Below are positions 1-64,000 of a stretch of DNA of 64,000 nt, in pieces. Position 1 is the stretch's first letter; every line of letters starts with the position of its first letter. This DNA comes from Eledone cirrhosa (Eukaryota), in NCBI GenBank assembly GCA_964016885.1, contig OZ024755.1, positions 7,440,001-7,504,000 on the forward strand. The letters run 5' to 3'. The translations under genes were made by a program, and so were the position numbers. Below the pieces are notes generated by a model. That model was given only the letters and a program-made list of their open reading frames with translations. It had not been told where the DNA came from and made no database searches.

Positions 1-43
1 TATTCAGTTATATAGTGGTCAATATGGTACTGAGACACAGACA

Positions 44-152
44 CACATACATACATACATACATACATACATACATGTGTGTGTATGTGTGTATGTATGT
101 ATGTATGTATGTATGTATGTATGTATGTATGTATGTATGTATGTATGTATGT
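44..152. repeat. Compound (CATA)n/(GTAT)n microsatellite, head-to-head inverted
   Basis: catacata... followed by gtatgtat... directly visible. Confidence 0.95.
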
Positions 153-221
153 TTATCTCGGGTTCAATCGAGCTTAACCACAGTAAGTAAAGTATTTAAT
201 ACATAGCAGAGTATAAATATT

Positions 222-307
222 TAATATGGAAATGTCTTCTACAGGACTAGATCTATTTCATTCGGGAGAAATCATGATTTCTCCCGAATGAAACAGAAGC
301 CATTTCC

Positions 308-313
<6 letters not shown>
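222..313. repeat. Inverted repeat/hairpin with perfect 38-bp palindromic core (256-293)
   Basis: tttcattcgggagaaatca|tgatttctcccgaatgaaa is self-complementary; outer arms taatatggaaatgtcttct (222-240) and agaagccatttccatatta (295-313) pair with 1 mismatch. Confidence 0.9.

Positions 314-357
<44 letters not shown>
312..357. repeat. (TA)n microsatellite abutting the Penelope-like element
   Basis: direct reading. Confidence 0.95.
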
Positions 358-359
<2 letters not shown>

Positions 360-572
360 ATAACAAGTTATCGTTATAAGTAATCGAGTTAGAGGTTGTG
401 AGTGCTCTGCGTCGTGGATAGTTTTAACGTACGGCTTTTTTTTACTCAACAAGATGCTTCCATAGTTATGCAGCGAGTTCGCGGTAATTTCTATGCAGGT
501 TATACTTGGAGTAATAATAGTTAAAGAATGACGATTAACATAGTTGGCTGTGAAATAAGGGCTTTATTTAAA

Positions 573-683
573 GTATTGACAATTGTTTCGTTGATCATGT
601 GGGTCTAGAGCTCGCTAATCGCTTGAGGTTGCGTTATTCGATCTCCAATACATTATTCACCTCTTGTCAACACACCAGAGTAC
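573..683 (-). ncRNA. Degenerate type-I hammerhead-ribozyme-like motif in PLE terminal region
   Basis: Minus strand: gtact-CTGGTGT-gttga..(long stem II)..tcaac-GAAA-caattg-TC-aatac; core differs from CUGAUGA at 2 positions. Confidence 0.5.
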
Positions 684-1039
684 GTAGATATGAAAGTAAT
701 TCACTCGAGGCAAGACTTATATAGAAAAATAGCATATAATTAAAACAATAACATCAATAATAAAATAGCGTATAATCTAAACAATAACATCAATAATAAT
801 ACACATATGGTAAATAGGTAGAGAAGTTACAGATGTAAAATATAAGATAGGGTACATTAAAAAGTAAGAAAATGAGAGAATGGAAAATATAAAGAGGTAA
901 ATAAATAAATAAGTGAGAGCGTGTAAGTACATAGTAGTAGTTTTTGAGTAAGTGTTCTTATAAGGATTCGTTGGTAGGAAACTAGATTCGAGATGTACAT
1001 AGAAACGTGTAGAGGGTCCGATAAAAGAGACAATAAATT

Positions 1040-2614
1040 AGAGATTAATTGCTGGATGCAAATGGTTCTTCATGGCGTGTCTGTGGACGTACCACCTTTT
1101 CTTGAACTTGCCAGTCGTAGAACCTATGTAGTGCCAGGTAGAATTGCCTGAATTCACAGTACATAGGTATACCATACTTAAATCCAGGCATCTATTCCGT
1201 AGTGGGCACTTCTCCGGTAGGTGGCAATTACAATTTGAGGTTTTATTTTGTGCAGGTTCATCGTTGCGGTTTTGTAAATTTTTGGGGGTGGGTTGTGATT
1301 TAGGCCTATTAATGTTTTGTTGTGATGTCTTCTGATGCGTTTGTGGTTGTGATGCTGTTTGTGTTTTGTATTTGGTGCTATGGTGCGTGTTGGTAGGTTA
1401 ATTTCTTTAGAGATATTTTTCTGATTGATCTTACGTATGTGCGATTCTATGTTGGCTGCAGTAGAGTAGGAAAGTTTTATAGTTTTTCTATTAAAGATTT
1501 TATGGTATTTGTGTAGTGTAGGGAAGTGCTTACCTATTAGTTTAAAGAATGTAGAAGGTAGTTTAGTTTTTATAGAGCAGTTGAATATTGGATTGAACCA
1601 TAGGTACTTTCTATCTCTGGATATTCTATAGTATTTGGGGCTCCTTATATTAGTGTTCTGTTCGGTTATTTTTGGTGCTCATTGTCTAACTCTATGCTTA
1701 GTCCTATGCTTTTTATTTCTATATGAGCGGGTAGTGTTGCTGTCGTTAGGTTTGTTATTGTTGTCTCTATCTAGTATGTATTCCAGCTTCTCTTTATGTC
1801 CAGCCTTATGTAAAGCTATGTTATAATAGTTTGCGTGTTCGTTAAACATTTCTAGGTTCGAAGATAGGCGGGATATTCTGAGGGATATAATATGTGCTAT
1901 GGAGTTAATTATGAATCGGGGGTGGTTTGAGTTATAACTAATGTAGGCTAGATTTTCGTTATTCTTATGGAAGGGTTCTATTAATCCCGTGTTTAGGTTG
2001 AGAGTTACATCTAAGAAATTTGCTTTTTTAGAGTTAAGTTCGAAAGTGATACCTAGGCCTAGTTTTTTGAAGAATACTCTGTTTTTTCTTAATCTTTCCA
2101 TGTTCTATCAGATATTTTCAGTCTTTTTACTATGCTAAGTCCTTCCTTATTAATGCTAGTGAGTGCAGATTCTGTTGTTGTTTTTTTTGTATTTTTTGTA
2201 CAATTCCCGGCGTATAAAATTATTGTATGTATTGAGGCTCATTGTGTATACGTTTGATATTTTGTCTGCTTTTACTATAATACCGTTGGTGTTGCGTATT
2301 TTTTTTTAGTAGTGCATTGATGTCGTTTTGCAACTTGTTGTGATGTGTCTGTTTTTTTAATTTAGTTCCACTTATCATGTTCATGAGGTCGAGTTCGAAG
2401 GCATTGAGCTAGGGGTTATTTTGCAGGAATTGAATCCGTATTTTTCCCTAGTAAATTCCTCCGTGTTATTAGCGTGTCCTTTGTCGTAATGGTAGGCCTT
2501 CCATCGGATTCGACGGATGAAATCATTTGTACGCTGTATCATGCCGAGTGTATAGTCCTTGTTTGTAGGTATAGGTATGTTTTTCAGTGACATGCCTATG
2601 TGGTGCTTTTCCAT
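1040..2614 (-). pseudogene. PLE polyprotein remnant: N-terminus, RT thumb, CxCx5C linker, truncated GIY-YIG endonuclease; RT palm deleted near 2101
   Basis: ORFs 2381..2614 and 1679..2101 plus the frameshifted downstream GIY-YIG motif (MVY...YIG); stops and frameshifts; jumps from ...LKISDR to ERLRK, skipping the RT core seen in the 47.9-kb copy. Confidence 0.85.
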
Positions 2615-2812
2615 GTTAGTACCGTGCGTTAAGGTTATTGCTCAACCTAGTGGGAGCTGGGTATATGGGATAACAAGTTATCGTTATAGGTAATCGAGTT
2701 AGAGGTGTATTTTATTTAACTTTGTCTTGTTTATCTAAACACTTTTTTTAATAAAACCATGTATAACGTTTTATTAGCTTATTTCATCGTAAACATCGAT
2801 TGTTTTCTACCT

Positions 2813-3626
2813 TACTCGCTAACACTTTCACTCTCTCACTCTTGTTGTTCCCCCTCTCTCTCTAATAAATACCCCCCCCCTTCTCTCTATATGTACTCTT
2901 TCACACACACACACACACACGCACACGCACACGCACACGCACACGCACACACGCGCACGCGCGCGCGCATTGATATATAGGTATATATCAACGTATATAA
3001 ACACAAACATATACAGAAATATACAGACATATAAAACGTTTGAAATGGTGGCAAAATTCCCCCAATATCAATAGCTCTTGATTACAAAATGCTAAACATA
3101 GCAGATTAACCTCCCTACAACCGCAGAACATGCTAGAAATAGCAGCTAAAGTATTCCTCAAATTACACATCCGATGCCATGTTAAATGCTAGAAACAGCA
3201 GAAAAATAACGTCTTCTAGTGACATTTTAAATAACAACGAAATTTCCTTCAAGTTATAACGGTAATGGTGTTAGAAACTGCTAGAAAAAGCAGCCAAATC
3301 TACGCGTAAACATATAAACTGTTAGTTAAAATTCCCCATAAATATATAGATTTTAATATAAATTCGAGAATCGTAATCTACATATTTTAATACGTATCTC
3401 TACAAAATTTCAATTAAAAAGATGCAATATTAAGAAAGTTATTAAAGAAACAATATAGGAGGGGGGGGGGATTTAATCATATAAAAAGTTACGGTCAATG
3501 GGAAATAACTCAAAAAAAAATATTTGAACGATTTACTTGCCCTTGAAAACGCTAAAACCTACCGCCTAACCGGCCAGCCAGTTGTAATGGCGTATAGCTG
3601 GCCGGTTAGGCGGTAGGTTAGGGAAG
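2813..3626. repeat. Satellite head module copy 1 (CT-rich start, (CA)n, palindrome, AT-rich body, perfect 23-bp hairpin)
   Basis: Near-identical to 16460-17274 (offset ~13640-13648). Confidence 0.92.
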
Positions 3627-6600
3627 GTTCAACTACGTAGTCAGTACTAATGTTCAACATGATAGCCAGTACATATGCCAACCACCCAACCGGCCAGCCA
3701 GCCGTAATAGCGGTTGGTTGGTTGGTTGGGCGGTTGGTATAGGGAAAGTTCAACTACGTAGTCAGTACTAATGTTCAACATGATAGCCAGTACATATGCC
3801 AACCACCCAACCGGCCAGCCAGCCGTAATAGCGGTTGGTTGGTTGGTTGGGCGGTTGGTATAGGGAAAGTTCAACTACATAGTCAGTACTAATGTTCAAC
3901 ATGATAGCCAGTACATATGCCAACCACCAAACCGGCCAGCCAGCCGTAATGGCGTTTGGTTGGTTGGTTGGGCGGTTGGTATAGGGAAAGTTCAACTACG
4001 TAGTCAGTACTAATGTTCAACATGATAGCCAGTACATATCCCAACCACCAAACTGGCCAGCCAGCCGTAATGGCGTTTGGTTGGTTGGTTGGGCGGTTGG
4101 TATAGGGAAAGTTCAACTACGTAGTCAGTACTAATGTTCAACATGATAGCCAGTACATATGCCAACCACCAAACTGGCCAGCCAGCCTTAATGGCGTTTG
4201 GTTGGTTGGTTGGGCGGTTGGTATAGGGAAAGTTCAACTACGTAGTCAGTACTAATGTTCAACATGATAGCCAGTACATATGCCAACCACCAAACCGGCC
4301 AGCCAGCCGTAATGGCGTTTCGTTGGTTGGTTGGGCGGTTGGTATAGGGAAAGTTCAACTACGTAGTCAGTACTAATGTTCAACATGATAGCCAGTACAT
4401 ATCCCAACCACCAAACTGGCCAGCCAGCCGTAATGGCGTTTGGTTGGTTGGTTGGGCGGTTGGTATAGGGAAAGTTCAACTACGTAGTCAGTACTAATGT
4501 TCAACATGATAGCCAGTACATATGCCAACCACCAAACTGGCCAGCCAGCCGTAATGGCGTTTGGTTGGTTGGTTGGGCGGTTGGTATAGGGAAAGTTCAA
4601 CTACGTAGTCAGTACTAATGTTCAACATGATAGCCAGTACATATGCCAACCACCAAACCGGCCAGCCAGCCGTAATGGCGTTTGGTTGGTTGGTTGGGCG
4701 GTTGGTATAGGGAAAGTTCAACTACGTAGTCAGTTCTAATGTTCAACATGATAGCCAGTACATATCCCAACCACCAAACTGGCCAGCCAGCCGTAATGGC
4801 GTTTGGTTGGTTGGTTGGGCGGTTGGTATAGGGAAAGTTCAACTACGTAGTCAGTACTAATGTTCAACATGATAGCCAGTACATATGCCAACCACCAAAC
4901 TGGCCAGCCAGCCGTAATGGCGTTTGGTTGGTTGGTTGGGCGGTTGGTATAGGGAAAGTTCAACTACGTAGTCAGTACTAATGTTCAACATGATAGCCAG
5001 TACATATGCCAACCACCCAACCGGCCAGCCAGCCGTAATGGCGTTTGGTTGGTTGGTTGGGCGGTTGGTATAGGGAAAGTTCAACTACGTAGTCAGTACT
5101 AATGTTCAACATGATAGCCAGTACATATGCCAACCACCAAACTGGCCAGCCAGCCGTAATAGCGGTTGGTTGGTTGGTTGGGCGGTTGGTATAGGGAAAG
5201 TTCAACTACATAGTCAGTACTAATGTTCAACATGATAGCCAGTACATATGCCAACCACCAAACCGGCCAGCCAGCCGTAATGGCGTTTGGTTGGTTGGTT
5301 GGGCGGTTGGTATAGGGAAAGTTCAACTACGTAGTCAGTACTAATGTTCAACATGATAGCCAGTACATATCCCAACCACCAAACTGGCCAGCCAGCCGTA
5401 ATGGCGTTTGGTTGGTTGGTTGGGCGGTTGGTATAGGGAAAGTTCAACTACGTAGTCAGTACTAATGTTCAACATGATAGCCAGTACATATGCCAACCAC
5501 CAAACTGGCCAGCCAGCCGTAATGGCGTTTGGTTGGTTGGTTGGGCGGTTGGTATAAGGAAAGTTCAACTACGTAGTCAGTACTAATGTTCAACATGATA
5601 GCCAGTACATATGCCAACCGGCCAGCCAGCCGTAATGGCGTTTGGTTGGTTGGTTGGGCGGTTGGTATAGGGAAAGTTCAACTACATAGTCAGTACTAAT
5701 GTTCAACATGATAGCCAGTACATATGCCAACCACCAAACTGGCCAGCCAGCCGTAATGGCGTTTGGTTGGTTGGTTGGGCGGTTGGTATAGGGAAAGTTC
5801 AACTACGTAGTCAGTACTAATGTTCAACATGATAGCCAGTACATATGCCAACCACCCAACCGGCCAGCCAGCCGTAATGGCGTTTGGTTGGTTGGTTGGG
5901 CGGTTGGTATAGGGAAAGTTCAACTACATAGTCAGTACTAATGTTCAACATGATAGCCAGTACATATGCCAACCACCAAACCGGCCTGCCAGCCGTAATA
6001 GCGGTTGGTTGGCTGGTTGGTATAGGGAAGGTTCAACTACGTAGTCAGTACTAATGTTCAACATGATAGCCAGTACATATGCCAACTACCAAACCGGCCT
6101 GCCAGCCGTAATAGCGGTTGGTTGGCTGGTTGGGCGGTTGGTATAGGGAAAGTTCAACTACGTAGTCAGTACTAATGTTCAACATGATAGCCAGTACATA
6201 TGCCAACCAACCAACCGGCCTGCCAGCCGTAATAGCGGTTCGTTGGTTGGTTGGGCGGTTGGTATATGGAAAGTTCAACTACGTAGTCAGTACTAATGTT
6301 CAACATGATAGCCAGTACATATGCCAACCACCCAACCGGCCTGCCAGCCGTAATAGCGGTTCAGTTGGTTGGTTGGGCGGTTGGTATAGGGAAAGTTCAA
6401 CTACGGAGTCAGTACTAATGTTCAACATGATAGCCAGTACATATGCTAACCACCCAACCGGCCTGCCAGCCGTAATAGCGGTTCAGTTGGTTGGTTGGGC
6501 GGTTGGTATAGGGAAAGTTCAACTACGTAGTCAGTACTAATGTTCAACATGATAGCCAGTACATATGCCAACCACCCAACCGGCCTGCCAGCCGTAATAG

Positions 6601-9600
6601 CGGTTCAGTTGGTTGGTTGGGCGGTTGGTATATGGAAAGTTCAACTACGTAGTCAGTACTAATGTTCAACATGATAGCCAGTGCATATACCAACCACCCA
6701 ACCGGCCTGCCAGCCGTAATAGCGATTCGTTGGTTGGTTGGTTGGGCGGTTGGTATAGGGAAAGTTCAACTACGTAGTCAGTACTAATGTTCAAAAAAAT
6801 AGCCAGTTCATATGCCAACCAGCCAACCGGCCAGCCAGCCGTAATAGCGGTTGGTTGGTTGGTTGGGCGGTTGGTATAGGGAAAGTTCAACTACGTAGTC
6901 AGTACTAATGTTCAACATGATAGCCAGTACATATGCCAACCACCAAACTGGCCAGCCAGCCGTAATAGCGCTTGGTTGGTTGGGCGTTTGGTATAGGGAA
7001 AGTTCAACTACGTAGTCAGTACTAATGTTCAACATGATAGCCAGTGCATATGCCAACCACCCAACCGGCCTGCCAGCCGTAATAGCGGTTCGTTGGTTGG
7101 TTGGTTGGGCGGTTGGTATATGGAAAGTTCAACTACGTAGTCAGTACTAATGTTCAACATGATAGCCAGTGCATATGCCAACCAGCCAACCGGCCAGCCA
7201 GCCGTAATAGCGGTTGGTTGGTTGGTTGGGCGGTTGGTATAGGGAAAGTTCAACTACGTAGTCAGTACTAATGTTCAACATGATAGCCAGTACATATGCC
7301 AACCACCAAACTGGCCAGCCAGCCGTAATAGCGCTTGGTTGGTTGGGCGGTTGGTATAGGGAAAGTTCAACTACGTAGTCAGTACTAATGTTCAACATGA
7401 TAGCCAGTACATATCCCAACCACCAAACCGGCCAGCCAGCCGTAATGGCGGTTGGTTGGCTGGACGGGCGGTTGGTATAGGGAATGTTCAACTACGTAGT
7501 CAGTACTAATGTTCAACATGATAGCCAGTACATATCCCAACCACCAAACCGGCCAGCCAGCCGTAATGGCGGTTGGTTGGCTGGACGAGCGGTTGGTATA
7601 GGGAATGTTCAACTACGTAGTCAGTACTAATGTTCAACATGATAGCCAGTACATATGCCAACCACCAAACCGGCCAGCCAACCGTAATGGCGGTTGGTTG
7701 GCTGGACGGGCGGTTGGTATAGGGAATGTTCAACTACGTAGTCAGTACTAATGTTCAACATGATAGCCAGTACATATGCCAACCACCAAACCTGCCAGCC
7801 AGCCGTAATAGCGGATGGCTGGTTGCTTGGGCGGTTGGTATAGGGAAAGTTCAACTACGTAGTCAGTACTAATGTTCAACATGATAGCCAGTACATATGC
7901 CAACCACCAAACCTGCCAGCCAGCCGTAATAGCGGTTGGCTGGTTGCTTGGGCGGTTGGTATAGGGAAAGTTCAACTACGTAGTCAGTACTAATGTTCAA
8001 CCTGATAGCCAGTACATATGCCAACCAACCAACCGGCCTGCCAGCCGTAATAACGGTTGGTTGGTTGGTTGGGTGGTTGGTATAGGGAAAGTTCAACTAC
8101 GTAGTCAGTACTAATGTTCAACATGATAGCCAGTACAATAGCCAACCACCAAACTGGCCAGCCAGCCGTAATAGCGGTTGGTTGGGCGGTTGGTATAGGG
8201 ACGTTCAACTACGTAGTCAGTACTAATGTTCAACATGATAGCCAGTACAATAGCCAACCACCAAACTGGCCAGCCAGCCGTAATGGCGGTTGGTTGGTTG
8301 GTTGGGCGGTTGGTATAGGGAAAGTTCAACTACGTAGTCAGTACTAATGTTCAACATGATAGCCAGTACATATGCCAACCACCAAACCGGCCAGCCAGCC
8401 GTAATGGCGGTTGGTTGGTTGGTTGGGCGGTTGGTATAGGAAATGTTCAACTACTTAGTCAGTACTAATGTTCAACATGATAGCCAGTACAATAGCCAAC
8501 CACCAAACTGGCCAGCCAGCCGTAATGGCGGTTGGTTGGTTGGTTGGGCGGTTGGTATAGGGAAAGTTCAACTACGTAGTCAGTACTAATGTTCAACATG
8601 ATAGCCAGTGCATATGCCAACCACAAAACCGGCCAGCCAGCGGTAATAGCAGTTGGTTGGGCGGTTGGTATAGGGAAAGTTCAACTACGTAGTCAGTACT
8701 AATGTTCAACATGATAGCCAGTACATATGCCAACCACCAAACCGGCCAGCCAGCCGTAATAGCGGTTGGCTGGTTGGGCGGTTGGTATAGGGAAAGTTCA
8801 ACTACGTAGTCAGTACTAATGTTCAAGATGATAGCCAGTACATTATGCCAACCATCCAACCGGCCAGCCAGCCGTAATAGAGTTTGGATGGTTGGTTGGG
8901 CGGTTGGTATAGGGAAAGTTCAACTACGTAGTCAGTACTAATGTTCAACATGATAGCCAATACATATGCCACCCACCAAACCAGCCAGCTAGCCGTAATA
9001 GAGTTTGGTTGGTTGGTTGGGCGGTTGGTATAGGGAAAGTTCAACTACGTAGTCAGTACTAATGTTCAACATGATAGCCAGTACATATGCCAACCACCAA
9101 ACCGGCCAGCCAGCCGTAATAGCGGTTGGCTGGTTGGGCGGTTGGAATAGGGAAAGTTCAACTACGTAGTCAGTACTAATGTTCAACATGATAGCCAGTA
9201 CATATCCCAACCACCAAACTGGCCAGCCAGCCGTAATGGCGTTTGGTTGGTTGGTTGGGCGGTTGGTATAGGGAAAGTTCAACTACGTAGTCAGTACTAA
9301 TGTTCAACATGATAGCCAGTACATATGCCAACCACCAAACTGGCCAGCCAGCCGTAATGGCGTTTGGTTGGTTGGTTGGGCGGTTGGTATAGGGAAAGTT
9401 CAACTACGTAGTCAGTACTAATGTTCAACATGATAGCCAGTACATATGCCAACCACCCAACCGGCCAGCCAGCCGTAATGGCGTTTGGTTGGTTGGTTGG
9501 GCGGTTGGTATAGGGAAAGTTCAACTACGTAGTCAGTACTAATGTTCAACATGATAGCCAGTACATATGCCAACCACCAAACTGGCCAGCCAGCCGTAAT

Positions 9601-12600
9601 GGCGTTTGGTTGGTTGGTTGGGCGGTTGGTATAGGGAAAGTTCAACTACGTAGTCAGTACTAATGTTCAACATGATAGCCAGTACATATGCCAACCACCC
9701 AACCGGCCAGCCAGCCGTAATGGCGTTTGGTTGGTTGGTTGGGCGGTTGGTATAGGGAAAGTTCAACTACATAGTCAGTACTAATGTTCAACATGATAGC
9801 CAGTACATATGCCAACCACCAAACCGGCCTGCCAGCCGTAATAGCGGTTGGTTGGCTGGTTGGTCGGTTGGTATAGGGAAGGTTCAACTACGTAGTCAGT
9901 ACTAATGTTCAACATGATAGCCAGTACATATGCCAACTACCAAACCGGCCTGCCAGCCGTAATAGCGGTTGGTTGGCTGGTTGGGCGGTTGGTATAGGGA
10001 AAGTTCAACTACGTAGTCAGTACTAATGTTCAACATGATAGCCAGTACATATGCCAACCAACCAACCGGCCTGCCAGCCGTAATAGCGGTTCGTTGGTTG
10101 GTTGGGCGGTTGGTATATGGAAAGTTCAACTACGTAGTCAGTACTAATGTTCAACATGATAGCCAGTACATATGCCAACCACCCAACCGGCCTGCCAGCC
10201 GTAATAGCGGTTCAGTTGGTTGGTTGGGCGGTTGGTATAGGGAAAGTTCAACTACGTAGTCAGTACTAATGTTCAACATGATAGCCAGTACATATGCTAA
10301 CCACCCAACCGGCCTGCCAGCCGTAATAGCGGTTCAGTTGGTTGGTTGGGCGGTTGGTATAGGGAAAGTTCAACTACGTAGTCAGTACTAATGTTCAACA
10401 TGATAGCCAGTACATATGGCAACCACCCAACCGGCCTGCCAGCCGTAATAGCGGTTCAGTTGGTTGGTTGGGCGGTTGGTATATGGAAAGTTCAACTACG
10501 TAGTCAGTACTAATGTTCAACATGATAGCCAGTACATATGCTAACCACCCAACCGGCCTGCCAGCCGTAATAGCGGTTCAGTTGGTTGGTTGGGCGGTTG
10601 GTATAGGGAAAGTTCAACTACGTAGTCAGTACTAATGTTCAACATGATAGCCAGTACATATGCCAACCACCAAACTGGCCAGCCAGCCGTAATAGCGCTT
10701 GGTTGGTTGGGCGGTTGGTATAGGGAAAGTTCAACTACGTAGTCAGTACTAATGTTCAACATGATAGCCAGTGCATATGCCAACCACCCAACCGGCCTGC
10801 CAGCCGTAATAGCGGTTCGTTGGTTGGTTGGTTGGGCGGTTGGTATATGGAAAGTTCAACTACGTAGTCAGTACTAATGTTCAACATGATAGCCAGTGCA
10901 TATGCCAACCAGCCAACCGGCCAGCCAGCCGTAATAGCGGTTGGTTGGTTGGTTGGGCGGTTGGTATAGGGAAAGTTCAACTACGTAGTCAGTACTAATG
11001 TTCAACATGATAGCCAGTACATATGCCAACCACCAAACTGGCCAGCCAGCCGTAATAGCGCTTGGTTGGTTGGGCGGTTGGTATAGGGAAAGTTCAACTA
11101 CGTAGTCAGTACTAATGTTCAACATGATAGCCAGTACATATGCCAACCACCAAACCGGCCAGCCAACCGTAATGGCGGTTGGTTGGCTGGACGGGCGGTT
11201 GGTATAGGGAATGTTCAACTACGTAGTCAGTACTAATGTTCAACATGATAGCCAGTACATATCCCAACCACCAAACCGGCCAGCCAGCCGTAATGGCGGT
11301 TGGTTGGCTGGACGGGCGGTTGGTATAGGGAATGTTCAACTACGTAGTCAGTACTAATGTTCAACATGATAGCCAGTACATATGCCAACCACCAAACCGG
11401 CCAGCCAACCGTAATGGCGGTTGGTTGGCTGGACGGGCGGTTGGTATAGGGAATGTTCAACTACGTAGTCAGTACTAATGTTCAACATGATAGCCAGTAC
11501 ATATGCCAACCACCAAACCTGCCAGCCAGCCGTAATAGCGGATGGCTGGTTGCTTGGGCGGTTGGTATAGGGAAAGTTCAACTACGTAGTCAGGTACTAA
11601 TGTTCAACTACGTAGTCAGTACTAATGTTCAACATGATAGCCAGTACATATGCCAACCACCAAACCTGCCAGCCAGCCGTAATAGCGGATGGCTGGTTGC
11701 TTGGGCGGTTGGTATAGGGAAAGTTCAATTACGTAGTCAGTACTAATGTTCAACATGATAGCCAGTACATATGCCAACCACCAAACCTGCCAGCCAGCCG
11801 TAATAGCGGATGGCTGGTTGCTTGGGCGGTTGGTATAGGGAAAGTTCAACTACGTAGTCAGTACTAATGTTCAACATGATAGCCAGTACATTATGCCAAC
11901 CATCCAACCGGCCAGCCAGCCGTAATAGAGTTTGGATGGTTGGTTGGGCGGTTGGTATAGGGAAAGTTCAACTACGTAGTCAGTACTAATGTTCAACATG
12001 ATAGCCAATACATATGCCACCCACCAAACCAGCCAGCTAGCCGTAATAGAGTTTGGTTGGTTGGTTGGGCGGTGGGTATAGGGAAAGTTCAACTACGTAG
12101 TCAGTACTAATGTTCAACATGATAGCCAGTACATATGCCAACCACCAAACCGGCCAGCCAGCCGTAATAGCGGTTGGCTGGTTGGGCGGTTGGAATAGGG
12201 AAAGTTCAACTACGTAGTCAGTACTAATGTTCAACATGATAGCCAGTACATATGCCAACCACCCAACCGGCCAGCCAGCCGTAATGGCGTTTGGTTGGTT
12301 GGTTGGGCGGTTGGTATAGGGAAAGTTCAACTACGTAGTCAGTACTAATGTTCAACATGATAGCCAGTACATATGCCAACCACCAAACTGGCCAGCCAGC
12401 CGTAATGGCGTTTGGTTGGTTGGTTGGGCGGTTGGTATAGGGAAAGTTCAACTACGTAGTCAGTACTAATGTTCAACATGATAGCCAGTACATATGCCAA
12501 CCACCCAACCGGCCAGCCAGCCGTAATGGCGTTTGGTTGGTTGGTTGGGCGGTTGGTATAGGGAAAGTTCAACTACGTAGTCAGTACTAATGTTCAACAT

Positions 12601-15600
12601 GATAGCCAGTACATATGCCAACCACCAAACTGGCCAGCCAGCCGTAATGGCGTTTGGTTGGTTGGTTGGGCGGTTGGTATAGGGAAAGTTCAACTACGTA
12701 GTCAGTACTAATGTTCAACATGATAGCCAGTACATATGCCAACCACCCAACCGGCCAGCCAGCCGTAATGGCGTTTGGTTGGTTGGTTGGGCGGTTGGTA
12801 TAGGGAAAGTTCAACTACATAGTCAGTACTAATGTTCAACATGATAGCCAGTACATATGCCAACCACCAAACCGGCCTGCCAGCCGTAATAGCGGTTGGT
12901 TGGCTGGTTGGTCGGTTGGTATAGGGAAGGTTCAACTACGTAGTCAGTACTAATGTTCAACATGATAGCCAGTACATATGCCAACTACCAAACCGGCCTG
13001 CCAGCCGTAATAGCGGTTGGTTGGCTGGTTGGGCGGTTGGTATAGGGAAAGTTCAACTACGTAGTCAGTACTAATGTTCAACATGATAGCCAGTACATAT
13101 GCCAACCAACCAACCGGCCTGCCAGCCGTAATAGCGGTTCGTTGGTTGGTTGGGCGGTTGGTATATGGAAAGTTCAACTACGTAGTCAGTACTAATGTTC
13201 AACATGATAGCCAGTACATATGCCAACCACCCAACCGGCCTGCCAGCCGTAATAGCGGTTCAGTTGGTTGGTTGGGCGGTTGGTATAGGGAAAGTTCAAC
13301 TACGTAGTCAGTACTAATGTTCAACATGATAGCCAGTACATATGCTAACCACCCAACCGGCCTGCCAGCCGTAATAGCGGTTCAGTTGGTTGGTTGGGCG
13401 GTTGGTATAGGGAAAGTTCAACTACGTAGTCAGTACTAATGTTCAACATGATAGCCAGTACATATGCCAACCACCCAACCGGCCTGCCAGCCGTAATAGC
13501 GGTTCAGTTGGTTGGTTGGGCGGTTGGTATATGGAAAGTTCAACTACGTAGTCAGTACTAATGTTCAACATGATAGCCAGTACATATGCTAACCACCCAA
13601 CCGGCCTGCCAGCCGTAATAGCGGTTCAGTTGGTTGGTTGGGCGGTTGGTATAGGGAAAGTTCAACTACGTAGTCAGTACTAATGTTCAACATGATAGCC
13701 AGTACATATGCCAACCACCAAACTGGCCAGCCAGCCGTAATAGCGCTTGGTTGGTTGGGCGGTTGGTATAGGGAAAGTTCAACTACGTAGTCAGTACTAA
13801 TGTTCAACATGATAGCCAGTGCATATGCCAACCACCCAACCGGCCTGCCAGCCGTAATAGCGGTTCGTTGGTTGGTTGGTTGGGCGGTTGGTATATGGAA
13901 AGTTCAACTACGTAGTCAGTACTAATGTTCAACATGATAGCCAGTGCATATGCCAACCAGCCAACCGGCCAGCCAGCCGTAATAGCGGTTGGTTGGTTGG
14001 TTGGGCGGTTGGTATAGGGAAAGTTCAACTACGTAGTCAGTACTAATGTTCAACATGATAGCCAGTACATATGCCAACCACCAAACTGGCCAGCCAGCCG
14101 TAATAGCGCTTGGTTGGTTGGGCGGTTGGTATAGGGAAAGTTCAACTACGTAGTCAGTACTAATGTTCAACATGATAGCCAGTACATATGCCAACCACCA
14201 AACCGGCCAGCCAACCGTAATGGCGGTTGGTTGGCTGGACGGGCCTTTGGTATAGGGAATGTTCAACTACGTAGTCAGTACTAATGTTCAACATGATAGC
14301 CAGTACATATCCCAACCACCAAACCGGCCAGCCAGCCGTAATGGCGGTTGGTTGGCTGGACGGGCGGTTGGTATAGGGAATGTTCAACTACGTAGTCAGT
14401 ACTAATGTTCAACATGATAGCCAGTACATATGCCAACCACCAAACCGGCCAGCCAACCGTAATGGCGGTTGGTTGGCTGGACGGGCGGTTGGTATAGGGA
14501 ATGTTCAACTACGTAGTCAGTACTAATGTTCAACATGATAGCCAGTACATATGCCAACCACCAAACCTGCCAGCCAGCCGTAATAGCGGATGGCTGGTTG
14601 CTTGGGCGGTTGGTATAGGGAAAGTTCAACTACGTAGTCAGTACTAATGTTCAACTACGTAGTCAGTACTAATGTTCAACATGATAGCCAGTACATATGC
14701 CAACCACCAAACCTGCCAGCCAGCCGTAATAGCGGATGGCTGGTTGCTTGGGCGGTTGGTATAGGGAAAGTTCAATTACGTAGTCAGTACTAATGTTCAA
14801 CATGATAGCCAGTACATATGCCAACCACCAAACCTGCCAGCCAGCCGTAATAGCGAATGGCTGGTTGCTTGGGCGGTTGGTATAGGGAAAGTTCAACTAC
14901 GTAGTCAGTACTAATGTTCAACATGATAGCCAGTACATAAGCCAACCACCAAACCTGCCAGCCAGCCGTAATAGCGGTTGGCTGGTTGCTTGGGCGGTTG
15001 GTATAGGGAAAGTTCAACTACGTAGTCAGTACTAATGTTCAACCTGATAGCCAGTACATATGCCAACCAACCAACCGGCCTGCCAGCCGTAATAGCGGTT
15101 GGTTGGTTGGTTGGGTGGTTGGTATAGGGAAAGTTCAACTACGTAGTCAGTACTAATGTTCAACATGATAGCCAGTACAATAGCCAACCACCAAACTGGC
15201 CAGCCAGCCGTAATAGCGGTTGGTTGGTTGGTTGGGCGGTTGGTATAGGGAACGTTGAACTACGTAGTCAGTACTAATGTTCAACATGATAGCCAGTACA
15301 ATAGCCAACCACCAAACTGGCCAGCCAGCCGTAATGGCGGTTGGTTGGTTGGTTGGGCGGTTGGTATAGGGAAAGTTCAACTACGTAGTTAGTACTAATG
15401 TTCAACATGATAGCCAGTACATATGCCAACCACCAAACCGGCCAGCCAGCCGTAATGGCGGTTGGTTGGTTGGTTGGGCGGTTGGTATAGGGAATGTTCA
15501 ACTACGTAGTCAGTACTAATGTTCAACATGATAGCCAGTACAATAGCCAACCACCAAACTGGCCAGCCAGCCGTAATGGCGGTTGGTTGGTTGGTTGGGC

Positions 15601-16463
15601 GGTTGGTATAGGGAAAGTTCAACTACGTAGTCAGTACTAATGTTCAACATGATAGCCAGTACATATGCCAACCACCCAACCGGCCAGCCAGCCGTAATAG
15701 CGGTTGGTTGGGCGGCTGGTATAGGGAAAGTTCAACTACGTAGTCAGTACTAATGTTCAACATGATAGCCAGTACATATGCCAACCACCCAACCGGCCAG
15801 CCAGCCGTAATAGCGGTTGGTTGGGCGGTTGTTATAGGGAAAGTTCAACTACGTAGTCAGTACTAATGTTCAACATGATAGCCAGTACATTATGCCAACC
15901 ATCCAACCGGCCAGCCAGCCGTAATAGAGTTTGGATGGCTGGTTGGGCGGTTGGTATAGGGAAAGTTCAACTACGTATTCAGTACTAATGTTCAACATGA
16001 TAGCCAGTACATGTGCCAACCACCCAACCGGCCAGCCAGCCGTAATAGCGGATGGCTGGTTGGGCGGTTGGTATAGGGAAAGTTCAACTACGTAGTCAGT
16101 ACTAATGTTCAACATGATAGCCAGTACATTATGCCAACCATCCAACCGGCCAGCCAGCCGTAATAGAGTTTGGATGGTAGGTTGGGCGGTTGGTATAGGG
16201 AAAGTTCAACTACGTAGTCAGTACTAATGTTCAACATGATAGCCAGTACATATGCCACCCACCAAACCAGCCAGCTAGCCGTAATGGAGTTTGGTTGGTT
16301 GGTTGGGCGGTTGGTATAGGGAAAGTTCAACTACGTAGTCAGTACTAATGTTCAACATGATAGCCAGTACATATGCCAACCACCAAACCGGCCAGCCAGC
16401 CGTAATAGCGGATGGCTGGTTGGGCGGTTGGTATAGGGAAAGTTCAACTACGTAGTCAGTACT
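3627..16463. repeat. 121-bp satellite array 1 (~106 monomers)
   Basis: Consensus GTTCAACTACGTAGTCAGTACTAATGTTCAACATGATAGCCAGTACATATGCCAACCACCCAACCGGCCAGCCAGCCGTAATAGCGGTTGGTTGGTTGGTTGGGCGGTTGGTATAGGGAAA; ORF track repeats every 121 bp. Confidence 0.98.
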
Positions 16464-16560
16464 CTTTAACCCTCTCACTCTTGTTGTTCTCCTTCTCTCT
16501 CTAATATTTACCCTTCCCCCTTCTCTCTATATGTACTGTTTTCACTCTCTTTCACACACG

Positions 16561-16616
<56 letters not shown>

Positions 16617-17274
16617 GATATATAGGTATATATCAACGTATATAATCACAAACATATACAGAAATATACAGACATATAAAACGTTTGAAATGGTGGCAAC
16701 ATTCCCCCAATATCAATAGCTCTTGATTACAATATGCTAAACATAGCAGATTAACCTCCCAACAACCGCAGAACATGCTAGAAATAGCAGCTAAAGTATT
16801 CCTCAAATTACACATCCGATGCCATGTTAAATGCTAGAAACAGCAGAAAAATAACGTCTTCTAGTGACATTTTAAATAACAACGAAATTTCCTTCAAGTT
16901 ATAACGGTAATGGTGTTAGAAACTGCTAGAAAAAGCAGCCAAATCTACGCGTAAACATATAAACTGCTAGTTAAAATTCCCCATAAATATATAGATTTTA
17001 ATATAAATTCGAGAATCGTAATCTACATATTTTAATACGTATCTCTACAAAATTTCAATTAAAAAGATGCAATATTAAGAAAGTTATTAAAGAAACAATA
17101 TAGGAGGGGGGGGGGGGGATTTGATAACATAAAAAGTTACGGTCAATGGGAAATAACTCACAAAAAAATATTTGAACGATTTACTTGCCCTTGAAAACGC
17201 TAAAACCTACCGCCTAACCGGCCAGCCAGTGGTAATGGCGGATAGCTGGCCGGTTAGGCGGTAGGTTAGGGAAG
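16460..17274. repeat. Satellite head module copy 2
   Basis: Direct repeat of 2813-3626 (ORFs 2988..3170 vs 16633..16815; 3559..3753 vs 17207..17401). Confidence 0.92.
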
Positions 17275-20200
17275 GTTCAACTACGTAGTCAGTACTAATG
17301 TTCAACATGATAGCCAGTACATATGCCAACCACCCAACCGGCCAGCCAGCCGTAATAGCGGTTGGTTGGTTGGTTGGGCGGTTGGTATAGGGAAAGTTCA
17401 ACTACGTAGTCAGTACTAATGTTCAACATGATAGCCAGTACATATGCCAACCACCAAACCGGCCAGCCAGCCGTAATAGCGGTTGGTTGGCTGGTTGGTC
17501 GGTTGGTATAGGGAAGGTTCAACTACGTAGTCAGTACTAATGTTCAACATGATAGCCAGTACATATGCCAACCACCCAACCGGCCAGCCAGCCGTAATAG
17601 CGGTTGGTTGGTGGGTTGGGCGGTTGGTATAGGGAAAGTTCAACTACGTAGTCAGTACTAATGTTCAACATGATAGCCAGTACATATGCCAACCACCAAA
17701 CCGGCCAGCCAGCCGTAATAGCGGTTGGTTGGTGGGTTGGGCGGTTGGTATAGGGAAAGTTCAACTACGTAGTCAGTACTAATGTTCAACATGATAGCCA
17801 GTACATATGCCAACCACCCAACCGGCCAGCCAGCCGGTATGTATAGGGAAAGTTCAACTACGTAGTCAGTACTAATGTTCAACATGATAGCCAGTACATA
17901 TGCCACCCACCAAACCGGCCTGCCAGCCGTAATAGGGGTTGGTTGGCGGGTTGGTCGGTTGGTATAGGGAAGGTTCAACTACGTAGTCAGTACTAATGTT
18001 CAACATGATAGCCAGTACATATGCCAACCACCCAACCGGCCAGCCAGCCGTAATAGCGGTTGGTTGGTTGGTTAGGCGGTTGGTATAGGGAAAGTTCAAC
18101 TACGTAGTCAGTACTAATGTTCAACATGATAGCCAGTACATATGCCAACCACCCAACCGGCCAGCCAGCCGTAATAGCGGTTGGTTGGTTGGTTGGGCGG
18201 TTGGTATAGGGAAAGTTCAACTACGTAGTCAGTACTAATGTTCAACATGATAGCCAGTACATATGCCAACCACCAAACCGGCCAGCCAGCCGTAATAGCG
18301 GTTGGTTGGCTGGTTGGTCGGTTGGTATAGGGAAGGTTCAACTACGTAGTCAGTACTAATGTTCAACATGATAGCCAGTACATATGCCAACCAACCAACC
18401 GGCCTGCCAGCCGTAATAGCGGTTGGTTGGTTGGTTGGGCGGTTGGTATAGGGAAAGTTCAACTACGTAGTCAGTACTAATGTTCAACATGATAGCCAGT
18501 ACATATGCCAACCACCAAACCGGCCAGCCAGCCGTAATAGCGGTTGGTTGGTGGGTTGGGCGGTTGGTATAGGGAAAGTTCAACTACGTAGTCAGTACTA
18601 ATGTTCAACATGATAGCCAGTACATATGCCAACCACCAAACCGGCCAGCCAGCCGTAATAGCGGTTGGTTGGCTGGTTGGTCGGTTGGTATAGGGAAGGT
18701 TCAACTACGTAGTCAGTACTAATGTTCAACATGATAGCCAGTACATATGCCAACCACCCAACCGGCCAGCCAGCCGTAATAGCGGTTGGTTGGTGGGTTG
18801 GGCGGTTGGTATAGGGAAAGTTCAACTACGTAGTCAGTACTAATGTTCAACATGATAGCCAGTACATATGCCAACCACCAAACCGGCCAGCCAGCCGTAA
18901 TAGCGGTTGGTTGGTGGGTTGGGCGGTTGGTATAGGGAAAGTTCAACTACGTAGTCAGTACTAATGTTCAACATGATAGCCAGTACATATGCCAACCACC
19001 CAACCGGCCAGCCAGCCGTAATAGCGGTTGGTTGGTGGGTTGGGCGGTTGGTATAGGGAAAGTTCAACTACGTAGTCAGTACTAATGTTCAACATGATAG
19101 CCAGTACATATGCCACCCACCAAACCGGCCTGCCAGCCGTAATAGCGGTTGGTTGGCGGGTTGGTCGGTTGGTATAGGGAAGGTTCAACTACGTAGTCAG
19201 TACTAATGTTCAACATGATAGCCAGTACATATGCCAACCACCCAACCGGCCAGCCAGCCGTAATAGCGGTTGGTTGGTTGGTTAGGCGGTTGGTATAGGG
19301 AAAGTTCAACTACGTAGTCAGTACTAATGTTCAACATGATAGCCAGTACATATGCCAACCACCCAACCGGCCAGCCAGCCGTAATAGCGGTTGGTTGGTT
19401 GGTTGGGCGGTTGGTATAGGGAAAGTTCAACTACGTAGTCAGTACTAATGTTCAACATGATAGCCAGTACATATGCCAACCACCAAACCGGCCAGCCAGC
19501 CGTAATAGCGGTTGGTTGGCTGGTTGGTCGGTTGGTATAGGGAAGGTTCAACTACGTAGTCAGTACTAATGTTCAACATGATAGCCAGTACATATGCCAA
19601 CCAACCAACCGGCCTGCCAGCCGTAATAGCGGTTGGTTGGTTGGTTGGGCGGTTGGTATAGGGAAAGTTCAACTACGTAGTCAGTACTAATGTTCAACAT
19701 GATAGCCAGTACATATGCCAACCACCCAACCGGCCAGCCAGCCGTAATAGCGGTTGGTTGGTTGGTTAGGCGGTTGGTATAGGGAAAGTTCAACTACGTA
19801 GTCAGTACTAATGTTCAACATGATAGCCAGTACATATGCCAACCACCCAACCGGCCAGCCAGCCGTAATAGCGGTTGGTTGGTTGGTTGGGCGGTTGGTA
19901 TAGGGAAAGTTCAACTACGTAGTCAGTACTAATGTTCAACATGATAGCCAGTACATATGCCAACCACCAAACCGGCCAGCCAGCCGTAATAGCGGTTGGT
20001 TGGCTGGTTGGTCGGTTGGTATAGGGAAGGTTCAACTACGTAGTCAGTACTAATGTTCAACATGATAGCCAGTACATATGCCAACCACCCAACCGGCCAG
20101 CCAGCCGTAATAGCGGTTGGTTGGTGGGTTGGGCGGTTGGTATAGGGAAAGTTCAACTACGTAGTCAGTACTAATGTTCAACATGATAGCCAGTACATAT

Positions 20201-23200
20201 GCCAACCACCAAACCGGCCAGCCAGCCGTAATAGCGGTTGGTTGGTGGGTTGGGCGGTTGGTATAGGGAAAGTTCAACTACGTAGTCAGTACTAATGTTC
20301 AACATGATAGCCAGTACATATGCCAACCACCCAACCGGCCAGCCAGCCGTAATAGCGGTTGGTTGGTTGGTTGGGCGGTTGGTATAGGGAAAGTTCAACT
20401 ACGTAGTCAGTACTAATGTTCAACATGATAGCCAGTACATATGCCAACCACCAAACCGGCCAGCCAGCCGTAATAGCGGTTGGTTGGCTGGTTGGTCGGT
20501 TGGTATAGGGAAGGTTCAACTACGTAGTCAGTACTAATGTTCAATATGATAGCCAGTACATATGCCAACCAACCAACCGGCCTGCCAGCCGTAATAGCGG
20601 TTGGTTGGTTGGTTGGGCGGTTGGTATAGGGAAAGTTCAACTACGTAGTCAGTACTAATGTTCAACATGATAGCCAGTACATATGCCAACCACCAAACCG
20701 GCCAGCCAGCCGTAATAGCGGTTGGTTGGTGGGTTGGGCGGTTGGTATAGGGAAAGTTCAACTACGTAGTCAGTACTAATGTTCAACATGATAGCCAGTA
20801 CATATGCCAACCACCAAACCGGCCAGCCAGCCGTAATAGCGGTTGGTTGGCTGGTTGGTCGGTTGGTATAGGGAAGGTTCAACTACGTAGTCAGTACTAA
20901 TGTTCAACATGATAGCCAGTACATATGCCAACCACCCAACCGGCCAGCCAGCCGTAATAGCGGTTGGTTGGTGGGTTGGGCGGTTGGTATAGGGAAAGTT
21001 CAACTACGTAGTCAGTACTAATGTTCAACATGATAGCCAGTACATATGCCAAGCACCAAACCGGCCAGCCAGCCGTAATAGCGGTTGGTTGGTGGGTTGG
21101 GCGGTTGGTATAGGGAAAGTTCAACTACGTAGTCAGTACTAATGTTCAACATGATAGCCAGTACATATGCCAACCACCCAACCGGCCAGCCAGCCGTAAT
21201 AGCGGTTGGTTGGTGGGTTGGGCGGTTGGTATAGGGAAAGTTCAACTACGTAGTCAGTACTAATGTTCAACATGATAGCCAGTACATATGCCACCCACCA
21301 AACCGGCCTGCCAGCCGTAATAGCGGTTGGTTGGCGGGTTGGTCGGTTGGTATAGGGAAGGTTCAACTACGTAGTCAGTACTAATGTTCAACATGATAGC
21401 CAGTACATATGCCAACCACCCAACCGGCCAGCCAGCCGTAATAGCGGTTGGTTGGTTGGTTAGGCGGTTGGTATAGGGAAAGTTCAACTACGTAGTCAGT
21501 ACTAATGTTCAACATGATAGCCAGTACATATGCCAACCACCCAACCGGCCAGCCAGCCGTAATAGCGGTTGGTTGGTTGGTTGGGCGGTTGGTATAGGGA
21601 AAGTTCAACTACGTAGTCAGTACTAATGTTCAACATGATAGCCAGTACATATGCCAACCACCAAACCGGCCAGCCAGCCGTAATAGCGGTTGGTTGGCTG
21701 GTTGGTCGGTTGGTATAGGGAAGGTTCAACTACGTAGTCAGTACTAATGTTCAACATGATAGCCAGTACATATGCCAACCAACCAACCGGCCTGCCAGCC
21801 GTAATAGCGGTTGGTTGGTTGGTTGGGCGGTTGGTATAGGGAAAGTTCAACTACGTAGTCAGTACTAATGTTCAACATGATAGCCAGTACATATGCCAAC
21901 CACCCAACCGGCCAGCCAGCCGTAATAGCGGTTGGTTGGTTGGTTAGGCGGTTGGTATAGGGAAAGTTCAACTACGTAGTCAGTACTAATGTTCAACATG
22001 ATAGCCAGTACATATGCCAACCACCCAACCGGCCAGCCAGCCGTAATAGCGGTTGGTTGGTTGGTTGGGCGGTTGGTATAGGGAAAGTTCAACTACGTAG
22101 TCAGTACTAATGTTCAACATGATAGCCAGTACATATGCCAACCACCCAACCGGCCAGCCAGCCGTAATAGCGGTTGGTTGGTGGGTTGGGCGGTTGGTAT
22201 AGGGAAAGTTCAACTACGTAGTCAGTACTAATGTTCAACATGATAGCCAGTACATATGCCACCCACCAAACCGGCCTGCCAGCCGTAATAGCGGTTGGTT
22301 GGCGGGTTGGTCGGTTGGTATAGGGAAGGTTCAACTACGTAGTCAGTACTAATGTTCAACATGATAGCCAGTACATATGCCAACCACCCAACCGGCCAGC
22401 CAGCCGTAATAGCGGTTGGTTGGTTGGTTAGGCGGTTGGTATAGGGAAAGTTCAACTACGTAGTCAGTACTAATGTTCAACATGATAGCCAGTACATATG
22501 CCAACCACCCAACCGGCCAGCCAGCCGTAATAGCGGTTGGTTGGTTGGTTGGGCGGTTGGTATAGGGAAAGTTCAACTACGTAGTCAGTACTAATGTTCA
22601 ACATGATAGCCAGTACATATGCCAACCACCAAACCGGCCAGCCAGCCGTAATAGCGGTTGGTTGGCTGGTTGGTCGGTTGGTATAGGGAAGGTTCAACTA
22701 CGTAGTCAGTACTAATGTTCAACATGATAGCCAGTACATATGCCAACCAACCAACCGGCCTGCCAGCCGTAATAGCGGTTGGTTGGTTGGTTGGGCGGTT
22801 GGTATAGGGAAAGTTCAACTACGTAGTCAGTACTAATGTTCAACATGATAGCCAGTACATATGCCAACCACCCAACCGGCCAGCCAGCCGTAATAGCGGT
22901 TGGTTGGTTGGTTAGGCGGTTGGTATAGGGAAAGTTCAACTACGTAGTCAGTACTAATGTTCAACATGATAGCCAGTACATATGCCAACCACCCAACCGG
23001 CCAGCCAGCCGTAATAGCGGTTGGTTGGTTGGTTGGGCGGTTGGTATAGGGAAAGTTCAACTACGTAGTCAGTACTAATGTTCAACATGATAGCCAGTAC
23101 ATATGCCAACCACCAAACCGGCCAGCCAGCCGTAATAGCGGTTGGTTGGCTGGTTGGTCGGTTGGTATAGGGAAGGTTCAACTACGTAGTCAGTACTAAT

Positions 23201-26200
23201 GTTCAACATGATAGCCAGTACATATGCCAACCAACCAACCGGCCTGCCAGCCGTAATAGCGGTTGGTTGGTTGGTTGGGCGGTTGGTATAGGGAAAGTTC
23301 AACTACGTAGTCAGTACTAATGTTCAACATGATAGCCAGTACATATGCCAACCACCAAACCGGCCAGCCAGCCGTAATAGCGGTTGGTTGGTGGGTTGGG
23401 CGGTTGGTATAGGGAAAGTTCAACTACGTAGTCAGTACTAATGTTCAACATGATAGCCAGTACATATGCCAACCACCAAACCGGCCAGCCAGCCGTAATA
23501 GCGGTTGGTTGGCTGGTTGGTCGGTTGGTATAGGGAAGGTTCAACTACGTAGTCAGTACTAATGTTCAACATGATAGCCAGTACATATGCCAACCACCCA
23601 ACCGGCCAGCCAGCCGTAATAGCGGTTGGTTGGTGGGTTGGGCGGTTGGTATAGGGAAAGTTCAACTACGTAGTCAGTACTAATGTTCAACATGATAGCC
23701 AGTACATATGCCAACCACCAAACCGGCCAGCCAGCCGTAATAGCGGTTGGTTGGTGGGTTGGGCGGTTGGTATAGGGAAAGTTCAACTACGTAGTCAGTA
23801 CTAATGTTCAACATGATAGCCAGTACATATGCCAACCACCCAACCGGCCAGCCAGCCGTAATAGCGGTTGGTTGGTGGGTTGGGCGGTTGGTATAGGGAA
23901 AGTTCAACTACGTAGTCAGTACTAATGTTCAACATGATAGCCAGTACATATGCCACCCACCAAACCGGCCTGCCAGCCGTAATAGCGGTTGGTTGGCGGG
24001 TTGGTCGGTTGGTATAGGGAAGGTTCAACTACGTAGTCAGTACTAATGTTCAACATGATAGCCAGTACATATGCCAACCAACCAACCGGCCTGCCAGCCG
24101 TAATAGCGGTTGGTTGGTTGGTTGGGCGGTTGGTATAGGGAAAGTTCAACTACGTAGTCAGTACTAATGTTCAACATGATAGCCAGTACATATGCCAACC
24201 ACCAAACCGGCCTGCCAGCCGTAATAGCGGTTGGTTGGCGGGTTGGTCGGTTGGTATAGGGAAGGTTCAACTACGTAGTCAGTACTAATGTTCAACATGA
24301 TAGCCAGTACATATGCCAACCACCCAACCGGCCAGCCAGCCGTAATAGCGGTTGGTTGGTTGGTTGGGCGGTTGGTATAGGGAAAGTTCAACTACGTAGT
24401 CAGTACTAATGTTCAACATGATAGCCAGTACATATGCCAACCACCCAACCGGCCAGCCAGCCGTAATAGCGGTTGGTTGGTTGGTTGGGTGGTTGGTATA
24501 GGGAAAGTTCAACTACGTAGTCAGTACTAATGTTCAACCTGATAGCCAGTACATATGCCAACCACCCAACCGGCCAGCCAGCCGTAATAGCGGTTGGTTG
24601 GTTGGTTGGTTGGTTGGTTGGGCGGTTGGTATAGGGAAAGTTCAACTACGTAGTCGGTACTAATGTTCAACATGATAGCCAATACATACGCCAACCACCC
24701 AACCGGCCTGCCAGCCGTAATAGCGGTTCGTTGGTTGGTTGGTTGGGCGGTTGGTATATGGAAAGTTCAACTACGTAGTCAGTACTAATGTTCAACATGA
24801 TAGCCAGTGCATATGCCAACCACCCAACCGGCCAGCCAGCCGTAATAGCGGTTGGTTGGTTGGTTGGGCGGTTGGTATAGGGAAAGTTCAACTACGTAGT
24901 GAGTATTAATGTTCAACATGATAGCCAGTACATATGCCAACCACCAAACCGACCAGCCAGCCGTAATAGCGGTTGGTTGGTTGGTTGGGCGGTTGGTATA
25001 GGGAACGTTCAACTACGTAATCAGTACTAATGTTCAACATGATAGCCAGTACATACGCCAACCAACCAACCGGCCAGCCAGTCGTAATAGCGGTGCATTG
25101 GTTGGTTGGGTGGTTGGTATAGGGAAAGTTCAAGTACGTAGTCAGTACTAATGTTCAACATGATAGCCAATACATACGCCAACCACCCAACCGGCCTGCC
25201 AGCCGTAATAGCGGTTCGTTGGTTGGTTGGTTGGGCGGTTGGTATATGGAAAGTTCAACTACGTAGTCAGTACTAATGTTCAACATGATAGCCAGTGCAT
25301 ATGCCAACCACCCAACCGGCCAGCCAGCCGTAATAGCGGTTGGTTGGTTGGTTGGGCGGTTGGTATAGGGAAAGTTCAACTACGTAGTGAGTATTAATGT
25401 TCAACATGATAGCCAGTACATATGCCAACCACCAAAGCAACCAGCCAGCCGTAATAGCGGTTGGTTGGTTGGTTGGGCGGTTGGTATAGGGAACGTTCAA
25501 CTACGTAATCAGTACTAATGTTCAACATGATAGCCAGTACATACGCCAACCAACCAACCGGCCAGCCAGTCGTAATAGCGGTGCATTGGTTGGTTGGGTG
25601 GTTGGTATAGGGAAAGTTCAAGTACGTAGTCAGTACTAATGTTCAACATGATAGCCAATACATACGCCAACCAACCAACCGGCCAGCCAGTCGTAATAGC
25701 GGTTGGTTGGTTGGTTGGGCGGTTGGTATAGGGAAAGTTCAACTACGTAATCAGTACTAATGTTCAACATGATAGCCAGTACATACGCCAACCAACCAAC
25801 CGGCCAGCCAGTCGTAATAGCGGTTGGTTGGTTGGTTGGGCGGTTGGTATAGGGAAAGTTCAACTACGTAATCAGTACTAATGTTCAACATGATAGCCAG
25901 TACATACGCCAACCAACCAACCGGCCAGCCAGCCGTAATAGCGGTTGGTTGGTTGGTTGGGCGGTTGGTATAGGGAAAGTTCAACTACGTAATCAGTACT
26001 AATGTTCAACATGATAGCCAGTACATATGCCAACCACCAAACTGGCCAGCCAGGCTTAATAGCGGTTGGTTGGTTGGTTGGGCGGTTGGTATAGGGAAAG
26101 TTCAACTACGTAGTCAGTACTAATGTTCAACATGATAGCCGCTACATATGCCAACCCTCCAACCGTCCAGCCAGTCGTAATGGCGGTTGGTTGGTTGGGC

Positions 26201-29200
26201 GGTTGGTATAGGGAACGTTCAACTACGTAGTCAGTACTAATGTTCAACATGATAGCCGCTACATATGCCAACCCTCCAACCGTCCAGCCAGTCGTAATGG
26301 CGGTTGGTTGGTTGGGCGGTTGGTATAGGGAACGTTCAACTACGTAGTCAGTACTAATGTTCAACATGATAGCCAGTACATACGCCAGCCACCAAACCGG
26401 CCAGCCAGCCGTAATAGCGGTTGGTTGGTTGGTTGGGTGGTTGGTATAGAGAAAGTTCAACTACGTAGTCAGTACTAATGTTCAACATGATAGCCAGTGC
26501 ATATGCCAACCACCCAACCGGCCAGCCAGCCGTAATAGCGGTTGGTTGGTTGGTTGGGCGGTTGGTATAGGGAAAGTTCAACTACGTAGTCAGTACTAAT
26601 GTTCAACATGATAGCCAGTTCATATGCCAACCACCAAACCGGCCAGCCAGCCGTAATAGCGGTTGGTTGGTTGGTTGGGCGGTTGGTATAGGGAAAGTTC
26701 AACTACGTAGTCAGTACTAATGTTCAACATGATAGCCAGTACATATGCCAACCACCAAACCGACCAGCCAGCCGTAATAGCGCTTGGTTGGTTGGTTGGG
26801 CGGTTGGTATAGGGAAAGTTCAACTACGTAGTCAGTACTAATGTTCAACATGATAGCCAGTGCATATGCCAACCACCCAACCGGCAGCCAGCCTTAATAG
26901 CGGTTGGTTGGTTGGTTGGGCGGTTGGTATAGGGAAAGTTCAACTACGTAGTCAGTACTAATGTTCAACATGATAGCCAGTGCATATGCCAACCACCCAA
27001 CCGGCAGCCAGCCGTAATAGCGGTTGGTTGGTTGGTTGGGCGGTTGGTATAGGGAAAGTTCAACTACATCGTCAGTACTAATGTTCAACATGATAGCCAG
27101 TACATATGCCAACCACCAAACCGACCAGCCAGCCGTAATAGCGCTTGGTTGGTTGGTTGGGCGGTTGGTATAGGGAAAGTTCAACTACGTAGTCAGTACT
27201 AATGTTCAACATGATAGCCAGTGCATATGCCAACCACCCAACCGGCAGCCAGCCGTAATAGCGGTTGGTTGGTTGGTTGGGCGGTTGGTATAGGGAAAGT
27301 TCAACTACATAGTCAGTACTAATGTTCAACATGATAGCCAGTGCATATGCCAACCACCCAACCGGCCAGCCAGCCGTAATAGCGGTTAGTTGGTTGGTTG
27401 GGCGGTTGGTATAGGGAAAGTTCAACTACGTAGTCAGTACTAATGTTCAACATGATAGCCAGTACATATGCCAACCGGCCTGCCAGCCGTAATAGCGGTT
27501 GTTTGGTTGGTTGGTCGGTTGGTATAGAGAAACTTCGACTACGTAGTCGGTACTAATGTTCAACATGATAGCCAGTACTAATGTTCAACATGATAGCCAG
27601 TACATATGCCAACCACCAAATCGGCCAGCCAGCCGTAATAGCGGTTGTTTGGTTGGTTGGTCGGTTGGTATAGGGAAAGTTCAACTACGTAGTCAGTACT
27701 AATGTTCAACATGATAGCCAGTACATACGCCAACCACCCAACCGGCAGCCAGCCGTAATAGCGGTTGGTTGGTTGGTTGGGCGGTTGGTATAGGGAAAGT
27801 TCAACTACGTAGTCAGTACTAATGTTCAACATGATAGCCAGTACATACGCCAACCACCCAACCGGCAGCCAGCCGTAATAGCGGTTGGTTGGTTGGTTGG
27901 GCGGTTGGTATAGGGAAAGTTCAACTACGTAGTCAGTACTAATGTTCAACATAATAGCCAGTGCATATGCCAACCACCAAACCGGCCAGCCAGCCGTAAT
28001 AGCGGTTAGTTGGTTGGTTGGGCGGTTGGTATAGGGAACGTTCAACTACGTAGTCAGTACTAATGTTCAACATGATAGCCAGTGCATATGCCAACCAACC
28101 AATCGGCCAGCCAGTCGTAATAGCGGTTGGTTGGCTGGTTGGGCGGTTGGTATAGGGAACGTTCAACTACGTAGTCAGTACTAATGTTCAACATGATAGC
28201 CAGTACATATGCTAACCACCAAAACGGCCAGCCAGCCGTAATAGCGGTTGGTTGGGCGGTTGGGCGGTTGGTATAGGGAAAGTTCAACTACGTAATCAGT
28301 ACTAATGTTCAACATGATAGCCAGTACATATGCCAACCACCAAACTGGCCAGCCAGCCGTAATAGCGGTTGGTTGGTTGGTTGGGCGGTTGGTATAGGGA
28401 AAGTTCAACTACGTAATCAGTACTAATGTTCAACATGATAGCCAGTGCATATGCCAACCAACCAATCGGCCAGCCAGTCGTAATAGCGGTTGGTTGGCTG
28501 GTTGGGCGGTTGGTATAGGGAACGTTCAACTACGTAGTCAGTACTAATGTTCAACATGATAGCCAGTACATATGCTAACCACCAAACCGGCCAGCCAGCC
28601 GTAATAGCGGTTGGTTGGTTGGTTAGTCGGTTGGTATAGGGAAAGTTCAACTACGTAGTCAGTACTAATGTTCAACATGATAGCCAGCACATATGCCAAC
28701 CAACCAACCGGCCAGCCAGCCGTAATAGCGGTTAGTTGGTTGGTTGGGCGGTTGGTATAGGGAAAGTTCAACTACGTAGTCAGTACTAATGTTCAACATG
28801 ATAGCCAGTGCATATGCCAACCACCAAACCGGCCAGCCAGCCGTAATAGCGGTTAGTTGGTTGGTTGGGCGGTTGGTATAGGGAAAGTTCAACTACGTAG
28901 TCAGTACTAATGTTCAACATGATAGCCAGTGCATATGCCAACCACCAAACCGGCCAGCCAGCCGTAATAGCGGTTAGTTGGTTGGTTGGGCGGTTGGTAT
29001 AGGGAAAGTTCAACTACGTAGTCAGTACTAATGTTCAACATGATAGCCAGTGCATATGCCAACCACCAAACCGGCCAGCCAGCCGTAATAGCGGTTAGTT
29101 GGTTGGTTGGGCGGTTGGTATAGGGAAAGTTCAACTACGTAGTCAGTACTAATGTTCAACATGATAGCCAGTGCATATGCCAACCACCCAACCGGCAGCC

Positions 29201-32200
29201 AGCCGTAATGGCGTTTGGTTGGTTGGTTGGGCGGTTGGTATAGGGAAAGTTCAACTACGTAGTCAGTACTAATGTTCAACATGATAGCCAGTACATATGC
29301 CAACCACTAAACCGGCCTGCCAGCCGTAATAGCGGCTGGTTGGCTGGTTGGGCGGTTGGTATAGGGAAAGTTCAACTACGTAGTCAGTACTAATGTTCAA
29401 CATAATAGCCAGTACATACGCCAACCAACCAACCGGCCTGCCAGCCGTAATAGCGGTTCGTTGGTTGGTTGGGTGGTTGGTATAGGGAAAGTTCAACTAC
29501 GTAGTCAGTACTAATGTTCAACATGATAGCCAGTACATATGCCAACCACCCAACCGGCCAGCCAGCCGTAATAGCGGTTGGTTGGTTGGTTGGGCGGTTG
29601 GTATAGGGAAAGTTCAACTACGTAGTCAGTACTAATGTTCAACATGATAGCCAGTACATATGCCAACCACCCAACCGGCCAGCCAGCCGTAATAGCGGTT
29701 GGTTGGTTGGTTGGGTGGTTGGTATAGGGAAAGTTCAACTACGTAGTCAGTACTAATGTTCAACCTGATAGCCAGTACATATGCCAACCACCCAACCGGC
29801 CAGCCAGCCGTAATAGCGGTTGGTTGGTTGGTTGGTTGGTTGGGCGGTTGGTATAGGGAAAGTTCAACTACGTAGTCGGTACTAATGTTCAACATGATAG
29901 CCAATACATACGCCAACCACCCAACCGGCCTGCCAGCCGTAATAGCGGTTCGTTGGTTGGTTGGTTGGGCGGTTGGTATATGGGAAGTTCAACTACGTAG
30001 TCAGTACTAATGTTCAACATGATAGCCAGTGCATATGCCAACCACCCAACCGGCCAGCCAGCCGTAATAGCGGTTGGTTGGTTGGTTGGGCGGTTGGTAT
30101 AGGGAAAGTTCAACTACGTAGTGAGTATTAATGTTCAACATGATAGCCAGTACATATGCCAACCACCAAAGCAACCAGCCAGCCGTAATAGCGGTTGGTT
30201 GGTTGGTTGGGCGGTTGGTATAGGGAACGTTCAACTACGTAATCAGTACTAATGTTCAACATGATAGCCAGTACATACGCCAACCAACCAACCGGCCAGC
30301 CAGTCGTAATAGCGGTGCATTGGTTGGTTGGGTGGTTGGTATAGGGAAAGTTCAAGTACGTAGTCAGTACTAATGTTCAACATGATAGCCAATACATACG
30401 CCAACCAACCAACCGGCCAGCCAGTCGTAATAGCGGTTGGTTGGTTGGTTGGGCGGTTGGTATAGGGAAAGTTCAACTACGTAATCAGTACTAATGTTCA
30501 ACATGATAGCCAGTACATACGCCAACCAACCAACCGGCCAGCCAGTCGTAATAGCGGTTGGTTGGTTGGTTGGGCGGTTGGTATAGGGAAAGTTCAACTA
30601 CGTAATCAGTACTAATGTTCAACATGATAGCCAGTACATACGCCAACCAACCAACCGGCCAGCCAGCCGTAATAGCGGTTGGTTGGTTGGTTGGGCGGTT
30701 GGTATAGGGAAAGTTCAACTACGTAATCAGTACTAATGTTCAACATGATAGCCAGTACATATGCCAACCACCAAACTGGCCAGCCAGGCTTAATAGCGGT
30801 TGGTTGGTTGGTTGGGCGGTTGGTATAGGGAAAGTTCAACTACGTAGTCAGTACTAATGTTCAACATGATAGCCGCTACATATGCCAACCCTCCAACCGT
30901 CCAGCCAGTCGTAATGGCGGTTGGTTGGTTGGGCGGTTGGTATAGGGAACGTTCAACTACGTAGTCAGTACTAATGTTCAACATGATAGCCGCTACATAT
31001 GCCAACCCTCCAACCGTCCAGCCAGTCGTAATGGCGGTTGGTTGGTTGGGCGGTTGGTATAGGGAACGTTCAACTACGTAGTCAGTACTAATGTTCAACA
31101 TGATAGCCAGTACATACGCCAGCCACCAAACCGGCCAGCCAGCCGTAATAGCGGTTGGTTGGTTGGTTGGGTGGTTGGTATAGAGAAAGTTCAACTACGT
31201 AGTCAGTACTAATGTTCAACATGATAGCCAGTGCATATGCCAACCACCCAACCGGCAAGCCAGCCGTAATAGCGGTTGGTTGGTTGGTTGGGCGGTTGGT
31301 ATAGGGAAAGTTCAACTACGTAGTCAGTACTAATGTTCAACATGATAGCCAGTTCATATGCCAACCACCAAACCGGCCAGCCAGCCGTAATAGCGGTTGG
31401 TTGGTTGGTTGGGCGGTTGGTATAGGGAAAGTTCAACTACGTAGTCAGTACTAATGTTCAACATGATAGCCAGTACATATGCCAACCACCAAACCGACCA
31501 GCCAGCCGTAATAGCGCTTGGTTGGTTGGTTGGGCGGTTGGTATAGGGAAAGTTCAACTACGTAGTCAGTACTAATGTTCAACATGATAGCCAGTGCATA
31601 TGCCAACCACCCAACCGGCAGCCAGCCTTAATAGCGGTTGGTTGGTTGGTTGGGCGGTTGGTATAGGGAAAGTTCAACTACGTAGTCAGTACTAATGTTC
31701 AACATGATAGCCAGTGCATATGCCAACCACCCAACCGGCAGCCAGCCGTAATAGCGGTTGGTTGGTTGGTTGGGCGGTTGGTATAGGGAAAGTTCAACTA
31801 CATCGTCAGTACTAATGTTCAACATGATAGCCAGTACATATGCCAACCACCAAACCGACCAGCCAGCCGTAATAGCGCTTGGTTGGTTGGTTGGGCGGTT
31901 GGTATAGGGAAAGTTCAACTACGTAGTCAGTACTAATGTTCAACATGATAGCCAGTGCATATGCCAACCACCCAACCGGCAGCCAGCCGTAATAGCGGTT
32001 GGTTGGTTGGTTGGGCGGTTGGTATAGGGAAAGTTCAACTACATAGTCAGTACTAATGTTCAACATGATAGCCAGTGCATATGCCAACCACCCAACCGGC
32101 CAGCCAGCCGTAATAGCGGTTAGTTGGTTGGTTGGGCGGTTGGTATAGGGAAAGTTCAACTACGTAGTCAGTACTAATGTTCAACATGATAGCCAGTACA

Positions 32201-35200
32201 TATGCCAACCGGCCTGCCAGCCGTAATAGCGGTTGTTTGGTTGGTTGGTCGGTTGGTATAGAGAAACTTCGACTACGTAGTCGGTACTAATGTTCAACAT
32301 GATAGCCAGTACTAATGTTCAACATGATAGCCAGTACATATGCCAACCACCAAATCGGCCAGCCAGCCGTAATAGCGGTTGTTTGGTTGGTTGGTCGGTT
32401 GGTATAGGGAAAGTTCAACTACGTAGTCAGTACTAATGTTCAACATGATAGCCAGTACATACGCCAACCACCCAACCGGCAGCCAGCCGTAATAGCGGTT
32501 GGTTGGTTGGTTGGGCGGTTGGTATAGGGAAAGTTCAACTACGTAGTCAGTACTAATGTTCAACATGATAGCCAGTACATACGCCAACCACCCAACCGGC
32601 AGCCAGCCGTAATAGCGGTTGGTTGGTTGGTTGGGCGGTTGGTATAGGGAAAGTTCAACTACGTAGTCAGTACTAATGTTCAACATAATAGCCAGTGCAT
32701 ATGCCAACCACCAAACCGGCCAGCCAGCCGTAATAGCGGTTAGTTGGTTGGTTGGGCGGTTGGTATAGGGAACGTTCAACTACGTAGTCAGTACTAATGT
32801 TCAACATGATAGCCAGTGCATATGCCAACCAACCAATCGGCCAGCCAGTCGTAATAGCGGTTGGTTGGCTGGTTGGGCGGTTGGTATAGGGAACGTTCAA
32901 CTACGTAGTCAGTACTAATGTTCAACATGATAGCCAGTACATATGCTAACCACCAAAACGGCCAGCCAGCCGTAATAGCGGTTGGTTGGGCGGTTGGGCG
33001 GTTGGTATAGGGAAAGTTCAACTACGTAATCAGTACTAATGTTCAACATGATAGCCAGTACATATGCCAACCACCAAACCGGCCTGCCAGCCGTAATAGC
33101 GGTTGGTTGGCGGGTTGGTCGGTTGGTATAGGGAAGGTTCAACTACGTAGTCAGTACTAATGTTCAACATGATAGCCAGTACATATGCCAACCACCCAAC
33201 CGGCCAGCCAGCCGTAATAGCGGTTGGTTGGTTGGTTAGGCGGTTGGTATAGGGAAAGTTCAACTACGTAGTCAGTACTAATGTTCAACATGATAGCCAG
33301 TACATATGCCAACCACCCAACCGGCCAGCCAGCCGTAATAGCGGTTGGTTGGTTGGTTGGGCGGTTGGTATAGGGAAAGTTCAACTACGTAGTCAGTACT
33401 AATGTTCAACATGATAGCCAGTACATATGCCAACCACCAAACCGGCCAGCCAGCCGTAATAGCGGTTGGTTGGCTGGTTGGTCGGTTGGTATAGGGAAGG
33501 TTCAACTACGTAGTCAGTACTAATGTTCAACATGATAGCCAGTACATATGCCAACCAACCAACCGGCCTGCCAGCCGTAATAGCGGTTGGTTGGTTGGTT
33601 GGGCGGTTGGTATAGGGAAAGTTCAACTACGTAGTCAGTACTAATGTTCAACATGATAGCCAGTACATATGCCAACCACCCAACCGGCCAGCCAGCCGTA
33701 ATAGCGGTTGGTTGGTTGGTTAGGCGGTTGGTATAGGGAAAGTTCAACTACGTAGTCAGTACTAATGTTCAACATGATAGCCAGTACATATGCCAACCAC
33801 CCAACCGGCCAGCCAGCCGTAATAGCGGTTGGTTGGTTGGTTGGGCGGTTGGTATAGGGAAAGTTCAACTACGTAGTCAGTACTAATGTTCAACATGATA
33901 GCCAGTACATATGCCAACCACCCAACCGGCCAGCCAGCCGTAATAGCGGTTGGTTGGTGGGTTGGGCGGTTGGTATAGGGAAAGTTCAACTACGTAGTCA
34001 GTACTAATGTTCAACATGATAGCCAGTACATATGCCACCCACCAAACCGGCCTGCCAGCCGTAATAGCGGTTGGTTGGCGGGTTGGTCGGTTGGTATAGG
34101 GAAGGTTCAACTACGTAGTCAGTACTAATGTTCAACATGATAGCCAGTACATATGCCAACCACCCAACCGGCCAGCCAGCCGTAATAGCGGTTGGTTGGT
34201 TGGTTAGGCGGTTGGTATAGGGAAAGTTCAACTACGTAGTCAGTACTAATGTTCAACATGATAGCCAGTACATATGCCAACCACCCAACCGGCCAGCCAG
34301 CCGTAATAGCGGTTGGTTGGTTGGTTGGGCGGTTGGTATAGGGAAAGTTCAACTACGTAGTCAGTACTAATGTTCAACATGATAGCCAGTACATATGCCA
34401 ACCACCAAACCGGCCAGCCAGCCGTAATAGCGGTTGGTTGGCTGGTTGGTCGGTTGGTATAGGGAAGGTTCAACTACGTAGTCAGTACTAATGTTCAACA
34501 TGATAGCCAGTACATATGCCAACCAACCAACCGGCCTGCCAGCCGTAATAGCGGTTGGTTGGTTGGTTGGGCGGTTGGTATAGGGAAAGTTCAACTACGT
34601 AGTCAGTACTAATGTTCAACATGATAGCCAGTACATATGCCAACCACCCAACCGGCCAGCCAGCCGTAATAGCGGTTGGTTGGTTGGTTAGGCGGTTGGT
34701 ATAGGGAAAGTTCAACTACGTAGTCAGTACTAATGTTCAACATGATAGCCAGTACATATGCCAACCACCCAACCGGCCAGCCAGCCGTAATAGCGGTTGG
34801 TTGGTTGGTTGGGCGGTTGGTATAGGGAAAGTTCAACTACGTAGTCAGTACTAATGTTCAACATGATAGCCAGTACATATGCCAACCACCAAACCGGCCA
34901 GCCAGCCGTAATAGCGGTTGGTTGGCTGGTTGGTCGGTTGGTATAGGGAAGGTTCAACTACGTAGTCAGTACTAATGTTCAACATGATAGCCAGTACATA
35001 TGCCAACCAACCAACCGGCCTGCCAGCCGTAATAGCGGTTGGTTGGTTGGTTGGGCGGTTGGTATAGGGAAAGTTCAACTACGTAGTCAGTACTAATGTT
35101 CAACATGATAGCCAGTACATATGCCAACCACCAAACCGGCCAGCCAGCCGTAATAGCGGTTGGTTGGTGGGTTGGGCGGTTGGTATAGGGAAAGTTCAAC

Positions 35201-38200
35201 TACGTAGTCAGTACTAATGTTCAACATGATAGCCAGTACATATGCCAACCACCAAACCGGCCAGCCAGCCGTAATAGCGGTTGGTTGGCTGGTTGGTCGG
35301 TTGGTATAGGGAAGGTTCAACTACGTAGTCAGTACTAATGTTCAACATGATAGCCAGTACATATGCCAACCACCCAACCGGCCAGCCAGCCGTAATAGCG
35401 GTTGGTTGGTGGGTTGGGCGGTTGGTATAGGGAAAGTTCAACTACGTAGTCAGTACTAATGTTCAACATGATAGCCAGTACATATGCCAACCACCAAACC
35501 GGCCAGCCAGCCGTAATAGCGGTTGGTTGGTGGGTTGGGCGGTTGGTATAGGGAAAGTTCAACTACGTAGTCAGTACTAATGTTCAACATGATAGCCAGT
35601 ACATATGCCAACCACCCAACCGGCCAGCCAGCCGTAATAGCGGTTGGTTGGTGGGTTGGGCGGTTGGTATAGGGAAAGTTCAACTACGTAGTCAGTACTA
35701 ATGTTCAACATGATAGCCAGTACATATGCCACCCACCAAACCGGCCTGCCAGCCGTAATAGCGGTTGGTTGGCGGGTTGGTCGGTTGGTATAGGGAAGGT
35801 TCAACTACGTAGTCAGTACTAATGTTCAACATGATAGCCAGTACATATGCCAACCAACCAACCGGCCTGCCAGCCGTAATAGCGGTTGGTTGGTTGGTTG
35901 GGCGGTTGGTATAGGGAAAGTTCAACTACGTAGTCAGTACTAATGTTCAACATGATAGCCAGTACATATGCCAACCACCAAACCGGCCTGCCAGCCGTAA
36001 TAGCGGTTGGTTGGCGGGTTGGTCGGTTGGTATAGGGAAGGTTCAACTACGTAGTCAGTACTAATGTTCAACATGATAGCCAGTACATATGCCAACCACC
36101 CAACCGGCCAGCCAGCCGTAATAGCGGTTGGTTGGTTGGTTGGGCGGTTGGTATAGGGAAAGTTCAACTACGTAGTCAGTACTAATGTTCAACATGATAG
36201 CCAGTACATATGCCAACCACCCAACCGGCCAGCCAGCCGTAATAGCGGTTGGTTGGTTGGTTGGGTGGTTGGTATAGGGAAAGTTCAACTACGTAGTCAG
36301 TACTAATGTTCAACCTGATAGCCAGTACATATGCCAACCACCCAACCGGCCAGCCAGCCGTAATAGCGGTTGGTTGGTTGGTTGGTTGGTTGGTTGGGCG
36401 GTTGGTATAGGGAAAGTTCAACTACGTAGTCGGTACTAATGTTCAACATGATAGCCAATACATACGCCAACCACCCAACCGGCCTGCCAGCCGTAATAGC
36501 GGTTCGTTGGTTGGTTGGTTGGGCGGTTGGTATATGGAAAGTTCAACTACGTAGTCAGTACTAATGTTCAACATGATAGCCAGTGCATATGCCAACCACC
36601 CAACCGGCCAGCCAGCCGTAATAGCGGTTGGTTGGTTGGTTGGGCGGTTGGTATAGGGAAAGTTCAACTACGTAGTGAGTATTAATGTTCAACATGATAG
36701 CCAGTACATATGCCAACCACCAAACCGACCAGCCAGCCGTAATAGCGGTTGGTTGGTTGGTTGGGCGGTTGGTATAGGGAACGTTCAACTACGTAATCAG
36801 TACTAATGTTCAACATGATAGCCAGTACATACGCCAACCAACCAACCGGCCAGCCAGTCGTAATAGCGGTGCATTGGTTGGTTGGGTGGTTGGTATAGGG
36901 AAAGTTCAAGTACGTAGTCAGTACTAATGTTCAACATGATAGCCAATACATACGCCAACCACCCAACCGGCCTGCCAGCCGTAATAGCGGTTCGTTGGTT
37001 GGTTGGTTGGGCGGTTGGTATATGGAAAGTTCAACTACGTAGTCAGTACTAATGTTCAACATGATAGCCAGTGCATATGCCAACCACCCAACCGGCCAGC
37101 CAGCCGTAATAGCGGTTGGTTGGTTGGTTGGGCGGTTGGTATAGGGAAAGTTCAACTACGTAGTGAGTATTAATGTTCAACATGATAGCCAGTACATATG
37201 CCAACCACCAAAGCAACCAGCCAGCCGTAATAGCGGTTGGTTGGTTGGTTGGGCGGTTGGTATAGGGAACGTTCAACTACGTAATCAGTACTAATGTTCA
37301 ACATGATAGCCAGTACATACGCCAACCAACCAACCGGCCAGCCAGTCGTAATAGCGGTGCATTGGTTGGTTGGGTGGTTGGTATAGGGAAAGTTCAAGTA
37401 CGTAGTCAGTACTAATGTTCAACATGATAGCCAATACATACGCCAACCAACCAACCGGCCAGCCAGTCGTAATAGCGGTTGGTTGGTTGGTTGGGCGGTT
37501 GGTATAGGGAAAGTTCAACTACGTAATCAGTACTAATGTTCAACATGATAGCCAGTACATACGCCAACCAACCAACCGGCCAGCCAGTCGTAATAGCGGT
37601 TGGTTGGTTGGTTGGGCGGTTGGTATAGGGAAAGTTCAACTACGTAATCAGTACTAATGTTCAACATGATAGCCAGTACATACGCCAACCAACCAACCGG
37701 CCAGCCAGCCGTAATAGCGGTTGGTTGGTTGGTTGGGCGGTTGGTATAGGGAAAGTTCAACTACGTAATCAGTACTAATGTTCAACATGATAGCCAGTAC
37801 ATATGCCAACCACCAAACTGGCCAGCCAGGCTTAATAGCGGTTGGTTGGTTGGTTGGGCGGTTGGTATAGGGAAAGTTCAACTACGTAGTCAGTACTAAT
37901 GTTCAACATGATAGCCGCTACATATGCCAACCCTCCAACCGTCCAGCCAGTCGTAATGGCGGTTGGTTGGTTGGGCGGTTGGTATAGGGAACGTTCAACT
38001 ACGTAGTCAGTACTAATGTTCAACATGATAGCCGCTACATATGCCAACCCTCCAACCGTCCAGCCAGTCGTAATGGCGGTTGGTTGGTTGGGCGGTTGGT
38101 ATAGGGAACGTTCAACTACGTAGTCAGTACTAATGTTCAACATGATAGCCAGTACATACGCCAGCCACCAAACCGGCCAGCCAGCCGTAATAGCGGTTGG

Positions 38201-41200
38201 TTGGTTGGTTGGGTGGTTGGTATAGAGAAAGTTCAACTACGTAGTCAGTACTAATGTTCAACATGATAGCCAGTGCATATGCCAACCACCCAACCGGCCA
38301 GCCAGCCGTAATAGCGGTTGGTTGGTTGGTTGGGCGGTTGGTATAGGGAAAGTTCAACTACGTAGTCAGTACTAATGTTCAACATGATAGCCAGTTCATA
38401 TGCCAACCACCAAACCGGCCAGCCAGCCGTAATAGCGGTTGGTTGGTTGGTTGGGCGGTTGGTATAGGGAAAGTTCAACTACGTAGTCAGTACTAATGTT
38501 CAACATGATAGCCAGTACATATGCCAACCACCAAACCGACCAGCCAGCCGTAATAGCGCTTGGTTGGTTGGTTGGGCGGTTGGTATAGGGAAAGTTCAAC
38601 TACGTAGTCAGTACTAATGTTCAACATGATAGCCAGTGCATATGCCAACCACCCAACCGGCAGCCAGCCTTAATAGCGGTTGGTTGGTTGGTTGGGCGGT
38701 TGGTATAGGGAAAGTTCAACTACGTAGTCAGTACTAATGTTCAACATGATAGCCAGTGCATATGCCAACCACCCAACCGGCAGCCAGCCGTAATAGCGGT
38801 TGGTTGGTTGGTTGGGCGGTTGGTATAGGGAAAGTTCAACTACATCGTCAGTACTAATGTTCAACATGATAGCCAGTACATATGCCAACCACCAAACCGA
38901 CCAGCCAGCCGTAATAGCGCTTGGTTGGTTGGTTGGGCGGTTGGTATAGGGAAAGTTCAACTACGTAGTCAGTACTAATGTTCAACATGATAGCCAGTGC
39001 ATATGCCAACCACCCAACCGGCAGCCAGCCGTAATAGCGGTTGGTTGGTTGGTTGGGCGGTTGGTATAGGGAAAGTTCAACTACATAGTCAGTACTAATG
39101 TTCAACATGATAGCCAGTGCATATGCCAACCACCCAACCGGCCAGCCAGCCGTAATAGCGGTTAGTTGGTTGGTTGGGCGGTTGGTATAGGGAAAGTTCA
39201 ACTACGTAGTCAGTACTAATGTTCAACATGATAGCCAGTACATATGCCAACCGGCCTGCCAGCCGTAATAGCGGTTGTTTGGTTGGTTGGTCGGTTGGTA
39301 TAGAGAAACTTCGACTACGTAGTCGGTACTAATGTTCAACATGATAGCCAGTACTAATGTTCAACATGATAGCCAGTACATATGCCAACCACCAAATCGG
39401 CCAGCCAGCCGTAATAGCGGTTGTTTGGTTGGTTGGTCGGTTGGTATAGGGAAAGTTCAACTACGTAGTCAGTACTAATGTTCAACATGATAGCCAGTAC
39501 ATACGCCAACCACCCAACCGGCAGCCAGCCGTAATAGCGGTTGGTTGGTTGGTTGGGCGGTTGGTATAGGGAAAGTTCAACTACGTAGTCAGTACTAATG
39601 TTCAACATGATAGCCAGTACATACGCCAACCACCCAACCGGCAGCCAGCCGTAATAGCGGTTGGTTGGTTGGTTGGGCGGTTGGTATAGGGAAAGTTCAA
39701 CTACGTAGTCAGTACTAATGTTCAACATAATAGCCAGTGCATATGCCAACCACCAAACCGGCCAGCCAGCCGTAATAGCGGTTAGTTGGTTGGTTGGGCG
39801 GTTGGTATAGGGAACGTTCAACTACGTAGTCAGTACTAATGTTCAACATGATAGCCAGTGCATATGCCAACCAACCAATCGGCCAGCCAGTCGTAATAGC
39901 GGTTGGTTGGCTGGTTGGGCGGTTGGTATAGGGAACGTTCAACTACGTAGTCAGTACTAATGTTCAACATGATAGCCAGTACATATGCTAACCACCAAAA
40001 CGGCCAGCCAGCCGTAATAGCGGTTGGTTGGGCGGTTGGGCGGTTGGTATAGGGAAAGTTCAACTACGTAATCAGTACTAATGTTCAACATGATAGCCAG
40101 TACATATGCCAACCACCAAACTGGCCAGCCAGCCGTAATAGCGGTTGGTTGGTTGGTTGGGCGGTTGGTATAGGGAAAGTTCAACTACGTAATCAGTACT
40201 AATGTTCAACATGATAGCCAGTGCATATGCCAACCAACCAATCGGCCAGCCAGTCGTAATAGCGGTTGGTTGGCTGGTTGGGCGGTTGGTATAGGGAACG
40301 TTCAACTACGTAGTCAGTACTAATGTTCAACATGATAGCCAGTACATATGCTAACCACCAAACCGGCCAGCCAGCCGTAATAGCGGTTGGTTGGTTGGTT
40401 AGTCGGTTGGTATAGGGAAAGTTCAACTACGTAGTCAGTACTAATGTTCAACATGATAGCCAGCACATATGCCAACCAACCAACCGGCCAGCCAGCCGTA
40501 ATAGCGGTTAGTTGGTTGGTTGGGCGGTTGGTATAGGGAAAGTTCAACTACGTAGTCAGTACTAATGTTCAACATGATAGCCAGTGCATATGCCAACCAC
40601 CAAACCGGCCAGCCAGCCGTAATAGCGGTTAGTTGGTTGGTTGGGCGGTTGGTATAGGGAAAGTTCAACTACGTAGTCAGTACTAATGTTCAACATGATA
40701 GCCAGTGCATATGCCAACCACCAAACCGGCCAGCCAGCCGTAATAGCGGTTAGTTGGTTGGTTGGGCGGTTGGTATAGGGAAAGTTCAACTACGTAGTCA
40801 GTACTAATGTTCAACATGATAGCCAGTGCATATGCCAACCACCAAACCGGCCAGCCAGCCGTAATAGCGGTTAGTTGGTTGGTTGGGCGGTTGGTATAGG
40901 GAAAGTTCAACTACGTAGTCAGTACTAATGTTCAACATGATAGCCAGTGCATATGCCAACCACCCAACCGGCAGCCAGCCGTAATGGCGTTTGGTTGGTT
41001 GGTTGGGCGGTTGGTATAGGGAAAGTTCAACTACGTAGTCAGTACTAATGTTCAACATGATAGCCAGTACATATGCCAACCACTAAACCGGCCTGCCAGC
41101 CGTAATAGCGGCTGGTTGGCTGGTTGGGCGGTTGGTATAGGGAAAGTTCAACTACGTAGTCAGTACTAATGTTCAACATAATAGCCAGTACATACGCCAA

Positions 41201-44200
41201 CCAACCAACCGGCCTGCCAGCCGTAATAGCGGTTCGTTGGTTGGTTGGGTGGTTGGTATAGGGAAAGTTCAACTACGTAGTCAGTACTAATGTTCAACAT
41301 GATAGCCAGTACATATGCCAACCACCCAACCGGCCAGCCAGCCGTAATAGCGGTTGGTTGGTTGGTTGGGCGGTTGGTATAGGGAAAGTTCAACTACGTA
41401 GTCAGTACTAATGTTCAACATGATAGCCAGTACATATGCCAACCACCCAACCGGCCAGCCAGCCGTAATAGCGGTTGGTTGGTTGGTTGGGTGGTTGGTA
41501 TAGGGAAAGTTCAACTACGTAGTCAGTACTAATGTTCAACCTGATAGCCAGTACATATGCCAACCACCCAACCGGCCAGCCAGCCGTAATAGCGGTTGGT
41601 TGGTTGGTTGGTTGGTTGGGCGGTTGGTATAGGGAAAGTTCAACTACGTAGTCGGTACTAATGTTCAACATGATAGCCAATACATACGCCAACCACCCAA
41701 CCGGCCTGCCAGCCGTAATAGCGGTTCGTTGGTTGGTTGGTTGGGCGGTTGGTATATGGGAAGTTCAACTACGTAGTCAGTACTAATGTTCAACATGATA
41801 GCCAGTGCATATGCCAACCACCCAACCGGCCAGCCAGCCGTAATAGCGGTTGGTTGGTTGGTTGGGCGGTTGGTATAGGGAAAGTTCAACTACGTAGTGA
41901 GTATTAATGTTCAACATGATAGCCAGTACATATGCCAACCACCAAAGCAACCAGCCAGCCGTAATAGCGGTTGGTTGGTTGGTTGGGCGGTTGGTATAGG
42001 GAACGTTCAACTACGTAATCAGTACTAATGTTCAACATGATAGCCAGTACATACGCCAACCAACCAACCGGCCAGCCAGTCGTAATAGCGGTGCATTGGT
42101 TGGTTGGGTGGTTGGTATAGGGAAAGTTCAAGTACGTAGTCAGTACTAATGTTCAACATGATAGCCAATACATACGCCAACCAACCAACCGGCCAGCCAG
42201 TCGTAATAGCGGTTGGTTGGTTGGTTGGGCGGTTGGTATAGGGAAAGTTCAACTACGTAATCAGTACTAATGTTCAACATGATAGCCAGTACATACGCCA
42301 ACCAACCAACCGGCCAGCCAGTCGTAATAGCGGTTGGTTGGTTGGTTGGGCGGTTGGTATAGGGAAAGTTCAACTACGTAATCAGTACTAATGTTCAACA
42401 TGATAGCCAGTACATACGCCAACCAACCAACCGGCCAGCCAGCCGTAATAGCGGTTGGTTGGTTGGTTGGGCGGTTGGTATAGGGAAAGTTCAACTACGT
42501 AATCAGTACTAATGTTCAACATGATAGCCAGTACATATGCCAACCACCAAACTGGCCAGCCAGGCTTAATAGCGGTTGGTTGGTTGGTTGGGCGGTTGGT
42601 ATAGGGAAAGTTCAACTACGTAGTCAGTACTAATGTTCAACATGATAGCCGCTACATATGCCAACCCTCCAACCGTCCAGCCAGTCGTAATGGCGGTTGG
42701 TTGGTTGGGCGGTTGGTATAGGGAACGTTCAACTACGTAGTCAGTACTAATGTTCAACATGATAGCCGCTACATATGCCAACCCTCCAACCGTCCAGCCA
42801 GTCGTAATGGCGGTTGGTTGGTTGGGCGGTTGGTATAGGGAACGTTCAACTACGTAGTCAGTACTAATGTTCAACATGATAGCCAGTACATACGCCAGCC
42901 ACCAAACCGGCCAGCCAGCCGTAATAGCGGTTGGTTGGTTGGTTGGGTGGTTGGTATAGAGAAAGTTCAACTACGTAGTCAGTACTAATGTTCAACATGA
43001 TAGCCAGTGCATATGCCAACCACCCAACCGGCAAGCCAGCCGTAATAGCGGTTGGTTGGTTGGTTGGGCGGTTGGTATAGGGAAAGTTCAACTACGTAGT
43101 CAGTACTAATGTTCAACATGATAGCCAGTTCATATGCCAACCACCAAACCGGCCAGCCAGCCGTAATAGCGGTTGGTTGGTTGGTTGGGCGGTTGGTATA
43201 GGGAAAGTTCAACTACGTAGTCAGTACTAATGTTCAACATGATAGCCAGTACATATGCCAACCACCAAACCGACCAGCCAGCCGTAATAGCGCTTGGTTG
43301 GTTGGTTGGGCGGTTGGTATAGGGAAAGTTCAACTACGTAGTCAGTACTAATGTTCAACATGATAGCCAGTGCATATGCCAACCACCCAACCGGCAGCCA
43401 GCCTTAATAGCGGTTGGTTGGTTGGTTGGGCGGTTGGTATAGGGAAAGTTCAACTACGTAGTCAGTACTAATGTTCAACATGATAGCCAGTGCATATGCC
43501 AACCACCCAACCGGCAGCCAGCCGTAATAGCGGTTGGTTGGTTGGTTGGGCGGTTGGTATAGGGAAAGTTCAACTACATCGTCAGTACTAATGTTCAACA
43601 TGATAGCCAGTACATATGCCAACCACCAAACCGACCAGCCAGCCGTAATAGCGCTTGGTTGGTTGGTTGGGCGGTTGGTATAGGGAAAGTTCAACTACGT
43701 AGTCAGTACTAATGTTCAACATGATAGCCAGTGCATATGCCAACCACCCAACCGGCAGCCAGCCGTAATAGCGGTTGGTTGGTTGGTTGGGCGGTTGGTA
43801 TAGGGAAAGTTCAACTACATAGTCAGTACTAATGTTCAACATGATAGCCAGTGCATATGCCAACCACCCAACCGGCCAGCCAGCCGTAATAGCGGTTAGT
43901 TGGTTGGTTGGGCGGTTGGTATAGGGAAAGTTCAACTACGTAGTCAGTACTAATGTTCAACATGATAGCCAGTACATATGCCAACCGGCCTGCCAGCCGT
44001 AATAGCGGTTGTTTGGTTGGTTGGTCGGTTGGTATAGAGAAACTTCGACTACGTAGTCGGTACTAATGTTCAACATGATAGCCAGTACTAATGTTCAACA
44101 TGATAGCCAGTACATATGCCAACCACCAAATCGGCCAGCCAGCCGTAATAGCGGTTGTTTGGTTGGTTGGTCGGTTGGTATAGGGAAAGTTCAACTACGT

Positions 44201-47200
44201 AGTCAGTACTAATGTTCAACATGATAGCCAGTACATACGCCAACCACCCAACCGGCAGCCAGCCGTAATAGCGGTTGGTTGGTTGGTTGGGCGGTTGGTA
44301 TAGGGAAAGTTCAACTACGTAGTCAGTACTAATGTTCAACATGATAGCCAGTACATACGCCAACCACCCAACCGGCAGCCAGCCGTAATAGCGGTTGGTT
44401 GGTTGGTTGGGCGGTTGGTATAGGGAAAGTTCAACTACGTAGTCAGTACTAATGTTCAACATAATAGCCAGTGCATATGCCAACCACCAAACCGGCCAGC
44501 CAGCCGTAATAGCGGTTAGTTGGTTGGTTGGGCGGTTGGTATAGGGAACGTTCAACTACGTAGTCAGTACTAATGTTCAACATGATAGCCAGTGCATATG
44601 CCAACCAACCAATCGGCCAGCCAGTCGTAATAGCGGTTGGTTGGCTGGTTGGGCGGTTGGTATAGGGAACGTTCAACTACGTAGTCAGTACTAATGTTCA
44701 ACATGATAGCCAGTACATATGCTAACCACCAAAACGGCCAGCCAGCCGTAATAGCGGTTGGTTGGGCGGTTGGGCGGTTGGTATAGGGAAAGTTCAACTA
44801 CGTAATCAGTACTAATGTTCAACATGATAGCCAGTACATATGCCAACCACCAAACTGGCCAGCCAGCCGTAATAGCGGTTGGTTGGTTGGTTGGGCGGTT
44901 GGTATAGGGAAAGTTCAACTACGTAATCAGTACTAATGTTCAACATGATAGCCAGTGCATATGCCAACCAACCAATCGGCCAGCCAGTCGTAATAGCGGT
45001 TGGTTGGCTGGTTGGGCGGTTGGTATAGGGAACGTTCAACTACGTAGTCAGTACTAATGTTCAACATGATAGCCAGTACATATGCTAACTACCAAACCGG
45101 CCAGCCAGCCGTAATAGCGGTTGGTTGGTTGGTTAGTCGGTTGGTATAGGGAAAGTTCAACTACGTAGTCAGTACTAATGTTCAACATGATAGCCAGCAC
45201 ATATGCCAACCAACCAACCGGCCAGCCAGCCGTAATAGCGGTTAGTTGGTTGGTTGGGCGGTTGGTATAGGGAAAGTTCAACTACGTAGTCAGTACTAAT
45301 GTTCAACATGATAGCCAGTGCATATGCCAACCACCAAACCGGCCAGCCAGCCGTAATAGCGGTTAGTTGGTTGGTTGGGCGGTTGGTATAGGGAAAGTTC
45401 AACTACGTAGTCAGTACTAATGTTCAACATGATAGCCAGTGCATATGCCAACCACCAAACCGGCCAGCCAGCCGTAATAGCGGTTAGTTGGTTGGTTGGG
45501 CGGTTGGTATAGGGAAAGTTCAACTACGTAGTCAGTACTAATGTTCAACATGATAGCCAGTGCATATGCCAACCACCAAACCGGCCAGCCAGCCGTAATA
45601 GCGGTTAGTTGGTTGGTTGGGCGGTTGGTATAGGGAAAGTTCAACTACGTAGTCAGTACTAATGTTCAACATGATAGCCAGTGCATATGCCAACCACCCA
45701 ACCGGCAGCCAGCCGTAATGGCGTTTGGTTGGTTGGTTGGGCGGTTGGTATAGGGAAAGTTCAACTACGTAGTCAGTACTAATGTTCAACATGATAGCCA
45801 GTACATATGCCAACCACCAAACCGGCAGCCAGCCGTAATAGCGGTTAGTTGGTTGGTTGGGCGGTTGGTATAGGGAAAGTTCAACTACGTAGTCAGTACT
45901 AATGTTCAACATGATAGCCAGTGCATATGCCAACCACCCAACCGGCAGCCAGCCGTAATGGCGTTTGGTTGGTTGGTTGGGCGGTTGGTATAGGGAAAGT
46001 TCAACTACGTAGTCAGTACTAATGTTCAACATGATAGCCAGTACATATGCCAACCACCAAACCGGCAGCCAGCCGTAATAGCGGTTAGTTGGTTGGTTGG
46101 GCGGTTGGTATAGGGAAAGTTCAACTACGTAGTCAGTACTAATGTTCAACATGATAGCCAGTGCATATGCCAACCACCCAACCGGCAGCCAGCCGTAATG
46201 GCGTTTGGTTGGTTGGTTGGGCGGTTGGTATAGGGAAAGTTCAACTACGTAGTCAGTACTAATGTTCAACATGATAGCCAGTACATATGCCAACCACCAA
46301 ACCGGCAGCCAGCCGTAATAGCGGTTAGTTGGTTGGTTGGGCGGTTGGTATAGGGAAAGTTCAACTACGTAGTCAGTACTAATGTTCAACATGATAGCCA
46401 GTGCATATGCCAACCACCCAACCGGCAGCCAGCCTTAATAGCGGTTGGTTGGTTGGTTGGGCGGTTGGTATAGGGAAAGTTCAACTACGTAGTCAGTACT
46501 AATGTTCAACATGATAGCCAGTGCATATGCCAACCACCCAACCGGCAGCCAGCCGTAATGGCGTTTGGTTGGTTGGTTGGGCGGTTGGTATAGGGAAAGT
46601 TCAACTACGTAGTCAGTACTAATGTTCAACATGATAGCCAGTAAATATGCCAACCACCAAACCGGCCAGCCAGCCGTAATAGCGGTTAGTTGGTTGGTTG
46701 GGCGGTTGGTATAGGGAAAGTTCAACTACGTAGTCAGTACTAATGTTCAACATGATAGCCAGTGCATATGCCAACCACCCAACCGGCAGCCAGCCTTAAT
46801 AGCGGTTGGTTGGTTGGTTGGGCGGTTGGTATACGGAAAGTTCAACTACGTAGTCAGTACTAATGTTCAACATGATAGCCAGTACATATACCAACCACCA
46901 AACCGGCCAGCCAGCCGTAATAGCGGTTAGTTGGTTGGTTGGGCGGTTGGTATAGGGAAAATTCAACTACGTAGTCAGTTCTAATGTTCAACATGATAGC
47001 CAGTGCATATGCCAACCACCAAACCAGCCAGCCAGCCGTAATAGCGGTTGGTTGGTTGGTTGGGCGGTTGGTATAGGGAAAGTTCAACTACGTAGTCAGT
47101 TCTAATGTTCAACATGATAGCCAGTGCATATGCCAACCACCAAACCGGCCAGCCAGCCGTAATAGCGGTTGGTTGGTTGGTTGGGCGGTTGGTATAGGGA

Positions 47201-47912
47201 AAGTTCAACTACGTAGTCAGTACTAATGTTCAACATGATAGCCAGTGCATATGCCAACCACCAAACCGGCCAGCCAGCCGTAATAGCGGTTGGTTGGTTG
47301 GTTGGGCGGTTGGTATAGGAAAAGTTCAACTACGTAGTCAGTACTAATGTTCAACATGATAGCCAGTGCATATGCCAACCACCCAACCGGCCAGCCAGCC
47401 GTAATGGCGGTTGGTTGGTTGGTTGGGCGGTTGGTATAGGGAAAGTTCAACTACGTAGTCGGTACTAATGTTCAACATGATAGCCAGTGCATATGCCAAC
47501 CACCAAACCGGCCAGCCAGCCGTAATAGCGGTTGGTTGGTTGGTTGGGCGGTTGGTATAGGGAAAGTTCAACTACGTAGTCGGTACTAATGTTCAACATG
47601 GTAGCCAGTACATATACCAACCACCCAGCCGGCCAGCCAGCCGTAATGGCGGTTGGCTGGCTGGTTGGGCGGTTGGTATAGGGAACGTTGTACTACGCAG
47701 TCAGTACTAATGTTAAAAAATGTAGCCAGTACATATACCAACCGGCCAGCCAGTCGTAATGGCGGTTGGTAAATGTAACGTTCAACTACGCAGCCAGCAC
47801 TAAAGTTGAACATGGTAGCCACTACATATACCAACCGCCCAACCAATCTCCATTAAGGCTGACTGGCCGGTTGGGTGGTGGGTATATGTACTGGCTACCA
47901 TGTTGAACTTTA
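17275..47912. repeat. 121-bp satellite array 2 (~250 monomers) with higher-order duplications, ending in an inverted partial monomer
   Basis: Same consensus; HOR offsets 2178, 488, 4734 and 11776 bp from diagnostic variants; fold-back at 47801-47912. Confidence 0.98.
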
Positions 47913-48863
47913 CAAAAAAACAACAGAATCTGCACTCACTAGCATTAATAAGGAAGGACTTAGCATAGTAAAAAGACTGAAAATATCTGATACAACCGGA
48001 CCCCTAACCTCTTGTTACGCCACATTTAACCTAAAGGATCACAAAAATGATTTCGAAATAGAACCCACAATTTGATTAATATGCCCATCTAAGTCTGATA
48101 TCGGTAGAATTAACAAGTATATACTAGATAGAGTAATCGCTCAAATTAAGGACAGACTAGTGATTAAGCTATGGGGTAACTCTAACGAAGCAATAGACTT
48201 GTTCAGCAAAATAAACAGTGGAGAAACATCCTACTTCATACAATTCGACATTAATGACTACTACTCATCCATTTCTCCAGTCACCCTGGGTAAAGCGCTA
48301 ACCTTTGCCCCAAAATTCGGACCTTACCTCGGACAAAGTTAAAATAATACTAGCTGCTAGAAGGATTATCATTAGATTCGAAAATAGTTACTGGGAACGA
48401 AAAAACAGACAGAATAGCTTCGATATCACAATGGGATCTAACGACTCAGCGCAAGTAACGGGGTTGATGGGAATATATATACCGCACAACTTACATAAGG
48501 AATCCAATAACCTCACATACGTAAATTCAATAACCGCGCATACGTAAGATCAACGACAAAAATATCTCTAAAGAAATTAACCTACCAACACGCACCATAG
48601 CACCAAATACAAAACACAAACACATAACAACATCACAACCACAAACGCATCAGAAGACATCACAACAAAACATTAATAGGCCTATATCACAACCTGCACA
48701 AAATAAAACCTCAAATTGTAATTGCCACCTACCGGATAAGTGCCCACTACGGAATAGATGCCTGGATTCAAGGATGGTATACCTGTGTACTGTGAATTCA
48801 GGCAATTCTATCTGGCACTACATAGGTTCCACGGGTGGGAAGTTCAAGAAAAGGTGGTACGTC
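47911..48863 (+). mobile_element. Second fragment of the same PLE family (RT fingers/palm part + linker + GIY-YIG start), pseudogenised
   Basis: 47911-47990 and 48538-48863 match the reverse complement of ~2105-2190 and ~1087-1442; peptides LKDHKNDF, QFDINDYYSSIS, FDITMGSNDSAQV, CNCHLPDKCPLRNRCLDSRMVYLCTV..YIGST; stops and frameshifts. Confidence 0.88.
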
Positions 48864-48994
48864 AAAACAAATCACATTTAGAGTTAAACACCAACACAAA
48901 ATTGGAAACTTATTGGTCAATTCGATTGAGAACACTATATTAATGTTCGCATACCATGCACTTTATACTCCCCGAAGAATACTGAATTAATAAT

Positions 48995-49186
48995 AATTGT
49001 TTCTACGTTAAGCGCAAGACCAGCAATTACCCTAGTGCATTACTGGTACTTTATTTTATCGACCCCGTAAGGATGAAAGCAAAGTTAACCTCGGCGGGAT
49101 TTGAACTCAGAACGAAAAATGGCCGTAACTCTATACGTCAAAGCATGTTGTCAGACGCTCTACCGACACTGCCAATCCACCGCCTG
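48995..49186 (-). mobile_element. tRNA-derived SINE (family A)
   Basis: Minus-strand B-box GAGTTCAAATCC followed by the conserved core ..TTTCATCCTTACGGGGTCGATAAAATAAAGTACCAG; many copies in this window. Confidence 0.8.
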
Positions 49187-49187
49187 A

Positions 49188-49189
49188 TG

Positions 49190-49224
<35 letters not shown>

Positions 49225-49290
49225 TGTTTCTACGTTAGGCACAAGGCCAGCAATTCACCAGTGTATTACTGGTACTTTATTTTATCGACA
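49188..49290 (-). mobile_element. (AAT)n tract plus truncated family A SINE 3' part
   Basis: ttctacgttaggcacaaggccagcaatt..actggtactttattttatcgac repeats 49000-49063. Confidence 0.7.
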
Positions 49291-49360
49291 ATAATAATAA
49301 TAGTAATCCTACATATCATTGTGCATGAGTAGTTTTACTGCAACGGTTTTGTTTTTTTAG

Positions 49361-49390
49361 CCGAGTCTTCAACCAATGGACAATGACCAC
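49361..49390 (+). CDS. Candidate 30-bp microexon of the adhesion GPCR (RVFNQWTMT), upstream of the GPS exon
   Basis: ttttgtttttttag acceptor and gtaagt donor; open in phase 2-2, compatible with the phase-2 start of exon 57803. Confidence 0.45.
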
Positions 49391-49639
49391 GTAAGTATAC
49401 ATTCATTTCCATATCACAGCAGCGTTCGCTTCATGTGCAATCCTCCGTCATCCCTTCGTCTTCTCATACTCCCTCCTCCCCCGTTGTCCAACCTGTTTCA
49501 ACCTTAACCTCCCCCCTTCTAGTCTTCAATGATGTTTTCTTTCATGTGGTGTTATTAACAACTTAACCATGTCTCTATTCTTCATTTGTATAATGTATAT
49601 AATCTTACTTCCTTTCTATTTCATATCACACACACACAC

Positions 49640-49675
49640 ATATAAACATATATATATATAAACATATATATATAC

Positions 49676-49722
<47 letters not shown>
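49640..49722. repeat. (TA)n-rich microsatellite
   Basis: direct reading. Confidence 0.9.
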
Positions 49723-49726
<4 letters not shown>

Positions 49727-49975
49727 ATAAAATAAAACAAGGACGAATGATTACTCATTCATTACGTAATGAAGGAGTAATCACTCTGTCTAGCTCTACA
49801 CCTCGACACAGAAGTGAACCTAAACATTGAGTGCTAACCCGAGTGAACCTACAGTAACTCCAAGTTACACTCCCTGGATATATATATATATATATAGTTA
49901 ATAAATGAAACAAACAAAACACAGGAGGCAATTTTTACACAATTATATTAGGTTCACGCTTGGTTAAAGTGGATA

Positions 49976-50017
49976 AAGTTTCAACGTTTCGGAAAGAAGT
50001 CTTTCTTCAGGAAATTT
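49976..50017 (-). ncRNA. Minimal type-I hammerhead ribozyme motif (PLE-type)
   Basis: Minus strand aaatttc-CTGAAGA-aagacttctttcc-GAAA-CG-TT-gaaactt; stem I pairs 6/7; palindromic ACGT in place of stem III; ~80 bp from a (TA)n tract. Confidence 0.55.
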
Positions 50018-50192
50018 CGAATAAGGAGAGAACAGATACACGTAAAAGTAGTTAGAGAATGTTTGGGAAGGAAATTGAAAAAAAAAGACGTCTCCTAAAT
50101 AAAAAAAAAACAGTGGTGGATGGTCATAGATTAGGATTGATACTCCAGATACTAATACTTTTAGCAGAGTATTAGACCCCCCTGTCTCTCTC

Positions 50193-50194
<2 letters not shown>

Positions 50195-50253
<59 letters not shown>

Positions 50254-50270
50254 CAGCTATCTATCTATCC
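50195..50270. repeat. (TCTA)n microsatellite (a second tract at ~50620-50660)
   Basis: direct reading. Confidence 0.9.
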
Positions 50271-50621
50271 AGCTTGCTTGTTTGCTAACTACCAATCTAG
50301 CTATTCATTTAGCTATTTCTCATTCTATCTATCTAACTATCTATATGTCTGTCTCTCTACATCAGCCTGTAGGTGGAAAAGAGGAAGGAACGAGGGAGCA
50401 CCCTCTCTCTGTGCTCCTGAGGAGAAGGGGTTGCACACTTTTTTCGGGGGGGGGGGCCCCCAAACGCCCCTACCCTATTGAGAACTTTATTGTTAATTTT
50501 ATATTTATTTGTTTTCTTTACTCACCTTTTTGTATAAACTCCCCCCCCTGTATTTGTCCCCTTCTTTTGCGCCCTAGTGGCAATAAATAGAAATCTATCT
50601 ATATGTCAGTCTATCTATCTA

Positions 50622-50661
<40 letters not shown>

Positions 50662-51971
50662 ATTACTTAATGTATTGACATAAAACTGGTAAGGAAAATT
50701 AAACGAAGTACAATCAGATGCCGCCTGATAGTCAAAGTTTCTTGCTATTTAGCTTAAAATATATCTTAATAATAGTCAAACACGCATACATTCTCTCTCC
50801 CTCCATCTCTCTCTCTCTCTCACACACATATTATTCCATTTTTCTTCTATTCGTTTCTCATATGTTCTGATGTTTTCGCAACTTAAGCAACAAATATCAT
50901 CCCATTCGGTCAACGACACGGTATTCAGCAATGTATATAAATAGGGTTAAACATGCTTCAATCATGTTTTAATATTTGCGAAATATTTCTTAATATGCAA
51001 TGACTCAAGTCTGCATAGTTTATTTAAGAACTTTTAACAAAACCCTTTCTCACATTTTTTTATGTATTAACACAATATTCATAGAATTTATGTAATTTAT
51101 TTATTCTCAACTCCTCTCTCTCTTTCTCCCCCTTATCTCGCTCTCTCTCCCCCTTATCTCTCTCGCTCTCTCTCGCTTTTTCGGTCTTTCTTTTCAATGT
51201 ACATTCTATTGTTGGCAAATAATTTGCTTATGCATCAGTAAATCTACTGAAAGGTGGGTGAATGTAGCAAAAAATGGCCCGAGTGATTGGGCCTTCTCTG
51301 TATATAAACCTGTAGGGTGAAGAAGAGAGCAAAAGGAAGAAAGGAGCACTTGCACAACACGCTCCTGGAGTTGAGGGTTGTTCTATCGACGGGGTTTTAA
51401 ACAACCCATTTGTAACGCCCCCTCCCCTATTGGGGATTTCGATTATTAAATTTGTTTGTTTTAATAATATTTTTACACGACTGTATGTAAAATCCCCGGC
51501 ATGTGTCTTCGTATTGTCCCATTTTCTTGTGCGCCCTTGTTGCAAATAAAGAAATATATCTTATCCCTCTTGCCTTCTTTACACACTCACACACACATGT
51601 GTGTGTGTGTGTGTGTGTACAATAAATATGGTTTATTTATTCAGTTTGTAATTAAACATGATGTCTCCATTATTACAAGCTAAAAACAAAATCAAACAGA
51701 TTCAAACATTAAAACTGAATAAAATATATTAAAATATCAAATAAATAATGTATCGAACATTTATTTAACATAAATGATGTTAAAACCTACCGAATACATC
51801 TATTACATAGACTTAATAGGAAATATATAAAGGATGTCAAGTTTTCATACTTCAAACGTCAACTATAATGTACAAATATAAAAATTATATGTTTATAGAT
51901 ATTTCTCTTTATATACAAATATAAGGAAAAGTACTCAAAATATAAAATATTTTTAATGGCATTAATAATTG

Positions 51972-52150
51972 TTTCCACTTTTGGCACAAACCAGCAATTA
52001 TCCCAGTGTATTACTGGTACTTTATTTTATCGACCCCGTAGGATGAAAGGCAAAGTTAACCTCGGCGGGATTTGAACTCAGACCATAAAGGGACGTAACT
52101 GTGCTGCAAAGCATGGCGTCCGACCCTCTACCGATACTGCCAATCCACAT
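51972..52150 (-). mobile_element. tRNA-derived SINE (family A)
   Basis: Same core and ggatttgaactc B-box as 48995-49186. Confidence 0.8.
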
Positions 52151-53362
52151 TAATAATAATATCAATTAATCAACGGAGCCAGATCTTATGTTTAATTGTT
52201 ACTTATATTATCAACTCGGTTTTATGTATTGAGTACATATCTCTACGATCTTGCACATTATTTGTTTCCTCATGTTGCTATTTATATTACAGCTGTATTA
52301 AATTCGGCTCAAATCTCATTAGATATTCCAGAACAGAAATCTTGTGTTGACAAATGTCAGTGTTATTTCCAGGGAAAATATGTGACGATCATATGATCGT
52401 GAGTTCAAATTCTGGACTAGGCATTGTTATTTTGAGCAAAATATTTATTTCACGGTGCTCTTTCTGTGAGGAGTTGCGACCAACGGGTAGTATCATCAAT
52501 GGAAAAAAAAAACAATGGAAACATTGTTTCCTCAGTCCTATCTGACGGTTGACGTCTTTCGTTAAAAAAATATTTTAGTTTAAAATTGAGTATATTCATC
52601 TATATGTAATACAAACGATATAATACAAAATATTTGAGTGTGTAATTTATTAAATGTATGATAAAAAAGTGTAACAGAAATATCGGTAATTTCATGTATT
52701 TTTTATATGTTGCCCCTGATATCCCTCTGGCTTCATTCTTTACTCTCTTGTTGTTTCTCCTTCTAAAGATTGTCATTGAAAAAATTGTCATTGTGTTGCA
52801 TAATGCATTTCGCCAATTGCAGCTTTCCCTGTGACATTGGCATGTGTTGTGAAGTGAAGACTCATATTTTGTGTGATTGTTGTTGTTAATATTGTTACCA
52901 GTATTATTATTGTTGCTGCTGTTGCTGTTAGTAATATCGTTTGTCGACATCGTGGAAAAAACAATCTTCTGCTGTTGAAATTTAATGTAGTCTGATGCGA
53001 TATAATATCTTATTTGGATAGCTGTAATATAAGTGGGCTGTGATCAATTGTGCTTGTATAAAGAATGGTGTGACAATTTAGTGCTACATTACTTCAACTT
53101 TTGTTAGATGTGCTTTAACAATTTCGTATCCAAGCAAAGATCCAAGTACGGACGGCTGGCAAACTCTTCGAGGAACTCATATGTATGCTGGGTGCACAAG
53201 CATTAGGATGTGTGTTTTCCTACCAGCGACATATCAAATATATCGATTTTCATCTCAGGAAACCGTTCTCATAATAAACAGCAAATGCATGAAGGACATC
53301 TCGATTGCATGGAGAAACATAGAAATAATTATGATTAAACGATATATGTAACCTCACCATCT

Positions 53363-53401
<39 letters not shown>

Positions 53402-54944
53402 AAAAACAAAAACCAGAAAAAGAATACATTACTATGGCATTATAATAGTTCAATGCTTAAAAAAAGTAAATAGTCTTAACGTTTCGAACCCTATTCCTTC
53501 ATTGGAAAGGTAAACACAGGACGAAAAAATGATTGTTTGAGGGAAGAATAAGAGGAAGAGAGAGATGTGTGTATGTGTATGAAGGCATATTCGATGTGTT
53601 TATTTATAATAAACATACAATATGGATATTTGAAGCTATCAGCGTATCGATAACTCACAAACGCACATTCTACAGTTAGGAAAAACATAGGTAAATAATG
53701 ACAATTGGAATTTTAATAAATATTTAGTATACATCAAATAATGTTGAAGAAAAATCGCAAATACCTATAAGAAATATACACCATATACACACATCAAATG
53801 TTTGTGTTTATATATACATATATTTGTATCACACATCTTAACCTTAGGCTAATCTATGTGTGGCTTTTCAAATTTATTAGAAATACATCCAGATCTACAA
53901 TATCGTGTTTTTGCCTGAAATTTATATGAACTGTGTAATAAAAATAAACGATTAATTATTTCAAATCTATTCTGATAGATTTTAACTTAACGATTCTTCT
54001 CCTACCTCAACAAAACATGTTTATCTTGCCTTAACAGAACTACAATTCACACCCTTATTGTTTCCATTTCAAAGTTAGAATGTTCTAGATAATTTCACTG
54101 GCATTAAAACTAGGAAATCTTTTGTTAATCCTGTCTGTAAGAATATCAGATAGTCTGGCCTTTTCACTATTTATTTTCCCGTGTGGAATGAATAAACTTG
54201 AAACTGCATACAAACAAAGCCCGCCTTCTTAAAAATAAAAAAAATGCTGCTCCGTGTTAAACACTCGAACGAACTACTTGAAGATGGAATTTTCAGCTAG
54301 CTGTTATTTGTTAATATTTGTTAATCTTTTGATGAGTGTTTTATAGGATAGAGAAAACCGTATGTTTGTATGAAACTAGAGAGAGACAGAGACAGAGAGA
54401 TATGGCGGCGGTGGGAATTAAAACGATCAATAGTGCAATAAAACGATATACTGTTTTCTTTTTAAAGAAACATTATTTGGTGTTTTCCAGCATTTATGTG
54501 TACATGAAAATGTTGACAGGTATCAGAAGATAGAGAGATTTACAGTTGTGTTCTTTGCAATAGAATCAATTTTTGTTCGTATTTTGTAGTTGATGCTATC
54601 AGACTAACATTTTAAGATGAAAGGCATTATGAGAATGTTCTCACAAGATGAAACAATACAATATCTTTTAATTATCACAAAAAGGAAATATTTTCTTCTA
54701 TATTTTCATGAAGAAACAATCTCTTTTGTTTTCAATCATAGAATAATATTAACACTTTCAACCATAATATCAAAATATTCAGCTAGTAATATTAAATATT
54801 CACTTCTTTAACTCCAGTCTTGCTAATTGGTTCAATAAATTTTCCTAGCTTGAAACTATTACTTAAATCTTATTGCATTCTATGATTCCGACAAGATGGT
54901 TCATAGTATCTTATACTGTCCTTAACCACATAGCCATATCTACG

Positions 54945-54946
<2 letters not shown>

Positions 54947-55010
<64 letters not shown>

Positions 55011-55120
55011 TATGGATTGTTTGAGAAGACATGATGCCAATATGAAGGTGTGTGAGTGTTTAGGTTGGCAAATTTTATAGACAAATTCAAATAATTTGTT
55101 CGATTTTAATACGTGTGTGA

Positions 55121-55154
<34 letters not shown>
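54947..55154. repeat. (TA)n (54947-55006) and (GT)n (55122-55154) microsatellites
   Basis: direct reading. Confidence 0.9.
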
Positions 55155-55157
<3 letters not shown>

Positions 55158-56389
55158 AATCATACCCCTAAATGTCCAATAAACGTATATTTACTCAAGC
55201 TATATAAATATATCCTAAGGACAAATCATTGATGCTGGTCTAGCTAATGGTGAGGACTGACCGACTAGTTTCCTCGTCATAAAACACATCAGAGATTACG
55301 TACTGCAAATCATGCTAGCTAATGTTACGAAGATTCGAAACTGTATTAGTATTGTCACATGATTCACCTGTGAGCAGTGAATTCCCTAAGCATGGTCTAT
55401 TAATGTCTGAGATAGTTTAGCTGACAGTAATTAAATAGCCGTAAATATGCTGCCATCGATATTGTAAGGACGTCGGTGTTATTAATATGGCTGTAAGCAG
55501 TTCGATATTGTAATAACAGTGTTATTGTCAATGTTATTAATATAGGATGTATCAAAAGTGTTTATGACGGCCATTGACTGTGCTTGATATCAGGGAAATT
55601 AATATGAAGTCATTTATCATCAGTAGATTAATGTCTTGTGTGTTTTATGGCATAACAGTCTCGCTTATATGACAATTGGTTTCAGTTTGTAATGTGTAAC
55701 TCATAACGGAATGGATCTCCGTCGGTTTTAACGATGTTTTCTTGGAATTAACCTCTAAGTGACTGAACATTTTATAGACACGACTGCCCTTAACGTAATT
55801 CTCAGGAAGATTCAACGTGCTACAGTGGGTGACAAAGCCAGCACTTTGAATTACAAGTACTGTCTAATCGATTGATTTCCTAATGGTTTCCATCAATCTA
55901 ATTTCGCTAACAAGGTATGTATCGACCTGAGGCTATGGCACATACGTGAGATAGAACCCAGGGACTAATGTTTTCAGAGTGAACAACCTAAACATTTGGC
56001 CATGCTGCGTCCAATGAAATCTTAATATATGATACAATTATGACTGTAGATCGATCAATTTTCTTCTGGCCAAATTATAGGAAGTTAAACCGTTGGTGTC
56101 CAGTTCAATGTATCGTGTAAATATTGGATGAGAAATGTATCTGGATATCGATCCAATGGAGCAAAATCCAATGTGAGGGTCGATATTTCAATATTTAAAG
56201 CCACATCAACACATTGGCTTTTAACGAGGAAGGAAAGATCAGATGTTTATACAACTACCAATTACATTTTGTTAACATAATATAGTGGAACCTTATTTAG
56301 GGTGAAACTAAGCATTACAATAACGGTCTCTAATATCATTTCTAGCAACAACAACAGCAAAACTAAAAACAATAATAATTTCATATATC

Positions 56390-56472
56390 GGCACAAGGCC
56401 AGACGTTTTGAAAGACAGCTTAGTCGATTAAATCGACCTCAGTATTTCACTGGTACTAAATTTTATCGACTC
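56390..56472 (-). mobile_element. Family A SINE 3' fragment
   Basis: ggcacaaggccag...gtcgattaaatcgacc..cagt..actggtact..tttatcgac. Confidence 0.6.
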
Positions 56473-57802
56473 CCTAAAAAGCCGCAACAAATATTGCAAG
56501 TCAATTTGACCAACGTTCAAACCATTTTCTAAATTCACCAATATTTTCCCTATAAATATTTTGAGACAATATAAGAGATTGTGTGTGTTAGAAAGGACGT
56601 ATGTGTATTTTTATTATAAACATTTAATTAGAAAACCGAGTCTTTGGTTTGCTTGTAAAATCTTCTCCGAACTTTCCTTTCGTTTGCAATAACCTGTAAT
56701 GGAAGCAGCTTATTCATTCATTTACCAGAATATGGAGAACATATGTAAACAATAGATACTATCACAGGCCACTCGAATGAATACATTTGAGCGTAGTCTC
56801 TAAATGTAGTTATATTTTTATACGTCATTGTGTATGTCACATACGTTATTCGAAGACATTTACTTGGTCGTCTCTGCCGAAAGCTTTAACGAATTTTCGC
56901 AATAATTTTTCAACTATTTTGTTCTTTTCTCTCGATATATCGTTCTTCAGTATCTGTCGAATAGGGCAGCACTGAATGAAATTATTATGGAGATAAAAGT
57001 CTTTAAAAAAAATCATTTAACACTGCACTCTGGTGAAAATAGATATTTCGTAAACGAAAAGTCGAAACGAAATATCATATAGTTACTGGGTATTTATTCC
57101 AGCCATCTGTCCAGATATGGTGAACCAGCACTATCGTTACAAAATAAGTCGAAGGGGTTGTTGTATGATATTCATCCCGTCTTTTTGAGTTGTAAGCTCA
57201 AATCCTACCTCTATCACAGGAGAAGCGATAAAATATACTCCTATCTTAGCAGACTGGCTTCTCGTGGGAAGTAATTGGCTTAAAATACCGACAGATAGGA
57301 TAGTTCTTCCGTAGCATGCTGACCTCTAGTGGGAAGTAAATGTCCTTAAAAAGTAATCATGAAAATTCTCCGATACCAATTGAAATACTTTTGTGAGGTT
57401 TCGTACTCTTATGTAAGTGGAAATAACGATTGGATACCAGGAAAAACTTTTCCCTGAATTCATATATTTTTACATTAATTATAATGAATCGTTTTCTTGA
57501 ACTAACAAGTTAATTTTCAAAATGTAATTTTGTTAAATTAATGTGTTTAGTTTGTCTTTGTTATGCCATGTTTGTTTCTATTTATTATTAACCCTGCACT
57601 TCAGATATTTTCAACAAGAAGATAAATCAGCAAGATAAACATTCAATTTCATTTTACAATTTATTTCAGATTTAAAGTTAAAAGCCTGTGTTTAATAAAT
57701 GATATTCGGTGATAATTTTATCTGGGTTGTAATATTGCTGTTGACAGTCAGATGTGGTGCCATGATGTTTCTGTGCTAAAATAACAATATTTATTGTTTC
57801 AG

Positions 57803-57926
57803 GGGTGAGAAAAACCGTTGGTTAAGGGATAACTGCTATATCATTCGTGACCAGTTTCGTTCAGGGGTCTGTGCCTGCCATATGCAAGGAGTTTATGCTA
57901 TTACAACAGACATGTACAACGATAAT
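57803..57926 (+). CDS. Adhesion GPCR exon: GPS motif (GEKNRWLRDNCYIIRDQFRSGVCACHMQGVYAITTDMYNDN)
   Basis: tttcag/gtgagt splice sites; W-x4-C-x11-CxC-x5-YA pattern typical of GPS; phase 2 to 0, splices in frame to 60893. Confidence 0.85.
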
Positions 57927-58094
57927 GTGAGTACATTTTATTTCATTTAAAAAAAATTCTTTAACTAGTTAGTCATTGGACTGGGGCCATGCTGTGGCAC
58001 CGCCTTGAACAGATTAGTCGATCGCATCGACTCCAGTAGTTTTTTTTTTTGTAAAGTCTAGTATTTATTTTATTGATAACTTTTTGTCAAGCCG

Positions 58095-58214
<120 letters not shown>

Positions 58215-58218
58215 TGTG

Positions 58219-58360
58219 AAGGCGCATGGCTTAGTGGTTAGAGCATTGGGCTTTCATTCGAAAGGTTGTGAGTTCAATTCTCGGACCGGGTGATGTGTTG
58301 TTTCCTTGAGCAAGACACTTTATTTCACGTTGCTCCAGTTTACTCAGCTGTAGAAATGAG
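58219..58360 (+). mobile_element. tRNA-derived SINE (family B, CORE-like)
   Basis: A-box TGGCTTAGTGG, B-box GAGTTCAATTC, then ccttgagcaagacacttta; degenerate relatives at ~52395-52460 (+), ~59060-59140 (-) and ~63090-63200 (-). Confidence 0.75.
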
Positions 58361-58459
58361 ATGATAGGACTGGGGTCCCTTTCATTAAATCACCCAAGAA
58401 ACCTCCAACTATATATACCTTGGAGGAGGCCAGCTAAACCTGCATAGGTGTGAGCTGTA

Positions 58460-58498
<39 letters not shown>

Positions 58499-58779
58499 AT
58501 AGACATGGTTATAGCGTGCTTGGCCGGAATTTGAGAGATTCGGAGTTTAATTCTCTGTAGTGACAGCAGTCAATTTATTTTTTGTCCTTAAGGGTATTTT
58601 ACCCGGTTTTCTAAAGCTATTTTTATTTATAGCGAGTGACTGTTGTAACAGTTTTTATTCTACATCTCGGTTGCAACATTTTAAATTGTACATATCATAA
58701 TTCAAGCCGAATCAACATGGCACATGCAACACGACTGGACTTTTGAGTTTCAAGTACAGTCCATTTTGCGTTACAATTA

Positions 58780-58920
58780 TTTCTATGTTAGGCACACGGC
58801 CAGCAATTTGAAGGAGAAGGGAAAGGCGATTAAATCGACCCCAGTGCATTACTGGTGCTTTATTTATCGACCCCTTAAGGATGAAAGACAAAGTCAAGCT
58901 CGGCGGGATTTGAACTTCAG
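58780..58920 (-). mobile_element. tRNA-derived SINE (family A)
   Basis: core tttatcgaccccttaaggatgaaag..ctcggcgggatttgaact. Confidence 0.75.
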
Positions 58921-60042
58921 TTATGCAAATAGTGTAGTATTCTACATGCACACATACCCTTATCGTAATTCCCAATAGAATCAGCATGACACAGTGTGTG
59001 ATTTCCAACGGGATTTTATACAGTTCTATCTAACCAGTTTTACTAAGGCTATGGTAAATGACACTTGTTTGAGATATCCCGCTGCGGGATCGAAACCGGA
59101 ACCTTATGATTACGAAGCGAATCTCTTAATCTCTCAGCCATAAATGTTCCCACAATAGTAGCTATAGTAGCTGATGAGAGAAGAAACATTGTGTTACATT
59201 AACTGAAAGAAAAGAATAGTAATTATGAAGTGAGTGAAGTTGAAATAATAATAAACAGGAGAATAAATATATTCAGAAATGTGATTATCGTGTCTCATTG
59301 ATTAATTACGGTTGTATTAATATAATTGATTGAATGAGTGAGAATAATTGTTTAGTTTGTCCTGTCACCTCAAGAGAATTGTTATGGTTGTTATTTTTGG
59401 CTTGACTTCAATAACAAGCAACGAACAAGTGGGGCCCTTGTCCTTTCTAGCTATAAAATTAATCAAAATATGAATGTAAAAGACTGATGGATCAAGTCAA
59501 ACTTTCCCTGGCTCAGTTAATAAATATGTAATAGGACTAATAGCATGTTGACTGTCATAACACAGATAATATTGGGTTTATACTGGGCGCCTATCTTACC
59601 TGATTAATCCTATCCCTTGCTGCTATATGATCAATACCCTTATATAAAAGTGCCTTTGTATGTCAACTTGAATTAAATAACAAAACGAATGTTCATTTGT
59701 ATATTTGCAATAAATGTGTGACGAATACGTGGTTGTTGTTGTTGTTGTTGCTGTTGGTGTGTGTGTATGTGGTAACATGAGTTAGATTGTATTAGGTGTC
59801 TGGTGACTGAAAACACTTCAGTTTTACTTAGTTGTCCCTCGTGTCTTTGATATAATTAATCGTTGCTTAGCAATATTCACCTCTCATAAATATAGGTTAA
59901 CACATTTAATTCTAGAGTATATAGTTAACCCTTTGTTGAGTAGCCAAGAGCATTAAAGCAATGAATTAATGGTTTTTCAACGGAATCTATTCTCTTTTCT
60001 CATTTTTATTCTATAAAAAAAGGAACTTATTATCAAATAAGA

Positions 60043-60341
60043 TTAACTCTTTAGCATTTACATTACTCTATATATACTATTGAATTTTCGCAGTAAAGGC
60101 TTTATCTCACATATTTCATATAATATCGAATCTATGAGATTTTGATTATTTATTTTGAGAACAATACCTTAACATCATTATTACGAGGTCGATAAAATAA
60201 AGTACCAGTAATGAACTGGGTAATTGCTGGCCTTGTGCCTAAAGTAAAAACAATTATTAGTGGCCAGTTACAGCCAGTTTGAACAGAAAGAGGTGAGAGA
60301 ATTCTGGCCAGATACAGCCAGTTTAAATGCTAAAGGGTTAA
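60043..60341. mobile_element. piggyBac-like MITE (TTAA-flanked TIRs) with a nested + strand SINE fragment (60187-60255)
   Basis: TTAActctttagcattta ... taaatgctaaagggTTAA (17/18 inverted match); TTAA target site and CCCTT-type end. Confidence 0.7.
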
Positions 60342-60540
60342 GGATACAATATTTCTGTTGTTGATACTATTTATCCATCGCAAGTAAATACAAAGTACAC
60401 CCCTTCCTGCTGAATTAGCCTCGCCTGTCTCCTCACACGAATCTCAAAGACTGGGCGCTTCCATTTCTAAACAAAAACAATTTTTATACCATGCTTTATA
60501 GCTAAAACCTTTCATTCAGAGTAGCTTTACTTAAATAATT

Positions 60541-60712
60541 TTCTACTTTTTGGCACAAGGCCAGCAATTACTCAGTGCATTACTGGTACTTTATTTTATC
60601 GACCCCGTAAGGATGAAAGGTAAAGTTAACCTCGGCAGGATTTGAACTCAGAATGGCAAGGGCCGTAACTCTATGCGTCAAAGCATGGCGTCCGACCCTC
60701 TACCGATACTTC
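60541..60712 (-). mobile_element. tRNA-derived SINE (family A)
   Basis: near-identical to the 51972-52150 copy. Confidence 0.8.
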
Positions 60713-60892
60713 CATGTGTCATTGTAGTTTATTTCAGGCCGTAAAAGTCTGACTTCAAGCGTTACCGTTCAACAAAGACAAGCAGTTGTTGGTTTTGACT
60801 TCACATTCGGTCAAATATATTTGTTTCATATTCATGTACATTTATTCTTTGATGATAAAGGCACAACTAATTCTATCATTTTATATTTTCAG

Positions 60893-61002
60893 TGGGACAA
60901 AGGAGAAAAACGGCCTAACTTGATGAATATCGCATCTTACATAGGTTGTTCTGTATCAGCTGCACTTTGCCTTATCTCATTCGGAATGCTTACCTATCTC
61001 AG
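60893..61002 (+). CDS. Adhesion GPCR exon: stalk + TM1 (WDKGEKRPNLMNIASYIGCSVSAALCLISFGMLTYLR)
   Basis: ttttcag/gtaaat; SYIGCxxS is the classic secretin/adhesion TM1 motif; phase 0 to 2. Confidence 0.9.
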
Positions 61003-61179
61003 GTAAATAACAAGATTCAATTAAGATATATAAATTCCAAATATTAACATCATCTTTACAGATAAAAGATTCTTTTTTTTTCAAATATTACATCTACACT
61101 ACGTTTCGATCTCTAAGTTATCCAATTGATAACAATAAAAAAGGAGTTTGAAATCAAGTTTCCTAAATGAAATACAGTT

Positions 61180-61570
61180 AGGTACAGAAATAAGCCAGCT
61201 GGTGAAGTATGGAGAGGAAAGTCGATTAAATCGATCCTAGTGCGTGACTGATACTTTATTTTATCGACCACGTAAGAATGAAAGGCAAAGCTAACTTAGG
61301 CGGGATTTGAAATAAAGTCACGTAACTCTATACCACGAATCATGGGGTCAGACGCTTTTCAGCTACTGCCAGTCAACCAGCCTATAGTAGGTATTAATAA
61401 TTATTTGTAGCATAGTCACCAGGAGAGGGTGGGCTATAGTTAGATAGAGTAACTTGTGGTATTTCTCCAGCTTTGTGTGCTCTAAGTTCAAATCTCACCG
61501 AAGTCAGCATTGCTTTTCATCTTTCAAGGCTTGCTCAGTAAATAAAGTACCAGTTATATACTGGAATAGA
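61180..61570. mobile_element. Two diverged family A SINE remnants in opposite orientation (61180-61380 minus; ~61475-61570 plus)
   Basis: ttattttatcgacc..gaaaggcaaag..ggatttgaa versus aagttcaaatc..ttttcatc..aaataaagtaccag. Confidence 0.6.
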
Positions 61571-62424
61571 TTCATATTTTCTATTGCCCCCCCGCTCTCT
61601 CTCCCACCGACAGCCAGGAAAGATATTAGAAAACAAAGAGGAAGAAAAATGTGGAGGGTACAAAAATTATGTCCTAGAAAGGACTGTACATATCAGCTTC
61701 GCTTCACGGACATGATGGTAAATATATTGCCACGGAGAATAGACAGCGTTATCCACTACATCAGCCCCATTCCCCTCACGAAGTCCCTGATGTCTGTGGA
61801 TATCCGTCTGAGATCTCAATAACCACCGGCACAAAAAGGAAACAGTCGGTCAATGACTGGTATTTAGTCATCTTCCATATTTCTGTGATAGTTAAGGGAC
61901 CCAGGACACCAGACGTCCCAATGGCGACCAACACAAAAAAGAAAACTGTCAGGAATAATATACATTGTTAATATTTACAGAAATATATTCCTGTTTATAC
62001 TTAAGTGGAAAGTTGTCTTTCTTAGATGAAGCAAATTATCCAAGTTGTAGCCCCTGCATACCTACACGAATGTTGATGAGTGAGAGATGCTGTTAAAGCT
62101 GGGATATTGTGTGAATATAGTAATAAACTCGTTTACACACACCACACACACACATGCACACACACACAGCTCTATTGTATGTATTCAGACCAGGATTAAC
62201 ACCACCACCACCACCACCACCACCACCACCACCATTTGACTTCTCGGTATCTTTAGTAGGGATCATGTGGTGATATGAAATGTTAAAAAAAACATTTATT
62301 AACTGACCCAATCTAAGTTTGACTTGATCCCTCAGTCATTTATATACCGATATGCGATATGAGATGTTAAAAACATTTATTAAATGAGCCACTGAAATTT
62401 TCATTTCGTTTCTCTCTTCCTCAG

Positions 62425-62524
62425 GACATCGTCCAGCACTGCCGCACTTCACAAAAATCTCTCCTTATGTATTGTTTTTAGTCAAGTTGTCTTCATGGTA
62501 GGAATTGATAAATATGACTACAAG
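62425..62524 (+). CDS. Adhesion GPCR exon: ICL1 + TM2 (TSSSTAALHKNLSLCIVFSQVVFMVGIDKYDYK)
   Basis: polypyrimidine tract+cag / gtaagt; HxNL TM2 motif; phase 2 to 0. Confidence 0.9.
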
Positions 62525-62662
62525 GTAAGTTGATTATATATATATATTGACGAGGTTCTAGTATCAACTATAATCTCGCTTGCACAAGTTGAAGTATGGA
62601 ATGAACACTTTTTTAGGAAAGCACCTGTCACAGAGTGCTAACCAAGTGTATGTTTTGCAATG

Positions 62663-62709
<47 letters not shown>

Positions 62710-62761
62710 TAGATAGATAGATACTATATGTGAATTTAATATAATGTTATATATATTTCAG

Positions 62762-62930
62762 ATTGTGTGTCAAGTCTTCGCCATCCTTCTACATTATTTT
62801 TTCTTGGCAACATATTCTTGGATCATGAACGAAGCATTTAATCTCTACATAGTAATTACATATTCTGCACATTCGCATCGAGATTCAAACGAGTCTGGTT
62901 CATTGATGCGGTATTATATCATTGGATGGA
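62762..62930 (+). CDS. Adhesion GPCR exon: TM3-ICL2-start of TM4 (IVCQVFAILLHYFFLATYSWIMNEAFNLY...RYYIIGW)
   Basis: tttcag/gtaagt; C..LLHYFFLA..W..EA..LY and YYIIGW motifs of latrophilin-like 7TM; the gene continues beyond the window. Confidence 0.92.
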
Positions 62931-63634
62931 GTAAGTATTTAACCTTTTTGATACTAAAATACCTGAAACTGCTCCTTGTTCCAGAAAACTGTAATTTTGT
63001 GATTTTATATCTAAAGGAACGATCGACTTTCGCAAATCGGATCGAGGAAACAATGTTTCCAATTGCTAATACTATCTATCGGTCGCAACGTAAAATAAAA
63101 TGTCTTGTTCAAGGACATAAGGCATCGCCCGGTCTGGGAATCAAATTCACCACCTCACAATTGCGAATCAAATTCTCTAACCATTCCGCCACCCGCCTTC
63201 ATAAATCGATATAAACAGAATCTTAATAACGAGAAAATCCCCAATTCGACTCCTAGATTGTTTTCAAAATAATTTCAAAATAATTTCAAAATCATTGACA
63301 GTATATCTCAGTAAAAATATGGTAACGAAAGGGGGGCAAGAATGGCAACAGGCCCTAAAATGTTGCCTCAAATAGGAATTCCTAATAAGTATGAAGCCTG
63401 AACCGGGACCCACAAGGTTCACTCCTGTTTTAGGTGGAAAATTGTTTCAAAATGGCTTTTTTTCTTTGTCTTTTCTTTTGTGTGCCTGACTCTATGTTAC
63501 CCCAATGTAAAGAATGAACAAATTAACCAAATATACGTTATATTTGACTGAACAAGGGAAGTAAGTTTGATGGAGTTATGTCCCATGTATCCTAATACTT
63601 TTATAATGAATCATTTTTGGTTTTATTGATGCGT

Positions 63635-63778
63635 CAAATTGGGATATCCTGCCGAGGTTAGCTTTAGCCTTTCGTTCGTACATGATCAATAAAACAAAGT
63701 AGCAGTTATACACTGGAGTCGATCTAATCGACTTTCCCCTCCCTCAAAATTGTTGGCCTTGTGCCTAAATCAGAAACT
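63635..63778 (+). mobile_element. Diverged family A SINE
   Basis: ccgaggttagctttagcctttc..aataaaacaaagtagcag..ggccttgtgcctaa. Confidence 0.6.
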
Positions 63779-63811
63779 TTTATTTAACTAACTTACCATG
63801 TGTCGTGGTGT

Positions 63812-63961
<150 letters not shown>

Positions 63962-64000
63962 GATGATGATGGCTGCCCCCTCGTTATCGAGTATGGCCAT

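Follow-up and report, generated by a model that had tools for sequence, protein, structure and literature searches.

Does a hairpin whose two arms have changed in sequence and kept their pairing testify to selection on its structure, to a founder state from which its neighbors decayed, or to a single copying event? The question is raised by the first unit of a satellite found in a window of 64 kb (the whole stretch of DNA analysed), which is AT-rich and animal-like and contains many microsatellites. A 121-bp satellite occupies positions 3561–47743 (approximately 365 copies, 91% matches); its long head-to-tail arrangement, its fixed monomer, and the higher-order periods that accompany the 121-bp period are those of a satellite undergoing concerted evolution. 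The array is preceded by a non-coding head of 734 bp (2822–3555, forward strand) and interrupted by a second head (16461–17203). The first block of satellite (3676–16464, forward strand) is made of monomers that each carry an imperfect copy of the hairpin, and the second block (17268–47800, forward strand) displays higher-order periods of 11776, 4734, and 7042 bp. Within 3556–47800 as a whole, these three periods and a fourth of 3048 bp point to recent large block duplications in the array.

The first unit consists of a left arm (3556–3578), an 18-nt loop (3579–3596), a right arm (3597–3619), and a spacer made of two 25-bp subrepeats (3620–3675), all on the forward strand. The right arm is the exact reverse complement of the left one (23 of 23 pairs, 100% complementarity), and the DNA fold of the hairpin reaches −30.8 kcal/mol (z −8.9 and −9.3), with none of 200 shuffles as good. 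The perfect 23-bp stem at 3556–3619, which a preliminary description had reported along with its recurrence at 17204–17267, is thus borne out. The loop region is partly paired further in the monomers. The private changes of the right arm also create TTAGG and TTAGGG words (3597–3627), and over the same positions the right arm and the monomer each have seven to eight GG runs, which could form a two-tetrad quadruplex.

For the comparison with the other units, the array was split at 362 anchors into 361 intervals, of which 352 monomers were kept; the nine that were dropped had aberrant lengths (146 bp in four cases, 93 in two, and 25, 26, and 833 in one each). The spacer of one kept unit, at 16374, continues into the second head, so that the spacer rate given below is slightly too high, and the stem counts are unaffected. 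Relative to the consensus of these 352 monomers, 11 of the 46 stem sites are changed in the first unit, 5 of 23 in the left arm (pairs 1, 2, 5, 9, and 12) and 6 of 23 in the right arm. Three pairs are swapped on both sides: pair 5, from A-T to T-A (3560/3615), pair 12, from C-G to T-A (3567/3608), and pair 1, from T-A to A-T (3556/3619), for the last of which the loss of 1 bp at the outer end of the right arm is an equally good reading. The five remaining differences are one-sided repairs, at pair 2 (G.T to A-T, 3557), pair 9 (A.C to G-C, 3564), pairs 17 and 18 (G.T to G-C, 3603 and 3602), and pair 22 (G.T to G-C, 3598). The double swaps at pairs 5 and 12 noted earlier are therefore real, whereas their count of two has to be raised to three with pair 1; likewise, the repairs already named at pair 9 and at pairs 17–18 (GG.TT to GG-CC) are present, but pairs 1, 2, and 22 had been missed.

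When 11 substitutions were placed at random on the consensus stem, 23 pairs were obtained in none of 300,000 trials, the best trial giving 21; the perfect stem is beyond chance and some process is therefore needed to account for it. The divergence of the stem is accompanied by 6 differences at the 18 positions of the loop and contrasts with that of the spacer (1 of 56; stem versus spacer, Fisher p 0.001), which is identical to the spacer of 27 of the 352 monomers. Because the arms and loop are diverged and the spacer is monomer-like, the hairpin half of the unit appears to be an old edge piece that escaped homogenisation. Passages on the Rsp and 1.688 satellites of Drosophila (PMC5411766) describe array centres that are homogenised more than the ends, and these satellites share with ours a homogeneous centre, diverged ends, higher-order repeats, and mobile-element fragments at both ends; the difference is that the diverged edge unit has, in the present case, perfectly paired arms.

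Selection on structure, which was one of the processes first proposed for the paired changes, finds no echo among the monomers. The consensus monomer is itself a quasi-palindrome, with 18 of 23 Watson–Crick pairs and an 18-nt spacer, and the best-paired of the 352 monomers reaches 20 of 23. Across these monomers we counted 53 distinct variant pair types in the stem (2 two-sided mismatches, 44 one-sided mismatches or wobbles, and 7 one-sided repairs); 44 of the 51 one-sided types thus lead to a non-Watson–Crick pair, and none of the 53 is a two-sided Watson–Crick change, so that the search for covariation within the array monomers came out negative. Pair 12 is C-G in 181 monomers and a broken A.G in 156, and variation amounts to 4.4% at stem sites, 4.0% in the loop, and 1.9% in the spacer. 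An Rfam scan of the 64-kb window returned no match at gathering score. Perfect stems of 15 bp inside some monomers were considered as paired changes and rejected, as they correspond to slipped (CCAA)n/(TTGG)n registers.

The second perfect hairpin (17204–17267, forward strand) lies in a duplicated block and is therefore no independent case; the swaps arose once. Its arms (17204–17226 and 17245–17267) are identical to those of the first unit, and the two copies match exactly over 211 bp from 3597. The heads that precede them (2822–3555 and 16461–17203, forward strand) are 94% identical overall, with 9 differences over the 585 bp of the core and 9 over the 79 bp of the CT-rich left part, and the junction between a monomer and the second head falls on a 4-bp microhomology, TACT, which is also present just left of the first head. 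Between the two hairpins, the stem shows 0 differences at 46 sites and the loop 2 at 18, which leans slightly toward constraint and is not significant (Fisher p 0.076); at the rate of the head, the probability of an unchanged stem is 0.49 and that of two loop changes 0.03.

We favor a reading, to which we give a probability of about two in three, in which the arms of the first unit were made identical by one short-range template switch, without any stepwise selection for compensatory changes. Each of the six sites at which the right arm departs from the consensus carries the complement of its partner in the left arm, and one switch therefore explains them all; together with a second switch at the end of the array (see below), this speaks for the intrastrand template-switch correction that had been offered as the other possible process. 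The left arm and loop, lying against the unique DNA of the head, would have escaped homogenisation by unequal crossover and drifted; on reaching the quasi-palindrome, a polymerase would have jumped off its template, made the right arm by reading the left one backward, and returned to the template with the loss of 1 bp at the outer end of the stem. One such switch would turn all left-arm changes into two-sided swaps at once. The block formed by the head and first units would later have been duplicated into the array (from 16461 onward), which would have produced the second copy, and the hairpin itself would do nothing more than act as a hot spot for strand switching. We infer the switch, its direction, and its timing from the states and counts given above. 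The left arm is likely the template and the right arm the copied tract, the direction being less certain than the switch itself: copying from left to right costs five point changes in the left arm (22%, like the loop) and one switch, copying from right to left six changes and one switch, and the former also fits the contig hints presented below better. Two of the five left-arm differences (pairs 2 and 9) are probably ancestral pairs that were lost in the monomers. For the stem to be still perfect, the switch would have to be fairly recent, with a probability of about 0.14 if its time is taken as uniform on an assumed branch of 0.15.

The mechanism is already known, and the feature, although real, would be an ordinary outcome of it. 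Passages on quasi-palindrome correction by short-range template switching (the Ripley model; the four-point model, PMC5453318; hairpin stems, PMC8794818) describe template switches that turn near-perfect inverted repeats into perfect ones and yield apparent compensatory changes without selection. Our locus resembles the cases treated there in that an almost perfect inverted repeat, its arms separated by a short spacer, becomes fully paired, that one reverse-complement copy explains clustered substitutions together with a small indel, and that the sequence between the arms is flipped by an inversion close by; both a pre-existing inverted repeat (18 of 23 pairs, 18-nt spacer) and a one-arm cluster of changes (six of six) are found. 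It differs from them in that the affected sequence is the boundary unit of a satellite, and not single-copy DNA or an RNA gene, and in that the state before the switch is deduced from paralogues instead of an orthologue. In a literature search that covered titles and abstract openings, with few subscription journals, we found no account of this satellite or of template switching in the edge unit of a satellite; the satellite family may already be present in repeat databases. Several seemingly compensatory swaps in one stem can be the work of one copying event and do not prove a selected structure, and an array of approximately 365 quasi-palindromes with marks of strand switching at both edges is a natural case in which to study template switching in satellites.

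The far edge of the array bears the second of these marks. The last full monomer (47615–47735, forward strand), which is the best-paired one with 20 of 23 pairs, is also the monomer nearest to the first unit (13 of 63 differences); it shares pairs 2, 18, and 22 with it and agrees with the other monomers at pairs 1, 5, and 12. The array ends in a terminal foldback (47801–47912), an inverted partial monomer with 44-bp arms that are complementary at 40 of 44 positions. The strand changes at the left arm, after which the sequence runs backward through the hairpin and approximately 30 bp of the preceding subrepeat, and is then directly followed by a retroelement fragment. The inverted unit agrees with the monomers at pairs 1 and 12, and at pair 5 it does not have the base of the first unit. 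This foldback adds a second case of strand switching at the hairpin and supports the tendency of the hairpin to do so.

Related copies of the head were sought in four of six listed public sequencing runs of one organism by comparison with 2975–3680 at 82% likeness, in three runs from one sample (X1–X3) and in a fourth run (X4), which is of RAD-seq type and has no depth over 3479–3680; gaps in contig coverage prove nothing in this material. No RNA data set with the sequence was listed, which carries no information on expression. X1–X3 contain the monomer at high depth, many diverged relatives of the head, and a head contig that is identical over 2976–3160, the only part that it covers. The head is a dispersed multi-copy module, with 33 contigs over position 3421 in each of X1–X3 and five to six over 3532; one contig of 859–861 bp leaves it at 3546 for approximately 320 unlike bases. 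The contigs that continue into the hairpin (two in X1, one in X2, and one in X3) all read T, T, and C at 3554–3556, and every one of them (two of two, one of one, and one of one) has the monomer-type A at 3560, so that T3560 of the first unit is likely derived; the alleles of the first unit at 3554–3560 occur in none of these four covering contigs. The first unit thus has a cluster of private changes at the outer edge of its stem. One hairpin contig carries private changes at three more positions (3563, 3568, and 3571). Its entries among the best 40 of 160 matches, in which the alignment ends at 3607, list no change at 3564 or 3567, from which it may weakly be deduced that this contig has T3567 without A3608, and that, with C at 3568, its pair 3568/3607 is broken; the former point suggests that T3567 would have preceded A3608. 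Among these best 40 of 160 matches, related copies show left-arm states only, and related copies elsewhere may have perfect stems of another sequence, their right arms being unseen in the same matches. Exact scans of metagenome contigs with a 32-nt stretch of the monomer and a 25-nt stretch of the head gave no match.

The first unit had also been seen as a possible seed of the satellite; in a literal founder reading, its perfect hairpin would have been amplified and the copies would then have decayed. A tree built on 64 columns for 84 distinct hairpins (unrooted, with a midpoint root for drawing only, its bootstrap not having settled) places the two perfect-hairpin copies on a branch of 0.22 outside the monomers, weakly beside the far-edge monomer (76/77). 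In favor of this view, the first unit is not nested as a recent derivative of the monomers in this sequence tree, although ancestry is not demonstrable from an unrooted one. Five one-sided differences of the first unit restore pairs, and because three of these pairs (2, 18, and 22) are common to the far-edge monomer, the ancestral monomer was likely better paired than the present ones. Descent of all monomers from the first unit would, however, require three two-sided changes to sweep both arms of every monomer. T3560, T3567, and A3615 (as well as G3564) are present in none of the 352 monomers, the far-edge monomer and the inverted terminal unit have the states described above, and related head copies read A at 3560; we thus regard the founder reading, as stated, as very improbable. 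That the perfect stem is an artefact of assembly or polishing at a palindrome is hardly credible: the absence of the alleles of the first unit at 3554–3560 from the four covering contigs of X1–X3 would fit it, but these contigs perhaps come from another individual or species, the near-identical head contig stops well short of the hairpin at 3160, and the stem occurs twice, 13.6 kb apart, each time with its own loop and head differences.

A more serious rival, which we nevertheless regard as rather improbable, has the hairpin serve as an origin, nick, or termination signal in a Helentron/HINE-like non-autonomous element made of the head, hairpin, and repeats; selection for mobility would keep the pairing, and template switches may supply the changes that it retains. 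The dispersal of the head, some copies of which run into a related hairpin, and the 0/46 versus 2/18 differences in stem and loop between the two copies argue for it, as does the order of microsatellite, conserved segment, and array, which is that of the left module of oyster HINEs as passages of PMC7492417 present it. Cg_HINE of Crassostrea gigas (PMC7492417) and DINE-1/HINE (PMC4067079) are likewise described, in the parts consulted, as having a dispersed left module, a microsatellite, and a repeat array. According to the same passages, however, such elements have subTIRs of 11–15 bp at both ends, with the inverted-repeat partner at the 5′ end, and a short palindrome that lies at the 3′ end, in a conserved right module of approximately 60 bp, and not in the first repeat. 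An exact 8-mer search detected no subTIR or inverted-repeat pair, only one low-complexity 8-mer being inverted between the left end of the head and the right end of the array; both ends abut retroelement fragments and such a pair may have been lost. The reported distance between microsatellite and array in HINEs is 10–500 bp in these passages, compared with 585 bp here from a dinucleotide microsatellite, the (CA)n at approximately 2904–2970, of a kind common across the window; moreover, our array has approximately 365 units, each monomer with a long hairpin, and it terminates on the right in a foldback of monomer DNA. Further marks of such elements are insertion at TT without target duplication, empty sites, and a Rep/helicase partner. 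Against a selected signal also stand the absence of covariation in the monomers, the broken pair 3568/3607 implied by one related copy among the matches listed, and the head contig that departs at 3546. Having compared the locus also with the HINE passages of PMC8268682, we do not class the head and array as a HINE.

Somewhat less probable still is that the head, hairpin, and repeats constitute an undescribed mobile element of rolling-circle type, with the first hairpin as functional signal kept perfect by recurrent template switching and selection; with no better odds, the satellite would then be a runaway amplification of the signal and the far-end foldback the matching product of termination. 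If so, the edge hairpin alone would be in use, for which reason the inner monomers would decay, and, were an element reading true, a hairpin replication signal would be linked directly to the birth of a satellite. A further point of comparison is offered by tandem repeats derived from MITEs via stem-loops (Hikosaka and Kawahara; Izsvak et al., as summarised in passages of PMC8268682), in which a hairpin-bearing unit is also amplified in tandem and fold-back synthesis has been proposed; our head differs in having no demonstrated terminal inverted repeats or target-site duplication. Alongside the single template switch that we prefer, it is plausible that the array grew from a head-plus-hairpin element, inside a mobile-element-like head whose ends were not found.

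The head comprises a CT-rich tract, the (CA)n, a short palindrome, and four 15-bp motifs. The motif TGCTAGAAATAGCAG (up to three mismatches) occurs at 3090, 3131, 3187, and 3279 in the first head and at 16735, 16776, 16832, and 16924 in the second; in other members of the head family found in contigs, two such motifs are joined by differing spacers of 23–31 nt, and these pairs resemble the subterminal binding-site repeats of a DNA transposon. The palindrome beside the (CA)n is perfect over 13 bp with a 2-nt loop at 16612–16639, and shorter at approximately 2971–2991. The possibility that the last 60 bp of the head derive from the monomer spacer by an ancient inverted duplication, which would make a larger hairpin-centred palindrome, was rejected (p 0.20–0.50 against shuffles and 0.34–0.68 against flank windows).

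Outside the hairpin, the array is flanked by fragments of one retroelement family, one per side and both pointing away from it. The left fragment (352–2706, reverse strand), which we take to be Penelope-like from its motifs, is broken into ORF pieces with cluster matches to PF26215, a family present on 33% and 61% of cluster members; when four ORF pieces of the flanks were scanned against Pfam, no relevant family came up, and the two weak matches, both on one piece, were unrelated. The right fragment (47914–48863, forward strand), a second broken copy that abuts the foldback, is 97.6% identical to the left one over 83 bp and 84% over 368 bp, in inverted orientation. The left fragment also has a 45-bp direct repeat (352–396 and 2662–2706). 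Core motifs resembling a hammerhead were seen by eye near the retroelement ends, on the reverse strand, at approximately 2760–2795 (decayed) and at 49980–50010, neither of which had an Rfam match at gathering score. The left flank contains a perfect palindrome with 19-bp arms and no loop (256–293). The right flank has a SINE tail that looks to us octopus-type, and a short interspersed repeat, presumably SINE-like, is present in approximately ten copies that are 75–91% alike (48990–49290, 51960–52150, 58800–61400, and 63640–63780).

Follow-up and report, generated by a model that had tools for sequence, protein, structure and literature searches.

A probable young hairpin satellite at a single locus in an octopod adhesion-GPCR intron, with a likely origin in the internal repeats of a foldback-like element

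Described arrays comparable to the locus

Two described satellites, Tetris/TIR-220 of Drosophila virilis (PMC4079207) and the Galileo-derived CDSTR177 (PMC13553610), are presented in their sources as internal tandem repeats of a noncoding inverted-arm element that expanded in place, each a long homogeneous array still joined to the flanking domain of the arm. The array of 121-bp monomers described here, located in a 64,000-nucleotide window (the whole stretch of Eledone cirrhosa DNA that was analyzed), resembles them in both respects: short arrays sit in a dispersed element, and a long, more homogeneous array has the same flank, as in Tetris/TIR-220. It differs from both in that every monomer forms a hairpin, the arms join directly at a hairpin rather than across a middle domain, and the array lies in a gene intron. 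No target-site duplication (8 to 10 bp) was evident at the ends of the closest dispersed copy, a palindrome, and no terminus was shared among copies, whose 5' limits differ. Copies number about 360 here versus the 66 and 82 given in the two papers.

C2MC, in intron 10 of mouse Sfmbt2, is likewise a lineage-specific intronic tandem array (45 to 65 kb) unique to its locus, with nested duplications and a mobile-element-derived unit whose hairpin consists of self-complementary simple repeats (PMC3212979). Drosophila hp-CG4068 shares with our array the arrangement of tandem hairpins on one transcript, which is predicted here (PMC10317233). Whereas C2MC has annotated miRNA products, and the 9 to 20 copies of hp-CG4068 are described as conserved across species and yielding Dcr-2-dependent siRNAs with a known target, the present array is confined to a single locus, its stem is short for Drosha, and its arms are hypervariable. 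The nonautonomous Cg_HINE Helentrons of oyster (PMC7492417) are, like the parent of the array, dispersed molluscan elements in which a microsatellite precedes satellite-like tandem repeats, and both of these features are present in the parent. The subTIR, IR, and 3' palindrome modules described for Cg_HINE were not identified here, and the hairpin lies inside every monomer. The macro-dyad satellites of Tribolium (PMC12581902) also show dyad symmetry and orientation switches, but they are reported as centromeric, present on several chromosomes, and frequently flipped, whereas our array runs in one direction for 44 kb, with a single flip where it ends. A literature search on octopus satellite DNA with tandem-repeat hairpins returned nothing relevant.

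Array, host intron, and flanking elements

TRF reported one 121-bp array (3,561-47,743) with 365 copies and 91% matches within the array. We counted 362 linker anchors within 3,627-47,800, giving 361 intervals (263 of exactly 121 bp; 124 distinct sequences), in agreement with a preliminary description that had placed about 360 tandem hairpin monomers there. The linker consists of two sub-repeats of about 25 bp, and (CCAR)n and (GGTT)n tracts form the hairpin arms. The array is interrupted by another copy of the body of the upstream element (99% identity over 471 bp; 94.4% over 788 bp when the microsatellite is included). A coding role was rejected, as only five stop-free frames of at least 150 aa were found in the array, four of them within duplicated 146-bp variants.

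Features of the window (coordinates in window positions)
Feature	Position	Strand	Remarks
Broken retroelement	352..2707	-	a 45-bp direct repeat at each end (352-396, 2662-2706)
Dispersed-element body carrying monomers	2708..3556	+	left-truncated; includes CA run
First, variant hairpin	3557..3619	.	24-bp perfect stem
Monomer array	3627..47800	+	~360 x 121 bp: 53-bp linker, then 68-nt hairpin
Second element body + first hairpin	16465..17275	+	unit of body + array duplicated
Tandem duplication	21295..44855	+	21,295-33,079 = 33,071-44,855; 11,776 bp, perfect
Terminal foldback	47800..47912	.	linker + hairpin + inverted linker
Second broken retroelement fragment	47913..48863	+	inverted relative to left element; abuts terminal foldback
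Host-gene exon, 30 nt	49361..49390	+	residues ~669-679 of P0001; AG/GT flanked
Four further host-gene exons	57,804-57,926; 60,890-61,003; 62,417-62,527; 62,750-62,929	+	within 57804..62929

The array occupies the sense strand of an intron of about 52 kb in an octopod adhesion-GPCR gene, whose last exon in the table carries Pfam 7tm_2. It fills most of this intron, which spans window positions -2,835 to the 30-nt exon, itself 1.45 kb downstream of the array. Given this orientation, the hairpins would be present in the pre-mRNA. The strand that favors G.U pairs is the sense strand, so hairpin RNA would form whenever the host gene is transcribed; this match between G.U-tolerant and transcribed strands is a 1-in-2 coincidence, though in the predicted direction. 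The left retroelement, which we take to be Penelope-like by its motifs, has its outer end at a TA run, and its frame 1682-2104 has two unnamed homologs. No Pfam family reached the cutoff for the frames of the flanking retroelements. The right fragment matches the reverse strand of the left element at 97.6% over 83 bp and 84% over 368 bp.

The large tandem duplication has an identity of 1.0 over 11,785 bp and involves about 97 monomers, so the copies are far from independent. Other near-identical blocks of 2 to 4.7 kb differ slightly (identity 0.9987 to 0.9997), and this contrast is compatible with the array length being in part an assembly artefact, the perfect duplication having been unrolled twice. 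We consider this unlikely, although it would fit alongside the other readings given below: a very recent unequal exchange would look identical, and contigs of monomer variants in runs X1 to X3 have a depth of 690 to 744 versus 7 to 11 for the unique flank, indicating many copies in that sample. These runs, of unrecorded type, come from one sample, possibly the assembly's own; their contigs behave like genomic DNA, and depth is not equivalent to copy number.

Hairpin stability and variation among monomers

The commonest monomer has a 31-position stem of 25 Watson-Crick pairs, 5 G.U, and 1 A.C, exactly as first described; the hairpin quoted at that time occurs unaltered in only 27 copies. Folding of both strands had been proposed, and the plus strand was indeed the more stable: by RNA folding, the 72-nt hairpin reaches -58.0 kcal/mol on the plus strand (z of -10.9) and -40.6 kcal/mol on the minus strand (z of -6.7). 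The plus strand folded better in 352 of 352 monomers (intervals of 100 to 135 bp, leaving out nine of odd length), with plus-strand energies between -30 and -63 kcal/mol, and 250 of the 352 kept at least 28 of 31 pairs in a fixed register. The hairpin itself is far beyond chance. In the variant hairpin at the array start the two strands were of nearly equal stability (-52.7 plus and -50.7 minus kcal/mol), and the terminal foldback gave -71 and -68.1 kcal/mol.

Strand-asymmetric G.U pairing had been taken as a signal of RNA function, a view that the data support only in part. The 5:1 ratio of G.U to A.C lies within chance (binomial p=0.22 two-sided, 0.11 one-sided) and has its source in three C>T changes that made the 3' arm (GGTT)n. 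Each of the three fixed changes in the stem belongs to the class that RNA pairing tolerates, with odds of 1 in 8 were they independent. More of the ancestral C's survive in the last full monomer, which is more stable than the array type (-62.2 versus -57.2 kcal/mol). Relatives elsewhere in the genome show no G.U-over-A.C bias, with G.U/A.C counts of 3-4/3 in the ~5.9-kb macrosatellite copies and of 1/5, 2/1, and 1/3 in three palindrome monomers, and with strand energies equal or reversed. Within the array, changes from Watson-Crick to G.U (11 of 25) and to A.C (9 of 25) were equally common (p=0.77). Transcription-linked mutation bias as a neutral cause of the G.U excess was not supported, since C>T plus A>G changes did not outnumber G>A plus T>C to any such extent (12 versus 17 in the stem; 11 versus 10 in linker and loop).

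The hairpin is disrupted by mutation more often than it is kept. Stem-improving variants singled out earlier are real (T49C in 56 copies, T45C in 10, C58T in 18), but pair-breaking ones are commoner (C14A in 160, A23T in 61, C12A in 46, G40T in 39). Pairs are broken by 50 of 71 stem variants and in 654 of 891 substituted stem cells, 229 of the 891 keeping a pair. In 89 of the 352 monomers one arm carries an indel that the other arm does not mirror; 38 of these indels are steps of 4, 8, or 12 bases within the 3' arm. No compensatory pair was present among the 352 monomers, the sole double change (three copies) being a mismatch. More of the possible substitution types were observed in the stem (71 of 186) than in the linker (38 of 159; Fisher p=0.005). 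In all these variant counts and tests, types serve as a proxy for independent events, and a few substitutions beside indels may reflect alignment artefacts. Diversity was 0.092 and 0.071 in the arms, 0.059 in the loop, and 0.034 in the linker, the most conserved part both in the array and in old relatives.

Mild changes are weakly over-represented (permutation P=0.02-0.03 for the plus strand, 0.06-0.07 for the minus strand), an excess that stems from G.U sites reverting to Watson-Crick: such transitions occur at 8 of 10 possible sites versus 20 of 50 at Watson-Crick pairs (p=0.035). The excess is not strand specific (plus-minus difference P=0.43) and drops to P=0.23 without four alleles common to relatives; for types in at least four copies, it is P=0.004 on the plus strand and 0.034 without shared ancestral alleles. 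Variants no more stem preserving than expected, which the preliminary description had named as the outcome that would speak against it, are thus largely what we see: no compensatory pairs, a stem more variable than the linker, and a null strand test. Its view of a structured-RNA array rather than an inert satellite holds as far as the sense-strand position in the host intron but not for pairing, which the variants break more often than they keep. The hairpin and the G.U bias are likely by-products of DNA-level events, not of RNA selection.

If the intronic array served, or were coming to serve, as a source of small RNAs, the hairpins would be cut from the host pre-mRNA into mi/siRNAs derived from one arm, (CCAR)n or (GGUU)n, products perhaps aimed at the at least 231 related repeat copies outside the window. 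The sense-strand intronic position and the very stable plus-strand hairpins suit this reading, which we regard as quite unlikely: both arms vary more than the linker, compensatory changes were not found, and the stem (31 to 32 bp with a 4- to 6-nt loop) is short. Drosha requires a lower stem of about 11 bp, and its removal would leave about 44 to 46 nt. Metazoan precursors are reported as having a mean of 60 nt and a shortest case of 49 nt (PMC11701709). In 1 kb of the window, Rfam matches to miRNA families were all below threshold, the best being a weak likeness to the tetranucleotide-like mir-341 (32.8 bits versus a gathering score of 90). Precedents exist in C2MC, described as a 55- to 65-kb intronic tandem array with a retroposon-plus-microsatellite hairpin unit and two growth phases (PMC3212979), in the 9 to 20 tandem hairpins of hp-CG4068 (PMC10317233), and in the many new miRNAs reported for octopods (PMC9699675). 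That arrays of this kind may yield almost nothing is illustrated by the rat counterpart of C2MC, as portrayed in the same source (PMC3212979). Searching supplementary files 2 and 3 of PMC9699675 for six 10-letter arm motifs gave no match, an uninformative blank, as the main data archive lay outside the comparison. By analogy, the array, in which G-C pairs gave way only to G.U, might be an octopod counterpart of Sfmbt2/C2MC at birth, giving abundant small RNAs (possibly by a miR-451-like short-hairpin route) or acting as an ADAR sponge; we think this improbable. If true, it would be a direct model for cephalopod gain of small-RNA genes from repeats. The locus offers a convenient place to test whether arrays of this kind develop into small-RNA clusters.

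With the array, a single pre-mRNA would carry about 360 predicted stems of 30 bp, and A-to-I editing is heavy in this animal. It is very unlikely, in our judgment, that the hairpins form a selected dsRNA element that recruits ADAR or other dsRNA proteins and so modulates how the 30-nt exon is spliced or how the host mRNA is edited. The intron position just upstream of a micro-exon would fit, as would octopus editing being described as mostly intronic or in UTRs (PMC9699675) and as having the highest rate of 22 species (10.1101/2020.01.19.911685). Against it, purifying selection on pairing was not seen beyond the G.U reversions, and the array type is very young and unique to the locus. The five A.C mismatches that had been put forward as ADAR sites lie on the antisense strand; the plus-strand hairpin has one, along with 14 A's in 72 nt.

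Dispersed relatives and a proposed origin

The closest copy is a 4,158-bp palindrome (G000:C15:5,016,696-5,020,853) without a long ORF, whose arms are 91% identical and which carries body and monomers in both orientations. The body ahead of our array matches both arms at 82 to 84% over about 1,150 bp, first monomers included, and the same body precedes only 4 to 5 monomers there. Genome-wide, the body segment 2990-3460 has 48 matches, and the array-type arm/linker junction has 289, all 289 inside the window. Identity is 83 to 90% between the array and outside copies and 99.9 to 100% between array blocks. The terminal foldback has the layout of the centre of palindromic relative L001 and, judged by it, represents what is left of the centre and right arm of the palindrome. 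Two older relatives (L038 and L042) lack the 3' arm. In old dispersed copies the twin 25-bp linker is preceded by a direct CCAGCC-rich tract that is inverted in young copies, which makes the hairpin derived.

That the 25-bp units are protein sites which, with the stem-loop, form a transposase platform or rolling-circle origin driving amplification is a highly improbable reading. The conserved linker would agree with it, and foldback TIR repeats are said to be able to hold transposase sites (PMC4079207), but loop sequence varies among relatives, and nested block duplications are seen rather than one-pass rolling-circle uniformity. By eye, 15 to 21 flanking 10-kb stretches contained only LINE/Penelope-like or host ORFs, with no transposase or other matching enzyme gene. 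The TATTAC of the minus-strand loop, presumably matching the rolling-circle nick motif, was rejected as such because loops differ among relatives. A hammerhead retrozyme satellite was also rejected: the 15 Rfam matches with E of at most 5 in 1 kb of the window included no hammerhead family, and the core motif was absent by eye.

The parent appears to behave like a foldback element, with long inverted arms, modular tandem repeats, and no coding capacity, a likeness that we do not extend to membership. We conclude that the array is probably a young single-locus satellite grown from the inner repeats of such an element. According to the alignment, inversion of the CCAGCC-rich tract would have produced the hairpin. 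This short inverted repeat may then have seeded a fold-back duplication centred on the hairpin loop, as is described for fold-back priming elsewhere (PMC7999016), yielding a body-monomers-centre-monomers-body palindrome, as seen at C15:5.0 Mb and, in truncated form, where the array ends on the right. A palindrome copy would have inserted into the intron and been trimmed, presumably at the two retroelement junctions, of its outer left portion and the bulk of the right arm. Unequal exchange is the putative mechanism by which the monomers expanded, with duplication of multi-kilobase blocks of up to 11.8 kb. Comparison with relatives shows that the three C>T changes turned three G-C pairs into G.U and gave a pure (GGTT)n 3' arm, in which 4-base slippage is still active.

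On DNA evidence the array is ordinary repeat turnover, and one genome offers a traceable case: a hairpin-less old element, a hairpin-bearing young one, a hairpin-centred palindrome, and a 44-kb intronic array. A short inversion would thereby be able to seed both foldbacks and a hairpin satellite. Once transcribed, the intron is predicted to form many 30-bp stems, likely to undergo passive editing by ADAR ahead of intron degradation; the array is probably a passive ADAR substrate.

The array and its host intron

TRF recovered the tandem array of the preliminary description with a 121-bp unit (365 copies), and 362 linker anchors delimited 361 intervals with 124 distinct sequences. Monomer counts refer to 352 monomers of 100 to 135 bp, with nine intervals (25, 26, 93, 146 or 833 bp) set aside. 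The stem composition described earlier holds, the commonest monomer having 25 Watson-Crick (WC), 5 G.U and 1 A.C positions; the hairpin first quoted is present but exact in just 27 copies. Folding of both strands confirmed the asymmetry claimed for them (−58.0 kcal/mol on the plus strand and −40.6 kcal/mol on the minus strand), with the plus strand better in 352/352 monomers. The linker, two ~25-bp sub-repeats, shows the strongest conservation within the monomer, likewise in old relatives, and may be a protein-binding iteron. Additional lone copies of the 25-mer give rise to 146-bp monomers.

One exon matches the Octopus bimaculoides adhesion GPCR protein P0001 at 97% identity, which marks the genome as octopod. 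P0001 is collinear with the plus strand around the array, and its ortholog here (~244 kb, pentraxin/LamG and 7tm_2) is apparently intact. The exons on either side of the array have GT/AG ends and a continuous frame. They place the array, on the sense strand, as ~44 of the 52 kb of one intron, 1.45 kb upstream of a 30-nt exon. On this gene model, transcripts of the gene would carry the G.U-tolerant strand, which is the strongest support for the earlier reading of the array as a structured-RNA source rather than an inert satellite. Just upstream of the 30-nt exon, a short element of very high copy number (contig depths summing to millions), likely an octopus SINE, is present twice. A later intron contains a stop-free LINE frame of 1,206 aa (endonuclease, RT, C2H2 zinc fingers), antisense to the gene.

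Features of the array, its surroundings and related loci (window coordinates unless a contig, C, or locus, L, of genome G000 is named)
Feature	Location	Remarks
Broken retroelement fragments	352-2,707 (-); 47,913-48,863 (+)	head-to-head around element and array, 3' ends outward
Tandem array (TRF)	3,561-47,743
Linker sub-repeats	3,627-3,676
146-bp monomers	11,576; 14,624; 27,533
Second body copy	16,465-17,275	99% over 471 bp
Identical segments	21,295-33,079; 33,071-44,855
Array right end	47,800-47,912
Short element, two copies	48,986-49,290
Preceding exon, end	-2,835
30-nt exon	49,361-49,390
Exons in window	49,361-62,929
Exon matching P0001	62,756-62,929	97% identity
P0001 collinear span	G000:C15:7,347,261-7,591,184 (+)
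LINE frame	L029:431-4048 (-)	window +64.4 to +68.0 kb
Palindrome, 4,158 bp	C15:5,016,696-5,020,853
10.2-kb tandem units	C15:4,995,600-5,020,853 (L022-L024)	99.6% identity
Macrosatellite, ~5.9-6.5 kb	L008, L026-L027, L064-L089, L104	C6 end, C8 and C9 starts, C10, C11, C19
Local foldbacks	L038:509-856; L039:2199-2917; L096; L099; L102	172-bp and 286-bp arms, others

Origin and expansion of the array

The array is probably a young, single-locus, element-derived hairpin satellite. Together with the first monomers, the 850 bp preceding it (the body of a dispersed repeat element) is 82 to 84% identical to both arms of a palindrome that runs body, monomers, central hairpin, inverted monomers, inverted body. 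At its right end, the array has the same centre and the beginning of the inverted linker, cut by a retroelement fragment; the left side of the body adjoins a second broken retroelement in opposite orientation. These fragments, which we take to be Penelope-like, are different copies (84 to 98% alike) and could stem from a single insertion with filler or from two events. The palindrome lies in tandem units that each carry a ~4-kb palindrome and a 77-bp minisatellite, ~1 kb past the end of a gene on the minus strand with DIPK2A-like exons.

This body is part of an old dispersed family (48 matches scored genome-wide, 68 to 90% identity outside the window). Old copies carry the twin 25-bp linker and a direct CCAGCC-rich tract, whereas young copies have an inverted arm at that place, indicating that the hairpin is derived. 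Further local foldbacks occur in other members, suggesting an inversion-prone family or genome. By an established route (PMC7999016), large palindromes arise when a short inverted repeat beside a break primes fold-back, and this may have produced the palindrome here. We found no target-site duplication, shared terminus or transposase at the palindrome ends, the copies' limits or the flanking stretches; the parent thus behaves as a foldback element would, without being classed as one.

The hairpin unit also occurs singly inside a ~5.9-kb tandem macrosatellite (LINE fragments, microsatellites and one unit copy) on many contigs, often near contig ends. Pattern matches numbered 297 (66 within the window and 231 outside), and the array-type junction is private to the window (289/289 genome-wide matches inside). 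The second body copy shows that body and array were duplicated together. Blocks of 1.3 to 4.1 kb recur at 99.9 to 100% identity, and the two long identical segments represent either a very recent duplication or assembly unrolling. In contigs of three sequencing runs, monomer variants had depths of 690 to 744 versus 7 to 11 for unique flank, which is consistent with many copies but is not a copy-number measure. The histories of Tetris/TIR-220 of Drosophila virilis (PMC4079207) and the Galileo-derived CDSTR177 (PMC13553610) match that of the array. A limited literature search found no earlier description of the 121-bp repeat.

Variation in the stem

Substitution types were counted against the commonest letter per column. 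More of the possible types were seen in the stem than in the linker (71/186 versus 38/159; p = 0.005), and diversity among 117 distinct rows was 0.092 and 0.071 in the arms and 0.034 in the linker. The stem-preserving variation proposed as a check was largely not borne out: 50 types disrupt pairing, 20 preserve or restore it and 1 is neutral (654, 229 and 8 copies, respectively), and no pair had both sides changed to another pair. One-arm indels (89/352 monomers), many of which change the (GGTT)n arm by 4, 8 or 12 bases, were never matched in the opposite arm. The strand-specific test was null (WC to G.U, 11/25; WC to A.C, 9/25; p = 0.77; 109 versus 107 copies). Two results point toward selection instead. 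One is that transitions from G.U to WC were seen at 8/10 sites versus 20/50 at WC pairs (p = 0.035).

The other is that variants were milder on the plus strand than under random placement (mean, 3.54 versus 3.89 kcal/mol; P = 0.02 to 0.03), also among 49 types with at least 4 copies (P = 0.004). However, mildness was similar on the minus strand (P = 0.05 to 0.07), with no difference between strands (P = 0.43), and among the 52 types located at WC pairs it disappeared (P = 0.26). Four of the eight G.U-to-WC reversions are alleles common to relatives; without these, P was 0.23 (67 types) or 0.034 (46 types with at least 4 copies). Selection explains the mildness no better than would the retention of ancestral alleles or the correction of one arm by the other in DNA.

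The claimed bias toward G.U over A.C (5/6) did not exceed chance (p = 0.22). Stem positions 45, 49 and 50 are C in relatives and T in the array; the 3' arm thereby becomes an uninterrupted (GGTT)n run, and three G-C pairs are turned into G.U. In monomer direction, the G.U/A.C counts are 3 to 4/3 for macrosatellite copies and 1/5, 2/1 and 1/3 for three monomers of the palindrome; in both groups, the two strands fold equally well or the order is reversed. By construction, the central hairpin of the palindrome reads 5/1 on one strand and 1/5 on its opposite strand. The last full monomer of the array, nearer to the relatives, folds better than the array type (−62.2 versus −57.2). Comparison with relatives thus traces the asymmetry to recent events, two or three in number, through which the stem became weaker. 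The fact that each of the three changes is RNA-tolerated, a 1-in-8 coincidence at best and less of one if slippage made them in one step, leaves a residual hint for a small-RNA-cluster or ADAR-soak reading.

Small RNAs and editing

At 68 nt, the hairpin is pre-miRNA sized, but Drosha also requires an ~11-bp lower stem. Its removal would leave ~44 to 46 nt, under the 49-nt precursor minimum (mean, 60 nt) given in PMC11701709, so the geometry argues against canonical miRNAs. In layout, the array resembles hp-CG4068 (PMC10317233) and the mouse Sfmbt2 intron-10 cluster (C2MC), which PMC3212979 presents as a 55- to 65-kb intronic tandem array whose unit contains a microsatellite hairpin, with 65 miRNA genes in mouse and one in rat. 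We regard a C2MC-like small-RNA cluster as an unlikely candidate. According to PMC9699675, editing in octopus falls mostly in introns and UTRs, which makes passive ADAR editing of the array plausible. As the proposed ADAR substrate, however, the plus-strand hairpin offers one A.C position, and the five A.C sites are on the antisense strand. Transcription and editing of the array are both probable, the array being a bystander in each.
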